DNA of 32,256 bases from positions 79,337 to 111,592 of IMG/VR virus record IMGVR_UViG_3300028585_000002; one strand, 5' to 3'. The position numbers and the translations under genes were made by a program. The notes beneath the pieces are model-generated. The model saw nothing but the letters and a program-made list of their open reading frames with translations, was not told where the DNA came from and made no database searches. Positions 1 through 32,256 of the stretch are shown here, piece after piece (positions within the stretch are counted from its first letter, which is position 1; the number at the start of each line of letters is the position of its first letter). Source of the DNA: a virus (taxonomy: Duplodnaviria; Heunggongvirae; Uroviricota; Caudoviricetes).

Positions 1-1
1 T

Positions 2-202
2 GCCGAGACCACCGCGACGATCGCCGCTGCGGCCGACAAGCCGGTTGCGATCGGCAAGGCGCTGGGCTTCAAGACGATCCGCGGCGCCGACGAGCGCGAG
101 ATCGCGATCTTCATGGCCCAGCTCGAGGAAGACTCGGGCATGGCCGGCGCCGACGCATTCATGGAATTCGTCCGCACCATGAATAAGTCACCGGTGACGT
201 AA
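2..202 (+). CDS. 3' end of a gene truncated by the window edge, probably a ParB-like protein
   Basis: Frame +2 is open from base 2 to TAA 200-202 with GC3-rich codons: AETTATIAAAADKPVAIGKALGFKTIRGADEREIAIFMAQLEEDSGMAGADAFMEFVRTMNKSPVT*. The LGFKT...EE.SG..G.DAF tail and position upstream of the ABC ATPase recall ParB-like genes of SSU5-type elements. The diagnostic N-terminus is outside the window. Confidence 0.5.
   Translation, partial: AETTATIAAAADKPVAIGKALGFKTIRGADEREIAIFMAQLEEDSGMAGADAFMEFVRTMNKSPVT
184..201. promoter_or_regulatory. Palindromic operator copy 1 (TAAGTCACCGGTGACGTA)
   Basis: Matches the consensus of nine other copies. It lies in the last codons of the upstream ORF, with no convincing -10 box in register. 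Confidence 0.7.
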
Positions 203-360
203 TGAGAGACGATATTTGCTGCTGGATTGCCGATCGTCTGCCGCGGCGCCTGGTGTACTGGTGCGCCGTTCGCTTGATGGCCAACGCTTCGCGTCAGCGC
301 TCGGCGCGCGAAGTGAACGCGCTGACCCCGGCCGGCTGCCTGAAGGCCTGGGCGAAATGA
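202..360 (+). CDS. Small hypothetical protein, 52 aa (MRDDICCWIADRLPRRLVYWCAVRLMANASRQ...)
   Basis: ATG overlaps the upstream TAA (TAATG) and its TGA overlaps the next ATG (ATGA), consistent with translational coupling. Not in the supplied ORF track. Confidence 0.65.
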   Translation: MRDDICCWIADRLPRRLVYWCAVRLMANASRQRSAREVNALTPAGCLKAWAK

Positions 361-557
361 CCGAGACCACCCTGAAACGCGGCTCGATTGTGCTGGGCAT
401 GACCCGTACGGCGATCGTGCGCGGCATGGGCTGCGTCTGCACCGGCCCGGCCTACGGCACCCCTTACTGCCCCTGCACGCTCGCCTGGATGCAGGGCCAG
501 GTCTGCCACGACCCGGACGACCACGACGACAACGACTACGAGGATCGCAAGAAATGA
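357..557 (+). CDS. Small Cys-rich hypothetical protein, 66 aa (CxC-x9-CxC, acidic tail)
   Basis: ATGA overlaps at both ends. Sequence MTETTLKRGSIVLGMTRTAIVRGMGCVCTGPAYGTPYCPCTLAW... The longer 216 start in the ORF track overlaps the preceding ORF. Confidence 0.65.
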   Translation: MTETTLKRGSIVLGMTRTAIVRGMGCVCTGPAYGTPYCPCTLAWMQGQVCHDPDDHDDNDYEDRKK

Positions 558-1387
558 CCACCTACACCATCGACAAGCGCTATGAGACATCCGTCGAGCG
601 CACCCCGCGCGTGCTCGCGCTGGCCGAAGCATTCGGCCTGGGCCTGGACGACAAGGAATTCGTCGTGTTCGACAACCTGAAGCTGGACATCGAGCAGGGC
701 GACGTGGTCTACGTCACCGGCCAGTCCGGCGCCGGCAAGAGCACCGTGCTGCGCGAGCTGCAGCGCCAGATGGCCGACGAAGGTCTGGTCGTCGCCGACA
801 TCGACAAGGTCGTGCTGGAAGACAAGCCGCTGACCGACCAGATCGGCGCCACGCAGGAGCAGGGCCTGGCTTACCTGTCGCTGGCCGGCATCAACGACGC
901 CTACCTCTACCTGCGCAAGCCCGCCGAGCTGAGCGACGGCCAGCGCTACCGCTTCCGCCTGGCCAAGCTGATCGAGTCCGGCGCCAAGGTCTGGGTCGCC
1001 GACGAGTTCCTGGCCGTCCTGGATCGCACCGCGGCCAAGATCATCGCCTACACGCTGCAGAAGACCGCGCGCCAGGTCGGCGCAACGCTGCTCGTGGCCA
1101 CCACCCACACGGACATGGTCGCCGACCTGGCGCCGAGCCTCTACATCGAAAAACGCTACCGGGAAAAGATCCTGGTCGAGCGCACTGCGCGGCCAGCGCA
1201 CGAGCAGCGTGTGTACGACGAAAAGCATGAGCTGGACGAGCGCCTGGGCAAGCTGCTGGCCTTCTTCAGCAACCCGATCTTCGCCGGCCTGGATCCGGTC
1301 GAGCAAACCCGCCTGCGCGCGCAAGCCAGCGCGATGGGCCTCTATTCCGAAACCCTTGGCGAACGCATCGCCGCCTTCAAGAGCTGA
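554..1387 (+). CDS. Soluble ABC-family ATPase (COG2401-like ABC half) with an appended C-terminal helical domain
   Basis: Walker A GQSGAGKST, signature LSDGQ, Walker B VWVADEF, H-switch ATTH. No transmembrane segments and no permease gene nearby. The last ~60 aa (HEQRVYDEKHELDERLGKL...LGERIAAF) resemble a small standalone phage protein family. Confidence 0.92.
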   Translation: MTTYTIDKRYETSVERTPRVLALAEAFGLGLDDKEFVVFDNLKLDIEQGDVVYVTGQSGAGKSTVLRELQRQMADEGLVVADIDKVVLEDKPLTDQIGATQEQGLAYLSLAGINDAYLYLRKPAELSDGQRYRFRLAKLIESGAKVWVADEFLAVLDRTAAKIIAYTLQKTARQVGATLLVATTHTDMVADLAPSLYIEKRYREKILVERTARPAHEQRVYDEKHELDERLGKLLAFFSNPIFAGLDPVEQTRLRAQASAMGLYSETLGERIAAFKS

Positions 1388-1390
1388 ATC

Positions 1391-1717
1391 ATGCATAACA
1401 CCCACAACACCGCCTTCTTCGACGACGTGCTCAAGGCCTCCTACGCCGAGCCTGTCGTGGTCATGTTCCACGCCAGCTGGTGCGGCCCCTGCAAGTCGAT
1501 GAAGCCGTTGGTCGAGCGCCTGGCCACCGACATCGGCTTCACCCTGGTCGGCGTCGACGCCGGCACCGAGCGCCAGCTGGCCGCCAGCGAGAGCGTGCGC
1601 GCCGTGCCGACCCTGATCGTCTACAAGGACGGCAAAGCGGTCGGCAGCCCGTCCGCCGGCGGCAAGACCGAGACCGCGCTGCGCACCTTCCTGGCTACCG
1701 CAGGTGTCTGGGCATGA
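1391..1717 (+). CDS. Thioredoxin
   Basis: WCGPC active site, VPT cis-Pro motif (AVPTLIVYKDGK), 108 aa. Confidence 0.95.
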   Translation: MHNTHNTAFFDDVLKASYAEPVVVMFHASWCGPCKSMKPLVERLATDIGFTLVGVDAGTERQLAASESVRAVPTLIVYKDGKAVGSPSAGGKTETALRTFLATAGVWA

Positions 1718-1788
1718 CCGCGTTCGAATGCTTCACCCTGGCCATGGTTGGTGCCGGCGCGCTGTTGATCTGGAAGTGGCCGGCATGA
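1714..1788 (+). CDS. 24-aa single-helix hydrophobic micropeptide (MTAFECFTLAMVGAGALLIWKWPA)
   Basis: Exactly fills the gap between thioredoxin and the GNAT-like gene, with ATGA overlaps at both ends (1714-1717 and 1785-1788). Confidence 0.55.
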   Translation: MTAFECFTLAMVGAGALLIWKWPA

Positions 1789-2759
1789 TCATCCTGGACA
1801 ACGAGGACATCCTGGTCGAGCGCCGCGCGCGCCCGGCCGGCCACCGTCTGTCGCTCCTGGACCGCATCTACATCGAGCGCGGCACCAAGGAGGACTGGGA
1901 AGTGCTGCACGAGCTGCACTACAAGGCCGACAAGACCGGTATCGGCCCGCGCTACTGGCGTTGCATGCTCGACGGCCAGGTGATCGGCGTGGGCGTCATG
2001 ACGGTGCCGAAGATGCTGCTCTCTGGCCGCAACGAGGCGATGAAGTACATGCGCCCGAACGTGAATGGCCGGGACACGCGCCTGGTCAACCGCACGCGCG
2101 CCATGTGGCTCAACGCCCAGGCCTGCACGAACAGCCGCCTGGTGCTCGACACGATGTACCGCGGCGCCGGCATCGCCTACCGCATGCAGAACCTGATGAT
2201 GCGCATGACCGGCTGCCGGTTCGTCGAGTTCCAGTCGTCGATGAGCAAATTCAATCCGTTCGCGGCCAAAGCCGGCATGCGCTTTACGAAACCGAAGCGC
2301 TCGGCCAACTACGCGAAGGGCCTGGCCTTCTTCCAGCGCTGGTTCGTGTCCGTCCCGATGGACTACGTGGGCATCAAGGAAGAGATCGACGCCATGTCGC
2401 CGGCGGTGCAGAAGAAATGCATCGCCGAGATGCGCAAGTTCTACTACACCTGCTCATCCATGGAAAAGTCGGGCGATAACCGCGCCAACGGCACCAGTCG
2501 GGTCGATGGCATGGAAGTGGGCTACTTGCTCAAGAGCCTGCAGCAGCTGGTCCTGGCCAGCCCGCTCTATGGCATCTTCGAAAACCCCGACCATGGCATC
2601 GAGCTGCCCGCGCGCCTGCCGCTGTTCGCGTTCGACAACCAGAGCCTGACCGAACCGCTCGACTTGGCGCGCGCACGCGAGCAAATGGGCACCATCCCAG
2701 CCCCCAAATTGACCGACACCCCGGAAGACGAAGATGAACCTGACGACGAAACAGATTGA
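1785..2759 (+). CDS. GNAT-fold acetyltransferase-like protein (partner of the ABC ATPase), 324 aa
   Basis: Acetyl-CoA-binding motif A-like SRLVLDTMYRGAGIAYRM and downstream MSKFNPFAAKAGMRF. Start placed at ATG 1785 (ATGA overlap) rather than 1704. Confidence 0.75.
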   Translation: MIILDNEDILVERRARPAGHRLSLLDRIYIERGTKEDWEVLHELHYKADKTGIGPRYWRCMLDGQVIGVGVMTVPKMLLSGRNEAMKYMRPNVNGRDTRLVNRTRAMWLNAQACTNSRLVLDTMYRGAGIAYRMQNLMMRMTGCRFVEFQSSMSKFNPFAAKAGMRFTKPKRSANYAKGLAFFQRWFVSVPMDYVGIKEEIDAMSPAVQKKCIAEMRKFYYTCSSMEKSGDNRANGTSRVDGMEVGYLLKSLQQLVLASPLYGIFENPDHGIELPARLPLFAFDNQSLTEPLDLARAREQMGTIPAPKLTDTPEDEDEPDDETD

Positions 2760-3057
2760 ACTGCTGCGCGTGATCGGCGCCGGCAACGGCCCGGCCCAGC
2801 CATGCGACCTGGACGAGATCCTGGACCGGGTCCGCTACGAGACCACCAAGGCGAGCCTGCAGTTCTCGATCCGCGCCCTGGTGGCTCACGGCCTGGTCGA
2901 GAAGCTGCCGACGGAGAAGCGGCGCGGGCGCCAGCGCCGGCCGATCACCGTAACCGAGCTGGGCCGCGGCTACGCCGGTGGATCCGGTCCCGGCGCGCGC
3001 GTGTCCGTCACTCCCGAGGAGGACGAGATGGACGAAATCGTGGAATTGATGGAGTAG
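2734..3057 (+). CDS. Winged helix-turn-helix DNA-binding protein
   Basis: LTTKQIELL helix, SLQFSIRALVAHGLVEK recognition helix and strand, basic wing RRGRQRR and ITVTELGR, typical of wHTH (MarR/PadR/LexA-N-like) folds. Confidence 0.75.
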   Translation: MNLTTKQIELLRVIGAGNGPAQPCDLDEILDRVRYETTKASLQFSIRALVAHGLVEKLPTEKRRGRQRRPITVTELGRGYAGGSGPGARVSVTPEEDEMDEIVELME

Positions 3058-3059
3058 CA

Positions 3060-3295
3060 ACTTATCACTCCCGCGATCATCTTTCTCCTGGAAACTTATG
3101 ACTCATAAGTGGTTTCCATGGGGAGGAGGGTGAAAAAGTGGACTTATGCTTTCTTTTGGGAAACTTATGCATGACCCCCTTTTCTATAAAGTATTTCATA
3201 CTTAGAAGAACATAAGTATTTAATGAATTACTTTAGCGAAAACGGTGGCATGCATAAGTCCTCGGAATGCATAAGTTCACGCCGGATAGATAAGT
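3060..3295. repeat. AT-rich intergenic array of ACTTATG / CATAAGT heptamers
   Basis: ACTTATG at 3094, 3142, 3163; CATAAGT at 3104, 3211, 3253, 3270; variants ACTTATC 3060 and GATAAGT 3289. Perfect inverted repeat ACTTATGA-C-TCATAAGT at 3094-3110; GGAAACTTATG repeated at 3090 and 3159. Confidence 0.8.
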
Positions 3296-3334
3296 CACCG
3301 GTGACTTGACACGGAACGGCAAAAGGATTAAAGT
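3291..3334 (+). promoter_or_regulatory. Operator copy 2 plus sigma70-like promoter for terS/terL
   Basis: TAAGTCACCGGTGACTTG at 3291-3308; TTGACA 3306-3311, 17 bp, TAAAGT 3329-3334. Confidence 0.85.
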
Positions 3335-3354
3335 CTGCCCGGTATTGTTCCTCC

Positions 3355-3385
3355 ACGGGCGCCTCTCCCTGCGCCCGTTTTTTTT
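3355..3385 (+). terminator. Intrinsic terminator in the terS leader
   Basis: Stem ACGGGCGC (3355-3362) / GCGCCCGT (3371-3378), 8-nt loop, run of 8 T (3378-3385). Confidence 0.8.
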
Positions 3386-3404
3386 GCCTGAAGGAATTAC
3401 AGTA

Positions 3405-4058
3405 GTGACAGCAGCCGCGAAGACCACGAAAAACCGCCTCACTGTGAAGCAGTGGGCCGAAGCCGAAGCCCTCTGGGAGAGCGGCACGGTCACGTACGAA
3501 GATTTGATGAGCAAGTTCGGCCTGGCCCAGTCCTCGTTCGAACGGCACTTCAAGAAGAAGGGCATCGTCAAGGGCGCCAAAGCCGCGGCGATCAAGGCCA
3601 AGGTCGACGAGAAGCTGGCTGTCGCCGCGATCGACGAGGCAACGATCATCGCCGCCCGGATCAAGGAGACCAAAGAGCAGCACTACACGATGTCGGCCAA
3701 CCTGTCGAAGCTGGCCTATTCGGAGATCCTGCAGGCGAAGAAGGACGGCCAGCCCGTCGCTGTCGCCATGAACAACCTCAAGGCGCTGGATAAGGCGATG
3801 GACGTGCTGGCCAAGGCCCGCACCGAGCGCTACGCCATCCTGGGCCTGGACCGTCCGGACGCGATCGACCCTGACGAGATGCCGGAGCTGGTCATTTCCG
3901 AGCTGACCGCTGAGCAGATCGAGGAGATGCGCAAGCGCGATGAAGCGGACCTGGACGCGCTGCCTGCCGGCGCCAACCAGAACGTTGTGCAGCCTGACGA
4001 GGAAGACCTCGACGATGGCGATGGCGACGACGAAAACGCGGTTGTCGAGGAATCTTGA
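3405..4058 (+). CDS. terS: Terminase small subunit
   Basis: N-terminal HTH (WAEAEALWESG...EDLMSKFG..SSFERHFKK), helical middle, acidic tail, immediately upstream of and overlapping terL. GTG start at 3405 with AAGGA 9 nt upstream. Confidence 0.8.
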   Translation: MTAAAKTTKNRLTVKQWAEAEALWESGTVTYEDLMSKFGLAQSSFERHFKKKGIVKGAKAAAIKAKVDEKLAVAAIDEATIIAARIKETKEQHYTMSANLSKLAYSEILQAKKDGQPVAVAMNNLKALDKAMDVLAKARTERYAILGLDRPDAIDPDEMPELVISELTAEQIEEMRKRDEADLDALPAGANQNVVQPDEEDLDDGDGDDENAVVEES

Positions 4059-5326
4059 TGGCTTCGAAGAAGGCGTCCCTCAAGCTGCACCCGAAGCAGA
4101 TGCTGGTGTACCGCTCGCAGAAGCGATTCCGCGTCGTGGTCGCCGGCCGTCGCTGGGGCAAGACGGCGCTCTCGCGCGTCCTGATCATCACGCGCGCGCG
4201 CAAGCGCAAGTCCAAAATCTGGTACGTCGCCCCGACGTACAAGATGGCCAAGCAGATTATGTGGAACGACCTGCTCGAGGCGATCCCGAAGCGCTGGATC
4301 CGCAAGGTCAACGAGACGCGCCTGGAAATCACGCTCGTCAACGGCACCATCATCGAGCTGAAGGGCGCCGACAAGGGCGACTCGCTGCGCGGCGTGGGCG
4401 TCGATTTCCTCGTGCTGGACGAATTCCAGGACATCGACGCTGAGACCTGGACCAAAGTCCTGCGCCCGACCCTGGCCGACCGTCAGGGGCACGCCATCTT
4501 CATCGGCACCCCGAAGGCATACAACTACCTCTACACGCTGTACCAGTACGGCCAGCGTGGCGACGTGTACCTCGACGACAAGGGCCGCGAGCGTCCCAAC
4601 ACCTGGGCGTCCTGGCAGTTCCCGACCATCACGTCGCCATTCATCCCGAAGTCCGAGATCGAGGCCGCGCGCAACGACATGGACGAGAAATCGTTCAAGC
4701 AGGAATTCGAAGCCAGCTTCGAAACCATGTCCGGCCGCGTCTACTACCCGTTCGACCGGATGGAGCATACCGGCAGCTACCCGTTCAATCCGAAGCTGCC
4801 GATCTGGGTGGGTATGGACTTCAACATCGACCCGATGTCCACCGTGATCTTCCAGCCGCAAAAGAACGGCGAGCTGTGGGCGGTCGACGAGATCGTCCTG
4901 TTCTCGTCGAACACGGAGGAGATTTGCGAGGAGCTGGAAAAGCGCTACTGGCGCAACCTGGTCCAGATCGTCGTCTACCCCGATCCGGCCGGCGGCCAGC
5001 GCCAGCACGCGCGCGGCGAGACCGACCTCGACATCCTGCGCGAGAAGGGCTTCAAGCGGATCAAGTACCGCAAGAAGCACCCGGCCGTGGCAGACCGCGT
5101 CAACGCCGTGAACCGCCTGCTCAAGGCGGCCGACGGCACGATCCGCTTGCGCGTGGACGACAAGTGCAAGCATTTTATCAACGCACTGGAACAGACGATC
5201 TACAAACCTGGCAGCCGCGACGTGGACAAGTCCGGCGGCACCGAGCACAGCGCCGACGCGGGTGGTTACGCGATCGAGCTGGAATTCCCGGTGCGCAAGG
5301 TGGAGATCGGTGGCATGTCTCGATGA
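4058..5326 (+). CDS. terL: Terminase large subunit
   Basis: Walker A AGRRWGKT, Walker B FLVLDEFQD, GTP coupling motif, RNase H-like nuclease motif GMDFNID and C-terminal HSADA. ATG overlaps the terS TGA. Confidence 0.96.
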   Translation: MASKKASLKLHPKQMLVYRSQKRFRVVVAGRRWGKTALSRVLIITRARKRKSKIWYVAPTYKMAKQIMWNDLLEAIPKRWIRKVNETRLEITLVNGTIIELKGADKGDSLRGVGVDFLVLDEFQDIDAETWTKVLRPTLADRQGHAIFIGTPKAYNYLYTLYQYGQRGDVYLDDKGRERPNTWASWQFPTITSPFIPKSEIEAARNDMDEKSFKQEFEASFETMSGRVYYPFDRMEHTGSYPFNPKLPIWVGMDFNIDPMSTVIFQPQKNGELWAVDEIVLFSSNTEEICEELEKRYWRNLVQIVVYPDPAGGQRQHARGETDLDILREKGFKRIKYRKKHPAVADRVNAVNRLLKAADGTIRLRVDDKCKHFINALEQTIYKPGSRDVDKSGGTEHSADAGGYAIELEFPVRKVEIGGMSR

Positions 5327-5328
5327 GC

Positions 5329-5358
5329 TTGACACATAAGTCACCAGTGAATTACTAT
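5329..5358 (+). promoter_or_regulatory. Operator copy 3 plus promoter for portal
   Basis: TTGACA 5329-5334, 18 bp, TACTAT 5353-5358; operator TAAGTCACCAGTGAATTA at 5337-5354. Confidence 0.85.
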
Positions 5359-5366
5359 CCATCGCC

Positions 5367-7004
5367 ATGACTACTCGACTTGAAACCGCCAAACCTGGCG
5401 TGATCGGCACCATCGACCCTGTCGAGGCCAGCGCCTCGACCCCGCTGGCTATCCTGACGGATGACCAGAAGCGTCTGCGCGCGCTGATCACCCGCCGGCA
5501 CCCGGAATACGCAGAGAGCAAGCCGCACTGGGAATTCCTGGACGCGACGTACGAAGGCGGCCGCGAGTGGTTCCAAAACGGGAACATCTTCCGCTACATC
5601 AAGGAAGGTGAGAACGAATACCGCGATCGCCTGGCGCGCTGCTACCGCTTCAACCACACCCGCGAGGTGGTGGACCTGCTGAACAAGTACCTGTTCAAGC
5701 AGCACATCACCCGCAACGATGCAGATGCCCCGGAAAGCGTCAAAGCGTTCTGGGCGCGCGCCACGAAGAACGGTCTGGGGATCAAAGACTTCGTGCGCAA
5801 GGCGGGCAAGCGCGCGTCTGTGCTGGGTCGCATCGGGATCGTCGTCGACAACAACGCCAAGACCGACGCCGTCATTTCCAAGGAAGACGAGAAGAAGGTT
5901 GGCGTGCGCACCTATGCGTACGTCGTCGGCCCGACCCAGCTGCTGGACTACGCCTTCGATGACGACGGCGAGCTGAGCTGGATCCTGATCCAGGAAGTGG
6001 CCCGCGACGCTGCCGACCCGATGGCTTCCTCGGGCGCGTTGATCCCGCGCTTCCGCCTGTGGAGCAAGACCGAATGGCGTCTGTTTGAAGAACGCCAGAT
6101 CGGCCGCACCCACAAGACGCGCATCGTCGAAATCGGCAACGGCCAGCACGACCTCGGCGCCGTCCCGGTCATCCTGCACGACCACATCATTTCCGACGAG
6201 GAGTTCACCGCGCCGGCACTGATCGACGACATCGCCTACCTGGACCGCGCGACCGCGAACTATCTGTCGAACCTGGACGCGATCATCCAGGACCAGACGT
6301 ACTCGCAGCTGGCCATGCCGGCGCAGAACGTGCTGCCTGGCTCGGACAACTACAACACCCTGATGGAAATGGGCACCAAGCGCACGTTCCTGTACGACGG
6401 CGAGGGCGGCGCGCAGCCGTTCTACCTGTCGCCGGACCCGAAGCAGGCCCAGATGATCCTGGCGGTCATCAACAAGATCATCAACGAGATTTACCACACC
6501 TGCGGCCTGGCTGGCGAACGCACCAAGCAGGACAACAGCCAGGGCATCGACAACAGCTCGGGTGTGGCCAAGGCGTACGACTTCGAACGGGTCAACGCGC
6601 TGCTGCAAGCGAAGGCAGACAGCCTGGAAGTGCTCGAGAACAAGATCGTGCGCCTCGTCGCGCTGTGGAATGGCGAAGAAGCGAAGGTGAGCACGGACCT
6701 CGTGTCCTACCCGGACAACTTCGACACCCGCGGCCTCTACGACGAGTTCGACATCTCCGCTCGCCTGATGCTGATCGACGCGCCGAAGGAAGTGCGCCAG
6801 CAGCAGATGGAAATGGTCATCGACAAGCTGTTCCCGCAGCTGGCCAAAGACCTGAAGGCGAAGATGCTGAGCGCTTTGAAGGACTGGCCGGTCGATCCGA
6901 TCGAGCAGGCCCAGGCGATGGCTTCGGCCACCGCACCCGACCAGGCCGCGCTTCAAAAGAGCGCTTCCGGTCAAGTCGCCAAAGAATCCGTGGCGAACGA
7001 ATAA
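5367..7004 (+). CDS. Portal protein (SPP1 gp6-like)
   Basis: 545 aa directly after terL, with YEGG near the N-terminus and SGVAKAYDF (SG.A...) motif typical of gp6-like portals. Confidence 0.88.
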   Translation: MTTRLETAKPGVIGTIDPVEASASTPLAILTDDQKRLRALITRRHPEYAESKPHWEFLDATYEGGREWFQNGNIFRYIKEGENEYRDRLARCYRFNHTREVVDLLNKYLFKQHITRNDADAPESVKAFWARATKNGLGIKDFVRKAGKRASVLGRIGIVVDNNAKTDAVISKEDEKKVGVRTYAYVVGPTQLLDYAFDDDGELSWILIQEVARDAADPMASSGALIPRFRLWSKTEWRLFEERQIGRTHKTRIVEIGNGQHDLGAVPVILHDHIISDEEFTAPALIDDIAYLDRATANYLSNLDAIIQDQTYSQLAMPAQNVLPGSDNYNTLMEMGTKRTFLYDGEGGAQPFYLSPDPKQAQMILAVINKIINEIYHTCGLAGERTKQDNSQGIDNSSGVAKAYDFERVNALLQAKADSLEVLENKIVRLVALWNGEEAKVSTDLVSYPDNFDTRGLYDEFDISARLMLIDAPKEVRQQQMEMVIDKLFPQLAKDLKAKMLSALKDWPVDPIEQAQAMASATAPDQAALQKSASGQVAKESVANE

Positions 7005-7014
7005 ACCCAACCCC

Positions 7015-7069
7015 GCGGCGCCAAGAGAACAGGCGCCGCACTACAAACCATTGACCGAGAGATAGGTCA
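7015..7069 (+). other. Two stem-loops with purine-rich AGAGA loops in the portal-scaffold intergenic region
   Basis: GCGGCGCC-AAGAGAACA-GGCGCCGC (7015-7039) and TGACC-GAGAGATA-GGTCA (7052-7069); neither has a U-tract. Confidence 0.55.
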
Positions 7070-7082
7070 GAAAGGCAACGAA

Positions 7083-7976
7083 ATGCACCCGAAATTCTGG
7101 AAATTCCCTGGCGCGGCATACCGCGATCAAGCAACCGGCGATGAAGGCGGCAAGTCCGCTGGCGGCGCAGGTGGCGCGGCCGAACCGACCGAGGCGGAAA
7201 AGACCGCAGCTGCAGAAGCTGCCGCCGCCAAAGCCGCTGCTGATGCGAAGGCCACGGCCGACGCCGGCAAGCCGACCGACGCGGAAGCGAAGCTGCTCAA
7301 GGAAGTGATGCAGAAGAAGGAAGCCCTGAAGGCAGCCGAGACCGAAGCTGCCACCGCGAAAGCGCGCCTGGCTGAATTCGACGGCGTCGACCCGGCCGAG
7401 ATCAAGAAGCTGCTGGCCGACCGCAAGACGGCAGAAGAAGCGGCCCTGGCCGCCAAGGGTGATTTCGAAACCCTGAAGACCCGCATGGCCGAGGAGCACA
7501 CCAAGGTCACTACCGCGCTGCAGGACCAGGTCAAGGCCCTGACCGAACAGCTGGCCGCCAAGGACCGCGTCGTCGACGAGCTGTCGGTCGGCACCCAGTT
7601 CAGCCAGTCGTCGTTCATCAAGGACGAGACCACCATTCCGCCGACGAAGGCCCGCACCCTGTACGGCGCGCACTTCGACCTGGAAGACGGCAAGGTCGTC
7701 GGCTACGACAAGCCGCGCGGCGCCGCCGGCCGTACGCCGCTGGTGGACCAGCTGGGCAACAGCGTGGCCTTCGAAGACGCGATGCGCAAGATCATCGAAG
7801 CCGATCCGGACAAGGACTCGCTGCTGCGCTCCAAGGTCAAGCCGGGCGCCGGCAGCACCTCGGCAGCACCCGGCAAGGTCGTGACCCCGCCGGCTGCAAA
7901 CCTGAACACCACCTCCAAGATCGCGGCCGGCCTGCAGGGCTTGAACCTGCTGGGCAACGTGAACCAGGTGGCTTAA
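7083..7976 (+). CDS. Capsid scaffolding protein
   Basis: Between portal and MCP; Gly/Ala-rich N-terminus, long coiled coil, C-terminal PDKDSLLRSKVKPGAGS typical of scaffolds. Confidence 0.82.
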   Translation: MHPKFWKFPGAAYRDQATGDEGGKSAGGAGGAAEPTEAEKTAAAEAAAAKAAADAKATADAGKPTDAEAKLLKEVMQKKEALKAAETEAATAKARLAEFDGVDPAEIKKLLADRKTAEEAALAAKGDFETLKTRMAEEHTKVTTALQDQVKALTEQLAAKDRVVDELSVGTQFSQSSFIKDETTIPPTKARTLYGAHFDLEDGKVVGYDKPRGAAGRTPLVDQLGNSVAFEDAMRKIIEADPDKDSLLRSKVKPGAGSTSAAPGKVVTPPAANLNTTSKIAAGLQGLNLLGNVNQVA

Positions 7977-7990
7977 TCTCGACTCCTAAG

Positions 7991-8034
7991 TAAGTCACCG
8001 GTGACTTGACAATGCAGCCAATTTGGGGTATTGT
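7991..8034 (+). promoter_or_regulatory. Operator copy 4 plus promoter for major capsid gene
   Basis: TAAGTCACCGGTGACTTG 7991-8008; TTGACA 8006-8011, 17 bp, TATTGT 8029-8034. Confidence 0.85.
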
Positions 8035-8106
8035 CCTGGCTCATCCGGTGACTAGAGAGACTTAGGCCAGAGATAACTTTTTTCTTTCTTTTCAAGGATC
8101 TAAGAT

Positions 8107-9039
8107 ATGCCTTTGCTGCGCCAAGAAGCCGAGCTGCTGAGTAATAACCAGCTGATCTCCGGCGTCATCGACGAAATCATCGAACGCGACGACCTGTTCG
8201 CCATCCTGCCTTTCCTGAAAACGGATGGCAAGGCGTACGTGTACAACCGCGAAAAAACCCTGGGCGGTGCCGACTGGCTCGACCCGAACGACGCGATCAA
8301 CGAATCGTCCGCTGGCTTCCAGGAAGTCGTGGCCAAGCTGCGCATCCTGGCTGGTGACGTGGACATCGACAAGTTCCTGCAGGCGACCATGAGCGACACC
8401 AACTCGCAGATGGCCGTGCAGATCGCGAAGAAGGCCAAGGCCGTCGCGCGCATGTTCCACCAGACCCTGGCTACCGGCGACTCGTCGGTCAACCCGAAGG
8501 CCTTCGACGGCCTGCCGAAGCTGCTGGCTGAAGCCCAGGACTACGCTGCAACCGCTGGCGGTTCGCAGATCGTGACCGCAGGCGCCAACGGCAACCCGCT
8601 GACCCTGACCATGCTCGACGAGCTGTGCGACGCTGTCCCGAATGGCGCCGACGTGATCGTGATGCGTCGCGGCACCATCCGTGCGTACCGCGCTCTGCTG
8701 CGCGCCACCTACGGCACCGACGCCGTCATGCAACAGCTGGAAAACTTCGGTCGCCCGATGCTGACCCACAACGGCATCCCGGTCATCATGAACGAGTTCC
8801 TGTCGGGCGCCGAGAAGCAGGGCACCAACGAGAACACCGCTTCGGTGTACGCGCTGCGCCTGAACGAATCGGACGGCCTGCACGGTCTGTACGGCGGCGA
8901 CAACGCCGGTATCGTGGTCGAGAACATCGGCACCGTTCAGAACAAGGATGCTACCCGCATCCGCCTGAAGTGGTACACCGGTCTGGCACTGAAATCGACT
9001 CGTTCGATCGCCGGTCTGAAAGGCGTTACCAACATCTAA
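8107..9039 (+). CDS. Major capsid protein (HK97 fold)
   Basis: 310 aa after the scaffold; GKAYVYNRE, GDVDID, AFDGLPKL and GIPVIMNEF motifs; strongly biased codons; AAGGA RBS. Confidence 0.9.
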   Translation: MPLLRQEAELLSNNQLISGVIDEIIERDDLFAILPFLKTDGKAYVYNREKTLGGADWLDPNDAINESSAGFQEVVAKLRILAGDVDIDKFLQATMSDTNSQMAVQIAKKAKAVARMFHQTLATGDSSVNPKAFDGLPKLLAEAQDYAATAGGSQIVTAGANGNPLTLTMLDELCDAVPNGADVIVMRRGTIRAYRALLRATYGTDAVMQQLENFGRPMLTHNGIPVIMNEFLSGAEKQGTNENTASVYALRLNESDGLHGLYGGDNAGIVVENIGTVQNKDATRIRLKWYTGLALKSTRSIAGLKGVTNI

Positions 9040-9042
9040 TCC

Positions 9043-9071
9043 TTGTGACTCAGTCACCGGTGACTTAGAAT
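9043..9071 (+). promoter_or_regulatory. Operator copy 5 plus promoter for head-completion genes
   Basis: TTGTGA 9043-9048, 17 bp, TAGAAT 9066-9071; operator TCAGTCACCGGTGACTTA 9050-9067; extra overlapping inverted half-site GTGACT-C-AGTCAC 9045-9057. Confidence 0.8.
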
Positions 9072-9073
9072 AG

Positions 9074-9100
9074 AAAGGCGGGCTTCGGTCCGCCTTTTTT
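9074..9100 (+). terminator. Intrinsic terminator after the MCP gene and the copy-5 promoter
   Basis: AAAGGCGGGC-TTCG-GTCCGCC-TTTTTT, a UUCG tetraloop hairpin with a 6-T tail. Confidence 0.85.
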
Positions 9101-9121
9101 ACATCTTGCAAAAGGAAAACC

Positions 9122-9577
9122 ATGAAGCTGCGATTGACCCAACCCGGATATGAAACCTTCACCGGCCAGATGGGCACGGTATTTTTCGAAGAAGGCCTGT
9201 CCACCGCGAACGTGAAGCCGAGCGACGCCGTGCGCATGGCCGCCCAGTTCCTGTGCGAGTGGGAAGACGGCTCGGCCGCCTCCGTTGCCCAGTCGATTCT
9301 GGACCACGCCCACGCAACCACCAATTCGATCCCTGCCGCGATCAATGCCGACCAGGCGCTGGCCACTCAGCGCGCGGAAGCATCGCAGCTGGCCGGTCAC
9401 GTCCACCAGCCTGACGGCACCGCGGCGCCGGCGCACCGCTACACCGAAGACGAGCTGTCGGCGATCGCTGACGAACGCGGCATCAAGGGCCTGCGCTCCA
9501 TCGCCGAGCCGCTGGGCGTGAAGGGTAACTCGATCTCGGAAATGATCCGCGCGATCCTGGGTAAGCAGGGGGTCTAA
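9122..9577 (+). CDS. Hypothetical virion-associated protein with a C-terminal helix-extension-helix-like motif
   Basis: 151 aa, AAGGA RBS; C-terminal YTEDELSAIADERGIKGLRSIAEPLGVKGNSISEMIRAIL resembles Rho-N/HeH-like repeats common after MCP genes. Confidence 0.7.
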   Translation: MKLRLTQPGYETFTGQMGTVFFEEGLSTANVKPSDAVRMAAQFLCEWEDGSAASVAQSILDHAHATTNSIPAAINADQALATQRAEASQLAGHVHQPDGTAAPAHRYTEDELSAIADERGIKGLRSIAEPLGVKGNSISEMIRAILGKQGV

Positions 9578-10422
9578 TGGACATGTTTTCCGCAGGCTCC
9601 CCGGTGCTGATGGAAGTGCTGCTGCAGGATAAGAGCGGCAACCCCCTGAACGTAACGGCGGTGTCGTATCGCATCACCGACCAGGACGGCGCTGAACTCG
9701 TCGCCCTGACCGCGCTGGACGCCTTCGTGGCCGGCGCCGAGACCGCGGACATCACCGTGCCTGCGGAAGACAACCAGCTCGAGCCTGGTGTGGCGCGCGC
9801 GCTGCGCAACATCGAGCTGAGCTGCACCCTCGGCAACACCAACCAGATCACCCTGCACGCGCCGTACGTGATCCAGGTGGCTGACCCGCTGGTGGTTGGC
9901 ACCAACTCGTTCACCAGCTTCGCCAAGGCCGAATTCACGGCCCTGTCGATCCCGAACCTGACGGCCTGGGCCGCCGCGTCCGAGGACGAGAAGATCGCCG
10001 CCCTGATCGACGCGCGCGCCCACATCGTCCAGCTCTCGTTCGCGCCGCTCAACTCCAACGTCAACTGGGGCCAGGACAGCCTGAACTACATCCCGGAGGG
10101 CGCCTACGACACCGATTACGTCGGCAACAGCAACATGTTCCTGTTCAATGGGAACCTGGACCTGCTGCGCCCGAGCCAGTTCGCGGCGCTGCCAACGCGC
10201 TTCGTCGATGCGCTGGTCAAGGCACAGGTGGCCGAGGCCGACTACATCCTGGGCGGTGGCGACATCGAGAAGAAGCGCCAGGAGGGTCTGGTCATGGACA
10301 ACATCGGCGAGTCGCGCCAGAGCTTCCGCCAGAGCAAGCCCCTGCAGCTGCCGGTCTCGCGCCGCGCGCTGGCGTACCTGTCCTACTTCGTCACCTTCGC
10401 CAAGCGGATCGGACGCACCTGA
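9577..10422 (+). CDS. Head-tail adaptor / head completion protein with an N-terminal beta-sandwich-like extension
   Basis: 281 aa; C-terminal half EDEKIAALIDA...ALVKAQVAEADYIL...GESRQSF fits gp15/gp6-like adaptors by motif and position. Confidence 0.6.
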   Translation: MDMFSAGSPVLMEVLLQDKSGNPLNVTAVSYRITDQDGAELVALTALDAFVAGAETADITVPAEDNQLEPGVARALRNIELSCTLGNTNQITLHAPYVIQVADPLVVGTNSFTSFAKAEFTALSIPNLTAWAAASEDEKIAALIDARAHIVQLSFAPLNSNVNWGQDSLNYIPEGAYDTDYVGNSNMFLFNGNLDLLRPSQFAALPTRFVDALVKAQVAEADYILGGGDIEKKRQEGLVMDNIGESRQSFRQSKPLQLPVSRRALAYLSYFVTFAKRIGRT

Positions 10423-11063
10423 TGGAACACGATCGCTACACCCAGACGATCCGGGCCGAGTACGAGGCATTCACTGCGCGCCTGTCGGCTCAATACCTGA
10501 CGGTGGCAGGCAACGGCATGGACGCTGTGGCCAGCTTCCGCCTGGCCGGGCTGGGCATGATCAGCGCGCTGCTGGGGCGCGCCATCGCGCTGACCAACGA
10601 CTACCTCGCCCCGCTGGGCGGTGGCGTCGTCCGGGACGCGCGTGAGCTGCCCTGGCTCGACCAGCTGCGACAGATCGCAATCAAGAACCTGAATGACCTG
10701 ATCGTCAAGCTGATGGGCGGCGGGCTGCGCCAGGCTGACATGCTCAACCGCCCGGCCGGCGCCTTCGGTGCGCTCCTGCAGAAGAAGCTCGAGGCGCCGC
10801 GCCTGACCGTGCGGGACCGCGCCGGCCGTGCCTGGAAGGCTGACGCCCTCGTGGCCGGCTATGCGCGTGACTTTGCCTACCAGGCCTACCTGGACGCGCA
10901 GATCGCGCGCCTGAAGGAGGAGGGCGCCCAGGTGGCGACGATCGTCTACCCGGACCCAACCCACCGCAACCACGGCATGCAGGTGAACCTGGCCGACATC
11001 GACCAGGTCCGCAAGACGATCTTCCACCCAAATTCCAACGCTCGACTGGTGGCCCATGTTTAA
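10422..11063 (+). CDS. Putative head morphogenesis / minor capsid protein (degenerate gpF/gp7-like)
   Basis: DRAGRAWKAD and terminal FHPNSNARL resemble the GR.W and HPNCRC motifs of minor head proteins. Confidence 0.45.
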   Translation: MEHDRYTQTIRAEYEAFTARLSAQYLTVAGNGMDAVASFRLAGLGMISALLGRAIALTNDYLAPLGGGVVRDARELPWLDQLRQIAIKNLNDLIVKLMGGGLRQADMLNRPAGAFGALLQKKLEAPRLTVRDRAGRAWKADALVAGYARDFAYQAYLDAQIARLKEEGAQVATIVYPDPTHRNHGMQVNLADIDQVRKTIFHPNSNARLVAHV

Positions 11064-11406
11064 ACCGAATCTCCGCTGCCGGATCCAGATTTCGTCCGGC
11101 CAGAACGACGTGTACGGCCAGCCGATCCCCGGCCGTTTCGTCAACGAGCGCTGCGCCGTGGTCAAGATGGAAATCTCCAACGAGAAGACCTCGGTGCGCG
11201 CCGACAGCTCCGCCTCGCGCGGCAATGCGGTCGAGGAGGAAGTGGTCTCGATCATCCTGCTGACCAACAAGACCCGCGCCAACAAGGACGACATCATCGA
11301 GGTCGCCGGCGTGAAGCTGCGCATCGCCGCGCGCCACCCGCGCTTCGACGTTGCCGGCCGCCTGGACCACTACGAGGTCAGCGCAACCATGTGGAGTGAA
11401 GTATGA
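11056..11406 (+). CDS. Head closure / head-tail joining protein
   Basis: 116 aa, beta-rich, NDVYGQP...DDIIEVAGVKLRI...GRLDHYEV, in the neck position. Confidence 0.65.
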   Translation: MFKPNLRCRIQISSGQNDVYGQPIPGRFVNERCAVVKMEISNEKTSVRADSSASRGNAVEEEVVSIILLTNKTRANKDDIIEVAGVKLRIAARHPRFDVAGRLDHYEVSATMWSEV

Positions 11407-11792
11407 ACGTAATGCCCCTGGTGAACCGCCTGGAGACGCTGAAGCTGGGCGTCAAGGGCAAGAGCCTGTTCGTCAACATGCTGCCAGCCGAGGCCCGCCA
11501 GGCGGTGCTGGTGCGCAGTCCGCTCAACGGCACGCCGATCAATTACGAGCTGCCCGGCTACTACCGGGCCGGCTTCACCGTGATCGTGCGCACACCGGCG
11601 GCCGAGTACGAGAAGGGCCTGGCCCTCATGAAGAAGGTGACGACGGCGCTGACGGTCGACAACCTGCAGGTCGAGGAGCAGTTCTTCAACTACGTGCGCC
11701 CGCGGACCCAGCCGGTGGTATTCCCGCTCTCGGCCGGCAACCTGCTGGAAATCTCGGCCCAGTTCGACGCGAACTACGTGGAGCAGGCGTAA
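11403..11792 (+). CDS. Tail terminator-like neck protein
   Basis: 129 aa; LFVNMLP...FTVIVR...YEKG...F pattern typical of tail terminator / gp17-like proteins; position in the neck cluster. Confidence 0.6.
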   Translation: MNVMPLVNRLETLKLGVKGKSLFVNMLPAEARQAVLVRSPLNGTPINYELPGYYRAGFTVIVRTPAAEYEKGLALMKKVTTALTVDNLQVEEQFFNYVRPRTQPVVFPLSAGNLLEISAQFDANYVEQA

Positions 11793-12265
11793 TGGGCGTG
11801 CGCGTCAGCGGCGCCATCGGGGTCAGCAACATGCTGCTGCGCCTGGACACCACCGCCAAGCGACGCGTGCTGCGTGAGCTGTACGCCCAGGCCTACCGCA
11901 CGCGCGACCTGGCCAGGAAGTTCGCCCCGCGTGACGTGGGCAACCTCGAGGAGGCCATCAAGGTGCGCCCGGAGCAGCAAGGTCCCATGCGTGACGAGGC
12001 CGGCCGGTTCGCGCGCCAGGAGATCGAGGTCTACATCGACATGGAAATGCCGGTGCCCGAGCGCCCCAGCAAGACGATCGGCGACTACGCCTACGAGATC
12101 CACGAGCACCTGTTTCCGTACGGCCCATGGCAACTGGGTGAGAACTCTGTGGCCAAGCAGCAGGGCCAAAGCGAGCAGGTGGGCGGCGGCTTCCTCGAGC
12201 GCGCGGCCGAGCAGATCGAAGGACAGCTCGAAAAAGTTCTTCTGGACATACTGCGAGACTTGTAG
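11792..12265 (+). CDS. HK97 gp10-like tail completion protein, 157 aa
   Basis: ARKFAPRDVGNLEEAI (AP.D.G.L...I motif), YAYEIHE, FLERA. Start at ATG 11792 overlapping the upstream TAA. Confidence 0.75.
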   Translation: MGVRVSGAIGVSNMLLRLDTTAKRRVLRELYAQAYRTRDLARKFAPRDVGNLEEAIKVRPEQQGPMRDEAGRFARQEIEVYIDMEMPVPERPSKTIGDYAYEIHEHLFPYGPWQLGENSVAKQQGQSEQVGGGFLERAAEQIEGQLEKVLLDILRDL

Positions 12266-12268
12266 TAG

Positions 12269-12321
12269 TGGCCAAGCCACATCTTTTGTGGTATAGTCCG
12301 CGCTCAGTCATCAGTGACTTA
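12269..12321 (+). promoter_or_regulatory. Extended -10 promoter for tail tube gene with operator copy 6 at about +1 to +18
   Basis: TGGCCA 12269-12274, 17 bp, TGnTATAGT (-10 at 12292-12297); operator TCAGTCATCAGTGACTTA 12304-12321. Confidence 0.75.
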
Positions 12322-12346
12322 TCTCTCTTTGCAAAGGAGTTTTTGA

Positions 12347-12883
12347 ATGGCAAGTGATACCAAAAACGTCAAACTGGGCGTTTGCAAGGTCTTCTTCAAT
12401 GGACAAGACCTCGGCTACACCCAAGGCGGCGTTGACGTGTCGGTGAAGACCGACACCCACCCAGTCAACGTCGACCAGTTCGGCAAGACCACGATCAACG
12501 AATACATCATGGGCCGCACCGTGACCGCGAAGGTTCCGCTGGCGGAAACCACGCTGGAGAACATGGTGCGAATCATGCCTGGCTCGGTCCTGATGGACGA
12601 CGAGACCGACCCTTCCAAGAAGTTCGTGGAAGTGACCACCGGCATCGGCACCGACCTGCTGTCGATTGCACGCGAGCTGCGCCTGCACCCGGTCAGCCTG
12701 GGAGACGGCGACTTCTCGGAAGACTTCGTGATCCCGCTGACGGCGACCGCCGGCGCGCTGGACTTCGCGTACAAGCTGGAAAACGAGCGCATCTTCAACG
12801 TGGACTTCACCGGCTACCCGGACCCGGTCACCAACAAGCTGTTCTACGTCGGCAAGCGCCCACCAGCGTCGTACCCGGATTAA
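12347..12883 (+). CDS. Major tail tube protein (siphovirus)
   Basis: 178 aa; VKLGVCKVFFNGQDLGYTQGGV and NERIFNVDFTGYPD motifs; AAGGAG RBS. Confidence 0.88.
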   Translation: MASDTKNVKLGVCKVFFNGQDLGYTQGGVDVSVKTDTHPVNVDQFGKTTINEYIMGRTVTAKVPLAETTLENMVRIMPGSVLMDDETDPSKKFVEVTTGIGTDLLSIARELRLHPVSLGDGDFSEDFVIPLTATAGALDFAYKLENERIFNVDFTGYPDPVTNKLFYVGKRPPASYPD

Positions 12884-12890
12884 CTCCGGC

Positions 12891-12919
12891 TTGCAGCTAA
12901 GTCACCAGTGACTTAGAAT
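12891..12919 (+). promoter_or_regulatory. Operator copy 7 plus promoter for tail chaperones / tape measure
   Basis: TTGCAG 12891-12896, 17 bp, TAGAAT 12914-12919; operator TAAGTCACCAGTGACTTA 12898-12915. Confidence 0.82.
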
Positions 12920-12937
12920 AGGCGTAACCCAACCCCC

Positions 12938-12967
12938 AGGCCCGCTGCTTCAAGCGGGCCTACTTTT
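12938..12967 (+). terminator. Terminator-like hairpin in the tail chaperone leader
   Basis: AGGCCCGCT-GCTTCA-AGCGGGCCT followed by ACTTTT, a strong stem with a weak U-tract. Confidence 0.6.
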
Positions 12968-12985
12968 ACCTGCGAGGAATACACC

Positions 12986-13309
12986 ATGAAGATCCTGAAC
13001 CTGGACAAGCTGAACAAGGCACCGGAACGCCAACTGACCATTGACGGCGTCGACCATCCGATCCAACCGCTGTCCGTCGAGGGCTTCATCGAGACCACGC
13101 GCGCCGTGGAGAAGATCATCGCCGAAGGCGGCAGCCCTGCAGATCAGCTGGAAGTAACCATCGACATGATCCTGCGCCAAGTGCCGACCCTGGCGCGCGA
13201 AAAGCTGACCCAATACGCCCCCGAAACCCTGGAAGTGATCGTCAAGTTCATCCGTGGTGACGACGTGGAAGGCGCCGAACAGGCCGCCGAAGACGCAGCG
13301 GGAAAGTAG
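12986..13309 (+). CDS. Tail assembly chaperone (lambda gpG-like)
   Basis: 107 aa between tail tube and tape measure; ends at G-GGA-AAG-TAG. Confidence 0.85.
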   Translation: MKILNLDKLNKAPERQLTIDGVDHPIQPLSVEGFIETTRAVEKIIAEGGSPADQLEVTIDMILRQVPTLAREKLTQYAPETLEVIVKFIRGDDVEGAEQAAEDAAGK

Positions 13310-13668
13310 ACGACCCGCAGGTGGAAGAACTCGACTTCGGGTTCTTCTTCTGTCGGGTCTGCCACTTCTATTCCACCGGCTTTGAGCAGGCGATGCGCTT
13401 GCCGCTCAAGACGTTCTGGCTGATGTCATCGAACATCGACCGGATCGAAGCCAAGAAAGACATGCGCGCCATAACAGTCGCCCAGATGGCCCAGGCGACA
13501 CCTGATGGTGTGCAGAAATTCCGCGATGCGCTGGTAATCGAGGCAGGGGAGATCGTCAAGCTCGACGGCACCCAGAACGACCCACGCAAGGCGAAGCGCG
13601 ACGAAGCCGGCTTTGCGGACCTTAAACGCATGGCTGGAGAGGGCATCGGATCACAACGAACGAGGTAA
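13300..13668 (+). CDS. Frameshifted tail chaperone extension (gpT-like); full G-T product 12986-13668, about 227 aa
   Basis: Slippery heptamer GGGAAAG at 13300-13306. The -1 frame (GTA GAC GAC CCG CAG GTG GAA...) is open into the 13321-13668 ORF. Confidence 0.85.
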   Translation, partial: GKVDDPQVEELDFGFFFCRVCHFYSTGFEQAMRLPLKTFWLMSSNIDRIEAKKDMRAITVAQMAQATPDGVQKFRDALVIEAGEIVKLDGTQNDPRKAKRDEAGFADLKRMAGEGIGSQRTR

Positions 13669-13671
13669 GGC

Positions 13672-16600
13672 ATGGTAGGTAAGGAAATCAAGGTCACACT
13701 GTCCCTGGACGACAGTGGCTTTTCGATCAAGACGAAGGTTGCCGGCGATGGCGTGCGCAACCTGGAGAAGAACCTTGGCGGCCTTACCAGCCAGGTCAAC
13801 AAGACCGAGTCTGCGCTCGCCAACGCCAGTGGGTCCGTCAAGGGCTTCGCTGACGGTTTCGGCACGCTGCAGAAGTCGCTCGCCGCGTCCGTCGCGACCC
13901 TGACGAACACCGTCGCGGGCAGCTTCAACCAGCTCTCGACCCAGAGCAAGCAGGCGACCAAGCAGATCAAGGACGAGGCGACTGCCGCGATCGACGCCAA
14001 GGTGCGCATGCTCAAGGCCGAGATCGACACGAACCGCCAGCTCCTGCAGCAGCGCGGCAAGATGCATGCGGACATGCGCAAGGTCGAGTCCGATGCCAAC
14101 GCCAAGGCGCTCGCCCTGGAGCTGGAGGCAGAGAAGCTGCGCCGCAGCAAGAAGGCCGGCTCGGGCCTGGCTGCCGCCGGCAAGGACGAGGAAGCCGCGC
14201 GCTACCGCGCCAGCGCCGAAGCCATCAAGGCCCAGGTTGCGGCCGTCGAACAGTCCATCAACGCCACTCGCACCGAGCAAGCTACCCGCAACTCCCTGAT
14301 CGCCTCGCTCGAGGCCGAGCGCGTCGCAACCATGGCCAGCGCCCAGGCCAAGCGCCAGCTCGCCTCGGTGTCGGCAGCGGTGGCCAAGTCGAACAACGCC
14401 GAGATCACCCGTATCCGCGCCATGGCCGCGCAGCGCGACGCCGCGTCGGCAGCGCAAGAGAAGCGCTCGGCCGAAGAAATGGCCAAGTACAAGAAGCAGC
14501 TGGCCGACCAGGAAGTCCGTGACGCGCGCCGCGCGGAAGCTGAGCGCACCGCTGCCGCCCGCGAAGCGGCCGCCGAGCGCCGCCGTATCGCCGCTGAAGA
14601 AGCGCGCGCGGCCCGCGCCGAGGCAAAGGCCATTGCCGACATGTGGAAGGGCATGGCGCAGATGTACGCCGGCTCCAAGATCCGCCAGGGTCTGAACAGC
14701 TCGGTCGACAACGCCGACGACAGCGAGCGCGCACGCATCATGCTGCAGTCGCTGAACCTGCCGAAGTCGGAGGAGCAGCTGCTGCTGAACAAGTCCCGGC
14801 AGATGAGCGAGGACATGCGCTTCCTGTCGACGACGGACGTGGTGAAGTCGCAAATGTCGGCGATCTCGTCGCTCGGCTACAACCACGCCGACGTGATTGA
14901 CGACACGTTGCCGACGGCAATGAAGGCGGCCAACAACATGGAGCTGCTGGGCTTTGGCCACGGCGACATGCAGTCCACCTTGCGCAACATTTACGGCGTT
15001 GCCGAGATGCGCCAGCAGACCAACGACTCGGCAGCCATGCTCAAGACGTTCGACCTGCTGAACAAGTCGCTGATCGGCACCGCCGGCAAGGTCACGCTGG
15101 CCGACGTTGAAACCGTGTTGCGCCGCATCGGCGCCGGCGCGTCGACTATGTCGGACAAGGGCCTGATCAACATGGTCGGCCTGGCTGACCAATTCAAGGT
15201 CGCGGGCGGTGACGGCGGCAACGGCGGTGGCGTGTCCACCGTGGGCACCATCGTCAAGATGATGCAGGCGTACGCCACCGGTAAGGGCAAGAGCAACGAG
15301 GCGGTCAAGGAATTCGCCGGCGCCGGCATCCTGGACGAAAAAGGCCTGGACCTGACCAAGGACGACGGCGCCATCTTCAAGGAAGCCAAGCGCGGCAGCT
15401 TCAAGAATGCCGACGAGTGGCTGAAAGACCCGGTCAAGGCGATGCAGGACATGATCCCGCAGATCGTCGCCCACACGCGCAAGGAGCAGAACAAGAATAA
15501 GTTCTACCAGGGGCGCGACGACAGCGAAGTGTCGAACCAGATGCTGGCCGTGGTCCAGTACCTGCAACGCCTGGGCATCACCCAGTCCGCTTCGCAAGCG
15601 GTCGTGTCGGTCGGCGCGCCGGCGGCGGCTGAGCGTCTGCATCACCAGGCCGATACCATCAGCAAGGCTGACACCGTCGACGAGACGGCGCTGCGCCTGC
15701 AGGAGAGCTTCGCCGGCAAGATGCAGGAAGTGTCGGCCCAGTGGACCAACTTCAAGACCATCGTCGGCGACTCGGTGCTGCCGGTGCTCAAGACGGTGCT
15801 CGAGTACGCCAGCAAGCTCGTCATCGAGATCCGCAACTTCACCCAGAATAACCCGCTGGCGACCACGATCAGCACCATCATCGCCGCATTTGGCGGCGTG
15901 ATCCTGTCGGTGCAGGGCTTCCTGTCCCTGTTCGGTTCGTCCGGCCTCATGGGCGCGATCCGCACCTTCATTGGCCTGGCTCCGGCAGCCGGCGCCAGCG
16001 CGGGCCTGATCGGCACCGCTCTCTCGGGCCTGGGCAAGGCGTTCAAGGTCGTGGCCCTGCTGATGCTCGCCTGGAACGTGGGCACTATGATCGGCGGCTG
16101 GGTCTCCACGTTCGAACTGGGAGGCATCACCATCGCCCAGCACGTCCAGAACATGTTCACCAAGATCGAGACCGGCTACAAGAAGCTGCTGCTCTCGACC
16201 GAGGAATGGGCGAACAAGGCGAAGAACTTCCTGCGCATCGACAGCGACGAGGAGACCGCGAAAAAGCAGGCCGACATCGAAGCGCGCCGCAAGTCCCTGG
16301 CCGAATACGAGCGCATGATGCTCATCACGCCGGAGGACAACAAGCCGAAGCCGAAGAAGCCGCTGTCGAAGTCGACCGCGCCAACCATTGGCGAGGCAAA
16401 GCCGATCAACGAGGACTTCGCCAAGCGTATGGCCAACGCTGCCGGCGCGGGCAAGGGTGCCCGTCCTGAGCGCGACCCGCTGCTCAAGGCGCTGGGCGAA
16501 GAACAAGGTCGCATGAACGCGGCCAAGACCAAGCTCGACGCGCTGGTGGCCGGCGGCGAGACCCTGGAGTCGCTGCGTCAGCAGGCGATCGACCTGGTGC

Positions 16601-18147
16601 GCGGCAAGTGGCAGGCTGGCGATTACAGCAAGGACCACAGCGCCGATCCGAAAGACCGCCCGGACTGGAACGGTTCGAAGATGCAGAACCTGATCGAGGC
16701 GACCCAGAACGCCATGCTGTACGGCGAGCAGGTCAAGGCGATCCAGTATGCAAATGAGCGCGTGGCCGCCACCTCGCTCGAGGCGAACGCATCGCTGAAT
16801 CTGCTGGAGAAGGGCGGCGTGGCCAAGCAGACTGACGCCTTCAAGGCCCTGTCGAAGGAGCTGGCCCGCACCGAGGAACGCCTGGGCGCCGGCGTCGACG
16901 GCTTCAAGAAGTGGGACTTGGCCAAGTCCGAAGCCCTGTTCGGCCAGGCCCGCTCGGACACGAACTCGTTCGCCATGTCGTACCTGGACAAGAACCGCGA
17001 AGGCAACGCCGGCCTGCTGCCGACCGAGCGCGCGCGCCTGAAGGCCCAGCTCGACGCCCAGCGCCAGAACGAGGAAGCCCAGATCGCGATGCGTCAGGAC
17101 ACCCTGCGCAAGACGTACCAGATGAACCGGGACGCGCTGGTCGACGCCGACCTGGGGCCAGGCATCGAGACCGAGCAGAAGCGCCAGGAGAAGATCACCG
17201 CCCTGGATGCGCTGTACCAGCGCGAGCGCGACGAGACGGACAAGGTGTACAACGAGCGCCGCCGCGTCCGCAACGAGGAAGAAATCCGCCAGCTGGAATC
17301 GTCGGCCGACAAGCTGGCGCGCGAGTGGAAGGACACCTACAAGGCAGTCGACCAGGCCGGCGTGAACGCGATGGACAGCTTCACCTCGATGCTGACGAAC
17401 ACCCTCACCACCGGCAAGCTGGAGGTGGGCAACTTCGTCAAGGGCATCCTGACCGACATCGCCAACGCGAAGATCAAGGAAACCCTGGCCGACCCGCTCA
17501 AGCAGCTGGTCAACACCGGCACCGCATACCTGAACAAGAACCTGTTCGGTGGTGGCAGCGACGCCGTTGCGGCTGCCGACGCGGTGAAGAAGTCCCTGGC
17601 TGAGAACGCAGCGACCGCGGCGACCACCAGCATGAGCAGCACGATCCTGACGATGGTGATCCCGGCGCTGCAGCTGATGGCGCAGTCGGCCGCGCAAGCC
17701 AGCGGCAGCAGCCTGGGCGCCGGGATCGGCGGCATCTTCGGCGCCGGCGCATCGTCGGGCGCGGCGTCCGGCACGGTGTCGAACGTGCTGTTCGCCAACG
17801 GCGGCATCATGACCGACATGGGTCCGCTGGAGCTGCGCAAGTACGCCAAGGGCGGCATCGCAAACAGCCCGCAGGTGGCCATCTACGGCGAGGCCGGCCC
17901 AGAAGCCTACGTCCCGCTGCCAGACGGCCGCTCGATCCCGGTCACGATGAAGATGTCGGGCGGTGGCCAGGCCGCCGCGGCGCCGTCGGTCGCGGTCAAC
18001 GTGATCAACCAGACCAGCCAGTCCGTCAACGCCCAGCAGTCCGGCGGCATGCGCTTTGACGGCAAGCAGTATGTACTCGACGTGGTGCTCTCGGCTGCAA
18101 CCCAGCCTGGCGCCTTTCGCTCCTCGATGAAAGATGCACTGAAATGA
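13672..18147 (+). CDS. Tail tape measure protein
   Basis: 1491 aa, Ala-rich helical, follows the G/T chaperones; C-terminal FANGG...YAKGGI...IYGEAGPEAYVPL motifs typical of TMPs. Confidence 0.93.
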   Translation: MVGKEIKVTLSLDDSGFSIKTKVAGDGVRNLEKNLGGLTSQVNKTESALANASGSVKGFADGFGTLQKSLAASVATLTNTVAGSFNQLSTQSKQATKQIKDEATAAIDAKVRMLKAEIDTNRQLLQQRGKMHADMRKVESDANAKALALELEAEKLRRSKKAGSGLAAAGKDEEAARYRASAEAIKAQVAAVEQSINATRTEQATRNSLIASLEAERVATMASAQAKRQLASVSAAVAKSNNAEITRIRAMAAQRDAASAAQEKRSAEEMAKYKKQLADQEVRDARRAEAERTAAAREAAAERRRIAAEEARAARAEAKAIADMWKGMAQMYAGSKIRQGLNSSVDNADDSERARIMLQSLNLPKSEEQLLLNKSRQMSEDMRFLSTTDVVKSQMSAISSLGYNHADVIDDTLPTAMKAANNMELLGFGHGDMQSTLRNIYGVAEMRQQTNDSAAMLKTFDLLNKSLIGTAGKVTLADVETVLRRIGAGASTMSDKGLINMVGLADQFKVAGGDGGNGGGVSTVGTIVKMMQAYATGKGKSNEAVKEFAGAGILDEKGLDLTKDDGAIFKEAKRGSFKNADEWLKDPVKAMQDMIPQIVAHTRKEQNKNKFYQGRDDSEVSNQMLAVVQYLQRLGITQSASQAVVSVGAPAAAERLHHQADTISKADTVDETALRLQESFAGKMQEVSAQWTNFKTIVGDSVLPVLKTVLEYASKLVIEIRNFTQNNPLATTISTIIAAFGGVILSVQGFLSLFGSSGLMGAIRTFIGLAPAAGASAGLIGTALSGLGKAFKVVALLMLAWNVGTMIGGWVSTFELGGITIAQHVQNMFTKIETGYKKLLLSTEEWANKAKNFLRIDSDEETAKKQADIEARRKSLAEYERMMLITPEDNKPKPKKPLSKSTAPTIGEAKPINEDFAKRMANAAGAGKGARPERDPLLKALGEEQGRMNAAKTKLDALVAGGETLESLRQQAIDLVRGKWQAGDYSKDHSADPKDRPDWNGSKMQNLIEATQNAMLYGEQVKAIQYANERVAATSLEANASLNLLEKGGVAKQTDAFKALSKELARTEERLGAGVDGFKKWDLAKSEALFGQARSDTNSFAMSYLDKNREGNAGLLPTERARLKAQLDAQRQNEEAQIAMRQDTLRKTYQMNRDALVDADLGPGIETEQKRQEKITALDALYQRERDETDKVYNERRRVRNEEEIRQLESSADKLAREWKDTYKAVDQAGVNAMDSFTSMLTNTLTTGKLEVGNFVKGILTDIANAKIKETLADPLKQLVNTGTAYLNKNLFGGGSDAVAAADAVKKSLAENAATAATTSMSSTILTMVIPALQLMAQSAAQASGSSLGAGIGGIFGAGASSGAASGTVSNVLFANGGIMTDMGPLELRKYAKGGIANSPQVAIYGEAGPEAYVPLPDGRSIPVTMKMSGGGQAAAAPSVAVNVINQTSQSVNAQQSGGMRFDGKQYVLDVVLSAATQPGAFRSSMKDALK

Positions 18148-18503
18148 CGAACCCGGTTTTCCCCAAGATGGACAAGGAAATGGACTCCTCGCTCTACTCG
18201 GTAGAGCAGGAAGACAAGTCGCTCAAGACCAAGATGGAAGGCGGCTACGTCGTCTCGCGCGCCAAGCACACCCGCAAGCCGCGCAAGACCTGGCGGGTCG
18301 GCTACACGGCGTTGCTGGCGCCGGACAAGAAGCGGCTGATGGAATTTTACGACGTGGTCGACTGCAGCCTGATCTTCGACTGGACCGACCCGCCGACCCA
18401 AGAAGTGTATCAGGTGCGCTTTGCGGCCACCCCGAGCTACAACTACAAGGGCATGGGCCACACGCAACTGTGGGACGTGCAGCTCCAGCTGGAACAGGCG
18501 TGA
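18144..18503 (+). CDS. Distal tail protein (lambda gpM-like)
   Basis: 119 aa, ATGA overlap with TMP; MEGGY...FDWTDP...VRF...LEQ pattern. Confidence 0.78.
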   Translation: MTNPVFPKMDKEMDSSLYSVEQEDKSLKTKMEGGYVVSRAKHTRKPRKTWRVGYTALLAPDKKRLMEFYDVVDCSLIFDWTDPPTQEVYQVRFAATPSYNYKGMGHTQLWDVQLQLEQA

Positions 18504-18505
18504 AG

Positions 18506-18982
18506 CTATCTGCCTCTCTGGGCATCTTTGTGCGCACGAAAGACTCGATCGTATTGAGCGAGGCCATCTAAGGACCATCGCCGCGCTTCAATACCTTTGT
18601 TTTGCAGGAGAGCAGTGATGTCGTCCGCCAGCCTGTTAGCGATGTTCAGACCGTTGACAACATCCGGAAGCGAGAGATCAACCATGCTTGGGTACGCTGC
18701 GAAGATGTCAAATATTTCTTTTCCATAGATATTGCGGAATGACGCTAGTGCAGGGTGGATAACCTGCTCCTCTACCCATTTCATTTGATCAACTTCCCAG
18801 GCATGGAGCAGGTGATATGGAGCCACAACACCGGCGCCGAACAGGCTTTCTTCCCTATCCATCGGGTTGAGCGAGTGGCCTATCTTTACGAGATGGGTTG
18901 ACTCTTCCATCATTGCCATGTAGACGAACTGTCTGCCTACGCCCTCGTCGTACGGGCCAAATCCTGAAACCGGTAAGATCAT
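18506..18982 (-). CDS. GIY-YIG superfamily (T5orf172-like) protein; moron gene
   Basis: FVYMA...LVKIGHSLNPMDREESL...PYHLLHAWEV...E motif; AAGGGA RBS; lower GC and opposite strand to the flanking tail genes. Confidence 0.72.
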   Translation of the reverse strand: MILPVSGFGPYDEGVGRQFVYMAMMEESTHLVKIGHSLNPMDREESLFGAGVVAPYHLLHAWEVDQMKWVEEQVIHPALASFRNIYGKEIFDIFAAYPSMVDLSLPDVVNGLNIANRLADDITALLQNKGIEARRWSLDGLAQYDRVFRAHKDAQRGR

Positions 18983-18996
18983 AATTTCCCTTCTTG

Positions 18997-19440
18997 TTAA
19001 TTACCAACGAGCTTCAATATTTTTTCGCAGCTCACCTTGCTCTTTGCCAGTACCAGCGTTGAATCCGGATTGCTCGAATCCTTCAGCATGACGAAATCGT
19101 CAGCTTTTTTCTGCTGGACGAGGCTGGCTTTCATTTCCCGGAAGGCAAACAAAATCAGCTGCTCTGGCGTCTCTACGTCGTCAAAAGTTTCCGACAGCTT
19201 GAAGCAGGCGTTGGCCTTTGCACTAGCGATATACCATGTGTCGTCTTGAGGAACTTCCGGCGCTGGCGCCTCTGCAGCGGTCTCCATTGGTGCAGTGGGG
19301 CCAGCCAAAGCGGCAGACTGCGGCATCTGTGTATTGTCTGGCTCTAGATGGCCCGAGATAGGTGTGTCGGAGGCGTTTTTCGAACAGCCAGACAGCGTGA
19401 GGATGAGACATGCCAACAGGCTCGTTACAAGGATTTTCAT
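18997..19440 (-). CDS. Lipoprotein; moron gene
   Basis: Signal peptide MKILVTSLLACLILTLSG-C with lipobox LSGC, Pro/Ala linker, then a small domain with two Cys (ANACF...KVSCE). Confidence 0.8.
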   Translation of the reverse strand: MKILVTSLLACLILTLSGCSKNASDTPISGHLEPDNTQMPQSAALAGPTAPMETAAEAPAPEVPQDDTWYIASAKANACFKLSETFDDVETPEQLILFAFREMKASLVQQKKADDFVMLKDSSNPDSTLVLAKSKVSCEKILKLVGN

Positions 19441-19466
19441 GGTTTGGTTTTTGATAGTTGTTTGTC

Positions 19467-19495
19467 ATTTTACTTTTCAAATGGCAATAATGCCA
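19467..19495 (-). promoter_or_regulatory. Putative sigma70 promoter for the moron
   Basis: On the minus strand TGGCAT (19495-19490), 17 bp, TAAAAT (19472-19467); not overlapped by the 18-bp operator. Confidence 0.5.
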
Positions 19496-19534
19496 TCTCT
19501 TTGTAGAGCCAAATGGCGACAAGTTTCGCCACAA

Positions 19535-19563
19535 TTGATAAGTCATCGGTGACTGAGTATAAT
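19535..19563 (+). promoter_or_regulatory. Operator copy 8 plus near-consensus promoter for gpL-K-I/J
   Basis: TTGATA 19535-19540, 17 bp, TATAAT 19558-19563; operator TAAGTCATCGGTGACTGA 19539-19556. Confidence 0.85.
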
Positions 19564-19571
19564 TGCCTGCT

Positions 19572-20204
19572 ATGACTAAATCCCTCTCCGTAGCAAGCGT
19601 AATCGAGAAGAACCGGGTCTCCTCGGATACGCCCTGGCTGATCTGCCTGGACATCGACGTGATCGACCCGGACTCGATGAGCGTTGTCGAGACGATGCAT
19701 ATCGTCCGCAACACCGAGGCGATCACCTTCAACGGTCACGAATACGTCCCGTCCTCCTTCGACATCGAGCTGAAGGAGGAGTCGGGCACCCAGCAGTCGG
19801 TCAGCCTGTCGATCAACGACTACTCCCTGGCGGTCCAGCAGCGCATGCAGAAGTATGCCGGCGGGGTGGGGTTCACCGTGGCCATCATGGTCGTGAACGC
19901 CGACCAGCTCGACGCGCCGCCCGAGGTCATCGAGAACTTCGAAGTGGTGGGGGCGAACAGTGCCAACTATGTCTGCGCCTTCACACTCGGCGCCGAGAAC
20001 AACATCACCAAGACGTTCCCGCGCCGGCGCCAGACGAAGGACTACTGCCAGTGGCGCTACAAGGGACCGGACTGCGGCTATACCGGCTCGCTGACCAGCT
20101 GCGACCTGTCCCTGAACGGAGCCAACGGTTGCAAGGCCCACCAGAACGTCATCCACTTCGGCGCCTTCCCTGGCATCAACACGCGGGACGCGCGCTATGG
20201 CTGA
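19572..20204 (+). CDS. Tail tip protein L (lambda gpL-like, C-terminal four-Cys Fe-S motif)
   Basis: CQWRYKGPDCGY...CDLSLNGANGCKAH...FGAFPGI. ATG at 19572 (the track's TTG 19563 lies within the -10 box). Confidence 0.9.
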   Translation: MTKSLSVASVIEKNRVSSDTPWLICLDIDVIDPDSMSVVETMHIVRNTEAITFNGHEYVPSSFDIELKEESGTQQSVSLSINDYSLAVQQRMQKYAGGVGFTVAIMVVNADQLDAPPEVIENFEVVGANSANYVCAFTLGAENNITKTFPRRRQTKDYCQWRYKGPDCGYTGSLTSCDLSLNGANGCKAHQNVIHFGAFPGINTRDARYG

Positions 20205-20568
20205 TGTCTCCGACCTGATCGGCGTGCCGTTCACATACGGCGCGCGCGGGCCAGCCGCATACGACTGCTACGGCCTGGTGATGGAGTGCGCGCGCCGCGA
20301 TGGCGTGCAGCTGCCGGACTTCGGGGCCGACACCAATCAGGGTGTGATCGCCGCAATGATGGGCGCGACCCTACCGCAGTGGCGAGAAATCCCATGCCGT
20401 CCTGGCGCCGTGGTGCTGCTGCGTGTCGGCCGCCACGTCGCGCACGTCGGCTACGTACTCGACAGCAACAAGATGGCCCATACGTGGGAAAGCTCGGGCG
20501 GCGTGACCGTTCAGCGCCTGGACGACTGGAAGCAACGCATTGTGGGGTTCTACGAATATGCAGGATAA
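20197..20568 (+). CDS. NlpC/P60 tail tip protein (gpK-like, no JAB domain)
   Basis: LIGVPF...YDCYGLV catalytic Cys and HVGYV catalytic His; 123 aa. Confidence 0.9.
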   Translation: MADVSDLIGVPFTYGARGPAAYDCYGLVMECARRDGVQLPDFGADTNQGVIAAMMGATLPQWREIPCRPGAVVLLRVGRHVAHVGYVLDSNKMAHTWESSGGVTVQRLDDWKQRIVGFYEYAG

Positions 20569-23500
20569 GAAGCAGCAAAAGGCCGCGCGCCGCGGTCGCC
20601 CGATGATCCCGGTAATCCGGATCACCAACCCATTCAACCCGCGCGAATTCACGCGCGAAGAGATCGCCTGGCAGCGCAAGAAGACCTTGGGCGCATACTT
20701 CCCACTGGCCGAGGCGGCGCCGGTCGTGGTCTCGATCAACGGCAAAATCATCCCGAACGAGAAGTTCGGCGTCACCTACCTGGACAAGACCGACAACATC
20801 GTTGTCTGCCCGGTCCCGACCGGCGGCGGCGGCAAGCAGATCCTGTCGATCGTGGCCATGATCGCCGTTGCGGTGTTCGCGCCGTACGCGGCCGTGGCGA
20901 TGGGTAACGCTATGGGCGTGGCTGTGGGCACTGTCGGCTCGCTGACGATGGCGGGCGCTGCCATGACGGCCGGTGTCGTTGCGGCAGGCTCGCTCCTGGT
21001 CGGCTCGATTTTCGCGCCAGCCAAGCCCACGGTGTCAGCCGGCGACACCAGCACGTCCTACGGCGCCGACGGGGCCAAGAACACCTCCCTGGAGGGCATC
21101 CCGGTTGCGGTCAACTACGGCCAGTTCCGCCTGGCTGGCAACATCCTGGGCCTGTACACCGAGAACGTCGCGGATGACAACCAGATCCTCTACATGCTGC
21201 TCTCGGCCGGCGAAGGACCGATCGCGTCCATCTCCGACATCCAGATCAACGACAACCCGCTCGAGGACTACGGCACCGACGTTGAAATTGAGACCCGTCT
21301 GGGCGGCGCACCGCAGGCGACGATTCCGTGGTTCAACAAGGTCGTCGTGCCGCAGAGCAAAAACGCCAAGCTCGACACCGACTGGACGTACCACACGACC
21401 ACAACGCCAGTTGACATGCTGCGCCTGGACTTTGCCGCGCCTTCTGGACTGTTTAAGGCCGACACCAAGAGCGGCAAGACCAACAGCTATTCTGTCCCGC
21501 TGCAGGCCCAATACCGGCCGGCAGACGGGGTATCGGAATGGATTGAGTTCCTGTCCGACGATGTGATGAGCTATTCGCAGGCTCGCGCGCGCACTGAGAA
21601 TGGCAAGACGGTGTGGCGCGACGAGAATGACACTCAAATCGTTGACGAAAACGCACTGACCTACCTGAGCAACAACACGGCCGGCAACATCATCACCGGC
21701 TTCGGCGCGAGCCTGACGGTGCGCGTGCCGGTGTACTCGGGCGCCATGTCCATGACCGCGTCGAAGCGCTCCGCCGTGCGCCGCTCCTTCACGTCGACCA
21801 AGCTCGCCAGTAAGAAGTATGAGGTGCGCGTGCGTCGCACCACCGAGGATAGTACGGAAGACGTGATCGTTGACGACGTGTACCTCACGGACGTGAACGA
21901 GATCGTGGTGCAGGCCATGAGCTATCCGAACACGGCGCTGGTGGCATTGAAGATCAAACTGGGCAGCAAGATTTCCGGCGCGCCGGCCGTGACGTTCATG
22001 CATGGCGGCCGCCTGATCAAGGCCTACGGCGCGCAGACCTACGGCGCCGAGCCTGGCTGGTACACCGCAGCGTCGAAGAACCCGGCTTGGGTCGTCTGGG
22101 ACATGCTCACGCACCAGCGCTACGGCGGCGCCATGTCGACCTCGCGCCTGGACTTCCCGGCCTTCCAGGAATGGGCGGCTTACTGCGACGCACAGGGCTA
22201 CGAGTGGAATGGCCCGATCGACTCCGAAATGAACGTCTGGGACGCCACCCAGCTTGTGCTGCGCGTAGGTCACTCCCAGCTGGTCAACGTCGGCACGCGC
22301 TACACCATCGTCACCGAAAAGCCCGGCAACCCGGTCATGATGTTCTCAGTGGCGAACATGATCGAGGGCAGCTACAAGGAGACTTGGCTGGGCACGCAGG
22401 ACCGCGCCAACGAGATCGACGTGAGCTTCTTCGACCGGACGGACAATTACAAGCAGCGCACGCTGAAAGTCTACGATCCGGCCGCACTCACCGCCGGCGC
22501 CAAGCAGCGCACGTCGGCCATCACCCTCTACGGCGTGACCGACTACGAAACCGCCTACAAAGAAGGTCAGTTCCAGCTGAACCTGAACCGCCACATCCTG
22601 CGCACCGCCGAATTCTCGGCACCGCTCGAGGCGGTCGCTTGCTCGGTTGGTGATCTGATCTATGTCCAGCACGACATGACCGAATGGGCTGTCGGCGGCC
22701 GCTTCGCCTCCGGCTCGAGCGCGTCCGTCGCGCAGCTGGACCGCCCGATCAAAATGGAAGCAGGCAAGCAGTACAAGCTGCTGGCGACGTTCGACGCGAT
22801 CCAGCGCGCGGCAGGCTCGGTCCTGTCCGTTGTGGGCACCTCGCTGTTCCTGGGCGGGTTCCGGGGCGATGCGCCGGTCAAGCGGATCCAGATCAACGGG
22901 CGCGACCTGCGCGTGGCTGGCACGTTCGATCACGGCGGCGGTCACGGCGTCATCGTCGAGGACGCCACTGGCATCTCGCCTGGCCACACTTACACCCTCT
23001 GGGACACGGACGTGATCGAGGAATCGAACGTCGTCAATGAGCCAGGCGAGGGCACCACCGTTACGCTGCAGATGCCGCTGTCGTCGGCGCCGGTCCAGTT
23101 CTCCAACTGGATGTTCGGCGAGGTCGACAAGGTCAAGCAGGCCTTCCGCGTGCGCTCCGTCACCGGCACCCATGAGTACAAGCGCGACATCACCGCCATC
23201 GAGTACAAGCCAGAGGTCTACGATTTCTCGCGCTACGGCACGAACGTCCCGACGATCCCGGCCAAGGACGGCGTGATCGGCCCGGTGCGCAACCTGTCGC
23301 TGTACGAGGAGACTTACGTCACCGGCTCGACGGTAGTGTCCAGCGTCGTCGCATCCTGGTCGACGCCGTCCGCCGGCAACTATGCTGGCGCGTCGGTGTA
23401 CGTCCAGAAGAACGACGGGCCGATGGTCAAGCTGATCGACGCCAAGAACGTCTCCTCTGCGGTCATCCCGGCCGAGAAGGACGACGTGATCAAGGTGCAG

Positions 23501-25546
23501 GTCCAGGCCTACGACATCTTCGGCAAGAACAGTCAGCTCGAGCTGGCGCCGACAGCGACCCACACCGTCACCGGCGAGGTGGCCGGCATCGACGTGGGCG
23601 GCGTCACCGGCGCGGGCTTCACCTGGGCCGGCCGCGACTGCAAGATCAACTGGCGATACAACTCGACCACGCACAGCTACGAGTTCGGCTCGGAGCCAAC
23701 CGGCGCGGACGCAGGCTCCCTGGACCCGCATTTTAAGGACTACGAGATCCGCGTCTACGACAAGGATCAAGCTGTCCTGCGCCGCACGGAATACACGACC
23801 GACAACAGCTACACGTACATCTACGACAAGAACTTCGCCGACGGCATCACGCGCCATCTGGTCTTTGAGATCCGCATGCGCGACAAGTTCAACAATCTGG
23901 GCAAGCCGGCCACGCTCGACGCCTATAATCCGCCGCCAACCGTGCTGTCGGTGGCTAGCACCTCGACGTTCGAATCGGCGACGGTGGCCTATACGCATTC
24001 GAACGACCCGGACTTCGCCGGCGCGTGCATCTGGCTGTCGGACAACCAGCACGACCTCGCGCTCGAGACGCCGCCGGCCGAGTTCCTTGTCTATGAAGGT
24101 CCGGATTCGGCCGTGCTGCTGCCGAACCTGATGTTCGCGCACGACTATTACTTCAAGGTGGCCCCGTTCGACGTGTTCGGCAAGACCGAGCTGCAGCCGT
24201 CGGCCGTGCTGCACTTCAAGACGACGAACCTGAACGTGGACGCGATCGCCGACGGCGTGCTGAAGGACTCGGTGCTGATCCCGGAGCTGCGCGAGCGCAT
24301 CAACCTGATCGACGCGCCAGAGACCACCATCGGCTCGGTGGCCCAGCGCCTCTTGGACCAGAAGAAGGCCAGCGACGCAGCGATTGCCGCCGAAGCATCG
24401 GCGCGCGCGACGGCGACCGAAGCGATTGCCACGACCCTGAACGCCGTGGCGGTCAAGACCGACAAGAACATGGCGGCGATCCAGGACGAGGCGACGGCGC
24501 GCACCACGGCCATCTCTGCCGAGGCAACGCGCCGCATGGAGCAGATCGCGCAGTACGATACGAATATCCGGTCGTATGTGCAGAGCTACACCTATAGCAA
24601 GGCATCGGCTGACTCGACAACGAATGCGGTCTACAACACCCTGCGCTCGGAATACGCCAGCGCCGACAACAACACGCTGCGCTCGGCCCAGTCATATGTG
24701 CAGAGCTACGGCTACACCAAGGCCGAGGCCAACAACGCGATCTCCTCGCAGGTCGGGCAAGTAACCGCACGCCTGAACAACGTCGGCGGCGTCACGGTCG
24801 AGCAAGCCTACAGCGCTCAGGCCAGCAGCATCAACGGTCTGTCGGGACAGTACACCGTCAAGATCGACAACAACGGCTACGTGTCCGGTTTCGGCCTGGC
24901 TTCGACCGCCCGCAATGGCGTGCCAACGTCTGAGTTCATCATCAACGCCGACAGCTTCGCTGTCGTGACCGGTGGAGGCGTCGAGCGCCCGTTCACCATC
25001 GGCAGCGTGAACGGTGTGACCCGCACCATCATCAAGTCCGCTTTGATCGGCGACGCCAGCATCACCAGCGCCAAGATTGGCGACGCCCAGATCAACAGCG
25101 CCAAGATCGGCGACGCCTCGGTCAGCACGCTCAAGATCGCCGGCAACGCGGTAACGTTCATGGCCACGGCCAGCGGCTCAACCTCGGCATCGGTGACGAT
25201 CGCGACGCAAGGCGGGCCAGTGTTCGTTGCCGGCACGGCCACGACCGAGACATACGACTCGGCTGGCGCCGGCGCCAACGACCTGAGCATTCGGATCAAC
25301 ATGTACCGCGACGGCTCCTTGATCAAGACCGCCAAGACGATGATCCGGATCGGCGCGCATGAGGGCGCTGAGATCGCCGTGTCGGCCGTCTTCATCGACT
25401 ACCCATCCGGCAGCCCCAACTCGCCGACGCAGCACACCTACAGATTTACCGCGACCAGCGATGGATACAGCGGCACCTCGGACGTGACGCCGATTGGCGG
25501 CACGTCCTACACGGTCAATGGAGCAGTTTTGGAGACGAGACGATGA
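20558..25546 (+). CDS. Tail tip / central fibre protein J with fused N-terminal gpI-like region
   Basis: N-terminal VVSING...VVCPVPTGGGGK plus Gly/Ala hydrophobic stretch (gpI-like); IPVAVNYG, YPNTALV, NPAWVVWDMLT, FSVANMIEGS, FN3-like segments; YTVKIDNNGYVSGFGL and ITSAKIGDA repeats. Start at ATG 20558, with 20603 as alternative. Confidence 0.92.
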   Translation: MQDKKQQKAARRGRPMIPVIRITNPFNPREFTREEIAWQRKKTLGAYFPLAEAAPVVVSINGKIIPNEKFGVTYLDKTDNIVVCPVPTGGGGKQILSIVAMIAVAVFAPYAAVAMGNAMGVAVGTVGSLTMAGAAMTAGVVAAGSLLVGSIFAPAKPTVSAGDTSTSYGADGAKNTSLEGIPVAVNYGQFRLAGNILGLYTENVADDNQILYMLLSAGEGPIASISDIQINDNPLEDYGTDVEIETRLGGAPQATIPWFNKVVVPQSKNAKLDTDWTYHTTTTPVDMLRLDFAAPSGLFKADTKSGKTNSYSVPLQAQYRPADGVSEWIEFLSDDVMSYSQARARTENGKTVWRDENDTQIVDENALTYLSNNTAGNIITGFGASLTVRVPVYSGAMSMTASKRSAVRRSFTSTKLASKKYEVRVRRTTEDSTEDVIVDDVYLTDVNEIVVQAMSYPNTALVALKIKLGSKISGAPAVTFMHGGRLIKAYGAQTYGAEPGWYTAASKNPAWVVWDMLTHQRYGGAMSTSRLDFPAFQEWAAYCDAQGYEWNGPIDSEMNVWDATQLVLRVGHSQLVNVGTRYTIVTEKPGNPVMMFSVANMIEGSYKETWLGTQDRANEIDVSFFDRTDNYKQRTLKVYDPAALTAGAKQRTSAITLYGVTDYETAYKEGQFQLNLNRHILRTAEFSAPLEAVACSVGDLIYVQHDMTEWAVGGRFASGSSASVAQLDRPIKMEAGKQYKLLATFDAIQRAAGSVLSVVGTSLFLGGFRGDAPVKRIQINGRDLRVAGTFDHGGGHGVIVEDATGISPGHTYTLWDTDVIEESNVVNEPGEGTTVTLQMPLSSAPVQFSNWMFGEVDKVKQAFRVRSVTGTHEYKRDITAIEYKPEVYDFSRYGTNVPTIPAKDGVIGPVRNLSLYEETYVTGSTVVSSVVASWSTPSAGNYAGASVYVQKNDGPMVKLIDAKNVSSAVIPAEKDDVIKVQVQAYDIFGKNSQLELAPTATHTVTGEVAGIDVGGVTGAGFTWAGRDCKINWRYNSTTHSYEFGSEPTGADAGSLDPHFKDYEIRVYDKDQAVLRRTEYTTDNSYTYIYDKNFADGITRHLVFEIRMRDKFNNLGKPATLDAYNPPPTVLSVASTSTFESATVAYTHSNDPDFAGACIWLSDNQHDLALETPPAEFLVYEGPDSAVLLPNLMFAHDYYFKVAPFDVFGKTELQPSAVLHFKTTNLNVDAIADGVLKDSVLIPELRERINLIDAPETTIGSVAQRLLDQKKASDAAIAAEASARATATEAIATTLNAVAVKTDKNMAAIQDEATARTTAISAEATRRMEQIAQYDTNIRSYVQSYTYSKASADSTTNAVYNTLRSEYASADNNTLRSAQSYVQSYGYTKAEANNAISSQVGQVTARLNNVGGVTVEQAYSAQASSINGLSGQYTVKIDNNGYVSGFGLASTARNGVPTSEFIINADSFAVVTGGGVERPFTIGSVNGVTRTIIKSALIGDASITSAKIGDAQINSAKIGDASVSTLKIAGNAVTFMATASGSTSASVTIATQGGPVFVAGTATTETYDSAGAGANDLSIRINMYRDGSLIKTAKTMIRIGAHEGAEIAVSAVFIDYPSGSPNSPTQHTYRFTATSDGYSGTSDVTPIGGTSYTVNGAVLETRR

Positions 25547-25938
25547 TTGGTTTTGTGATTTACAACGAAGCGGGAGCAATCCTGGAAGCGGGAGCAATCC
25601 CGGAGGCGCTGCTCGAGAGCCAAGCCGGCGAGGGTCGTTTTGTCCTGGCTGGCGAGGGCCACTGGGACACGCATTACGTGGTCGATGGGCAGCTGGCCGA
25701 GCGGCCGGTCATGCCTGTCGAAATGTCAGCAACCGAGGCGGCAGCGAACGCGACCGACGAGGTCGTGATCTCGGGCATCCCCGAAGGCGCCGCCGTCAAG
25801 GTCATCGGACGCGGCGGTGGGGAAGGCGTGGCCGACGGTGCGGCGCTGCACCTGACGTTCGCGCAGGCGGGCCGCTATCAGGTAATGGCGACCCTTTTCC
25901 CATACCAAGACTGGAAAGTGAGCATCCATGCGAATTGA
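25543..25938 (+). CDS. Hypothetical tail tip-associated protein
   Basis: 131 aa, ATGA overlap with J, GC3-biased; HYVVDGQLAERP motif seen in small genes following J. Confidence 0.7.
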   Translation: MIGFVIYNEAGAILEAGAIPEALLESQAGEGRFVLAGEGHWDTHYVVDGQLAERPVMPVEMSATEAAANATDEVVISGIPEGAAVKVIGRGGGEGVADGAALHLTFAQAGRYQVMATLFPYQDWKVSIHAN

Positions 25939-26341
25939 CGTACACCCGTTCAAGGACATCGCTGAAGCGCGCGAGTGGGCGCGGATCGAGATCGACAACG
26001 CTGCCGGCGCCGCGCGCACCCGCTACATCACCGTCACGGCTGGCCAGGACGCGACCTACCAAGCCAAGTACGCCGACGCCCTGGCCTTTGCGCGCGCCGG
26101 CTACCCGGAAGACCAGGTGGCCCAGTATCCGTGGGTTCAGACCGAGGCCCTGGCCACCGGGGTGACGCCGCGCGCTGCTGCCGACTCCATCAAGGCGGTG
26201 GGCGACCCTTGGAACATGGTGATCGGGCCGATGATCGAGGGCCTGCGCATCGGCGGCAAGACCAAGCTCGACACCCTGGCCACGATCGGGGCCATCGTCG
26301 CTCACACGCGGACGGTGCGCGCGGAGCTGGACCGAGCCTGA
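25928..26341 (+). CDS. Putative tail fibre assembly / chaperone-like protein
   Basis: 137 aa; IDNAAGAARTRYIT...GQDATYQAKYADA...YPWVQTEA pattern typical of small tail-associated helical proteins. Confidence 0.6.
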   Translation: MRIDVHPFKDIAEAREWARIEIDNAAGAARTRYITVTAGQDATYQAKYADALAFARAGYPEDQVAQYPWVQTEALATGVTPRAAADSIKAVGDPWNMVIGPMIEGLRIGGKTKLDTLATIGAIVAHTRTVRAELDRA

Positions 26342-26343
26342 CC

Positions 26344-26372
26344 TTATATGTAAGTCATGGATGACTTATGAT
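26344..26372 (+). promoter_or_regulatory. Operator copy 9 plus promoter for tail fibre gene
   Basis: TTATAT 26344-26349, 17 bp, TATGAT 26367-26372; operator TAAGTCAT-GG-ATGACTTA 26351-26368. Confidence 0.75.
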
Positions 26373-26404
26373 AGACTGCCGCCAACACACTTTTAGGTGA
26401 AGAA

Positions 26405-28513
26405 ATGCCACAGCTTAAGCAGACCTGTGCCGTCACGAACGGCAGCCAAATCGTTACGGTCAAAGGCGCCAACCTGTCGACCCGCGTCAAGAAGAACCAC
26501 GTCTTCATGCTGGAGGGCGCTCTGGTGCCCTACACGGTGGCGATGGATCCAACCTACGACGGCACCAACACCACCGTCACCCTGACCGGCGCGTACGTCG
26601 GCCCGACCGATCTGGCCGCCAAGGGCGTGTTCGCGGTTGACACGACCTACCCGGACATGATCCCGACGATCTCACAGGGCGACGTGGGCACGGCGGCAGT
26701 CTTCACTTACGCCATGTACCGCATCCAGGAGCTGATCCACGCGGTCGACCCGAGCGGCCTGGCGCAGTACGTCGACTATTGGAAGGACGTGAAGAAATGG
26801 AATGCTGACGTAAGTGCGTCCGAGCAGCACGTCGTCGCCCTGGAGGCCGCGGCCGAAGCGCACCGCGCCGACGCAGCCGCATCCAAGGCGGCAGCTGCAG
26901 CATCCGAGATGAAGGCCCTGGCCAGCGAGACGGCTGCCGACCAATCGTCCGACGCCGCCGCATTGTCCGAGCTGCACGCCGGCATGAGTCAGTACGCTGC
27001 CGCCGACAGTGAAGCAGCGGCCCTCGCCAGCCAGAATGCAGCTAAGGCATCGCAAGACGCTGCCGCCGGCAGCCAGGCGGCCGCACTCGCATCCCAGGAC
27101 GCCGCGAAGCTGTCCGAAACTGAGGCCAAAACGTCGGAAGGCGCCGCCCGCACCAGCGAGGGCAAGGCCCTGGCCAGCGAACGTGCGGCCGCCGCATCCC
27201 AGGCTGCAGCCCTGGTATCCGAAAAGGCAGCAGACGACTCCGAAGCTGCGGCACTGGCCAGCGAGCGCGCGGCGGCCACCTCGGAGCAGCATGCCAAGGC
27301 GTCCGAGACCGCGGCTGCTGCATCCCAGCGCGCAGCGGCCACGTCGGAGCAGAACGCCAGCGCCAGCGAGACCAATGCCGCCGAGTCGGAAGCGAACGCC
27401 CTGGCCTACAAGCTGGCAGCCGAGCAGGCCACGATCGACGCGCCGGCCGTCCACGCCGACCGCATTGCTGCCGACGCCGCTGCAGCGGCTGCCGCCGCGT
27501 CCGAGGCCGCTGCCCTGGCCAGCCAGGACGCCGCAAGCTCCAGCGAGCGCAATGCGAAAGCCAGCGAGGTCAGCGCGACCCAGTCCGAAGCGAATGCTTT
27601 GGCGAGCAAGCGAGACGCCCTGAAGTCCCGTACCGATGCGCAAGACGCCCGCGACCTGTCGCTGGAATACCGCAACACCACGAAGGGCTACCTGGACGCT
27701 GCGCGCGACGCCACGGTCAACGCGGTTCAGGTGCGTGACGACCGCCTGGCGGCAGACGCTTCGGCAGCGGCCGCACGCACATCCGAAGTCAACGCCTTGG
27801 CCAGCGAGCACAATGCCGCAGCCAGCGCCGACTTCGCTGACCAGCGAGCCACCACCTCGGACGAACGAGCGATCTTCGCCGACCAGCGCGCGCACGACGC
27901 GAATGCCAGCGCCACTGCTGCCGCATCGAGCGAAGCTGCCGCTCAGGTGTCCGAAGAAGCGGCGCTGGCCAGCCAGGTCGCTGCTGAGCTTTCGCAGGGC
28001 GCCGCAAGCCAGTCCGAGAACGCTGCCGCCGAATCGGCGCGCCAGGCCAAGGCCAGCGAGATCGCGGCAGCGGCAAGTGAGCGCGCGGCAACCGCATCCG
28101 AGATCGGCGCCGCCGCATCGCAGGTCGCCGCCAAGGCAGCAGAGAACAAGTCCGACGCCTGGGCGAACACGGAGCAGGGCGTCGAGGTCGAACCCGGCCA
28201 GTATTCGGCAAAGCACTGGGCGCAGACCGCCGGCGCGCTCGCTGGTGGTGCGATGGCCTACATCGGCGTGTGGGACGCATCGGACGGCAAGTACCCACCG
28301 ACGCCGGCCAAGGGCCACTTCTACAAGATCAGCAAGGCTGGCCTGATCGACGGCACCGAGTACCAGGCGCTGGACATGATCATCTTCAGCGGCACGAGCT
28401 GGGACAAGATCGACAACACCGAGAACGAGTCGGCCCAGGCGATCGCGGACCTTGAGACGCGCATGATGGCGCAGCTGCGCGTGGTCAAAGCACTGGCAAT
28501 TCTGGGGCTTTGA
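26405..28513 (+). CDS. Side tail fibre-like protein with long Ala/Ser/Glu-rich coiled-coil repeats
   Basis: 702 aa; about aa 145-580 made of AAASE.AA..SE.NA repeats as in Stf-like fibres; KSDAWA...GQYSAKHWA and YIGVWDAS...YKIS motifs near the C-terminus. Confidence 0.8.
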   Translation: MPQLKQTCAVTNGSQIVTVKGANLSTRVKKNHVFMLEGALVPYTVAMDPTYDGTNTTVTLTGAYVGPTDLAAKGVFAVDTTYPDMIPTISQGDVGTAAVFTYAMYRIQELIHAVDPSGLAQYVDYWKDVKKWNADVSASEQHVVALEAAAEAHRADAAASKAAAAASEMKALASETAADQSSDAAALSELHAGMSQYAAADSEAAALASQNAAKASQDAAAGSQAAALASQDAAKLSETEAKTSEGAARTSEGKALASERAAAASQAAALVSEKAADDSEAAALASERAAATSEQHAKASETAAAASQRAAATSEQNASASETNAAESEANALAYKLAAEQATIDAPAVHADRIAADAAAAAAAASEAAALASQDAASSSERNAKASEVSATQSEANALASKRDALKSRTDAQDARDLSLEYRNTTKGYLDAARDATVNAVQVRDDRLAADASAAAARTSEVNALASEHNAAASADFADQRATTSDERAIFADQRAHDANASATAAASSEAAAQVSEEAALASQVAAELSQGAASQSENAAAESARQAKASEIAAAASERAATASEIGAAASQVAAKAAENKSDAWANTEQGVEVEPGQYSAKHWAQTAGALAGGAMAYIGVWDASDGKYPPTPAKGHFYKISKAGLIDGTEYQALDMIIFSGTSWDKIDNTENESAQAIADLETRMMAQLRVVKALAILGL

Positions 28514-28514
28514 A

Positions 28515-28558
28515 TAAGTCACCAGTGACTTGACTAGGGATATGGAATCCTATACCAT
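28515..28558 (+). promoter_or_regulatory. Operator copy 10 plus promoter for the distal fibre module
   Basis: TAAGTCACCAGTGACTTG 28515-28532; TTGACT 28530-28535, 17 bp, TACCAT 28553-28558. Confidence 0.85.
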
Positions 28559-28581
28559 CCTGGCAATTACTGGAGATTTCT

Positions 28582-28896
28582 ATGAGCGGCCTGTTTGATA
28601 GTGACTTGGTTTTGAGTGTCGGCGCCACGCCGACGCTGATCTACCAGCCCGAAACCGACGGCGTCGCCATGTCCTGCCTTCTGACCAACAGCCACTTTGC
28701 AACGCTGCCGCTGACCGTCTGGATCGACCGCGCTGGCGCGACCGTGAGCCTCCCCGGCAAGCGCGTCGATGCCGGCGAGGGTGTCGACATCCTCATGGGA
28801 AGCAAGGTCGCGCTCAAGGCTGGCGACAAGGTCTTTGCGCAGTGCCCTCTGGCCGGCGCCTTCTCCGGTGTTCTTTCTGCCTACAAGGATCAGTAA
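28582..28896 (+). CDS. Small beta-rich virion structural / fibre adaptor protein
   Basis: 104 aa, GGAG RBS; TLIYQP...LTN...LTVWI...GSKVALKAGDKVFA pattern recalls small proteins that follow fibre genes in many phages. Confidence 0.6.
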   Translation: MSGLFDSDLVLSVGATPTLIYQPETDGVAMSCLLTNSHFATLPLTVWIDRAGATVSLPGKRVDAGEGVDILMGSKVALKAGDKVFAQCPLAGAFSGVLSAYKDQ

Positions 28897-28899
28897 CGA

Positions 28900-29160
28900 A
28901 TGACTGATAAATTGGAAGCCAATCGCGGAGGGGTTCAACTTCCTTCGAATATCCCAACGGATGCCTTTTACGGCTTCCGCCTTAACCCAAGCACCGGCCA
29001 CCTGGACGTGGAAGTCATTGCTAACGGCAATGGCGTCGTCCGGCTGCCGAATGACGAGATCCTGGATCCGCTCGACTACAAACAGTGGCTTTGGACCACG
29101 TTGAGCCTCCATTTCGCCTTTAACCCCACCAATGGACACCTGGAGATGACGGCGTTATGA
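28900..29160 (+). CDS. Hypothetical fibre-module protein, 86 aa
   Basis: FYGFRLNPSTGHL and internal repeat FAFNPTNGHL; ATGA overlap with the next gene. Confidence 0.65.
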   Translation: MTDKLEANRGGVQLPSNIPTDAFYGFRLNPSTGHLDVEVIANGNGVVRLPNDEILDPLDYKQWLWTTLSLHFAFNPTNGHLEMTAL

Positions 29161-30689
29161 CGCAAATTATCGACCTCGGCAAGCTGCGCTTCCACTTCGC
29201 GCCAGTTTGGCTTGCGGACACTGTTTACGAAATGAACGACTGCGTTCGTTACGGCGGCAATGTCTACTGTTACACCTACGCCCTGAAAGAGGCTGGCACC
29301 CTGCCGACTGACACGACCCACTGGGCGCTGATGGTCGAGGGTTTCAGCTTCCAAGGCACGTTCGACCCAACGGCTTCGTACCGTATTGGCCAGGCCGTCG
29401 CCCACGGCGCGAAGATGTATGTCTCGATCAAGGACAGCACTGGCGTGATCCCGCCGGACGCCGACCACTGGAACCTGCTGGTCGACGGCGTTCAGTTCGA
29501 AGGCGAATACGCCCCGGAAAAGCACTACCAGCGTAACGACATCGTGACCTACGGCGGGCAGGCCTATATCGCCAAGTTCGACACGACCAACAATCTGCCT
29601 ACCGACCCAACCTACTTCGACAAGCTGGTCTCCGGCGTGTCGTCGCGCGGTGTCTATAACGATGCGACCGCCTACAAGCCGGGCGAGGTCGTGGCATACG
29701 GTGCGCACCTGTACATCAACATCCACGAGTCCATTGGCGTGCTGCCGACGAACGGCGACAGCTGGACCCGCTTCCAGGCCGGCGTAAAGCATGCCGGCAT
29801 CTGGGCCGACGCGAACAAGTACCTCATCGGCGAAATCGTAAGCTATGGCGCCGGCCTGTACCGCGCCAAGAGCGACGTGCCCCTCGGTACGAAACCAACC
29901 GTCGCGGCCTACTGGGACGTGTGGATGACCGGCACGTCGTACCTGGGGCTGTGGAGCGATAAGGCGACCTACAAGCCGAACGACTTCGTGACTGAAGGCA
30001 GCACGCTCTATCGCGCCAAGCGCGATGTCGCGGCCGGAACCCTCACCACGAATGCGACCTACTGGGAAGTCACCACGACCGGCACGAATTATCGCGGCGA
30101 CTGGAGCGCGAATACTCTGTGGTTCAAGAACGACATTGTGAATCGCGGCGGCCAGAGCTTCATTGCTGCCTCGCGCCATGCTGGTGGCCAGACCTTCGCT
30201 GCTGATCTGGCCGATGGCAAATGGGTTCGCTATACGGGCGGCATTCGTTGGCGCGGCGGCTACGCGGCAGCTACCGAATACGTTCAAGGCGACCTGGTCA
30301 CGGATGGCGTCAGCACCTTCCTCGCGACCTCGGAATTTACCTCGTCCGGCAATCTGATTGACGATGGTGACAAGTGGGTCATGTACGCACGCGGTCAGGC
30401 TGCCCCTTTGCCGCTGACGCTGCAAAAAGCTGCTTTTGCCGCCGTTCGAGATGGCGAGTATTTGATCGACACCAGCCTTGGTTCTTTCAACATCACTTTG
30501 CCCGCCGCGCCATCCGCTGGCGACAAGATCACCTTCATCGACGCGACGGACTCGTTTGTGCGCAACCCTCCGGTCCTGCTGCGCAACGGCAAAAACATCG
30601 AAAACAGCGCCGATGATCTGCAACTGAATCGTAGCGTGCGAATCACCGCAATCTACACCTCTCCAACTCAAGGATGGAAGCTCTACTGA
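29157..30689 (+). CDS. Fibre protein with eight CBM5/12 (ChtBD3)-like repeats and a C-terminal T4 fibre-like domain
   Basis: Eight repeats of about 49-53 aa, G.(W/Y/F).....Y...D.V.YGG..Y..........P.....W (aa ~11-413), then IDTSLGSFNITLPAAPSAGDKITFIDA...NGKNIENSADDLQLN. Confidence 0.75.
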   Translation: MTQIIDLGKLRFHFAPVWLADTVYEMNDCVRYGGNVYCYTYALKEAGTLPTDTTHWALMVEGFSFQGTFDPTASYRIGQAVAHGAKMYVSIKDSTGVIPPDADHWNLLVDGVQFEGEYAPEKHYQRNDIVTYGGQAYIAKFDTTNNLPTDPTYFDKLVSGVSSRGVYNDATAYKPGEVVAYGAHLYINIHESIGVLPTNGDSWTRFQAGVKHAGIWADANKYLIGEIVSYGAGLYRAKSDVPLGTKPTVAAYWDVWMTGTSYLGLWSDKATYKPNDFVTEGSTLYRAKRDVAAGTLTTNATYWEVTTTGTNYRGDWSANTLWFKNDIVNRGGQSFIAASRHAGGQTFAADLADGKWVRYTGGIRWRGGYAAATEYVQGDLVTDGVSTFLATSEFTSSGNLIDDGDKWVMYARGQAAPLPLTLQKAAFAAVRDGEYLIDTSLGSFNITLPAAPSAGDKITFIDATDSFVRNPPVLLRNGKNIENSADDLQLNRSVRITAIYTSPTQGWKLY

Positions 30690-30690
30690 T

Positions 30691-32124
30691 ATGAAAACTC
30701 TCTCCAGCATGGCCGATCAGTCGTTCAGCGACATTTACACCAAGCGCCCAGTGTGGGCGCTGGTGTCCTCCGGTGGCGTCGGGGTCAATCCGATTTTCTC
30801 CACCTACGGCGAAGACAACCCTTTCGTACCGATCACGGTCGAAGGCCAGGGGGCGCCGCGCTCGCGTGCGCGGTCCTTCGTCGACGAGCAGACGGCCACT
30901 TGGGTTTTTGCCGGCTCGTCCACGTCTCCAACCTTCACCAGCCCAGCCTCGCCAACTGTCGGTTTGAACGGCTGTAACGCCTCGACCCAAACGGCGTGCC
31001 TGAACAACTTCGAAATTCCCGACAGCGGTAACGCCGGAGCCTACAGCGCCGTCAACTCTGGCGCAGAGTCCCTGGCAACCTACTGCGGAACCATTGTCGG
31101 CGAGTCGAACTGGCGTCAGATTTACGACCTCGCAATGGTTGGAACTTCCGGGGCCATCTACAAGGATCCAATCGGCGGCGGTTCCTCGACCGTCATGAGT
31201 CAGACCCGCGATCGCATCACTATGGCAACGGAGATGGGTGCTGAGTTCGCGCCGGTCGTGGGCATGAATTATCTGCATGGCGGCATCTGCCACAACCGCA
31301 ACACCGGGCGCTTGATGATCCCTCAAGCAAACGGCGGCACCAGTGGAGTGAGCCTGGGCTTTCGTTTGCACTTCTTCGATCTGCAAAACAAGATCAGCGC
31401 CGACACGACCATTCCACAGCTGCGCGGCTGGATGAACGACGCCACCAAGACGGGCGCTGGCCGCTACCGCTATGTCGACGTGACCCTTCTGGACGCGTCG
31501 GTGCAGTACGTTGATGGCCTGACCCTGGACAGCCTTTTCAGTAAGTTTGTCCTGTGTGATAACGATGATGTCTGGATGTACAAATCTGCCGACATCACCG
31601 CTACCGCATCAGCGCCGTATGGCAACTGCCTCTTCTCGATCACCAAAGGGGCCGGAACCTGGAAGACCGCCACCTATACCGCCCTGGCCGTCATGAAGTG
31701 GGCGGGCGGCGTACGTCAGTACGGCGGTTCGCAGGGCTTGGCGTACGCTCCGCGCCACATGAATTCGGACGACAACTCGGTAATCGCCATGTATCAGGCG
31801 TGCTACTACTATGTCAGCGGCCTGAACATGGCGATGGTCTCGACCAAGAATGCCGTCATCGACAACTTCAGCGCCTACGCTCCAGGCGCGGTCGCGATCA
31901 CGCACTCGGTTGCACCAGCGGGCGGCCCTAGCTTCATGGTGTGTATCAATAGCGCGAATAACGACGCCGCCGGCCCGGCGCTTCTGTACTTCAAGAACGA
32001 CCTCATGAAAGGCGTTGCAGTCACCCCTACCACCCAGATGTATCTGTATCCATCGGTGAGCACTTCGACGTGGTACGGCGGCAACATGGTCTGCAAGGTT
32101 CAACCTACCACCGAATGGAAATAA
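30691..32124 (+). CDS. Hypothetical protein, possibly a receptor-binding / distal fibre subunit
   Basis: 477 aa, Gly/Ser/Thr- and beta-rich, less GC3-biased than core genes; position at the end of the fibre module. Confidence 0.6.
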   Translation: MKTLSSMADQSFSDIYTKRPVWALVSSGGVGVNPIFSTYGEDNPFVPITVEGQGAPRSRARSFVDEQTATWVFAGSSTSPTFTSPASPTVGLNGCNASTQTACLNNFEIPDSGNAGAYSAVNSGAESLATYCGTIVGESNWRQIYDLAMVGTSGAIYKDPIGGGSSTVMSQTRDRITMATEMGAEFAPVVGMNYLHGGICHNRNTGRLMIPQANGGTSGVSLGFRLHFFDLQNKISADTTIPQLRGWMNDATKTGAGRYRYVDVTLLDASVQYVDGLTLDSLFSKFVLCDNDDVWMYKSADITATASAPYGNCLFSITKGAGTWKTATYTALAVMKWAGGVRQYGGSQGLAYAPRHMNSDDNSVIAMYQACYYYVSGLNMAMVSTKNAVIDNFSAYAPGAVAITHSVAPAGGPSFMVCINSANNDAAGPALLYFKNDLMKGVAVTPTTQMYLYPSVSTSTWYGGNMVCKVQPTTEWK

Positions 32125-32126
32125 AG

Positions 32127-32256
32127 ATGAGCAATGAAAATCTGAAGGCACAAGAAGCGACGGCGCAAGCCGTTGAGACCCCGAAGCTGGTCCATCAAAT
32201 CGTGTTCGACGCGGACGGTGTCGGTTCCTCGATCTTCCAGGCCCTCGGCCTGCGCG
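32127..32256 (+). CDS. 5' end of a hypothetical gene truncated by the window edge
   Basis: ATG 2 nt after the upstream TAA, open to the end: MSNENLKAQEATAQAVETPKLVHQIVFDADGVGSSIFQALGLR. Confidence 0.55.
   Translation, partial: MSNENLKAQEATAQAVETPKLVHQIVFDADGVGSSIFQALGLR

What the first reader, a model, noticed from the sequence alone, without database searches (positions are those of the whole stretch)
184..28532. Ten-copy 18-bp palindromic operator defines a regulon over the virion module
Seen in sequence: near-identical palindromes at 184 (TAAGTCACCGGTGACGTA), 3291 and 7991 (TAAGTCACCGGTGACTTG), 5337 (TAAGTCACCAGTGAATTA), 9050 (TCAGTCACCGGTGACTTA), 12304 (TCAGTCATCAGTGACTTA), 12898 (TAAGTCACCAGTGACTTA), 19539 (TAAGTCATCGGTGACTGA), 26351 (TAAGTCATGGATGACTTA) and 28515 (TAAGTCACCAGTGACTTG); consensus TMAGTCAYCRGTGACTTR. 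Nine sit in short intergenic gaps on sigma70-like promoters for terS, portal, MCP, head completion, tail tube, chaperone/TMP, gpL-J, fibre and distal fibre operons. By eye I found none in the middle of a gene. Established analogues: P1 C1 operators and P1 Lpa late-promoter inverted repeats, and RK2 KorB operators. Inference: one phage-encoded dimer switches about nine separate structural promoters, instead of a single lambda-style late promoter. I do not recognise this motif as described.
Basis: partly seen in the sequence, partly recalled or inferred. Interest (0 to 1): 0.88.

Follow-up and report, generated by a model that had tools for sequence, protein, structure and literature searches.

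The report
Dispersed operators of a phage-plasmid repressor
The ten 18-bp palindromes are real, but they are a quarter of about 42 such sites spread over the whole 112-kb plasmid-like phage, built into its promoters at three exact positions, and most likely bound by the phage's own 434-repressor-like protein to keep nearly all lytic genes switched off.

Summary
Observation confirmed: all ten sites are at the stated coordinates (0.09 matches expected by chance). There is also a weak eleventh site at 28890.

The motif is not specific to the virion module. The whole 111.6-kb genome has 42 sites, 40 of them between genes.

Five distant relatives (GC 44-67%) carry 39-51 sites each. Sister lineages, including A. 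baumannii AB-group plasmids, pAMS5a, a Cupriavidus plasmid and pLM21S1, carry variant palindromes of the same design.

In a Massilia isolate with a close relative, all 35 matches lie on the 113-kb phage contig and none on the rest of the 6.3-Mb genome.

Sites sit in three exact registers relative to sigma70-type -10 boxes, centred near -41.5, -19.5 and +2.5.

The only protein whose presence tracks the palindromes across 14 genomes is a 151-aa Xre/434-cI-like protein. It lies outside the window, on the opposite strand, behind a weak operator of its own. The wHTH and ParB-like proteins do not track the motif.

Best reading: a global prophage repressor regulon (about 0.65). A P1-Lpa-like activator role is not excluded.

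This scan reached a similar repressor reading earlier, on another window of the same genome. No paper in the held library contains the motif.

The parts
184..201 (+). Operator-like palindrome TAAGTCACCGGTGACGTA at a gene junction: the last codons and stop of a ParB_N-domain gene, with the next ATG at 201. No -10 box in any of the three registers.
   Evidence: 25.9 bits. The same site, with the same G at position 16, is present in the Massilia relative.
3291..3334 (+). Palindrome 3291-3308 in register a (centre about -41.5). Its last three bases, TTG, start the -35 box TTGACA (3306-3311); 17-nt spacer; -10 box TAAAGT (3329-3334). Lies upstream of the terS-like gene (3405-4058).
   Evidence: phrog_867 for the gene
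3355..3386 (+). Strong terminator-like hairpin plus a run of eight T, inside the leader between the 3306 promoter and the terS-like gene.
   Evidence: RNA fold -15.8 kcal/mol, z = -4.7
5329..5358 (+). Palindrome 5337-5354 in register b (centre about -19.5), inside the spacer of TTGACA (5329-5334) and TACTAT (5353-5358). The portal ATG at 5367 is only 8 nt after the -10 box.
   Evidence: portal phrog_145. The same arrangement is seen in G002, G003, G004, G005 and W06.
7991..8034 (+). Palindrome 7991-8008 in register a. -35 box TTGACA (8006-8011), -10 box TATTGT (8029-8034). Upstream of the major head protein gene (8107-9039).
   Evidence: phrog_212. Register a is also used at this junction in G002 and G004.
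9043..9071 (+). Palindrome 9050-9067 in register b, between TTGTGA (9043-9048) and TAGAAT (9066-9071). It follows the head-protein stop codon directly.
9073..9100 (+). Intrinsic terminator hairpin and T-run that begins 2-6 nt after the -10 box of the 9043 promoter. The predicted start point falls inside its 5' arm.
   Evidence: RNA fold -18.1 kcal/mol, z = -4.8. The order stop, -35, palindrome, -10, hairpin is conserved in 8 genomes.
12269..12321 (+). Extended -10 promoter (TG-n-TATAGT, 12292-12297) with palindrome 12304-12321 six nt downstream, covering about +1 to +18. Upstream of the Ig-domain tail tube gene (12347-12883).
   Evidence: The layout of -10 box then palindrome then leader is conserved in G002-G005, W04, W05, W06 and W08; the junction has neither element in nickie or BUCTxx99.
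12891..12919 (+). Palindrome 12898-12915, the best site in the genome (32.7 bits), in register b between TTGCAG (12891-12896) and TAGAAT (12914-12919). Followed by hairpin 12938-12961.
19535..19563 (+). Palindrome 19539-19556 inside the spacer of TTGATA and TATAAT (11 of 12 consensus matches). The -10 box starts at motif position 20. Upstream of the minor tail gene (ATG at 19572).
   Evidence: phrog_18
26351..26372 (+). Palindrome 26351-26368 in register b with -10 box TATGAT (26367-26372) and a poor -35 box. Upstream of the 702-aa fibre gene (26405-28513).
28515..28558 (+). Palindrome 28515-28532 in register a. -35 box TTGACT (28530-28535), -10 box TACCAT (28553-28558). Upstream of ORF 28582-28896 and the distal fibre genes.
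28890..28907 (+). Weak eleventh site, TCAGTAACGAATGACTGA, at a stop/start junction. No promoter in register.
   Evidence: 14.9 bits

Best explanation
The palindromes are operators of one phage-encoded dimeric repressor. The repressor is most likely a 151-aa protein encoded outside the window at genome position 16556-17011 on the minus strand. It has a 434-cI/Cro-type helix-turn-helix followed by an all-helical C-terminal domain.

The genome is a phage-plasmid-like siphovirus that carries a TrfA replication initiator, and its close relative is a separate 113-kb contig in a Massilia isolate. In the prophage state the dimer would occupy about 42 sites. Each site is packed against or inside a sigma70-type core promoter:
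- overlapping the -35 box (centre -41.5);
- filling the spacer and sharing TA with the -10 box (centre -19.5);
- or starting at the last T of the -10 box (centre +2.5).

Occupancy would exclude host RNA polymerase and silence almost every lytic unit at once, including the nine virion units in the window. A weaker operator just downstream of the repressor gene's own -10 box would give negative autoregulation. Loss of the repressor, by a signal not yet identified, would release all units together.

Shown here: the sites, their distribution, their registers, their restriction to the phage, and the co-occurrence with the protein. Inferred: binding, the sign of regulation, and dimerisation.
For: 1. 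The sites are real and almost wholly intergenic. In G000, 40 of 42 sites lie in the 14.7% of the genome that is non-coding (p = 3e-31). Across six genomes the figure is 244 of 269.

2. The sites sit in three sharp registers. Over 243 oriented sites, a -10-like hexamer starts at motif position 17 in 54 sites, at 39 in 30 sites (with TTG at position 16 in 36 sites), and at -4 in 21 sites. About 1.3 per offset is expected by chance. Sites over the spacer, and sites at or after the start point, can only hinder polymerase. The tail-tube layout of -10 box then palindrome is conserved in nine genomes.

3. Both half-sites are conserved and the central four bases are free. Deviations are one-sided: only 23 of 526 deviating pair-cells are compensated. 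This is the signature of a protein dimer site on DNA, not of an RNA stem.

4. Phyletic test over 14 related genomes of 105-118 kb. The Xre-like protein is the only G000 protein present in all seven palindrome-bearing relatives first tested and absent from phage nickie. The profile search adds homologues in the A. baumannii plasmid, in RHph_Y2_11 and in a Cronobacter plasmid, and finds none in the lytic isolates nickie and BUCTxx99, which also lack any dispersed palindrome.

5. Specificity varies together. Six genomes with GTCAC half-sites have N-x-x-T-M-x-K-Q-G-K-T-K in the recognition helix. Three genomes with GTCAG half-sites have S or A in place of T. pLM21S1, with GTAAG half-sites, differs after the helix. 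The helix is the best conserved part of a protein that is otherwise only 32-71% identical.

6. Fold. The N-terminal domain superposes on the 434 repressor (2or1_L, 1.7 A over 61 columns) and on 434 Cro. The whole chain resembles the repressors Stl and DdrO. Pfam gives HTH_3 and HTH_19 hits, both slightly below their cut-offs.

7. The gene has the context of an immunity gene. It lies on the opposite strand to nearly all other genes, next to low-GC cargo. It diverges from a small conserved ORF that has its own weak operator. In all eight genomes examined it has a degenerate operator upstream of its start codon, 45-145 nt away.

8. No host regulon. In the 6.3-Mb Massilia sp. TN1-12 genome all 35 matches lie on the 113-kb phage contig.
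Against: No binding, footprint or expression data exist for this phage.

Only about a third of register-b sites have a recognisable -35 box (21 of 64 with TTG at the right spacing; mean 3.1 of 6 matches against a background of 2.4). Many units therefore look like 'palindrome plus -10 box', the design of activator-dependent P1 late promoters.

A site centred at -41.5 has the geometry from which lambda and 434 repressors and C-proteins activate transcription.

The lytic relatives lack the internal promoters as well as the operators, so their loss of the protein does not show that it is dispensable for these promoters.

One shared operator for replication, virion and accessory genes leaves the timing of the lytic programme unexplained.

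The recognition-helix covariation rests on few lineages and one clear position.

The Pfam HTH hits are just under their curated cut-offs.
Confidence: 0.65

Rival explanations
1. The palindrome is the binding element of a transcription activator, in the manner of the P1 Lpa late-promoter inverted repeat. The dimer would stand in for a missing -35 contact and switch on about 40 promoters during lytic growth.
For: Two thirds of register-b sites lack a recognisable -35 box but have good -10 boxes. Palindrome plus -10 box is the conserved unit, for example TGARCTATAAT. Internal promoters and palindromes are present or absent together across relatives. Precedent: P1 late genes are expressed from specific promoters that need Lpa (PMC8198154).
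Against: About 21 sites start at the last base of the -10 box, and others lie a few nt downstream of it. The conserved tail-tube promoter is one of these. An activator cannot work from there. Register-a promoters often have a perfect TTGACA with a 17-nt spacer (7 of 26). The sites are not limited to late genes. The candidate protein resembles repressors in fold and in gene context.
Confidence: 0.12
2. One protein acts as a register-dependent dual regulator. It represses at -19.5 and +2.5 but activates from -41.5 through a contact with sigma region 4, as lambda cI does at PRM or C-proteins do at their own promoters.
For: Register a places the dimer from -50 to -33, the class II position. All 26 register-a promoters have imperfect -10 boxes, with 4-5 of 6 matches. 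C-proteins and the 434 repressor are among the best fold matches.
Against: In the window, the register-a genes are terS, the major head protein and a fibre unit. These are lytic genes that should not be activated in a lysogen, and they are mixed with register-b genes of the same module. Orthologous junctions differ in layout between relatives, which argues for one shared output.
Confidence: 0.12
3. Another phage protein binds the sites: a KorB/ParB-like protein (genome positions 77850-79538, ending at window position 202), the wHTH at window 2734-3057, or the sigma-like protein. The Xre-like protein would be a local regulator only.
For: Two ParB_N-domain proteins lie just upstream of the window, and site 184 lies at the end of one of them. 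RK2 KorB binds 13-bp palindromes at many promoters (own knowledge), and this genome has a TrfA gene.
Against: Both ParB_N proteins are conserved in nickie, which has no palindromes. The wHTH is missing from G004 and pLM21S1, which have many. The sigma-like protein is detectable in BUCTxx99, which has no palindromes, and is not detected in G001 or the Acinetobacter plasmid, which have many. A sigma factor would not need a two-fold symmetric site.
Confidence: 0.05
4. The repeats are not primarily protein operators. They could be RNA hairpins used for processing or stability, or mobile promoter/stem-loop cassettes that spread and mediate module shuffling, like the PeSL cassettes of T4-type phages. 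They could also be sites of a host factor.
For: Several copies share flanks beyond the 18-mer, such as GTGACTTAGAATAG at 9050 and 12898 and TGAACTATAATG at four sites. The sites mark the borders of variable modules.
Against: The RNA stems are weak, -3 to -5 kcal/mol. Mismatches are not compensated. In registers a and b the site lies upstream of the predicted start point. The sequence, not only the symmetry, is held constant across genomes of 44-67% GC. No copy occurs in 6.2 Mb of host DNA, so a host regulon is unlikely.
Confidence: 0.04

Closest known systems
Cluster A mycobacteriophage immunity (L5 gp71, Bxb1): operators and 'stoperators'
   Same: One prophage repressor has 20-30 binding sites spread through the whole genome, virion genes included, mostly in short intergenic gaps. 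Motif and repressor co-vary between sublineages. Some members are extrachromosomal prophages (PMC6550527).
   Different: L5 sites are 13-bp, asymmetric and oriented with transcription. Most are not in promoters and act by blocking elongation. Here the sites are 18-bp two-fold symmetric, and at least 43% sit in one of three exact promoter registers. The repressor family and the host phylum differ.
Phage-plasmid P1: C1 repressor operators and Lpa-dependent late promoters
   Same: A plasmid prophage is kept silent by one repressor that binds many dispersed operators. Its late genes are split into many operons, each with its own specially marked promoter (PMC8198154). From my own knowledge, P1 late promoters carry a -10 box plus a 9-bp inverted repeat near -22.
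   Different: P1 uses two systems: asymmetric C1 operators for early functions, and an activator (Lpa) for late ones. Here a single palindrome marks early, late and accessory units. No C1 homology was found, and Lpa homology was not tested.
RK2/IncP global regulon (KorA, KorB)
   Same: Short palindromic operators recur at many promoters of one replicon, at set positions relative to the core promoter. A TrfA-type initiator is present here too. The weakest sequence hint for the Xre-like protein in the PDB is to KorA-domain proteins, E about 0.6, which is not significant.
   Different: RK2 has 7 and 12 sites, not about 42. KorB is a ParB-family protein, whereas the ParB_N proteins here do not follow the motif. 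RK2 controls plasmid functions, not a virion programme.
Streptomyces phage phiC31 repressor c and its conserved inverted repeats (own knowledge, not checked in a paper here)
   Same: A 17-bp conserved inverted repeat is present in well over a dozen copies in intergenic regions and is bound by the phage repressor.
   Different: Different repressor family and host. Fewer sites. No fixed three-register fusion with sigma70 promoter boxes has been described.
434 / lambda cI-Cro operators
   Same: The DNA-binding domain has the same fold (2or1_L, 2cro). The G-K-T-K loop after the recognition helix is shared. The palindrome has half-site centres one helical turn apart and a free centre. Register a has the geometry of OR2 relative to PRM.
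   Different: Lambdoid phages have six operators at two loci and one late promoter with antitermination. The protein here lacks an S24 self-cleavage domain and has a helical C-terminal domain like those of Stl and DdrO.

Membership tests
Xre / 434-cI-type HTH repressors (for the proposed binder, genome 16556-17011, minus strand) | Five-helix HTH_3-type DNA-binding domain | tested here: met
   AlphaFold model has mean pLDDT 83.7. Foldseek matches: 434 repressor 2or1_L, TM 0.78 normalised by target, rmsd 1.7 A; 434 Cro, TM 0.80. Pfam HTH_3 scores 22.4 bits against a cut-off of 23, just under it. PHROG 'transcriptional regulator' hits.
Xre / 434-cI-type HTH repressors | Binds a two-fold symmetric operator as a dimer | not testable with these tools
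   The sites are two-fold symmetric with a free centre. Binding itself needs EMSA or footprinting.
LexA-like self-cleaving phage repressors (lambda cI type) | C-terminal S24 peptidase domain for RecA-stimulated cleavage | tested here: not met
   No Peptidase_S24 hit. The C-terminal half is all-helical.
Cluster A 'stoperator' systems | Asymmetric 13-bp sites in one orientation relative to transcription | tested here: not met
   The sites are palindromic, and both halves are conserved at about 7 of 8 positions.
Cluster A 'stoperator' systems | Most sites lie outside promoters and act as elongation blocks | tested here: not met
   105 of 243 sites have a -10 box in one of three exact registers, against about 4 expected. 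A few, such as sites 184 and 28890, have no promoter and could act as roadblocks.
Cluster A 'stoperator' systems | Tens of sites genome-wide, with motif and repressor co-varying between sublineages | tested here: met
   39-70 sites per genome. Three motif classes match three recognition-helix variants.
P1 Lpa-type late promoters | -10 box plus an inverted repeat near -22 in place of a -35 box | tested here: inconclusive
   Register b is centred at -19.5. 43 of 64 such sites lack TTG at the -35 position and 21 have it.
P1 Lpa-type late promoters | Restricted to late (morphogenesis, lysis) operons | tested here: not met
   Sites also precede PhoH, helicase-primase, CobT/MoxR-like, polymerase-region and accessory genes.
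RK2 KorB-type regulon | The binder is a ParB-family protein encoded by the replicon | tested here: not met
   Both ParB_N proteins persist in nickie, which has no palindromes.
Phage-plasmids (AB / pLM21S1 / nickie-related lineage of Pfeifer et al. 2021, PMC7969092) | A phage genome with plasmid replication functions, found as a separate replicon | tested here: met
   TrfA. Nearest public relatives are 100-118-kb plasmids. The close relative is a separate 113-kb contig in Massilia sp. TN1-12. Caveat: a tyrosine recombinase is present, so integration is not excluded.

The most novel reading that the evidence does not exclude
A whole lineage of about 110-kb phage-plasmids of Alpha-, Beta- and Gammaproteobacteria, including the common A. 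baumannii AB-group plasmids, runs its lytic programme from about 40 compact promoter-operator cassettes instead of a few promoters plus antitermination.

One Xre-type dimer would read the same 18-bp site in three registers, with the outcome possibly depending on the register. Several cassettes are fused to the preceding gene's terminator so that the new transcript starts inside the terminator stem and escapes it. The result would be insulated, individually gated units.

Specificity classes (GTCAC, GTCAG, GTAAG) would then define immunity groups across these elements.
Probability: 0.2. Interest if true: 0.78.

Novelty: new variant of a known kind. Interest (0 to 1): 0.6.

Why it matters
Phage-plasmids of this lineage are widespread, but how they stay silent as plasmids and how they switch to lytic growth is unknown. 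The published descriptions of pLM21S1 and pABTJ2 read here mention no such repeated palindromes, and the pABTJ2 paper states that the element lacks a phage repressor.

This finding gives three testable things: a concrete 18-bp operator, a named candidate repressor, and a map of about 40 controlled promoters per genome. The candidate has natural specificity variants and natural repressor-less lytic relatives to compare against.

If confirmed, it would show a third way, beside the L5 stoperators and the P1 C1/Lpa pair, of silencing a large prophage from many sites. It would predict immunity groups among these elements. It would also supply a set of compact, tightly gated promoters in three defined geometries for studying how operator position sets the outcome.

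Tried and rejected
- **Homodimer prediction** of the Xre-like protein: no verdict. The score was 0.41 against a mark of 0.42. It is not used as evidence either way.
- **Public sequencing runs**: no RNA holder is listed. The only full holder is a leaf-litter metagenome that may be the source of the DNA. No expression data could be obtained.
- **Operator quality against promoter quality** in register b, as a test of repressor against activator: there is no relation with the -35 box. The negative relation with the -10 box (rho = -0.46) only reflects shared bases. Uninformative on the sign of regulation.
- **RNA-hairpin reading**: rejected. The stems are weak and 96% of deviating pairs are uncompensated.
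- **Host transcription factor**: rejected as unlikely, since there are no sites in 6.2 Mb of Massilia DNA outside the phage contig. Comparison from memory with the CRP, FNR, LexA, Fur and lambda operator consensus sequences found no match in geometry.
- **ParB-like, wHTH and sigma-like proteins as the binder**: their phyletic patterns do not fit.
- **TetR gene** (genome position 53077-53682): not conserved in any relative, so it is cargo.
- **Reversed-sequence controls**: these proved invalid for the TCAGTCAG-type motif, because the reversed motif resembles itself.
- **Megablast against phages and plasmids**: found only distant relatives, at 72-83% identity on the terminase, portal and head genes.
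- **Literature searches** for the core 14-mers of all three motif classes: found nothing. The library does not cover subscription journals.

Full report
**Observation.** They give 20 strand-matches, against 0.09 expected from shuffles. The flanks show that nine sites lie in short gaps between + strand genes. Site 184 covers the last codons of a ParB_N-domain gene. A position weight matrix (PWM) built later adds a weak eleventh site at 28890. An independent consensus scan lists eight + strand sigma70-like promoters in the window, and seven of them overlap a palindrome.

**Wider setting.** The window is the last 32 kb of a 111,592-bp IMG/VR virus record with 127-bp terminal repeats and 61% GC. 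The motif is not confined to the virion genes. The whole genome has 42 sites of 12 bits or more, 31 of them outside the window. Densities are similar, 0.39 per kb outside against 0.34 per kb inside. Forty of the 42 sites lie between genes or at gene edges, although only 14.7% of the genome is non-coding (p = 3e-31).

The genome carries a TrfA-type initiator, two ParB_N proteins, a PIN toxin, an H-NS-like protein, a TetR-regulated cargo unit, low-GC defence-like genes and a tyrosine recombinase. Its nearest annotated relatives are 100-118-kb plasmids and the phages nickie, RHph_Y2_11 and BUCTxx99. This is the AB / pLM21S1 / nickie-related lineage of phage-plasmids described by Pfeifer et al. 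(PMC7969092). The closest cultured relative is a 112,962-bp contig of Massilia sp. TN1-12, 76-92% identical over the pieces compared.

**Conservation.** Five IMG/VR genomes of 106-118 kb share only about 70% nucleotide identity with this one over part of their length, and their GC ranges from 44 to 67%. They carry the same 18-mer, with 39-51 sites each, again almost all intergenic. More distant plasmids carry palindromes of the same length and skeleton but with changed half-sites:
- TCAGTCAG..CTGACTGA in a Cupriavidus plasmid, in Methylobacterium pAMS5a and in an A. baumannii AB-group plasmid.
- TAAGTAAG..CTTACTTA, 70 sites, in Sinorhizobium pLM21S1.

The lytic isolates nickie and BUCTxx99 have no dispersed palindrome at all. 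In the 6.3-Mb Massilia genome all 35 matches lie on the phage contig and none elsewhere.

**Anatomy.** I oriented 243 intergenic sites from six genomes towards the downstream gene and counted -10-like hexamers at every offset. Three sharp peaks stand out against about 1.3 expected per offset:
- A hexamer starting at motif position 17 (54 sites).
- A hexamer starting at position 39 (30 sites), with TTG at position 16 in 36 sites. That is a -35 box whose TTG is the end of the palindrome, followed by a 17-nt spacer.
- A hexamer starting at position -4 (21 sites), so that the first T of the palindrome is the last T of the -10 box.

Taking the -10 box as -12 to -7, these registers centre the palindrome at -19.5, -41.5 and +2.5. 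They are the three tightest ways to pack an 18-bp site against a core promoter. With a looser criterion, 105 of 243 sites fall in one of the three. Others are shifted by a few bases, for example 19539 and the tail-tube promoter at 12269-12321.

Both half-sites are conserved and the central four bases vary. Departures from the consensus are one-sided: 23 of 526 deviating pair-cells are compensated. As RNA the stems are weak. This is what a sequence-specific dimer site on DNA looks like, and not what a structured RNA looks like.

**Who binds.** I compared every G000 protein with the relatives. Only one protein is present in all seven palindrome-bearing genomes first tested and absent from nickie. 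It is a 151-aa protein at 16556-17011 on the minus strand. A profile of the family also finds it in the A. baumannii plasmid, in RHph_Y2_11 and in a Cronobacter SSU5-like plasmid, but not in nickie or BUCTxx99.
- Both ParB_N proteins are present in nickie.
- The wHTH at window 2734-3057 is missing from two palindrome-bearing genomes.
- A newly noticed sigma-like protein is detectable in BUCTxx99 but not in two palindrome-bearing genomes.

The 151-aa protein has weak HTH_3 and HTH_19 hits. Its model has an N-terminal domain that superposes on the 434 repressor and on Cro at 1.7 A. The whole chain resembles the repressors Stl and DdrO. It has no S24 peptidase domain.

Its recognition helix and the following G-K-T-K loop are the best conserved part of the protein. 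The six GTCAC genomes have T at the fourth helix position. The three GTCAG genomes have S or A there. pLM21S1 differs in the loop.

The gene is one of the few on the minus strand. It lies next to low-GC cargo and diverges from a small conserved ORF. In all eight genomes examined it has a degenerate operator 45-145 nt upstream of its start. In most of them that operator follows a TATAAT-like -10 box. The family has at least 116 cluster representatives, many of them on contigs of 104-112 kb, and none has a name more specific than 'XRE-family regulator'.

**Mechanism.** The simplest account is a global prophage repressor. One dimer occupies about 42 operators that overlap the -35 box, the spacer or the start point of the lytic promoters. 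It regulates its own gene through a weaker site. The genes expected to work in the plasmid state (TrfA, PIN, H-NS-like, TetR cargo, defence-like genes) have no strong site. Sites at and after the -10 box cannot serve activation.

I hold this reading at about 0.65, because several facts leave room for a positive role:
- Two thirds of register-b promoters lack a recognisable -35 box, as P1 Lpa-dependent promoters do.
- The -41.5 register is the classical activating position of lambda and 434 repressors and of C-proteins.
- The lytic relatives lack the internal promoters together with the operators, so they do not show that the promoters work without the protein.

A test relating operator strength to promoter strength was uninformative. 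No RNA data could be found, and the dimer prediction gave no verdict. These last two are not used as evidence.

**Comparison with known systems.** In logic this is closest to the cluster A mycobacteriophage system, with 20-30 repressor sites across the genome and motif and repressor co-varying (PMC6550527). It is also close to phage-plasmid P1, with many C1 operators and Lpa-marked late promoters (PMC8198154). It differs from L5 because the sites are palindromic and built into promoters rather than asymmetric elongation blocks. It differs from P1 because one motif serves early, late and accessory units. It differs from RK2 KorA/KorB in scale and in the protein family. It differs from lambdoid phages in having about 40 operators and no single late promoter.

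No paper in the held library contains the core of any of the three motif classes. The descriptions of pLM21S1 and pABTJ2 do not mention the repeats, and the pABTJ2 paper states that the element lacks a phage repressor. An earlier follow-up in this scan, on another window of the same genome, reached the repressor reading. I tested that reading independently here and extended it with the third register, the phyletic and specificity tests, the host-genome control and the sister lineages.

**Verdict.** It is wrong in scope (not a virion regulon) and probably wrong in its candidate proteins. I class this as a new variant of a known kind of system, of moderate to high interest because it is lineage-wide, undescribed and directly testable.

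Noticed in passing
window 9037-9121 (also 12884-12985): After the head gene the order is stop codon, -35 box, palindrome, -10 box, strong terminator hairpin, RBS. The -10 box ends 0-6 nt before the stem, so the predicted start point falls inside the terminator's 5' arm. Upstream transcripts would stop, while transcripts started here might escape. The layout is conserved in eight genomes. Nickie keeps the terminator without the palindrome. After the tail-tube gene the hairpin lies fully inside the predicted transcript and has a weak U-tract.
   Followed up: partly
window 3058-3404: The terS promoter (3306-3334) is followed within about 20 nt by a strong hairpin plus eight T (3355-3386), before the terS-like gene. 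Transcripts from this promoter should terminate in the leader unless something prevents it. Upstream lies an AT-rich stretch with repeated ACTTATG / CATAAGT words, which may be a packaging or control region.
   Followed up: partly
genome G000 21059-21832 (+), outside the window: A 257-aa protein matches sigma-70 region 2 (Pfam 26.4 bits, above the cut-off; TIGR02937 below its cut-off). It is a possible phage-encoded sigma factor. Relatives are detectable in most genomes of the lineage, including the lytic BUCTxx99. Its promoters are unknown.
   Followed up: partly
genome G000 17228-17582 (+), outside the window: A small 63-aa ORF (17313-17504) lies divergent from the repressor candidate. It has its own weak register-b operator with a TATAAT box, and its own terminator. 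It is conserved next to the Xre gene in G002-G005 and has no Pfam family. It may be a Cro-like or anti-repressor partner.
   Followed up: partly
window 18506-19440 (-): Two minus-strand ORFs sit in a lower-GC stretch (54-55%) between the tape-measure-distal genes and the minor tail gene. One has a T5orf172 domain. Neither is found in any relative. This looks like an inserted homing-endonuclease-like or cargo unit inside the tail module.
   Followed up: partly
window 5353-5369 and 19558-19574: At the portal and minor-tail units the -10 box ends only 8 nt before the ATG, and no Shine-Dalgarno sequence lies between them. The transcripts from these promoters would be leaderless or nearly so.
   Followed up: no
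window 8041-8066: The leader of the head gene holds a conserved word, close to CATCGGTGACTAGAGCGACTTAGG. It is shared by G002-G005 and, in weaker form, by the A. baumannii plasmid. It contains a half-site-like GGTGACT. Its role is unknown.
   Followed up: no
genome G000 14309-16471 (-), outside the window: Two genes with very low third-position GC (37-39%) lie directly downstream of the repressor candidate on the same strand. One has a weak GmrSD_N hit. Neither is found in any relative. They are probably defence cargo expressed with the repressor in the prophage state.
   Followed up: partly
genome G000 13195-14256 (+) and 56295-57389 (-), outside the window: A tyrosine recombinase (Phage_integrase, 78.6 bits) coexists with a TrfA-type initiator. 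It could be a Cre-like dimer resolvase or an integrase, so the plasmid lifestyle is likely but not proven.
   Followed up: partly
L244-L249 (Cronobacter sakazakii pCS1, SSU5-like): This plasmid has a homologue of the Xre-like protein but a different repeated palindrome, AAACAA-N-TTGTTT (13 exact copies). It also has a few TA(A/G)GTAA..TTAC(T/C)TA sites. The SSU5 group may use a related scheme with another specificity.
   Followed up: no
genome G000 22758-26210 (+), outside the window: The DNA polymerase III alpha-type replicase carries a C-terminal uracil-DNA-glycosylase-superfamily domain (residues about 1001-1129).
   Followed up: no

Follow-up and report, generated by a model that had tools for sequence, protein, structure and literature searches.

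The block at positions 2-5326 of the analysed DNA (the window, 32,256 nt of a 112-kb phage) is the SSU5/nickie-lineage form of a widespread virus module that combines a ParB_N protein with an ABC-ATPase/GNAT enzyme, and we hold this anatomy and family assignment with high confidence. The block adjoins the DNA-packaging genes and has two layers, a conserved core operon and a variable cargo islet. The module is of a known kind, already predicted to acylate DNA; the fusion of a Sequestin domain to the ATPase is particular to this case, in which a predicted sponge and a thioredoxin lie in the middle of the module.

The series of genes runs from the 3' end of a ParB-like gene through two small coupled ORFs, an ABC ATPase, a thioredoxin, a GNAT-fold protein and a winged-helix (wHTH) protein to a terS-like gene and TerL. 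All named genes in the window lie on the plus strand, and the ParB-like, ABC, GNAT, wHTH and terminase calls made in the sequence-only reading were all confirmed there. The features were as follows.

L004:6729-8471, minus strand, divergent SF2 helicase, just upstream of the window
L004:8514-9182, ParB1, just upstream of the window
L004:9537-10202, plus strand, full ParB2 gene (phrog_930, E 1.8e-71; ParB_N Pfam matches)
2-202, plus strand, 3' end of ParB2 (phrog_930, E 1.7e-12)
202-360, plus strand, orf52, small and basic, 4 Cys, third-position GC peak in frame
357-557, plus strand, orf66, small, 5 Cys, acidic tail, GC3 0.91
554-1387, plus strand, ABC ATPase ORF (PF00005, E 3.9e-13)
554-1183, plus strand, soluble ABC ATPase core, residues 1-210 (PF00005; phrog_293, E 4.9e-46)
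1184-1387, plus strand, Sequestin domain (PF21825), an in-frame extension of the ABC core
1391-1717, plus strand, thioredoxin with WCGPC (PF00085, E 3.6e-21)
1785-2759, plus strand, predicted GNAT-fold acyltransferase (phrog_886, E 3.4e-133)
2734-3057, plus strand, small winged-helix protein with acidic tail (phrog_900, E 1.4e-20)
3058-3404, no strand, low-GC spacer of 347 nt separating the module from the packaging operon
3405-4058, plus strand, terS-like protein (phrog_867, E 4.8e-56)
4055-5326, plus strand, TerL (Terminase_6C, E 1e-8; Terminase_6N, E 1.6e-7; phrog_2, E 1.1e-51)
5367-7004, portal gene (phrog_145), after TerL
C1:38025-39542, large subunit of ribonucleotide reductase (RNR)

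The start of orf52 overlaps the ParB2 stop (TAATG) and orf66 is flanked by ATGA overlaps at both ends, and these junctions tie ParB2, orf52, orf66 and the ABC gene together. Gaps of 3 nt and 67 nt precede the thioredoxin and GNAT genes, respectively, and the GNAT and wHTH genes overlap by 26 nt. Among 80 related viral contigs, all those with enough flank had the order helicase (minus strand), ParB1, ParB2, ABC, gap, GNAT, wHTH, terS-like, TerL, and the identical order was found in the cultured phages nickie, RHph_X66 and a Klebsiella SSU5-like phage. Such a gene order is far beyond chance. ParB1, ParB2, the ABC ATPase, GNAT and wHTH form one operon next to the packaging operon. Of the earlier claim that a coupled run lies directly upstream of terS/terL, the coupling from ParB2 to the ABC gene was borne out, but a 347-nt spacer precedes terS. 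The module is an operon of its own, adjoining terS/TerL but without co-translation, and since it has its own promoter-like site and a spacer before terS, its coupling to packaging is positional only.

Alignments show that the ABC and GNAT genes each correspond to one half of a fused ABC-GNAT protein. Walker A, the signature LSDGQ, the Walker B DE and the H-loop were intact as read from the translation, and the solved structures nearest to the ABC core were transporter-type NBDs. The core including its AEAFGLG motif aligned with the N-terminal half of fused ABC-GNAT proteins (about 410-570 aa, with proteins of 450-500 aa among those matched by the core), and residues 10-170 of the GNAT aligned C-terminal to the ABC domain of these homologs. 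In database records the fused enzyme is named COG2401 or 'MK0520-type ABC ATPase fused to a predicted acetyltransferase'. The ATPase motifs and GNAT motif A were invariant across the fused forms, and therefore both activities are under selection.

The GNAT fold, whose absence had been named beforehand as counter-evidence, was confirmed by motifs, by a PDB profile match (3fb3, E 9e-4), by an AF2 model (pLDDT 89.5, pTM 0.82) and by fold searches. Pfam gave no match for this protein. It has motif A (R126-G-x-G129), motif B (NPF..KAGM) and invariant H45, Y46, R82, R118 and E148. Residues 170-260 form a helical insert (about 90 aa), the tail is acidic, and the core has a pI of 10.1. The best 50 structural matches of the model were all GNATs, and Foldseek and VIA returned GNATs only (Z 9.2-11.1). 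In the proposed comparison with Mom and TmcA, both were among the fold matches; the model aligned with Mu Mom (8bv8) at Z 10.4 over 153 residues (rmsd 3.7), and TmcA (2zpa) and NAT10 (9b0i) were among the Foldseek matches.

Fused homologs are repeatedly linked to DNA machinery. In 34 loci from Bathyarchaeia and Planctomycetota, TerL was found within 6 kb of the fused gene in 18, usually immediately upstream and on the same strand, and a ParB_N gene adjoined the fused gene in 7 of the 34, with tail-tube genes nearby. The fused form stands beside TerL or ParB in proviruses of these two groups and in actinobacterial and spirochaete phages. Gordonia phage Axumite has ParB, ABC-GNAT, a 'tRNA-methyltransferase' gene and terminase; Leptospira phage LE4 has ParB, ABC-GNAT, three small genes and TerL; and in Pseudoalteromonas SL25 TerL lies downstream of the fused gene. 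Fusions to PolB or Gins51_C occur among the homologs, and in one homolog the ABC domain contains an intein. Linkage to ParB_N, TerL, PolB and GINS spans bacteria and archaea.

ParB2 is a ParB_N-type protein in which no HTH was detected. It matched the N-terminal part of models of ParB-fused DNA methyltransferases (phrog_498, 1.4e-37; PADLOC MTase_II, 2.8e-22), and both ParB1 and ParB2 matched the ParB_N module that phage DNA methyltransferases carry as a fusion. Acidic pI values (4.6-5.1) were obtained for the ABC core and both ParBs, and no DNA-binding domain was detected in any of these three. Residues 1-80 of the wHTH have a pI of 10.0; its HTH_27 score (20.5 bits) was below the Pfam cut-off of 22.2, as was MarR_2 below its own. 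With few exceptions the wHTH gene follows GNAT in the 80 related loci, and the module ends with it in all SSU5/nickie-type relatives.

The ABC core of the ATPase ORF had been recognised in the sequence-only reading, which overlooked the Sequestin domain fused to it, a predicted anti-Thoeris sponge. The 67 residues that end the ORF matched PF21825 (E 1.2e-16; 60.8 bits against a cut-off of 24.8 bits) over profile positions 1-60 of 61, and the Atlas structure of the domain gave TM 0.90-0.93 to Sequestin clusters. The pocket residues R, E, Q and R occur at offsets 0, +4, +38 and +52, as in SequestinB (bioRxiv 10.1101/2025.07.12.664507). From these sequence features, the domain is a predicted sponge for the Thoeris signal 3'cADPR, and we consider it rather probable that it is functional. 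In sibling phages the ABC core is 99% identical and ends at residue 219 without a Sequestin domain; the fusion is, by this sequence comparison, private to this genome. Since the ABC ORF carries a predicted sponge, part of the block would be counter-defence of a different kind. Sequestin (PF21825), Tad2 (PF11195) and Acb4 (PF13876) are phage sponges for immune signalling nucleotides, and the Sequestins described so far are stand-alone proteins of about 60-80 aa or fused to other sponges (bioRxiv 10.1101/2025.07.12.664507). The present domain resembles them in matching the whole profile and in keeping the four pocket residues, but differs in its fusion to an ABC ATPase, a combination not listed in that preprint.

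Between the ABC and GNAT genes lies an islet of variable cargo. Across 57 distinct relatives the gap measured 39-3146 bp; a CxxC thioredoxin occupied the split site in 43 of the 57 distinct loci, and other relatives had Tad2-like, Acb4 or stand-alone Sequestin genes at this spot, a further likeness to the sponge families. The thioredoxin had been taken as a supplement to the acylation system, and this could not be maintained: it is the sole gene of Trx/Grx fold in the genome, and because it is the only redoxin of a phage that has RNR, it need not belong to the module and is better explained as islet cargo. It probably serves the phage ribonucleotide reductase rather than the acyltransferase.

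Against this, the thioredoxin is kept at its exact position in 75% of relatives, which is more persistent than would be expected of unrelated cargo.

As to the acyl acceptor, DNA is the best-supported reading, which we hold tentatively, at somewhat under an even chance. The GNATs of established function that work with an ATPase (TmcA, NAT10) have nucleic-acid bases as substrates, and the GNAT-fold protein Mom of phage Mu modifies DNA. The earlier proposal of ATP-driven acylation of packaged DNA was upheld as the best-supported one by the split enzyme, the DNA-side linkage and the ParB precedent, but it is not novel: DNA-base acylation by such a module is an in silico prediction of Iyer et al. 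2013, as given in section 3.4.7 of PMC7824862. The precedent for ParB is a phage thymine dioxygenase that requires, on dsDNA, a ParB with an NTP-binding and a C-terminal domain and without a DNA-binding domain (PMC13229309). A literature search found no experimental test of the module and no report of modified DNA for any phage of the SSU5/nickie lineage.

In the DNA reading, the ABC halves would dimerise on ATP late in infection, as to our knowledge all ABC ATPases do, and the dimer would bring a pair of basic GNAT subunits to replicated phage DNA or clamp them onto it. On duplex DNA the HTH-less ParB_N proteins may serve as activators or adaptors, while DNA contact or control may come from the wHTH. 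The GNAT would then move an acyl group from acyl-CoA to a DNA base ahead of packaging by terminase, and the virion genome would be masked from host restriction because its bases had been acylated before packaging. Against DNA, the GNAT resembled protein and small-molecule GNATs as closely as it did Mom (Z 9-11 throughout), the ABC core and both ParBs are acidic, the link to packaging is positional only, and with the neighbouring sponge genes the whole operon could equally be aimed at host immunity proteins or signals.

Four other readings were weighed. The name in most database records, an ABC transporter subunit, draws on the best sequence matches of the ATPase, which are transporter NBDs, and on labels such as 'ABC transporter ATP-binding protein'. 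It is already contradicted by gene content and has virtually no probability: permease and binding-protein genes are absent from the operon and all relatives, the partner half is a GNAT that is fused to the ATPase in many organisms, and the gene is located in virus packaging modules. The sequence-only reading had likewise noted no permease or substrate-binding gene in the run and doubted a transporter, and was right on both points. A protein acetyltransferase formed by ABC-GNAT with ParB as adaptor, acylating either a protein of packaging or replication or a host protein involved in defence or transcription, is possible though unlikely; its phage targets might be TerS, TerL, portal, polymerase or GINS, with packaging timing as the purpose. 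Most GNAT fold matches are indeed protein or small-molecule N-acetyltransferases (NatA, RimI, Naa60) with Z equal to Mom, the operon houses anti-defence cargo, and acidic tails on GNAT, wHTH, orf66 and the terS-like protein suggest protein-protein contacts. The phiKMV GNAT Rac reportedly acts on RNA polymerase, and phage GNATs modifying host proteins are known (PMC7824862, section 3.4.4). However, known protein GNATs need no dedicated ATPase, and the enzymes that ParB_N proteins are so far known to assist modify DNA. Moreover, the TerL/ParB linkage persists over archaeal, Planctomycetota, actinobacterial and spirochaete viruses with very different proteins, so a universal substrate such as DNA fits better.

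Acetylation of RNA bases of the TmcA/NAT10 type, in which the ATPase would remodel tRNA or rRNA and the GNAT acetylate a base, for example against anticodon nucleases, we regard as improbable. The Foldseek matches to both enzymes and the identical ATPase-plus-GNAT logic speak for it, as do the tRNA genes near the module in nickie and the 'tRNA-methyltransferase' annotation between ABC-GNAT and terminase in Axumite. But the ATPase is of ABC type, whereas TmcA has a helicase-type domain, no domain for tRNA binding was detected, the partners ParB_N, TerL, PolB and GINS are on the DNA side, and the linkage is to packaging and not to translation genes. Quite improbable, finally, is a DNA-handling accessory without covalent modification. 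In this reading ParB, ABC and wHTH would aid packaging or plasmid maintenance by helping to recognise, condense, segregate or present the genome, and the GNAT would have a small-molecule substrate (polyamine, immune signal) or a purely structural role. In its favour, loading on DNA is the classical behaviour of ParB proteins, the terS spacer invariably adjoins the module, immune-nucleotide sponges are located inside the module, and the lineage takes in phage-plasmids such as SSU5 (PMC7969092). A separate partition locus (ParA and a small downstream ORF) is present about 7.5 kb upstream, however; the module is kept in lytic relatives and in archaeal and planctomycete proviruses; and the terS-like gene makes a replacement for TerS unnecessary. 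Invariance of its acyl-CoA motif and of its candidate catalytic residues marks the GNAT as an enzyme.

Compared with known systems, the module is closest in outline to the virus-borne ABC-ATPase/GNAT and ParB system of Iyer, Zhang, Burroughs and Aravind (NAR 2013), restated in Viruses 2021 (PMC7824862). Both catalytic domains are homologous to the fused proteins, and the ParB_N partner, the virus context and the predicted acyl modification of DNA bases are shared; here, however, the enzyme is split in two genes with a cargo islet between, and there are two ParB paralogues, a dedicated wHTH and an ABC half fused to Sequestin. By Pfam and PHROGs both ParBs have the same domain make-up as the cognate ParB of the 5mYOX thymine dioxygenases (PNAS 2026, PMC13229309) and likewise lie near a predicted DNA-modifying enzyme, but that enzyme is GNAT plus ABC ATPase instead of an Fe/2OG dioxygenase, and ParB dependence is putative here. 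TmcA and NAT10, which form N4-acetylcytidine in RNA, also couple an NTPase to a GNAT and acetylate a nucleic-acid base; theirs is a helicase-type ATPase fused N-terminally, with a tRNA-binding domain, whereas an ABC ATPase with DNA-side partners is found here. Mu Mom shares the GNAT fold and is a phage gene. It is a DNA adenine-N6 acyl modifier encoded by a late gene, which modifies DNA before packaging and evades restriction. Specific sequence similarity to it is absent, Mom needs neither ATPase nor ParB, and the present protein has the 90-aa helical insert, its own invariant H-Y, R82, R118 and E148 set and no com-like control.

The terS-like protein has an N-terminal HTH, a long helical hairpin and an acidic tail, and its stop overlaps the TerL start. 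Its AF2 model (pLDDT 68.8) has helices at 14-52, 60-113 and 118-146; Foldseek gave no match at or below 1e-3, with a weak match to 2ao9. The TerS name is thus provisional, given from position and architecture only. The ORF most likely starts at GTG 3405 and not at TTG 3306. Coding status of orf52 and orf66 and the GNAT start were judged from codon-position GC, by which GTG 1704 was rejected in favour of ATG 1785. No family match was found for orf52, which is not conserved among relatives; for orf66, tblastn of 80 related loci gave no match and phrog_31399 matched only weakly. In the spacer, a promoter-like site (TTGACA at 3306, 17 nt, TAAAGT) is abutted by a putative palindromic operator, GTCACCGGTGAC at 3294-3305, with 6 perfect copies in the genome, and a leader hairpin lies at 3355-3378 with a T-run to 3385. 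The spacers of the relatives examined were about 390-770 bp long with 41-57% GC.

The virus record is 111,592 bp long with direct terminal repeats, and the window covers its bases 79337-111592. The 10 kb upstream of the window were taken as a separate piece, L004, whose coordinates equal window coordinates plus 10000. The features in and around the block are listed below, in window positions unless L004 is named.

Features in and around the ParB/ABC/GNAT block
L004 6729-8471, minus strand: SF2 helicase (Pfam ResIII, Helicase_C, UvsW_N; phrog_16)
L004 8514-9182, plus strand: ParB1 (ParB_N, E 4.1e-8; phrog_723)
L004 9537-10202, plus strand, ending at window 202: ParB2 (phrog_930, E 1.8e-71)
202-360, plus strand: orf52 (codon-position GC)
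357-557, plus strand: orf66 (codon-position GC)
554-1387, plus strand: ABC ATPase (PF00005)
1391-1717, plus strand: thioredoxin (PF00085; WCGPC)
1785-2759, plus strand: GNAT (phrog_886, E 3.4e-133)
2734-3057, plus strand: wHTH (phrog_900)
3058-3404 (347 nt): spacer with promoter-like site and hairpin
3405-4058, plus strand: terS-like (phrog_867)
4055-5326, plus strand: TerL (Terminase_6N and 6C)
5367-7004, plus strand: portal (phrog_145)

The gene content of the block as first read from the sequence was borne out, with corrections to start codons and small ORFs. Codon-position GC placed the GNAT start at ATG 1785 and ruled out GTG 1704; it likewise ruled out TTG 216 as a small-ORF start and indicated that orf52 and orf66 are both coding (GC3 about 0.9). 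The junctions of ParB2, orf52, orf66 and ABC overlap successively as TAATG, ATGA and ATGA. A sequence scan located one promoter-like site ahead of ParB1 and the next at 3306, ahead of terS, and found no convincing terminator between the two, only weak 5-pair stems such as also occur in shuffled sequence. Because of the overlapping junctions, the placement of the promoter-like sites and the lack of a convincing terminator between them, the run from ParB1 to wHTH probably forms one operon, which adjoins the packaging operon. The sequence-only reading had described a coupled run directly upstream of terS/terL. Its genes and their order stood, but translational joining to the packaging operon did not, since a 347-nt spacer with its own promoter-like site lies between.

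The ABC protein matched PF00005 (E 3.9e-13) and retains intact Walker A (GQSGAGKS), signature (LSDGQ), Walker B (VADEF) and H-loop (TTH) motifs; PADLOC gave weak, ATPase-level matches only. Among 1.84 billion representatives searched, 319 relatives were found. Many of these are about 410-570 aa long, and GNAT residues 10-170 align with their positions of about 210-380, C-terminal to an ABC_tran domain. The ABC motif columns are invariant in the fused ABC-GNAT homologs, and the window ABC protein has in common with the fused forms every ATPase motif as well as AEAFGLG at the N-terminus. Judged by these alignments, the ABC and GNAT genes are two halves of one split enzyme. A linker, I-L-V-E-R, is present at the tail of the ABC core and at the head of GNAT, coded by the same 15 nt at window 1169-1183 and 1809-1823, and the same was seen in phage nickie. 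Since the linker stands at both ends in both phages, the split duplicated it and predates the divergence of the window phage from nickie.

The module occurs widely in tailed viruses that infect bacteria or archaea, and its routine annotation, as a transporter or a partition system, is mistaken. Neither a permease nor a substrate-binding protein was found in this operon or in its syntenic counterparts in relatives, and the partner of the ATPase is a GNAT, as the earlier doubt about a transporter anticipated. A transporter is thereby ruled out, and we leave it next to no probability.

The GNAT protein had no match in Pfam or NCBIfam, and no PADLOC defence-system model fits it. An alignment of 42 homologs revealed motif A (R126-G-x-G129-x-A, after a beta strand), motif B (NPF..KAGM) and invariant residues H45, Y46, G68, R82, R118, R126, E148, M153 and G164. 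Its profile matched the N-acetyltransferase 3fb3 in PDB (E 9e-4) across both motifs. With the AF2 model (pLDDT 89.5, pTM 0.82), Foldseek and the Foldseek-independent method VIA returned GNATs only; by VIA the 50 top matches were all GNATs, with Z 9.2-11.1. The GNAT fold, a point set beforehand as refutable, is thus confirmed by motifs, profile and model. The final GNAT strands come after a helical insert some 90 residues long (170-260), and the core has a pI of 10.1.

Comparison with known nucleic acid modifiers, as the sequence-only reading had suggested, was less discriminating. TmcA and NAT10 were among the Foldseek matches, and Mu Mom (8bv8) was matched by VIA at Z 10.4 over 153 residues, which lies within the 9.2-11.1 band of unrelated GNATs and is no better than theirs. 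Mom was found neither by sequence nor by profile against PDB. As far as the model goes, the GNAT fold by itself favours no acceptor class, with DNA, RNA, protein and small molecules standing equal.

The fused form was found in 53 loci (one genome per species), mostly in Bathyarchaeia and Planctomycetota. Neighbouring ORFs were clustered in 34 of these. In 18 of the 34, TerL lies within 6 kb of the fused gene, typically as its immediate upstream neighbour on that strand; 7 have an adjacent ParB_N, and tail-tube and YQBQ-like genes are nearby. The order in Gordonia phage Axumite is ParB, ABC-GNAT, a 'tRNA-methyltransferase' gene and terminase; in Leptospira LE4 it is ParB, ABC-GNAT, three small genes and TerL. 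Pseudoalteromonas SL25 has the fused gene, unannotated, upstream of TerL. The tie to viral packaging or replication genes thus extends over archaeal, planctomycete, actinobacterial and spirochaete viruses. In the SSU5/nickie/RHEph10 lineage, 31 phage records (84-122 kb) contain the GNAT protein itself, with 40-48% identity. Gene order was identical in all fetched viral contigs with enough flank (n=80), each having two ParB_N genes upstream and terS-like/TerL downstream. The block is an unexceptional case of a module that is widespread and was predicted computationally; the prediction, acyl modification of a DNA base, was made by Iyer et al. 2013, as restated in PMC7824862. No experimental work on the module was found in the literature searched. 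The SSU5/nickie/RHEph10 lineage includes cultivable phages, making the 2013 prediction directly testable. Among five homologs (P0187, P0264, P0186, P0223 and P0178), one carries an intein (Hint plus LAGLIDADG) in the ABC domain, and others are joined to Gins51_C, PolB or TFIIB-repeat regions; some of these may be gene-calling read-throughs.

In both ParB1 and ParB2 Pfam detected ParB_N only, with no HTH in either. Both resemble, by phrog_498 and PADLOC MTase_II (E 2.8e-22), the ParB_N portion found in fusions with phage DNA methyltransferases. A cognate phage ParB, built of NTP-binding and C-terminal domains and devoid of a DNA-binding domain, has been shown to activate a thymine dioxygenase on dsDNA (PNAS 2026, PMC13229309). 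The single ParA of the phage lies about 7.5 kb upstream, and because of this separate locus ParB1 and ParB2 are unlikely to be plasmid partition proteins; in addition, no HTH was detected, and lytic relatives retain both. Directly after the ParA gene (252 aa; AAA_31, CbiA) comes an overlapping ORF of 93 aa without a family match (L004 892-1928, genome 70228-71264). The pair is probably a partition locus of type Ib, in keeping with a phage-plasmid lifestyle.

It is established what the parts are, that split and fused forms are related, that the ATPase and acyl-CoA motifs are intact and that linkage to ParB_N and TerL is conserved. An ATP-driven acylation system acting on packaged DNA had been proposed for the block; these findings uphold its machinery, and DNA as the acceptor is what we infer. 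In the reading we tentatively prefer, and give a little under an even chance, ATP-driven ABC/GNAT acylates a DNA base before packaging and so protects against restriction. Dimerisation of ABC on ATP would position two basic GNAT subunits on replicated DNA, the ParB_N proteins would act as activators on the duplex, and GNAT would acylate the base before packaging, leaving the genome protected. Mom acts without ATPase or ParB, whereas the GNAT here is half of an ABC-GNAT enzyme and always accompanied by ParB_N. If ABC/GNAT does acylate DNA, GNAT DNA modifiers would gain a second class besides Mom, one dependent on ATP.

Acylation of protein would be equally compatible with the fold, and the linkage to ParB_N and TerL goes with the DNA reading; we consider a protein acceptor unlikely. 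RNA acetylation is suggested by the matches to TmcA and NAT10. Those enzymes, however, combine a helicase-type ATPase (DUF1726 plus Helicase_RecD) with a tRNA-binding domain, while the ATPase here is ABC-type and Pfam found none of these three domains in any block protein; an RNA target is thus improbable. A non-modifying role, in DNA handling or on a small molecule, would suit the ParB_N neighbours, and the acyl-CoA motifs are conserved; we hold this to be more improbable still.

The thioredoxin had been taken as a supplement to the system here. It is not a private addition, since 43 of 57 distinct related loci have a CxxC thioredoxin in the islet, the variable gap between the ABC and GNAT genes. 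A necessary part in the acyltransferase is not supported, as SSU5, nickie and the relatives from Rhizobium have different genes in that position. It is the sole thioredoxin/glutaredoxin-fold gene in the genome, and the RNR large subunit is encoded 42 kb away. Serving the phage RNR would be the simplest role.

With its final 67 residues the ABC ORF matched PF21825 along the whole profile (E 1.2e-16; 60.8 bits against a cut-off of 24.8; profile 1-60 of 61, residues 214-273). The protein atlas names this family Sequestin, and its model of the window protein agreed with Sequestin clusters at TM 0.90-0.93. PF21825 proteins were shown experimentally to be homodimeric 3'cADPR sponges that cancel type I Thoeris, with pocket residues R7, E11, Q45 and R59 in SequestinB (bioRxiv 10.1101/2025.07.12.664507). 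Compared by position only, the window domain has R, E, Q and R at offsets 0, +4, +38 and +52, the SequestinB spacing. By family the domain is a Sequestin and a predicted 3'cADPR sponge.

In two sibling phages with a 99% identical ABC core the protein stops at residue 219, just past ILVER, without the Sequestin domain, so the ABC::Sequestin fusion is private to the window genome. The sibling protein diverges exactly past ILVER, which is followed here by TARPAH, a stretch similar to RARPAGH at the head of GNAT. The pattern suggests recombination at the duplicated linker as the route by which the Sequestin cassette entered. The fusion offers a natural test of sponge function when tethered to a dimeric protein.

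In relatives the islet spans 39-3146 bp. Tad2-like genes were found there in L071 and Rhizobium phage RHph_X66, Acb4 in L097 and a stand-alone Sequestin in L108, so that three published sponge families occur at one spot. The islet also holds a small hydrophobic protein family, probably membrane-located, and several unknowns. Unrelated small proteins were seen in the gaps of L111 (6587-6868), L112 (6162-6590), L088 (6469-7014), L092 (6649-7008), L115 (3380-4045), nickie (L001 5646-5981) and the Klebsiella SSU5-like phage (L002 4584-5135); these are candidate new anti-defence genes. With its three known sponge families and small unknowns, the split site offers a predictable target in the search for such genes. 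What makes the block of interest is its biochemical question, along with the ABC::Sequestin fusion and a newly recognised sponge islet. A wider proposal, which we regard as possible but doubtful, is that ParB1-to-wHTH is a counter-defence operon: ParB-activated, ATP-driven ABC/GNAT would write a so far undescribed acyl mark on phage DNA before packaging, the split site would serve as a landing pad for immune-signal sponges, and ABC::Sequestin would be bifunctional, powering DNA masking and soaking up 3'cADPR.

The terS-like ORF (3405-4058) had no sequence match in Pfam or PDB. Its AF2 model (pLDDT 68.8) has an HTH, a helical hairpin and an acidic tail, which is the TerS architecture; by Foldseek no match reached 1e-3, and 2ao9 was matched weakly. 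The gene directly precedes TerL with a stop/start overlap, a position that fits TerS. A replacement of TerS by ParB/ABC-GNAT is ruled out, as in most contexts TerL has a terS-like gene or a small HTH gene ahead of it.

A 12-bp palindrome, GTCACCGGTGAC, has six perfect copies in the genome (window 184-202, 3292-3309, 7992-8009 and 9053-9064; genome positions 44082 and 60226). Five of the six have AA/TAAG as left flank, four are directly followed by a TTGACA-like hexamer, and one forms the last codons of ParB2. In L059, a close relative, this palindrome likewise stands at the end of ParB2 and ahead of terS; in relatives further removed the terS spacer contains different palindromes or lacks them. 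The palindrome is a candidate operator of late promoters, bound perhaps by the wHTH protein. Between the promoter-like site at 3306 and the terS start at 3405, in the packaging operon's leader, lies a GC-rich hairpin followed by a T-run (3355-3385) that may serve as an attenuator or as a target for antitermination.

Follow-up and report, generated by a model that had tools for sequence, protein, structure and literature searches.

A soluble ABC-type ATPase and a GNAT-fold protein, encoded by neighbouring genes of a tailed phage, are probably the two halves of a split COG2401-type ABC-GNAT protein: the fission would be old, its joint doubled, the halves would most likely reassemble, and the 15-nt direct repeat that links the two genes would be a composite by-product. 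The genes lie near the left end of the window, the 32,256-nt stretch that was analysed, which forms the final 32 kb of a complete phage record (111.6 kb, direct terminal repeats). From its left end, the window carries the tail of a ParB-like gene, two small ORFs, the ABC ATPase gene (554-1387), a thioredoxin gene (1391-1717), a 24-aa ORF (1714-1788), the gene of a 324-aa protein (1785-2759), a winged-helix protein gene (2734-3057) and, further to the right, phrog_867 (3306-4058) followed by the large terminase. The same module is present in Salmonella phage SSU5, Pseudomonas phage nickie, Rhizobium phage RHph_X66 and Stenotrophomonas phage ANB28. Records from Herbaspirillum, Duganella, Undibacterium, Polaromonas and Cupriavidus contain close homologues of the GNAT half, which makes a betaproteobacterial host likely. 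The features on which the argument turns are these:

554-1387, + strand: soluble ABC-type ATPase of 277 aa (Pfam ABC_tran, E 3.9e-13; PF21825; phrog_293; phrog_774)
1169-1183, + strand: repeat copy 1, encoding ILVER, ABC residues 206-210, the final beta-strand of the ABC fold
1184-1390, + strand: linker TARPAH, crAss001_48-like tail domain and stop, without counterpart in the relative L127
1391-1717, + strand: thioredoxin with a CGPC motif (Pfam PF00085, E 3.6e-21)
1714-1788, + strand: hydrophobic 24-aa ORF, read from the sequence
1785-2759, + strand: GNAT-fold protein of 324 aa (phrog_886, E 2.6e-133)
1809-1823, + strand: repeat copy 2, encoding ILVER, GNAT-half residues 9-13, collinear with the junction strand of the fused proteins

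The ATPase is composed of an ABC NBD core (residues 1-210), with Walker A at 56, LSDGQ at 126, Walker B at 146 and the H-loop ATTH at 182, and of a tail domain (residues 214-273) that corresponds to PF21825, crAss001_48. Walker A, the signature, Walker B and the H-loop are invariant in the ABC alignment. LolD and similar ordinary NBDs align until about the ILVER strand, which is therefore regarded as natively the last strand of the ABC. NCBIfam returned only generic ABC matches for the pair, with none for the GNAT half. A mosaic breakpoint within the ABC core was considered, because the window's ABC clusters with that of locus L031 while its GNAT half is nearest to that of L007; it was rejected, as block-wise nucleotide identity showed no clear breakpoint.

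The GNAT half has no match in Pfam. An N-terminal strand and linker (residues 1-24) lead into the GNAT domain (about 25-170), which is followed by a helical C-terminal domain; the AF2 model of the protein has a pLDDT of 88.9. All 50 matches listed by Foldseek against the PDB belong to the GNAT superfamily with a probability of 1.00, and the PDB fold matches of the first ~170 residues include TmcA and phage Mu Mom. The family profile also matches GNAT motif A in PDB sequences, and the protein atlas is concordant. An R126-x-x-G129-x-A motif is present, of which R126 and G129 do not vary among the split and fused proteins. Judged from the model, the protein carries the fold and the R-x-x-G-x-A motif for predicted acetyl-CoA binding, and the pair would function as an ATP-driven acetyltransferase encoded beside the packaging genes. 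The database name of phrog_886, "ABC transporter ATP-binding subunit", conceals the GNAT fold. Between thioredoxin and GNAT half, the 24-aa ORF is joined to both neighbours, its ATG overlapping the thioredoxin stop and its stop overlapping the ATG of the GNAT gene, with ATGA at either end; its amino-acid sequence is kept in L127, where it has a GTG start.

The description of the repeat given in a sequence-only reading of this stretch is borne out. The exact 15-mer ATCCTGGTCGAGCGC occurs at 1169-1183 and 1809-1823, both copies begin with ATC in frame, as codon 206 in the ABC gene and as codon 9 in the GNAT-like gene, and the likeness extends past the 15-mer to 24 of 29 identical bases in all. 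Deletion of 1169-1808 gives an in-frame 521-aa fusion (205 + 316 codons), and the 640 bp removed hold the ABC's extra C-terminal domain, the thioredoxin and the 24-aa ORF. The encoded peptides, ILVERTARPA in the ABC and ILVERRARPA in the GNAT half, agree at 9 of 10 residues. After the 15 identical bases, the next stretch has 9 of 14, and three of the four shared codons downstream of the 15-mer differ at the third, synonymous base. A recent duplication flanking one insert was rejected, given that the repeated segment is not identical at synonymous sites throughout (15/15, then 9/14).

As a DNA repeat the 15-mer is unremarkable, because the window has 16 exact direct repeats of at least 15 nt, four of them within 1 kb; about half of the 16 are copies of one palindromic motif. 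No third copy of ATCCTGGTCGAGCGC occurs in the window at up to one mismatch. The 9/10 peptide match is the sole such match in the window apart from one Ala-rich repeat protein, and it was seen in 2 of 60 shuffled proteomes (~3%), which makes it unusual for a single window but weak if very many windows are scanned; it is explained by homology. With the codon usage of the window, the five shared residues would all have the same codons with P ~0.06, and codon bias alone was rejected as the full cause of the nucleotide identity at this value.

Evidence for an ancestral fusion comes from an exhaustive search with the GNAT half, which returned 319 relatives, and fused ABC-GNAT proteins make up 59 of the best 150 of these 319. 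The 59 proteins (about 450-500 aa, the ABC at the N-terminal end and the GNAT at the C-terminal one) match both window queries, at E values of 1e-40 to 1e-63 between the window's ABC and their ABC part and as low as 8e-21 against the GNAT half. Fusions of the COG2401 type, which the sequence-only reading had named, thus exist and are specifically related to both window genes. Several split homologues even bear the JGI label "ABC-type ATPase with predicted acetyltransferase domain", the COG2401 name. Some fused relatives additionally bear a family B polymerase or TFIIB, and, of two fused genes examined, one lies in a prophage by ParB and terminase and the other in a phage replication module. 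A literature search on COG2401 and its long name found no paper, and one on SSU5 and phage-plasmids found no paper treating this gene pair.

The joint of the fused proteins is short. Across 53 aligned fused junctions it consists of a single short strand and a Pro-containing linker, which follow the final hairpin turn of the ABC and precede the conserved "SLL...IERGT" block that opens the GNAT. The AF2 model of the fused protein P0098 (pLDDT 92.6) has strands at 203-207 and 213-217 and then GNAT beta1 at 231-235, and repeat copy 1 aligns to its junction strand E213-217. In at least 10 fused proteins, independent phmmer alignments assign one and the same residue to position 207 of the ABC and to position 10 of the GNAT half; with two window copies so nearly alike, this agreement is weak by itself. 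What decides is the spacing, as a fused junction has room for one strand only. The fused-model strands, the GNAT-half model and the LolD alignment place ILVER at a domain boundary in both proteins, as had been supposed.

ABC and GNAT are encoded by separate genes in the window, in the four named phages and in all informative metagenomic loci. The split ABCs share the consensus REK-IxIVR-APEGYK-stop (looser, REK-IxI[VE]R) and the split GNAT halves DNAD-ILIER-RxVPxxH-xLSLL (looser, D-[IV]L[IV]ER-RxxP). The strand is found on both products in more than 45 loci and in the split-adjacent L010, whose genes overlap by 4 nt without cargo, and both strands are kept, in looser form, in nickie, SSU5 and RHph_X66. 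The three states proposed from the sequence (fused, split-adjacent and split-with-cargo) all occur among the homologues. In a tree of the ABC domain, all 20 split ABCs fall into a single clade (SH-aLRT 99) that is nested within the fused forms, from which one old fission is likely; the tree was a quick search rooted on generic ABC ATPases, in which several nesting nodes have only 80-84.

The content of the space between the halves varies. In relatives, the gap between the ABC and GNAT genes ranges from -4 to 1840 nt; thioredoxin is the commonest cargo, found by tblastn in most loci, and other loci hold a GIY-YIG/NUMOD3 homing endonuclease (L008), a Tad2-like domain (L022) or ORFs without assignment. 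The gap is a cargo slot and no single mobile unit. The proposal that an insertion split an ancestral fusion and duplicated its junction was right in outline, as regards the split fusion, for which the 59 fused homologues speak, and the doubled junction. It does not hold for the 640 bp as the splitting insert, since SSU5, nickie, the rhizobiophages and over 45 metagenomic relatives share the split but carry quite different cargo, nor for the 15-mer as a fossil of that event. The 640 bp were also rejected as one present-or-absent unit, as L127 lacks 1184-1390 only and the cargo differs widely among relatives. By analogy with Aeromonas phage Aeh1, in which the homing endonuclease gene mobE splits nrdA and the tails at the break are essential for reassembly (PMC3045599), the original fission may plausibly have been caused by the insertion of a homing endonuclease.

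The origin of the likeness between the two copies can be followed in L127, a relative obtained by protein search, whose GNAT half is 96% identical and whose DNA is 93% identical to the window. Its ABC ends ...KILVERPTTEGSKDA-stop, and the 15-mer is present at both sites. In blastn, homology between the window and L127 breaks off at 1183 and restarts at 1391; L127 lacks 1184-1390 only and keeps the thioredoxin, the micro-ORF and both 15-mers. Since the 15-mer stands at both of its sites, ILVER at both sites is older than the split between the window and L127, and since it stands there without 1184-1390, "TARPA" came with a separately acquired tail-domain module. This contradicts the earlier view of the repeat as one duplication, for ILVER is found at both L127 sites and TARPA belongs to the tail module 1184-1390 missing there. 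The tail-domain module is also fused in L058 (linker TERPAH) and L007 (linker KTGLAPH), and a metagenome scan found, among loci with both sites, none closer than these two.

From these alignments, the 9/10 motif appears to be composite, combining an old pair of strands with an unrelated domain that was fused in frame at a later time, and the boundary at 1183 seems simply to be where conserved ABC sequence stops. In 31 other loci, ABC tail and GNAT head share 1.9 of 10 residues within a genome and 2.0 of 10 between genomes, so that concerted evolution is not apparent; the window pair, with 9/10, is an outlier against a maximum of 4/10 in those loci. Given its composite origin, the repeat is regarded as a by-product and not as a recent duplication or an established recombination device.

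Reassembly of the halves is suggested by a model of the ABC with the GNAT half, which scored 0.67, the best of three controls scoring 0.00; 58 of 80 solved complexes reach the mark for such scores, as do 2 of 110 mismatched pairs, a calibration that is rough because own alignments went into the model. Agreement between the runs covers at least 82% of contacts, with a partner pLDDT of at least 75; the alignments held pieces of fused homologues, and halves of split genes tend to pass such tests. In the modelled interface, GNAT residues 3-24 contact ABC residues 193-203 and 39-45, and GNAT residues 9-14 run antiparallel to ABC 194-200, with i+j of about 209. ABC 194-200 is the hairpin partner of the ABC's own ILVER copy, for which transfer of the fused-model hairpin (offset 7) gives i+j of about 406. 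GNAT I9-R13 would then be in the register of ABC I206-R210, the position of the ABC copy being the one transferred from the fused model, and the complex model therefore sets the GNAT copy at the ABC copy's expected place. The idea of reassembly by strand swapping is in line with the modelled complex. Following this model, the two proteins would most likely reassemble with the N-terminal strand of the GNAT half docking on ABC strand 194-200. To our knowledge, no ABC-GNAT structure has been solved, and PDB sequence and fold searches with the GNAT half returned stand-alone GNATs and TmcA only.

There is a small chance that the doubled strand also acts as an assembly switch. Free ABC would be closed by its own C-terminal strand, and on binding the N-terminal copy of the GNAT half would take the site, displacing the ABC's copy together with the fused crAss001_48-like domain. 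If this were true, complex formation would be coupled to the release or repositioning of a third module.

Other accounts of the likeness start from the same observations. Short-patch gene conversion or a micro-duplication might have homogenised both strand segments in the common ancestor of the window and L127, the split itself being old. Such an event would account for 15 of 15 identical bases, an outcome to which independent codon choice gives a chance of about 6%, for the identity kept at both sites in two genomes 7% apart in bases, and for the outlying 9/10 of the window pair (maximum 4/10 among 31 other loci). Yet the identity ends abruptly, with three of the next four shared codons differing at synonymous sites, and the "ARPA" part derives from a separate module. 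Unchanged 15-mers in both genomes are unsurprising, 0.93^30 being about 0.11, the window has 16 exact direct repeats of at least 15 nt (about half of one palindromic motif), and no concerted evolution is seen across the family. A small local conversion may have occurred, in view of the codon identity (P ~0.06) and of a 9/10 match in ~3% of shuffled proteomes, but as an account of the repeat conversion is judged quite improbable. It is likewise unlikely, if a little less so, that the two strands are unrelated, the ABC retaining the strand that ends its fold, the GNAT half having evolved a new docking peptide, and the two being alike by convergence or chance. In the GNAT half, strand and linker line up with the fused junction, at equal spacing to the SLL...IERGT block, and distant stand-alone GNAT homologues likewise begin with a similar strand and linker. 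Some stand-alone GNAT homologues (P0104, P0150, P0132) have no N-terminal strand. Typical relatives share just ~2 of 10 residues between the segments, an amphipathic five-residue strand is easily evolved, and the GNAT head could be an independent docking peptide, because homology of a strand of 5-10 residues is unprovable from sequence. A strand in both halves would, however, presumably need duplicated DNA, which a stop and a restart cannot give.

The direct repeats could also be thought of as a functioning substrate on which recombination switches the locus between a fused form and a split form with cargo, as the sequence-only reading had suggested: they are direct and in frame, and recombination between them would restore the natural fused architecture with one junction strand. 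This is highly improbable. The best 120 near-length homologues (65-96% identity) are all 289-339 aa and none is fused, and the predicted fused-junction 32-mer was not found in IMG/VR, which leaves no fused allele among these close relatives. A search for homologues of 568-2000 aa found none, a range below which the 521-aa fusion would fall. Fifteen bases are moreover a short substrate, and most relatives have no such identity. Nothing indicates an active toggle, and no new recombination mechanism is revealed.

The reading of the two genes as halves of a split protein can be put as a sequence of events. A COG2401-type ABC-GNAT protein would have been split once, in an ancestor of the SSU5/nickie-like phage group, after which the last ABC strand would have been carried by both products, and the fission site would later have turned into an accessory-gene slot. 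In the lineage of the window, both strand copies would have come to spell the same five residues in preferred codons, and so in 15 identical bases. The crAss001_48-like domain, fused in frame after the ABC strand at a later time, would have brought "TARPA", which resembles the GNAT linker "RARPA".

The pair lies beside the packaging genes of SSU5-like phage-plasmids, nickie-like phages and rhizobiophages, where it is now labelled "ABC transporter"; the corrected reading is a soluble ABC ATPase with a GNAT acetyltransferase, which together represent an uncharacterised fused family in two-gene form. The pair offers a clean natural case of gene fission in which the joint is kept by both products, and the model of reassembly by strand docking is testable. 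The fission site serves as a landing pad for thioredoxin, a Tad2-like anti-defence domain and a homing endonuclease.

Among known systems, TmcA, the tRNA(Met) cytidine acetyltransferase (PDB 2zpa), resembles the pair in coupling an NTPase to a GNAT, and its GNAT is among the fold matches. It has no sequence relation to the window protein beyond the GNAT fold. The ATPase of TmcA is helicase-like, not ABC, and the enzyme is used here as a working analogy for ATP-driven acetyl transfer. The split NrdA of phage Aeh1 is likewise a phage enzyme whose gene was broken by inserted DNA (PMC3045599), and the relative L008 has a GIY-YIG gene in the slot. The Aeh1 tails, short C- and N-terminal ones at the break, are new, insertion-derived sequence and are needed to rebuild the enzyme (PMC3045599), whereas the ends in the window resemble two copies of a native strand and assembly of the window pair is predicted by a model.

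The nearest relations are the COG2401-type fused proteins, such as P0098 (from a Planctomycetota MAG prophage), P0058, P0117 and P0054 (Nitrososphaerota). They share with the window the ABC-then-GNAT order, the ABC motifs, the GNAT R-x-x-G-x-A and the junction strand with its linker, and fused forms too occur in phage contexts beside ParB and terminase; the window differs in having two genes split by cargo, the junction strand twice and an extra crAss001_48-like domain. The phrog_293/phrog_886 pairs of SSU5 (SSU5_127/129), nickie (gp157/gp155) and RHph_X66 represent the orthologous split, at 40-58% identity, within a module common to them and the window that comprises helicase, ParB-like protein, ABC, cargo, GNAT, wHTH, phrog_867 and TerL. 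Unlike the ABC of the window, those of SSU5, nickie and RHph_X66 end just past the strand (209-212 aa), and the two strands in these phages are dissimilar.

In relatives of the phage, the slot between the ABC ATPase and GNAT genes is a collector of mobile and anti-defence cargo, and the window carries elements of its own between the last ABC strand and the GNAT gene, as listed here with those of the relatives (L numbers denote their loci).

L008:2601-3155, GIY-YIG/NUMOD3 homing endonuclease in the ABC/GNAT gap
L022:2728-3213, Tad2-like (Thoeris anti-defence) domain protein in the ABC/GNAT gap
L003:3094-3387, DUF2829 protein in the ABC/GNAT gap
Window 1184-1390, L007:3272-3490 and L058:1843-2058, crAss001_48-like domain (PF21825, phrog_774)
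Window 1714-1788, hydrophobic 24-aa ORF, MTAFECFTLAMVGAGALLIWKWPA

Three phages (those of the window, L007 and L058) carry the crAss001_48-like domain as an in-frame C-terminal fusion to the ABC protein, yet it is absent behind the ABC of L127, a relative with 93% DNA identity to the window. It is a recent gain or loss, located precisely after the last ABC strand. The 24-aa ORF MTAFECFTLAMVGAGALLIWKWPA, which ATGA overlaps couple to both the thioredoxin gene and the GNAT gene, is kept at the amino-acid level in L127, where its start codon is GTG.

Two other features of the window are repetitive.

Window 184, 3291, 5337, 7991, 9050, 12898, 19539 and 28515, eight copies of the 17-nt palindrome TAAGTCACCGGTGACTT
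Window 26405-28513, 702-aa ORF with many Ala-rich repeats (AAALASQ and variants)

The palindrome, with up to two mismatches allowed in its copies, is mostly intergenic and makes up roughly half of the window's exact 15-nt repeats; it appears to be an operator or regulatory site present in dispersed copies. The Ala-rich ORF, probably a fibre or tail protein, is the sole origin of 9/10 peptide matches within the window besides the ABC/GNAT pair.

Among homologues of the GNAT half, the 262-aa P0037 (locus L125:482-1450) is listed as a stand-alone GNAT. Upstream of it, in the same frame, lies an ABC remnant matching residues 141-208 of the window ABC, directly preceded by a terminase-like gene, and this locus is probably a fused gene that has been truncated or mis-called. 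The window's own GNAT half (1785-2759) belongs to phrog_886, which PHROG labels 'ABC transporter ATP-binding subunit'; the protein has no P-loop and, contrary to the label, its predicted fold is GNAT. The label probably derives from the COG2401 label on fused relatives, some of which carry additional domains.

P0099, 1260 aa, fused ABC-GNAT protein
P0062, 791 aa, fused ABC-GNAT protein
P0054, 665 aa, fused ABC-GNAT protein

The extra domain in these three is either an N-terminal family B DNA polymerase or a C-terminal TFIIB repeat (Nitrososphaerota cluster), and such attachments hint at a nucleic-acid-related role.
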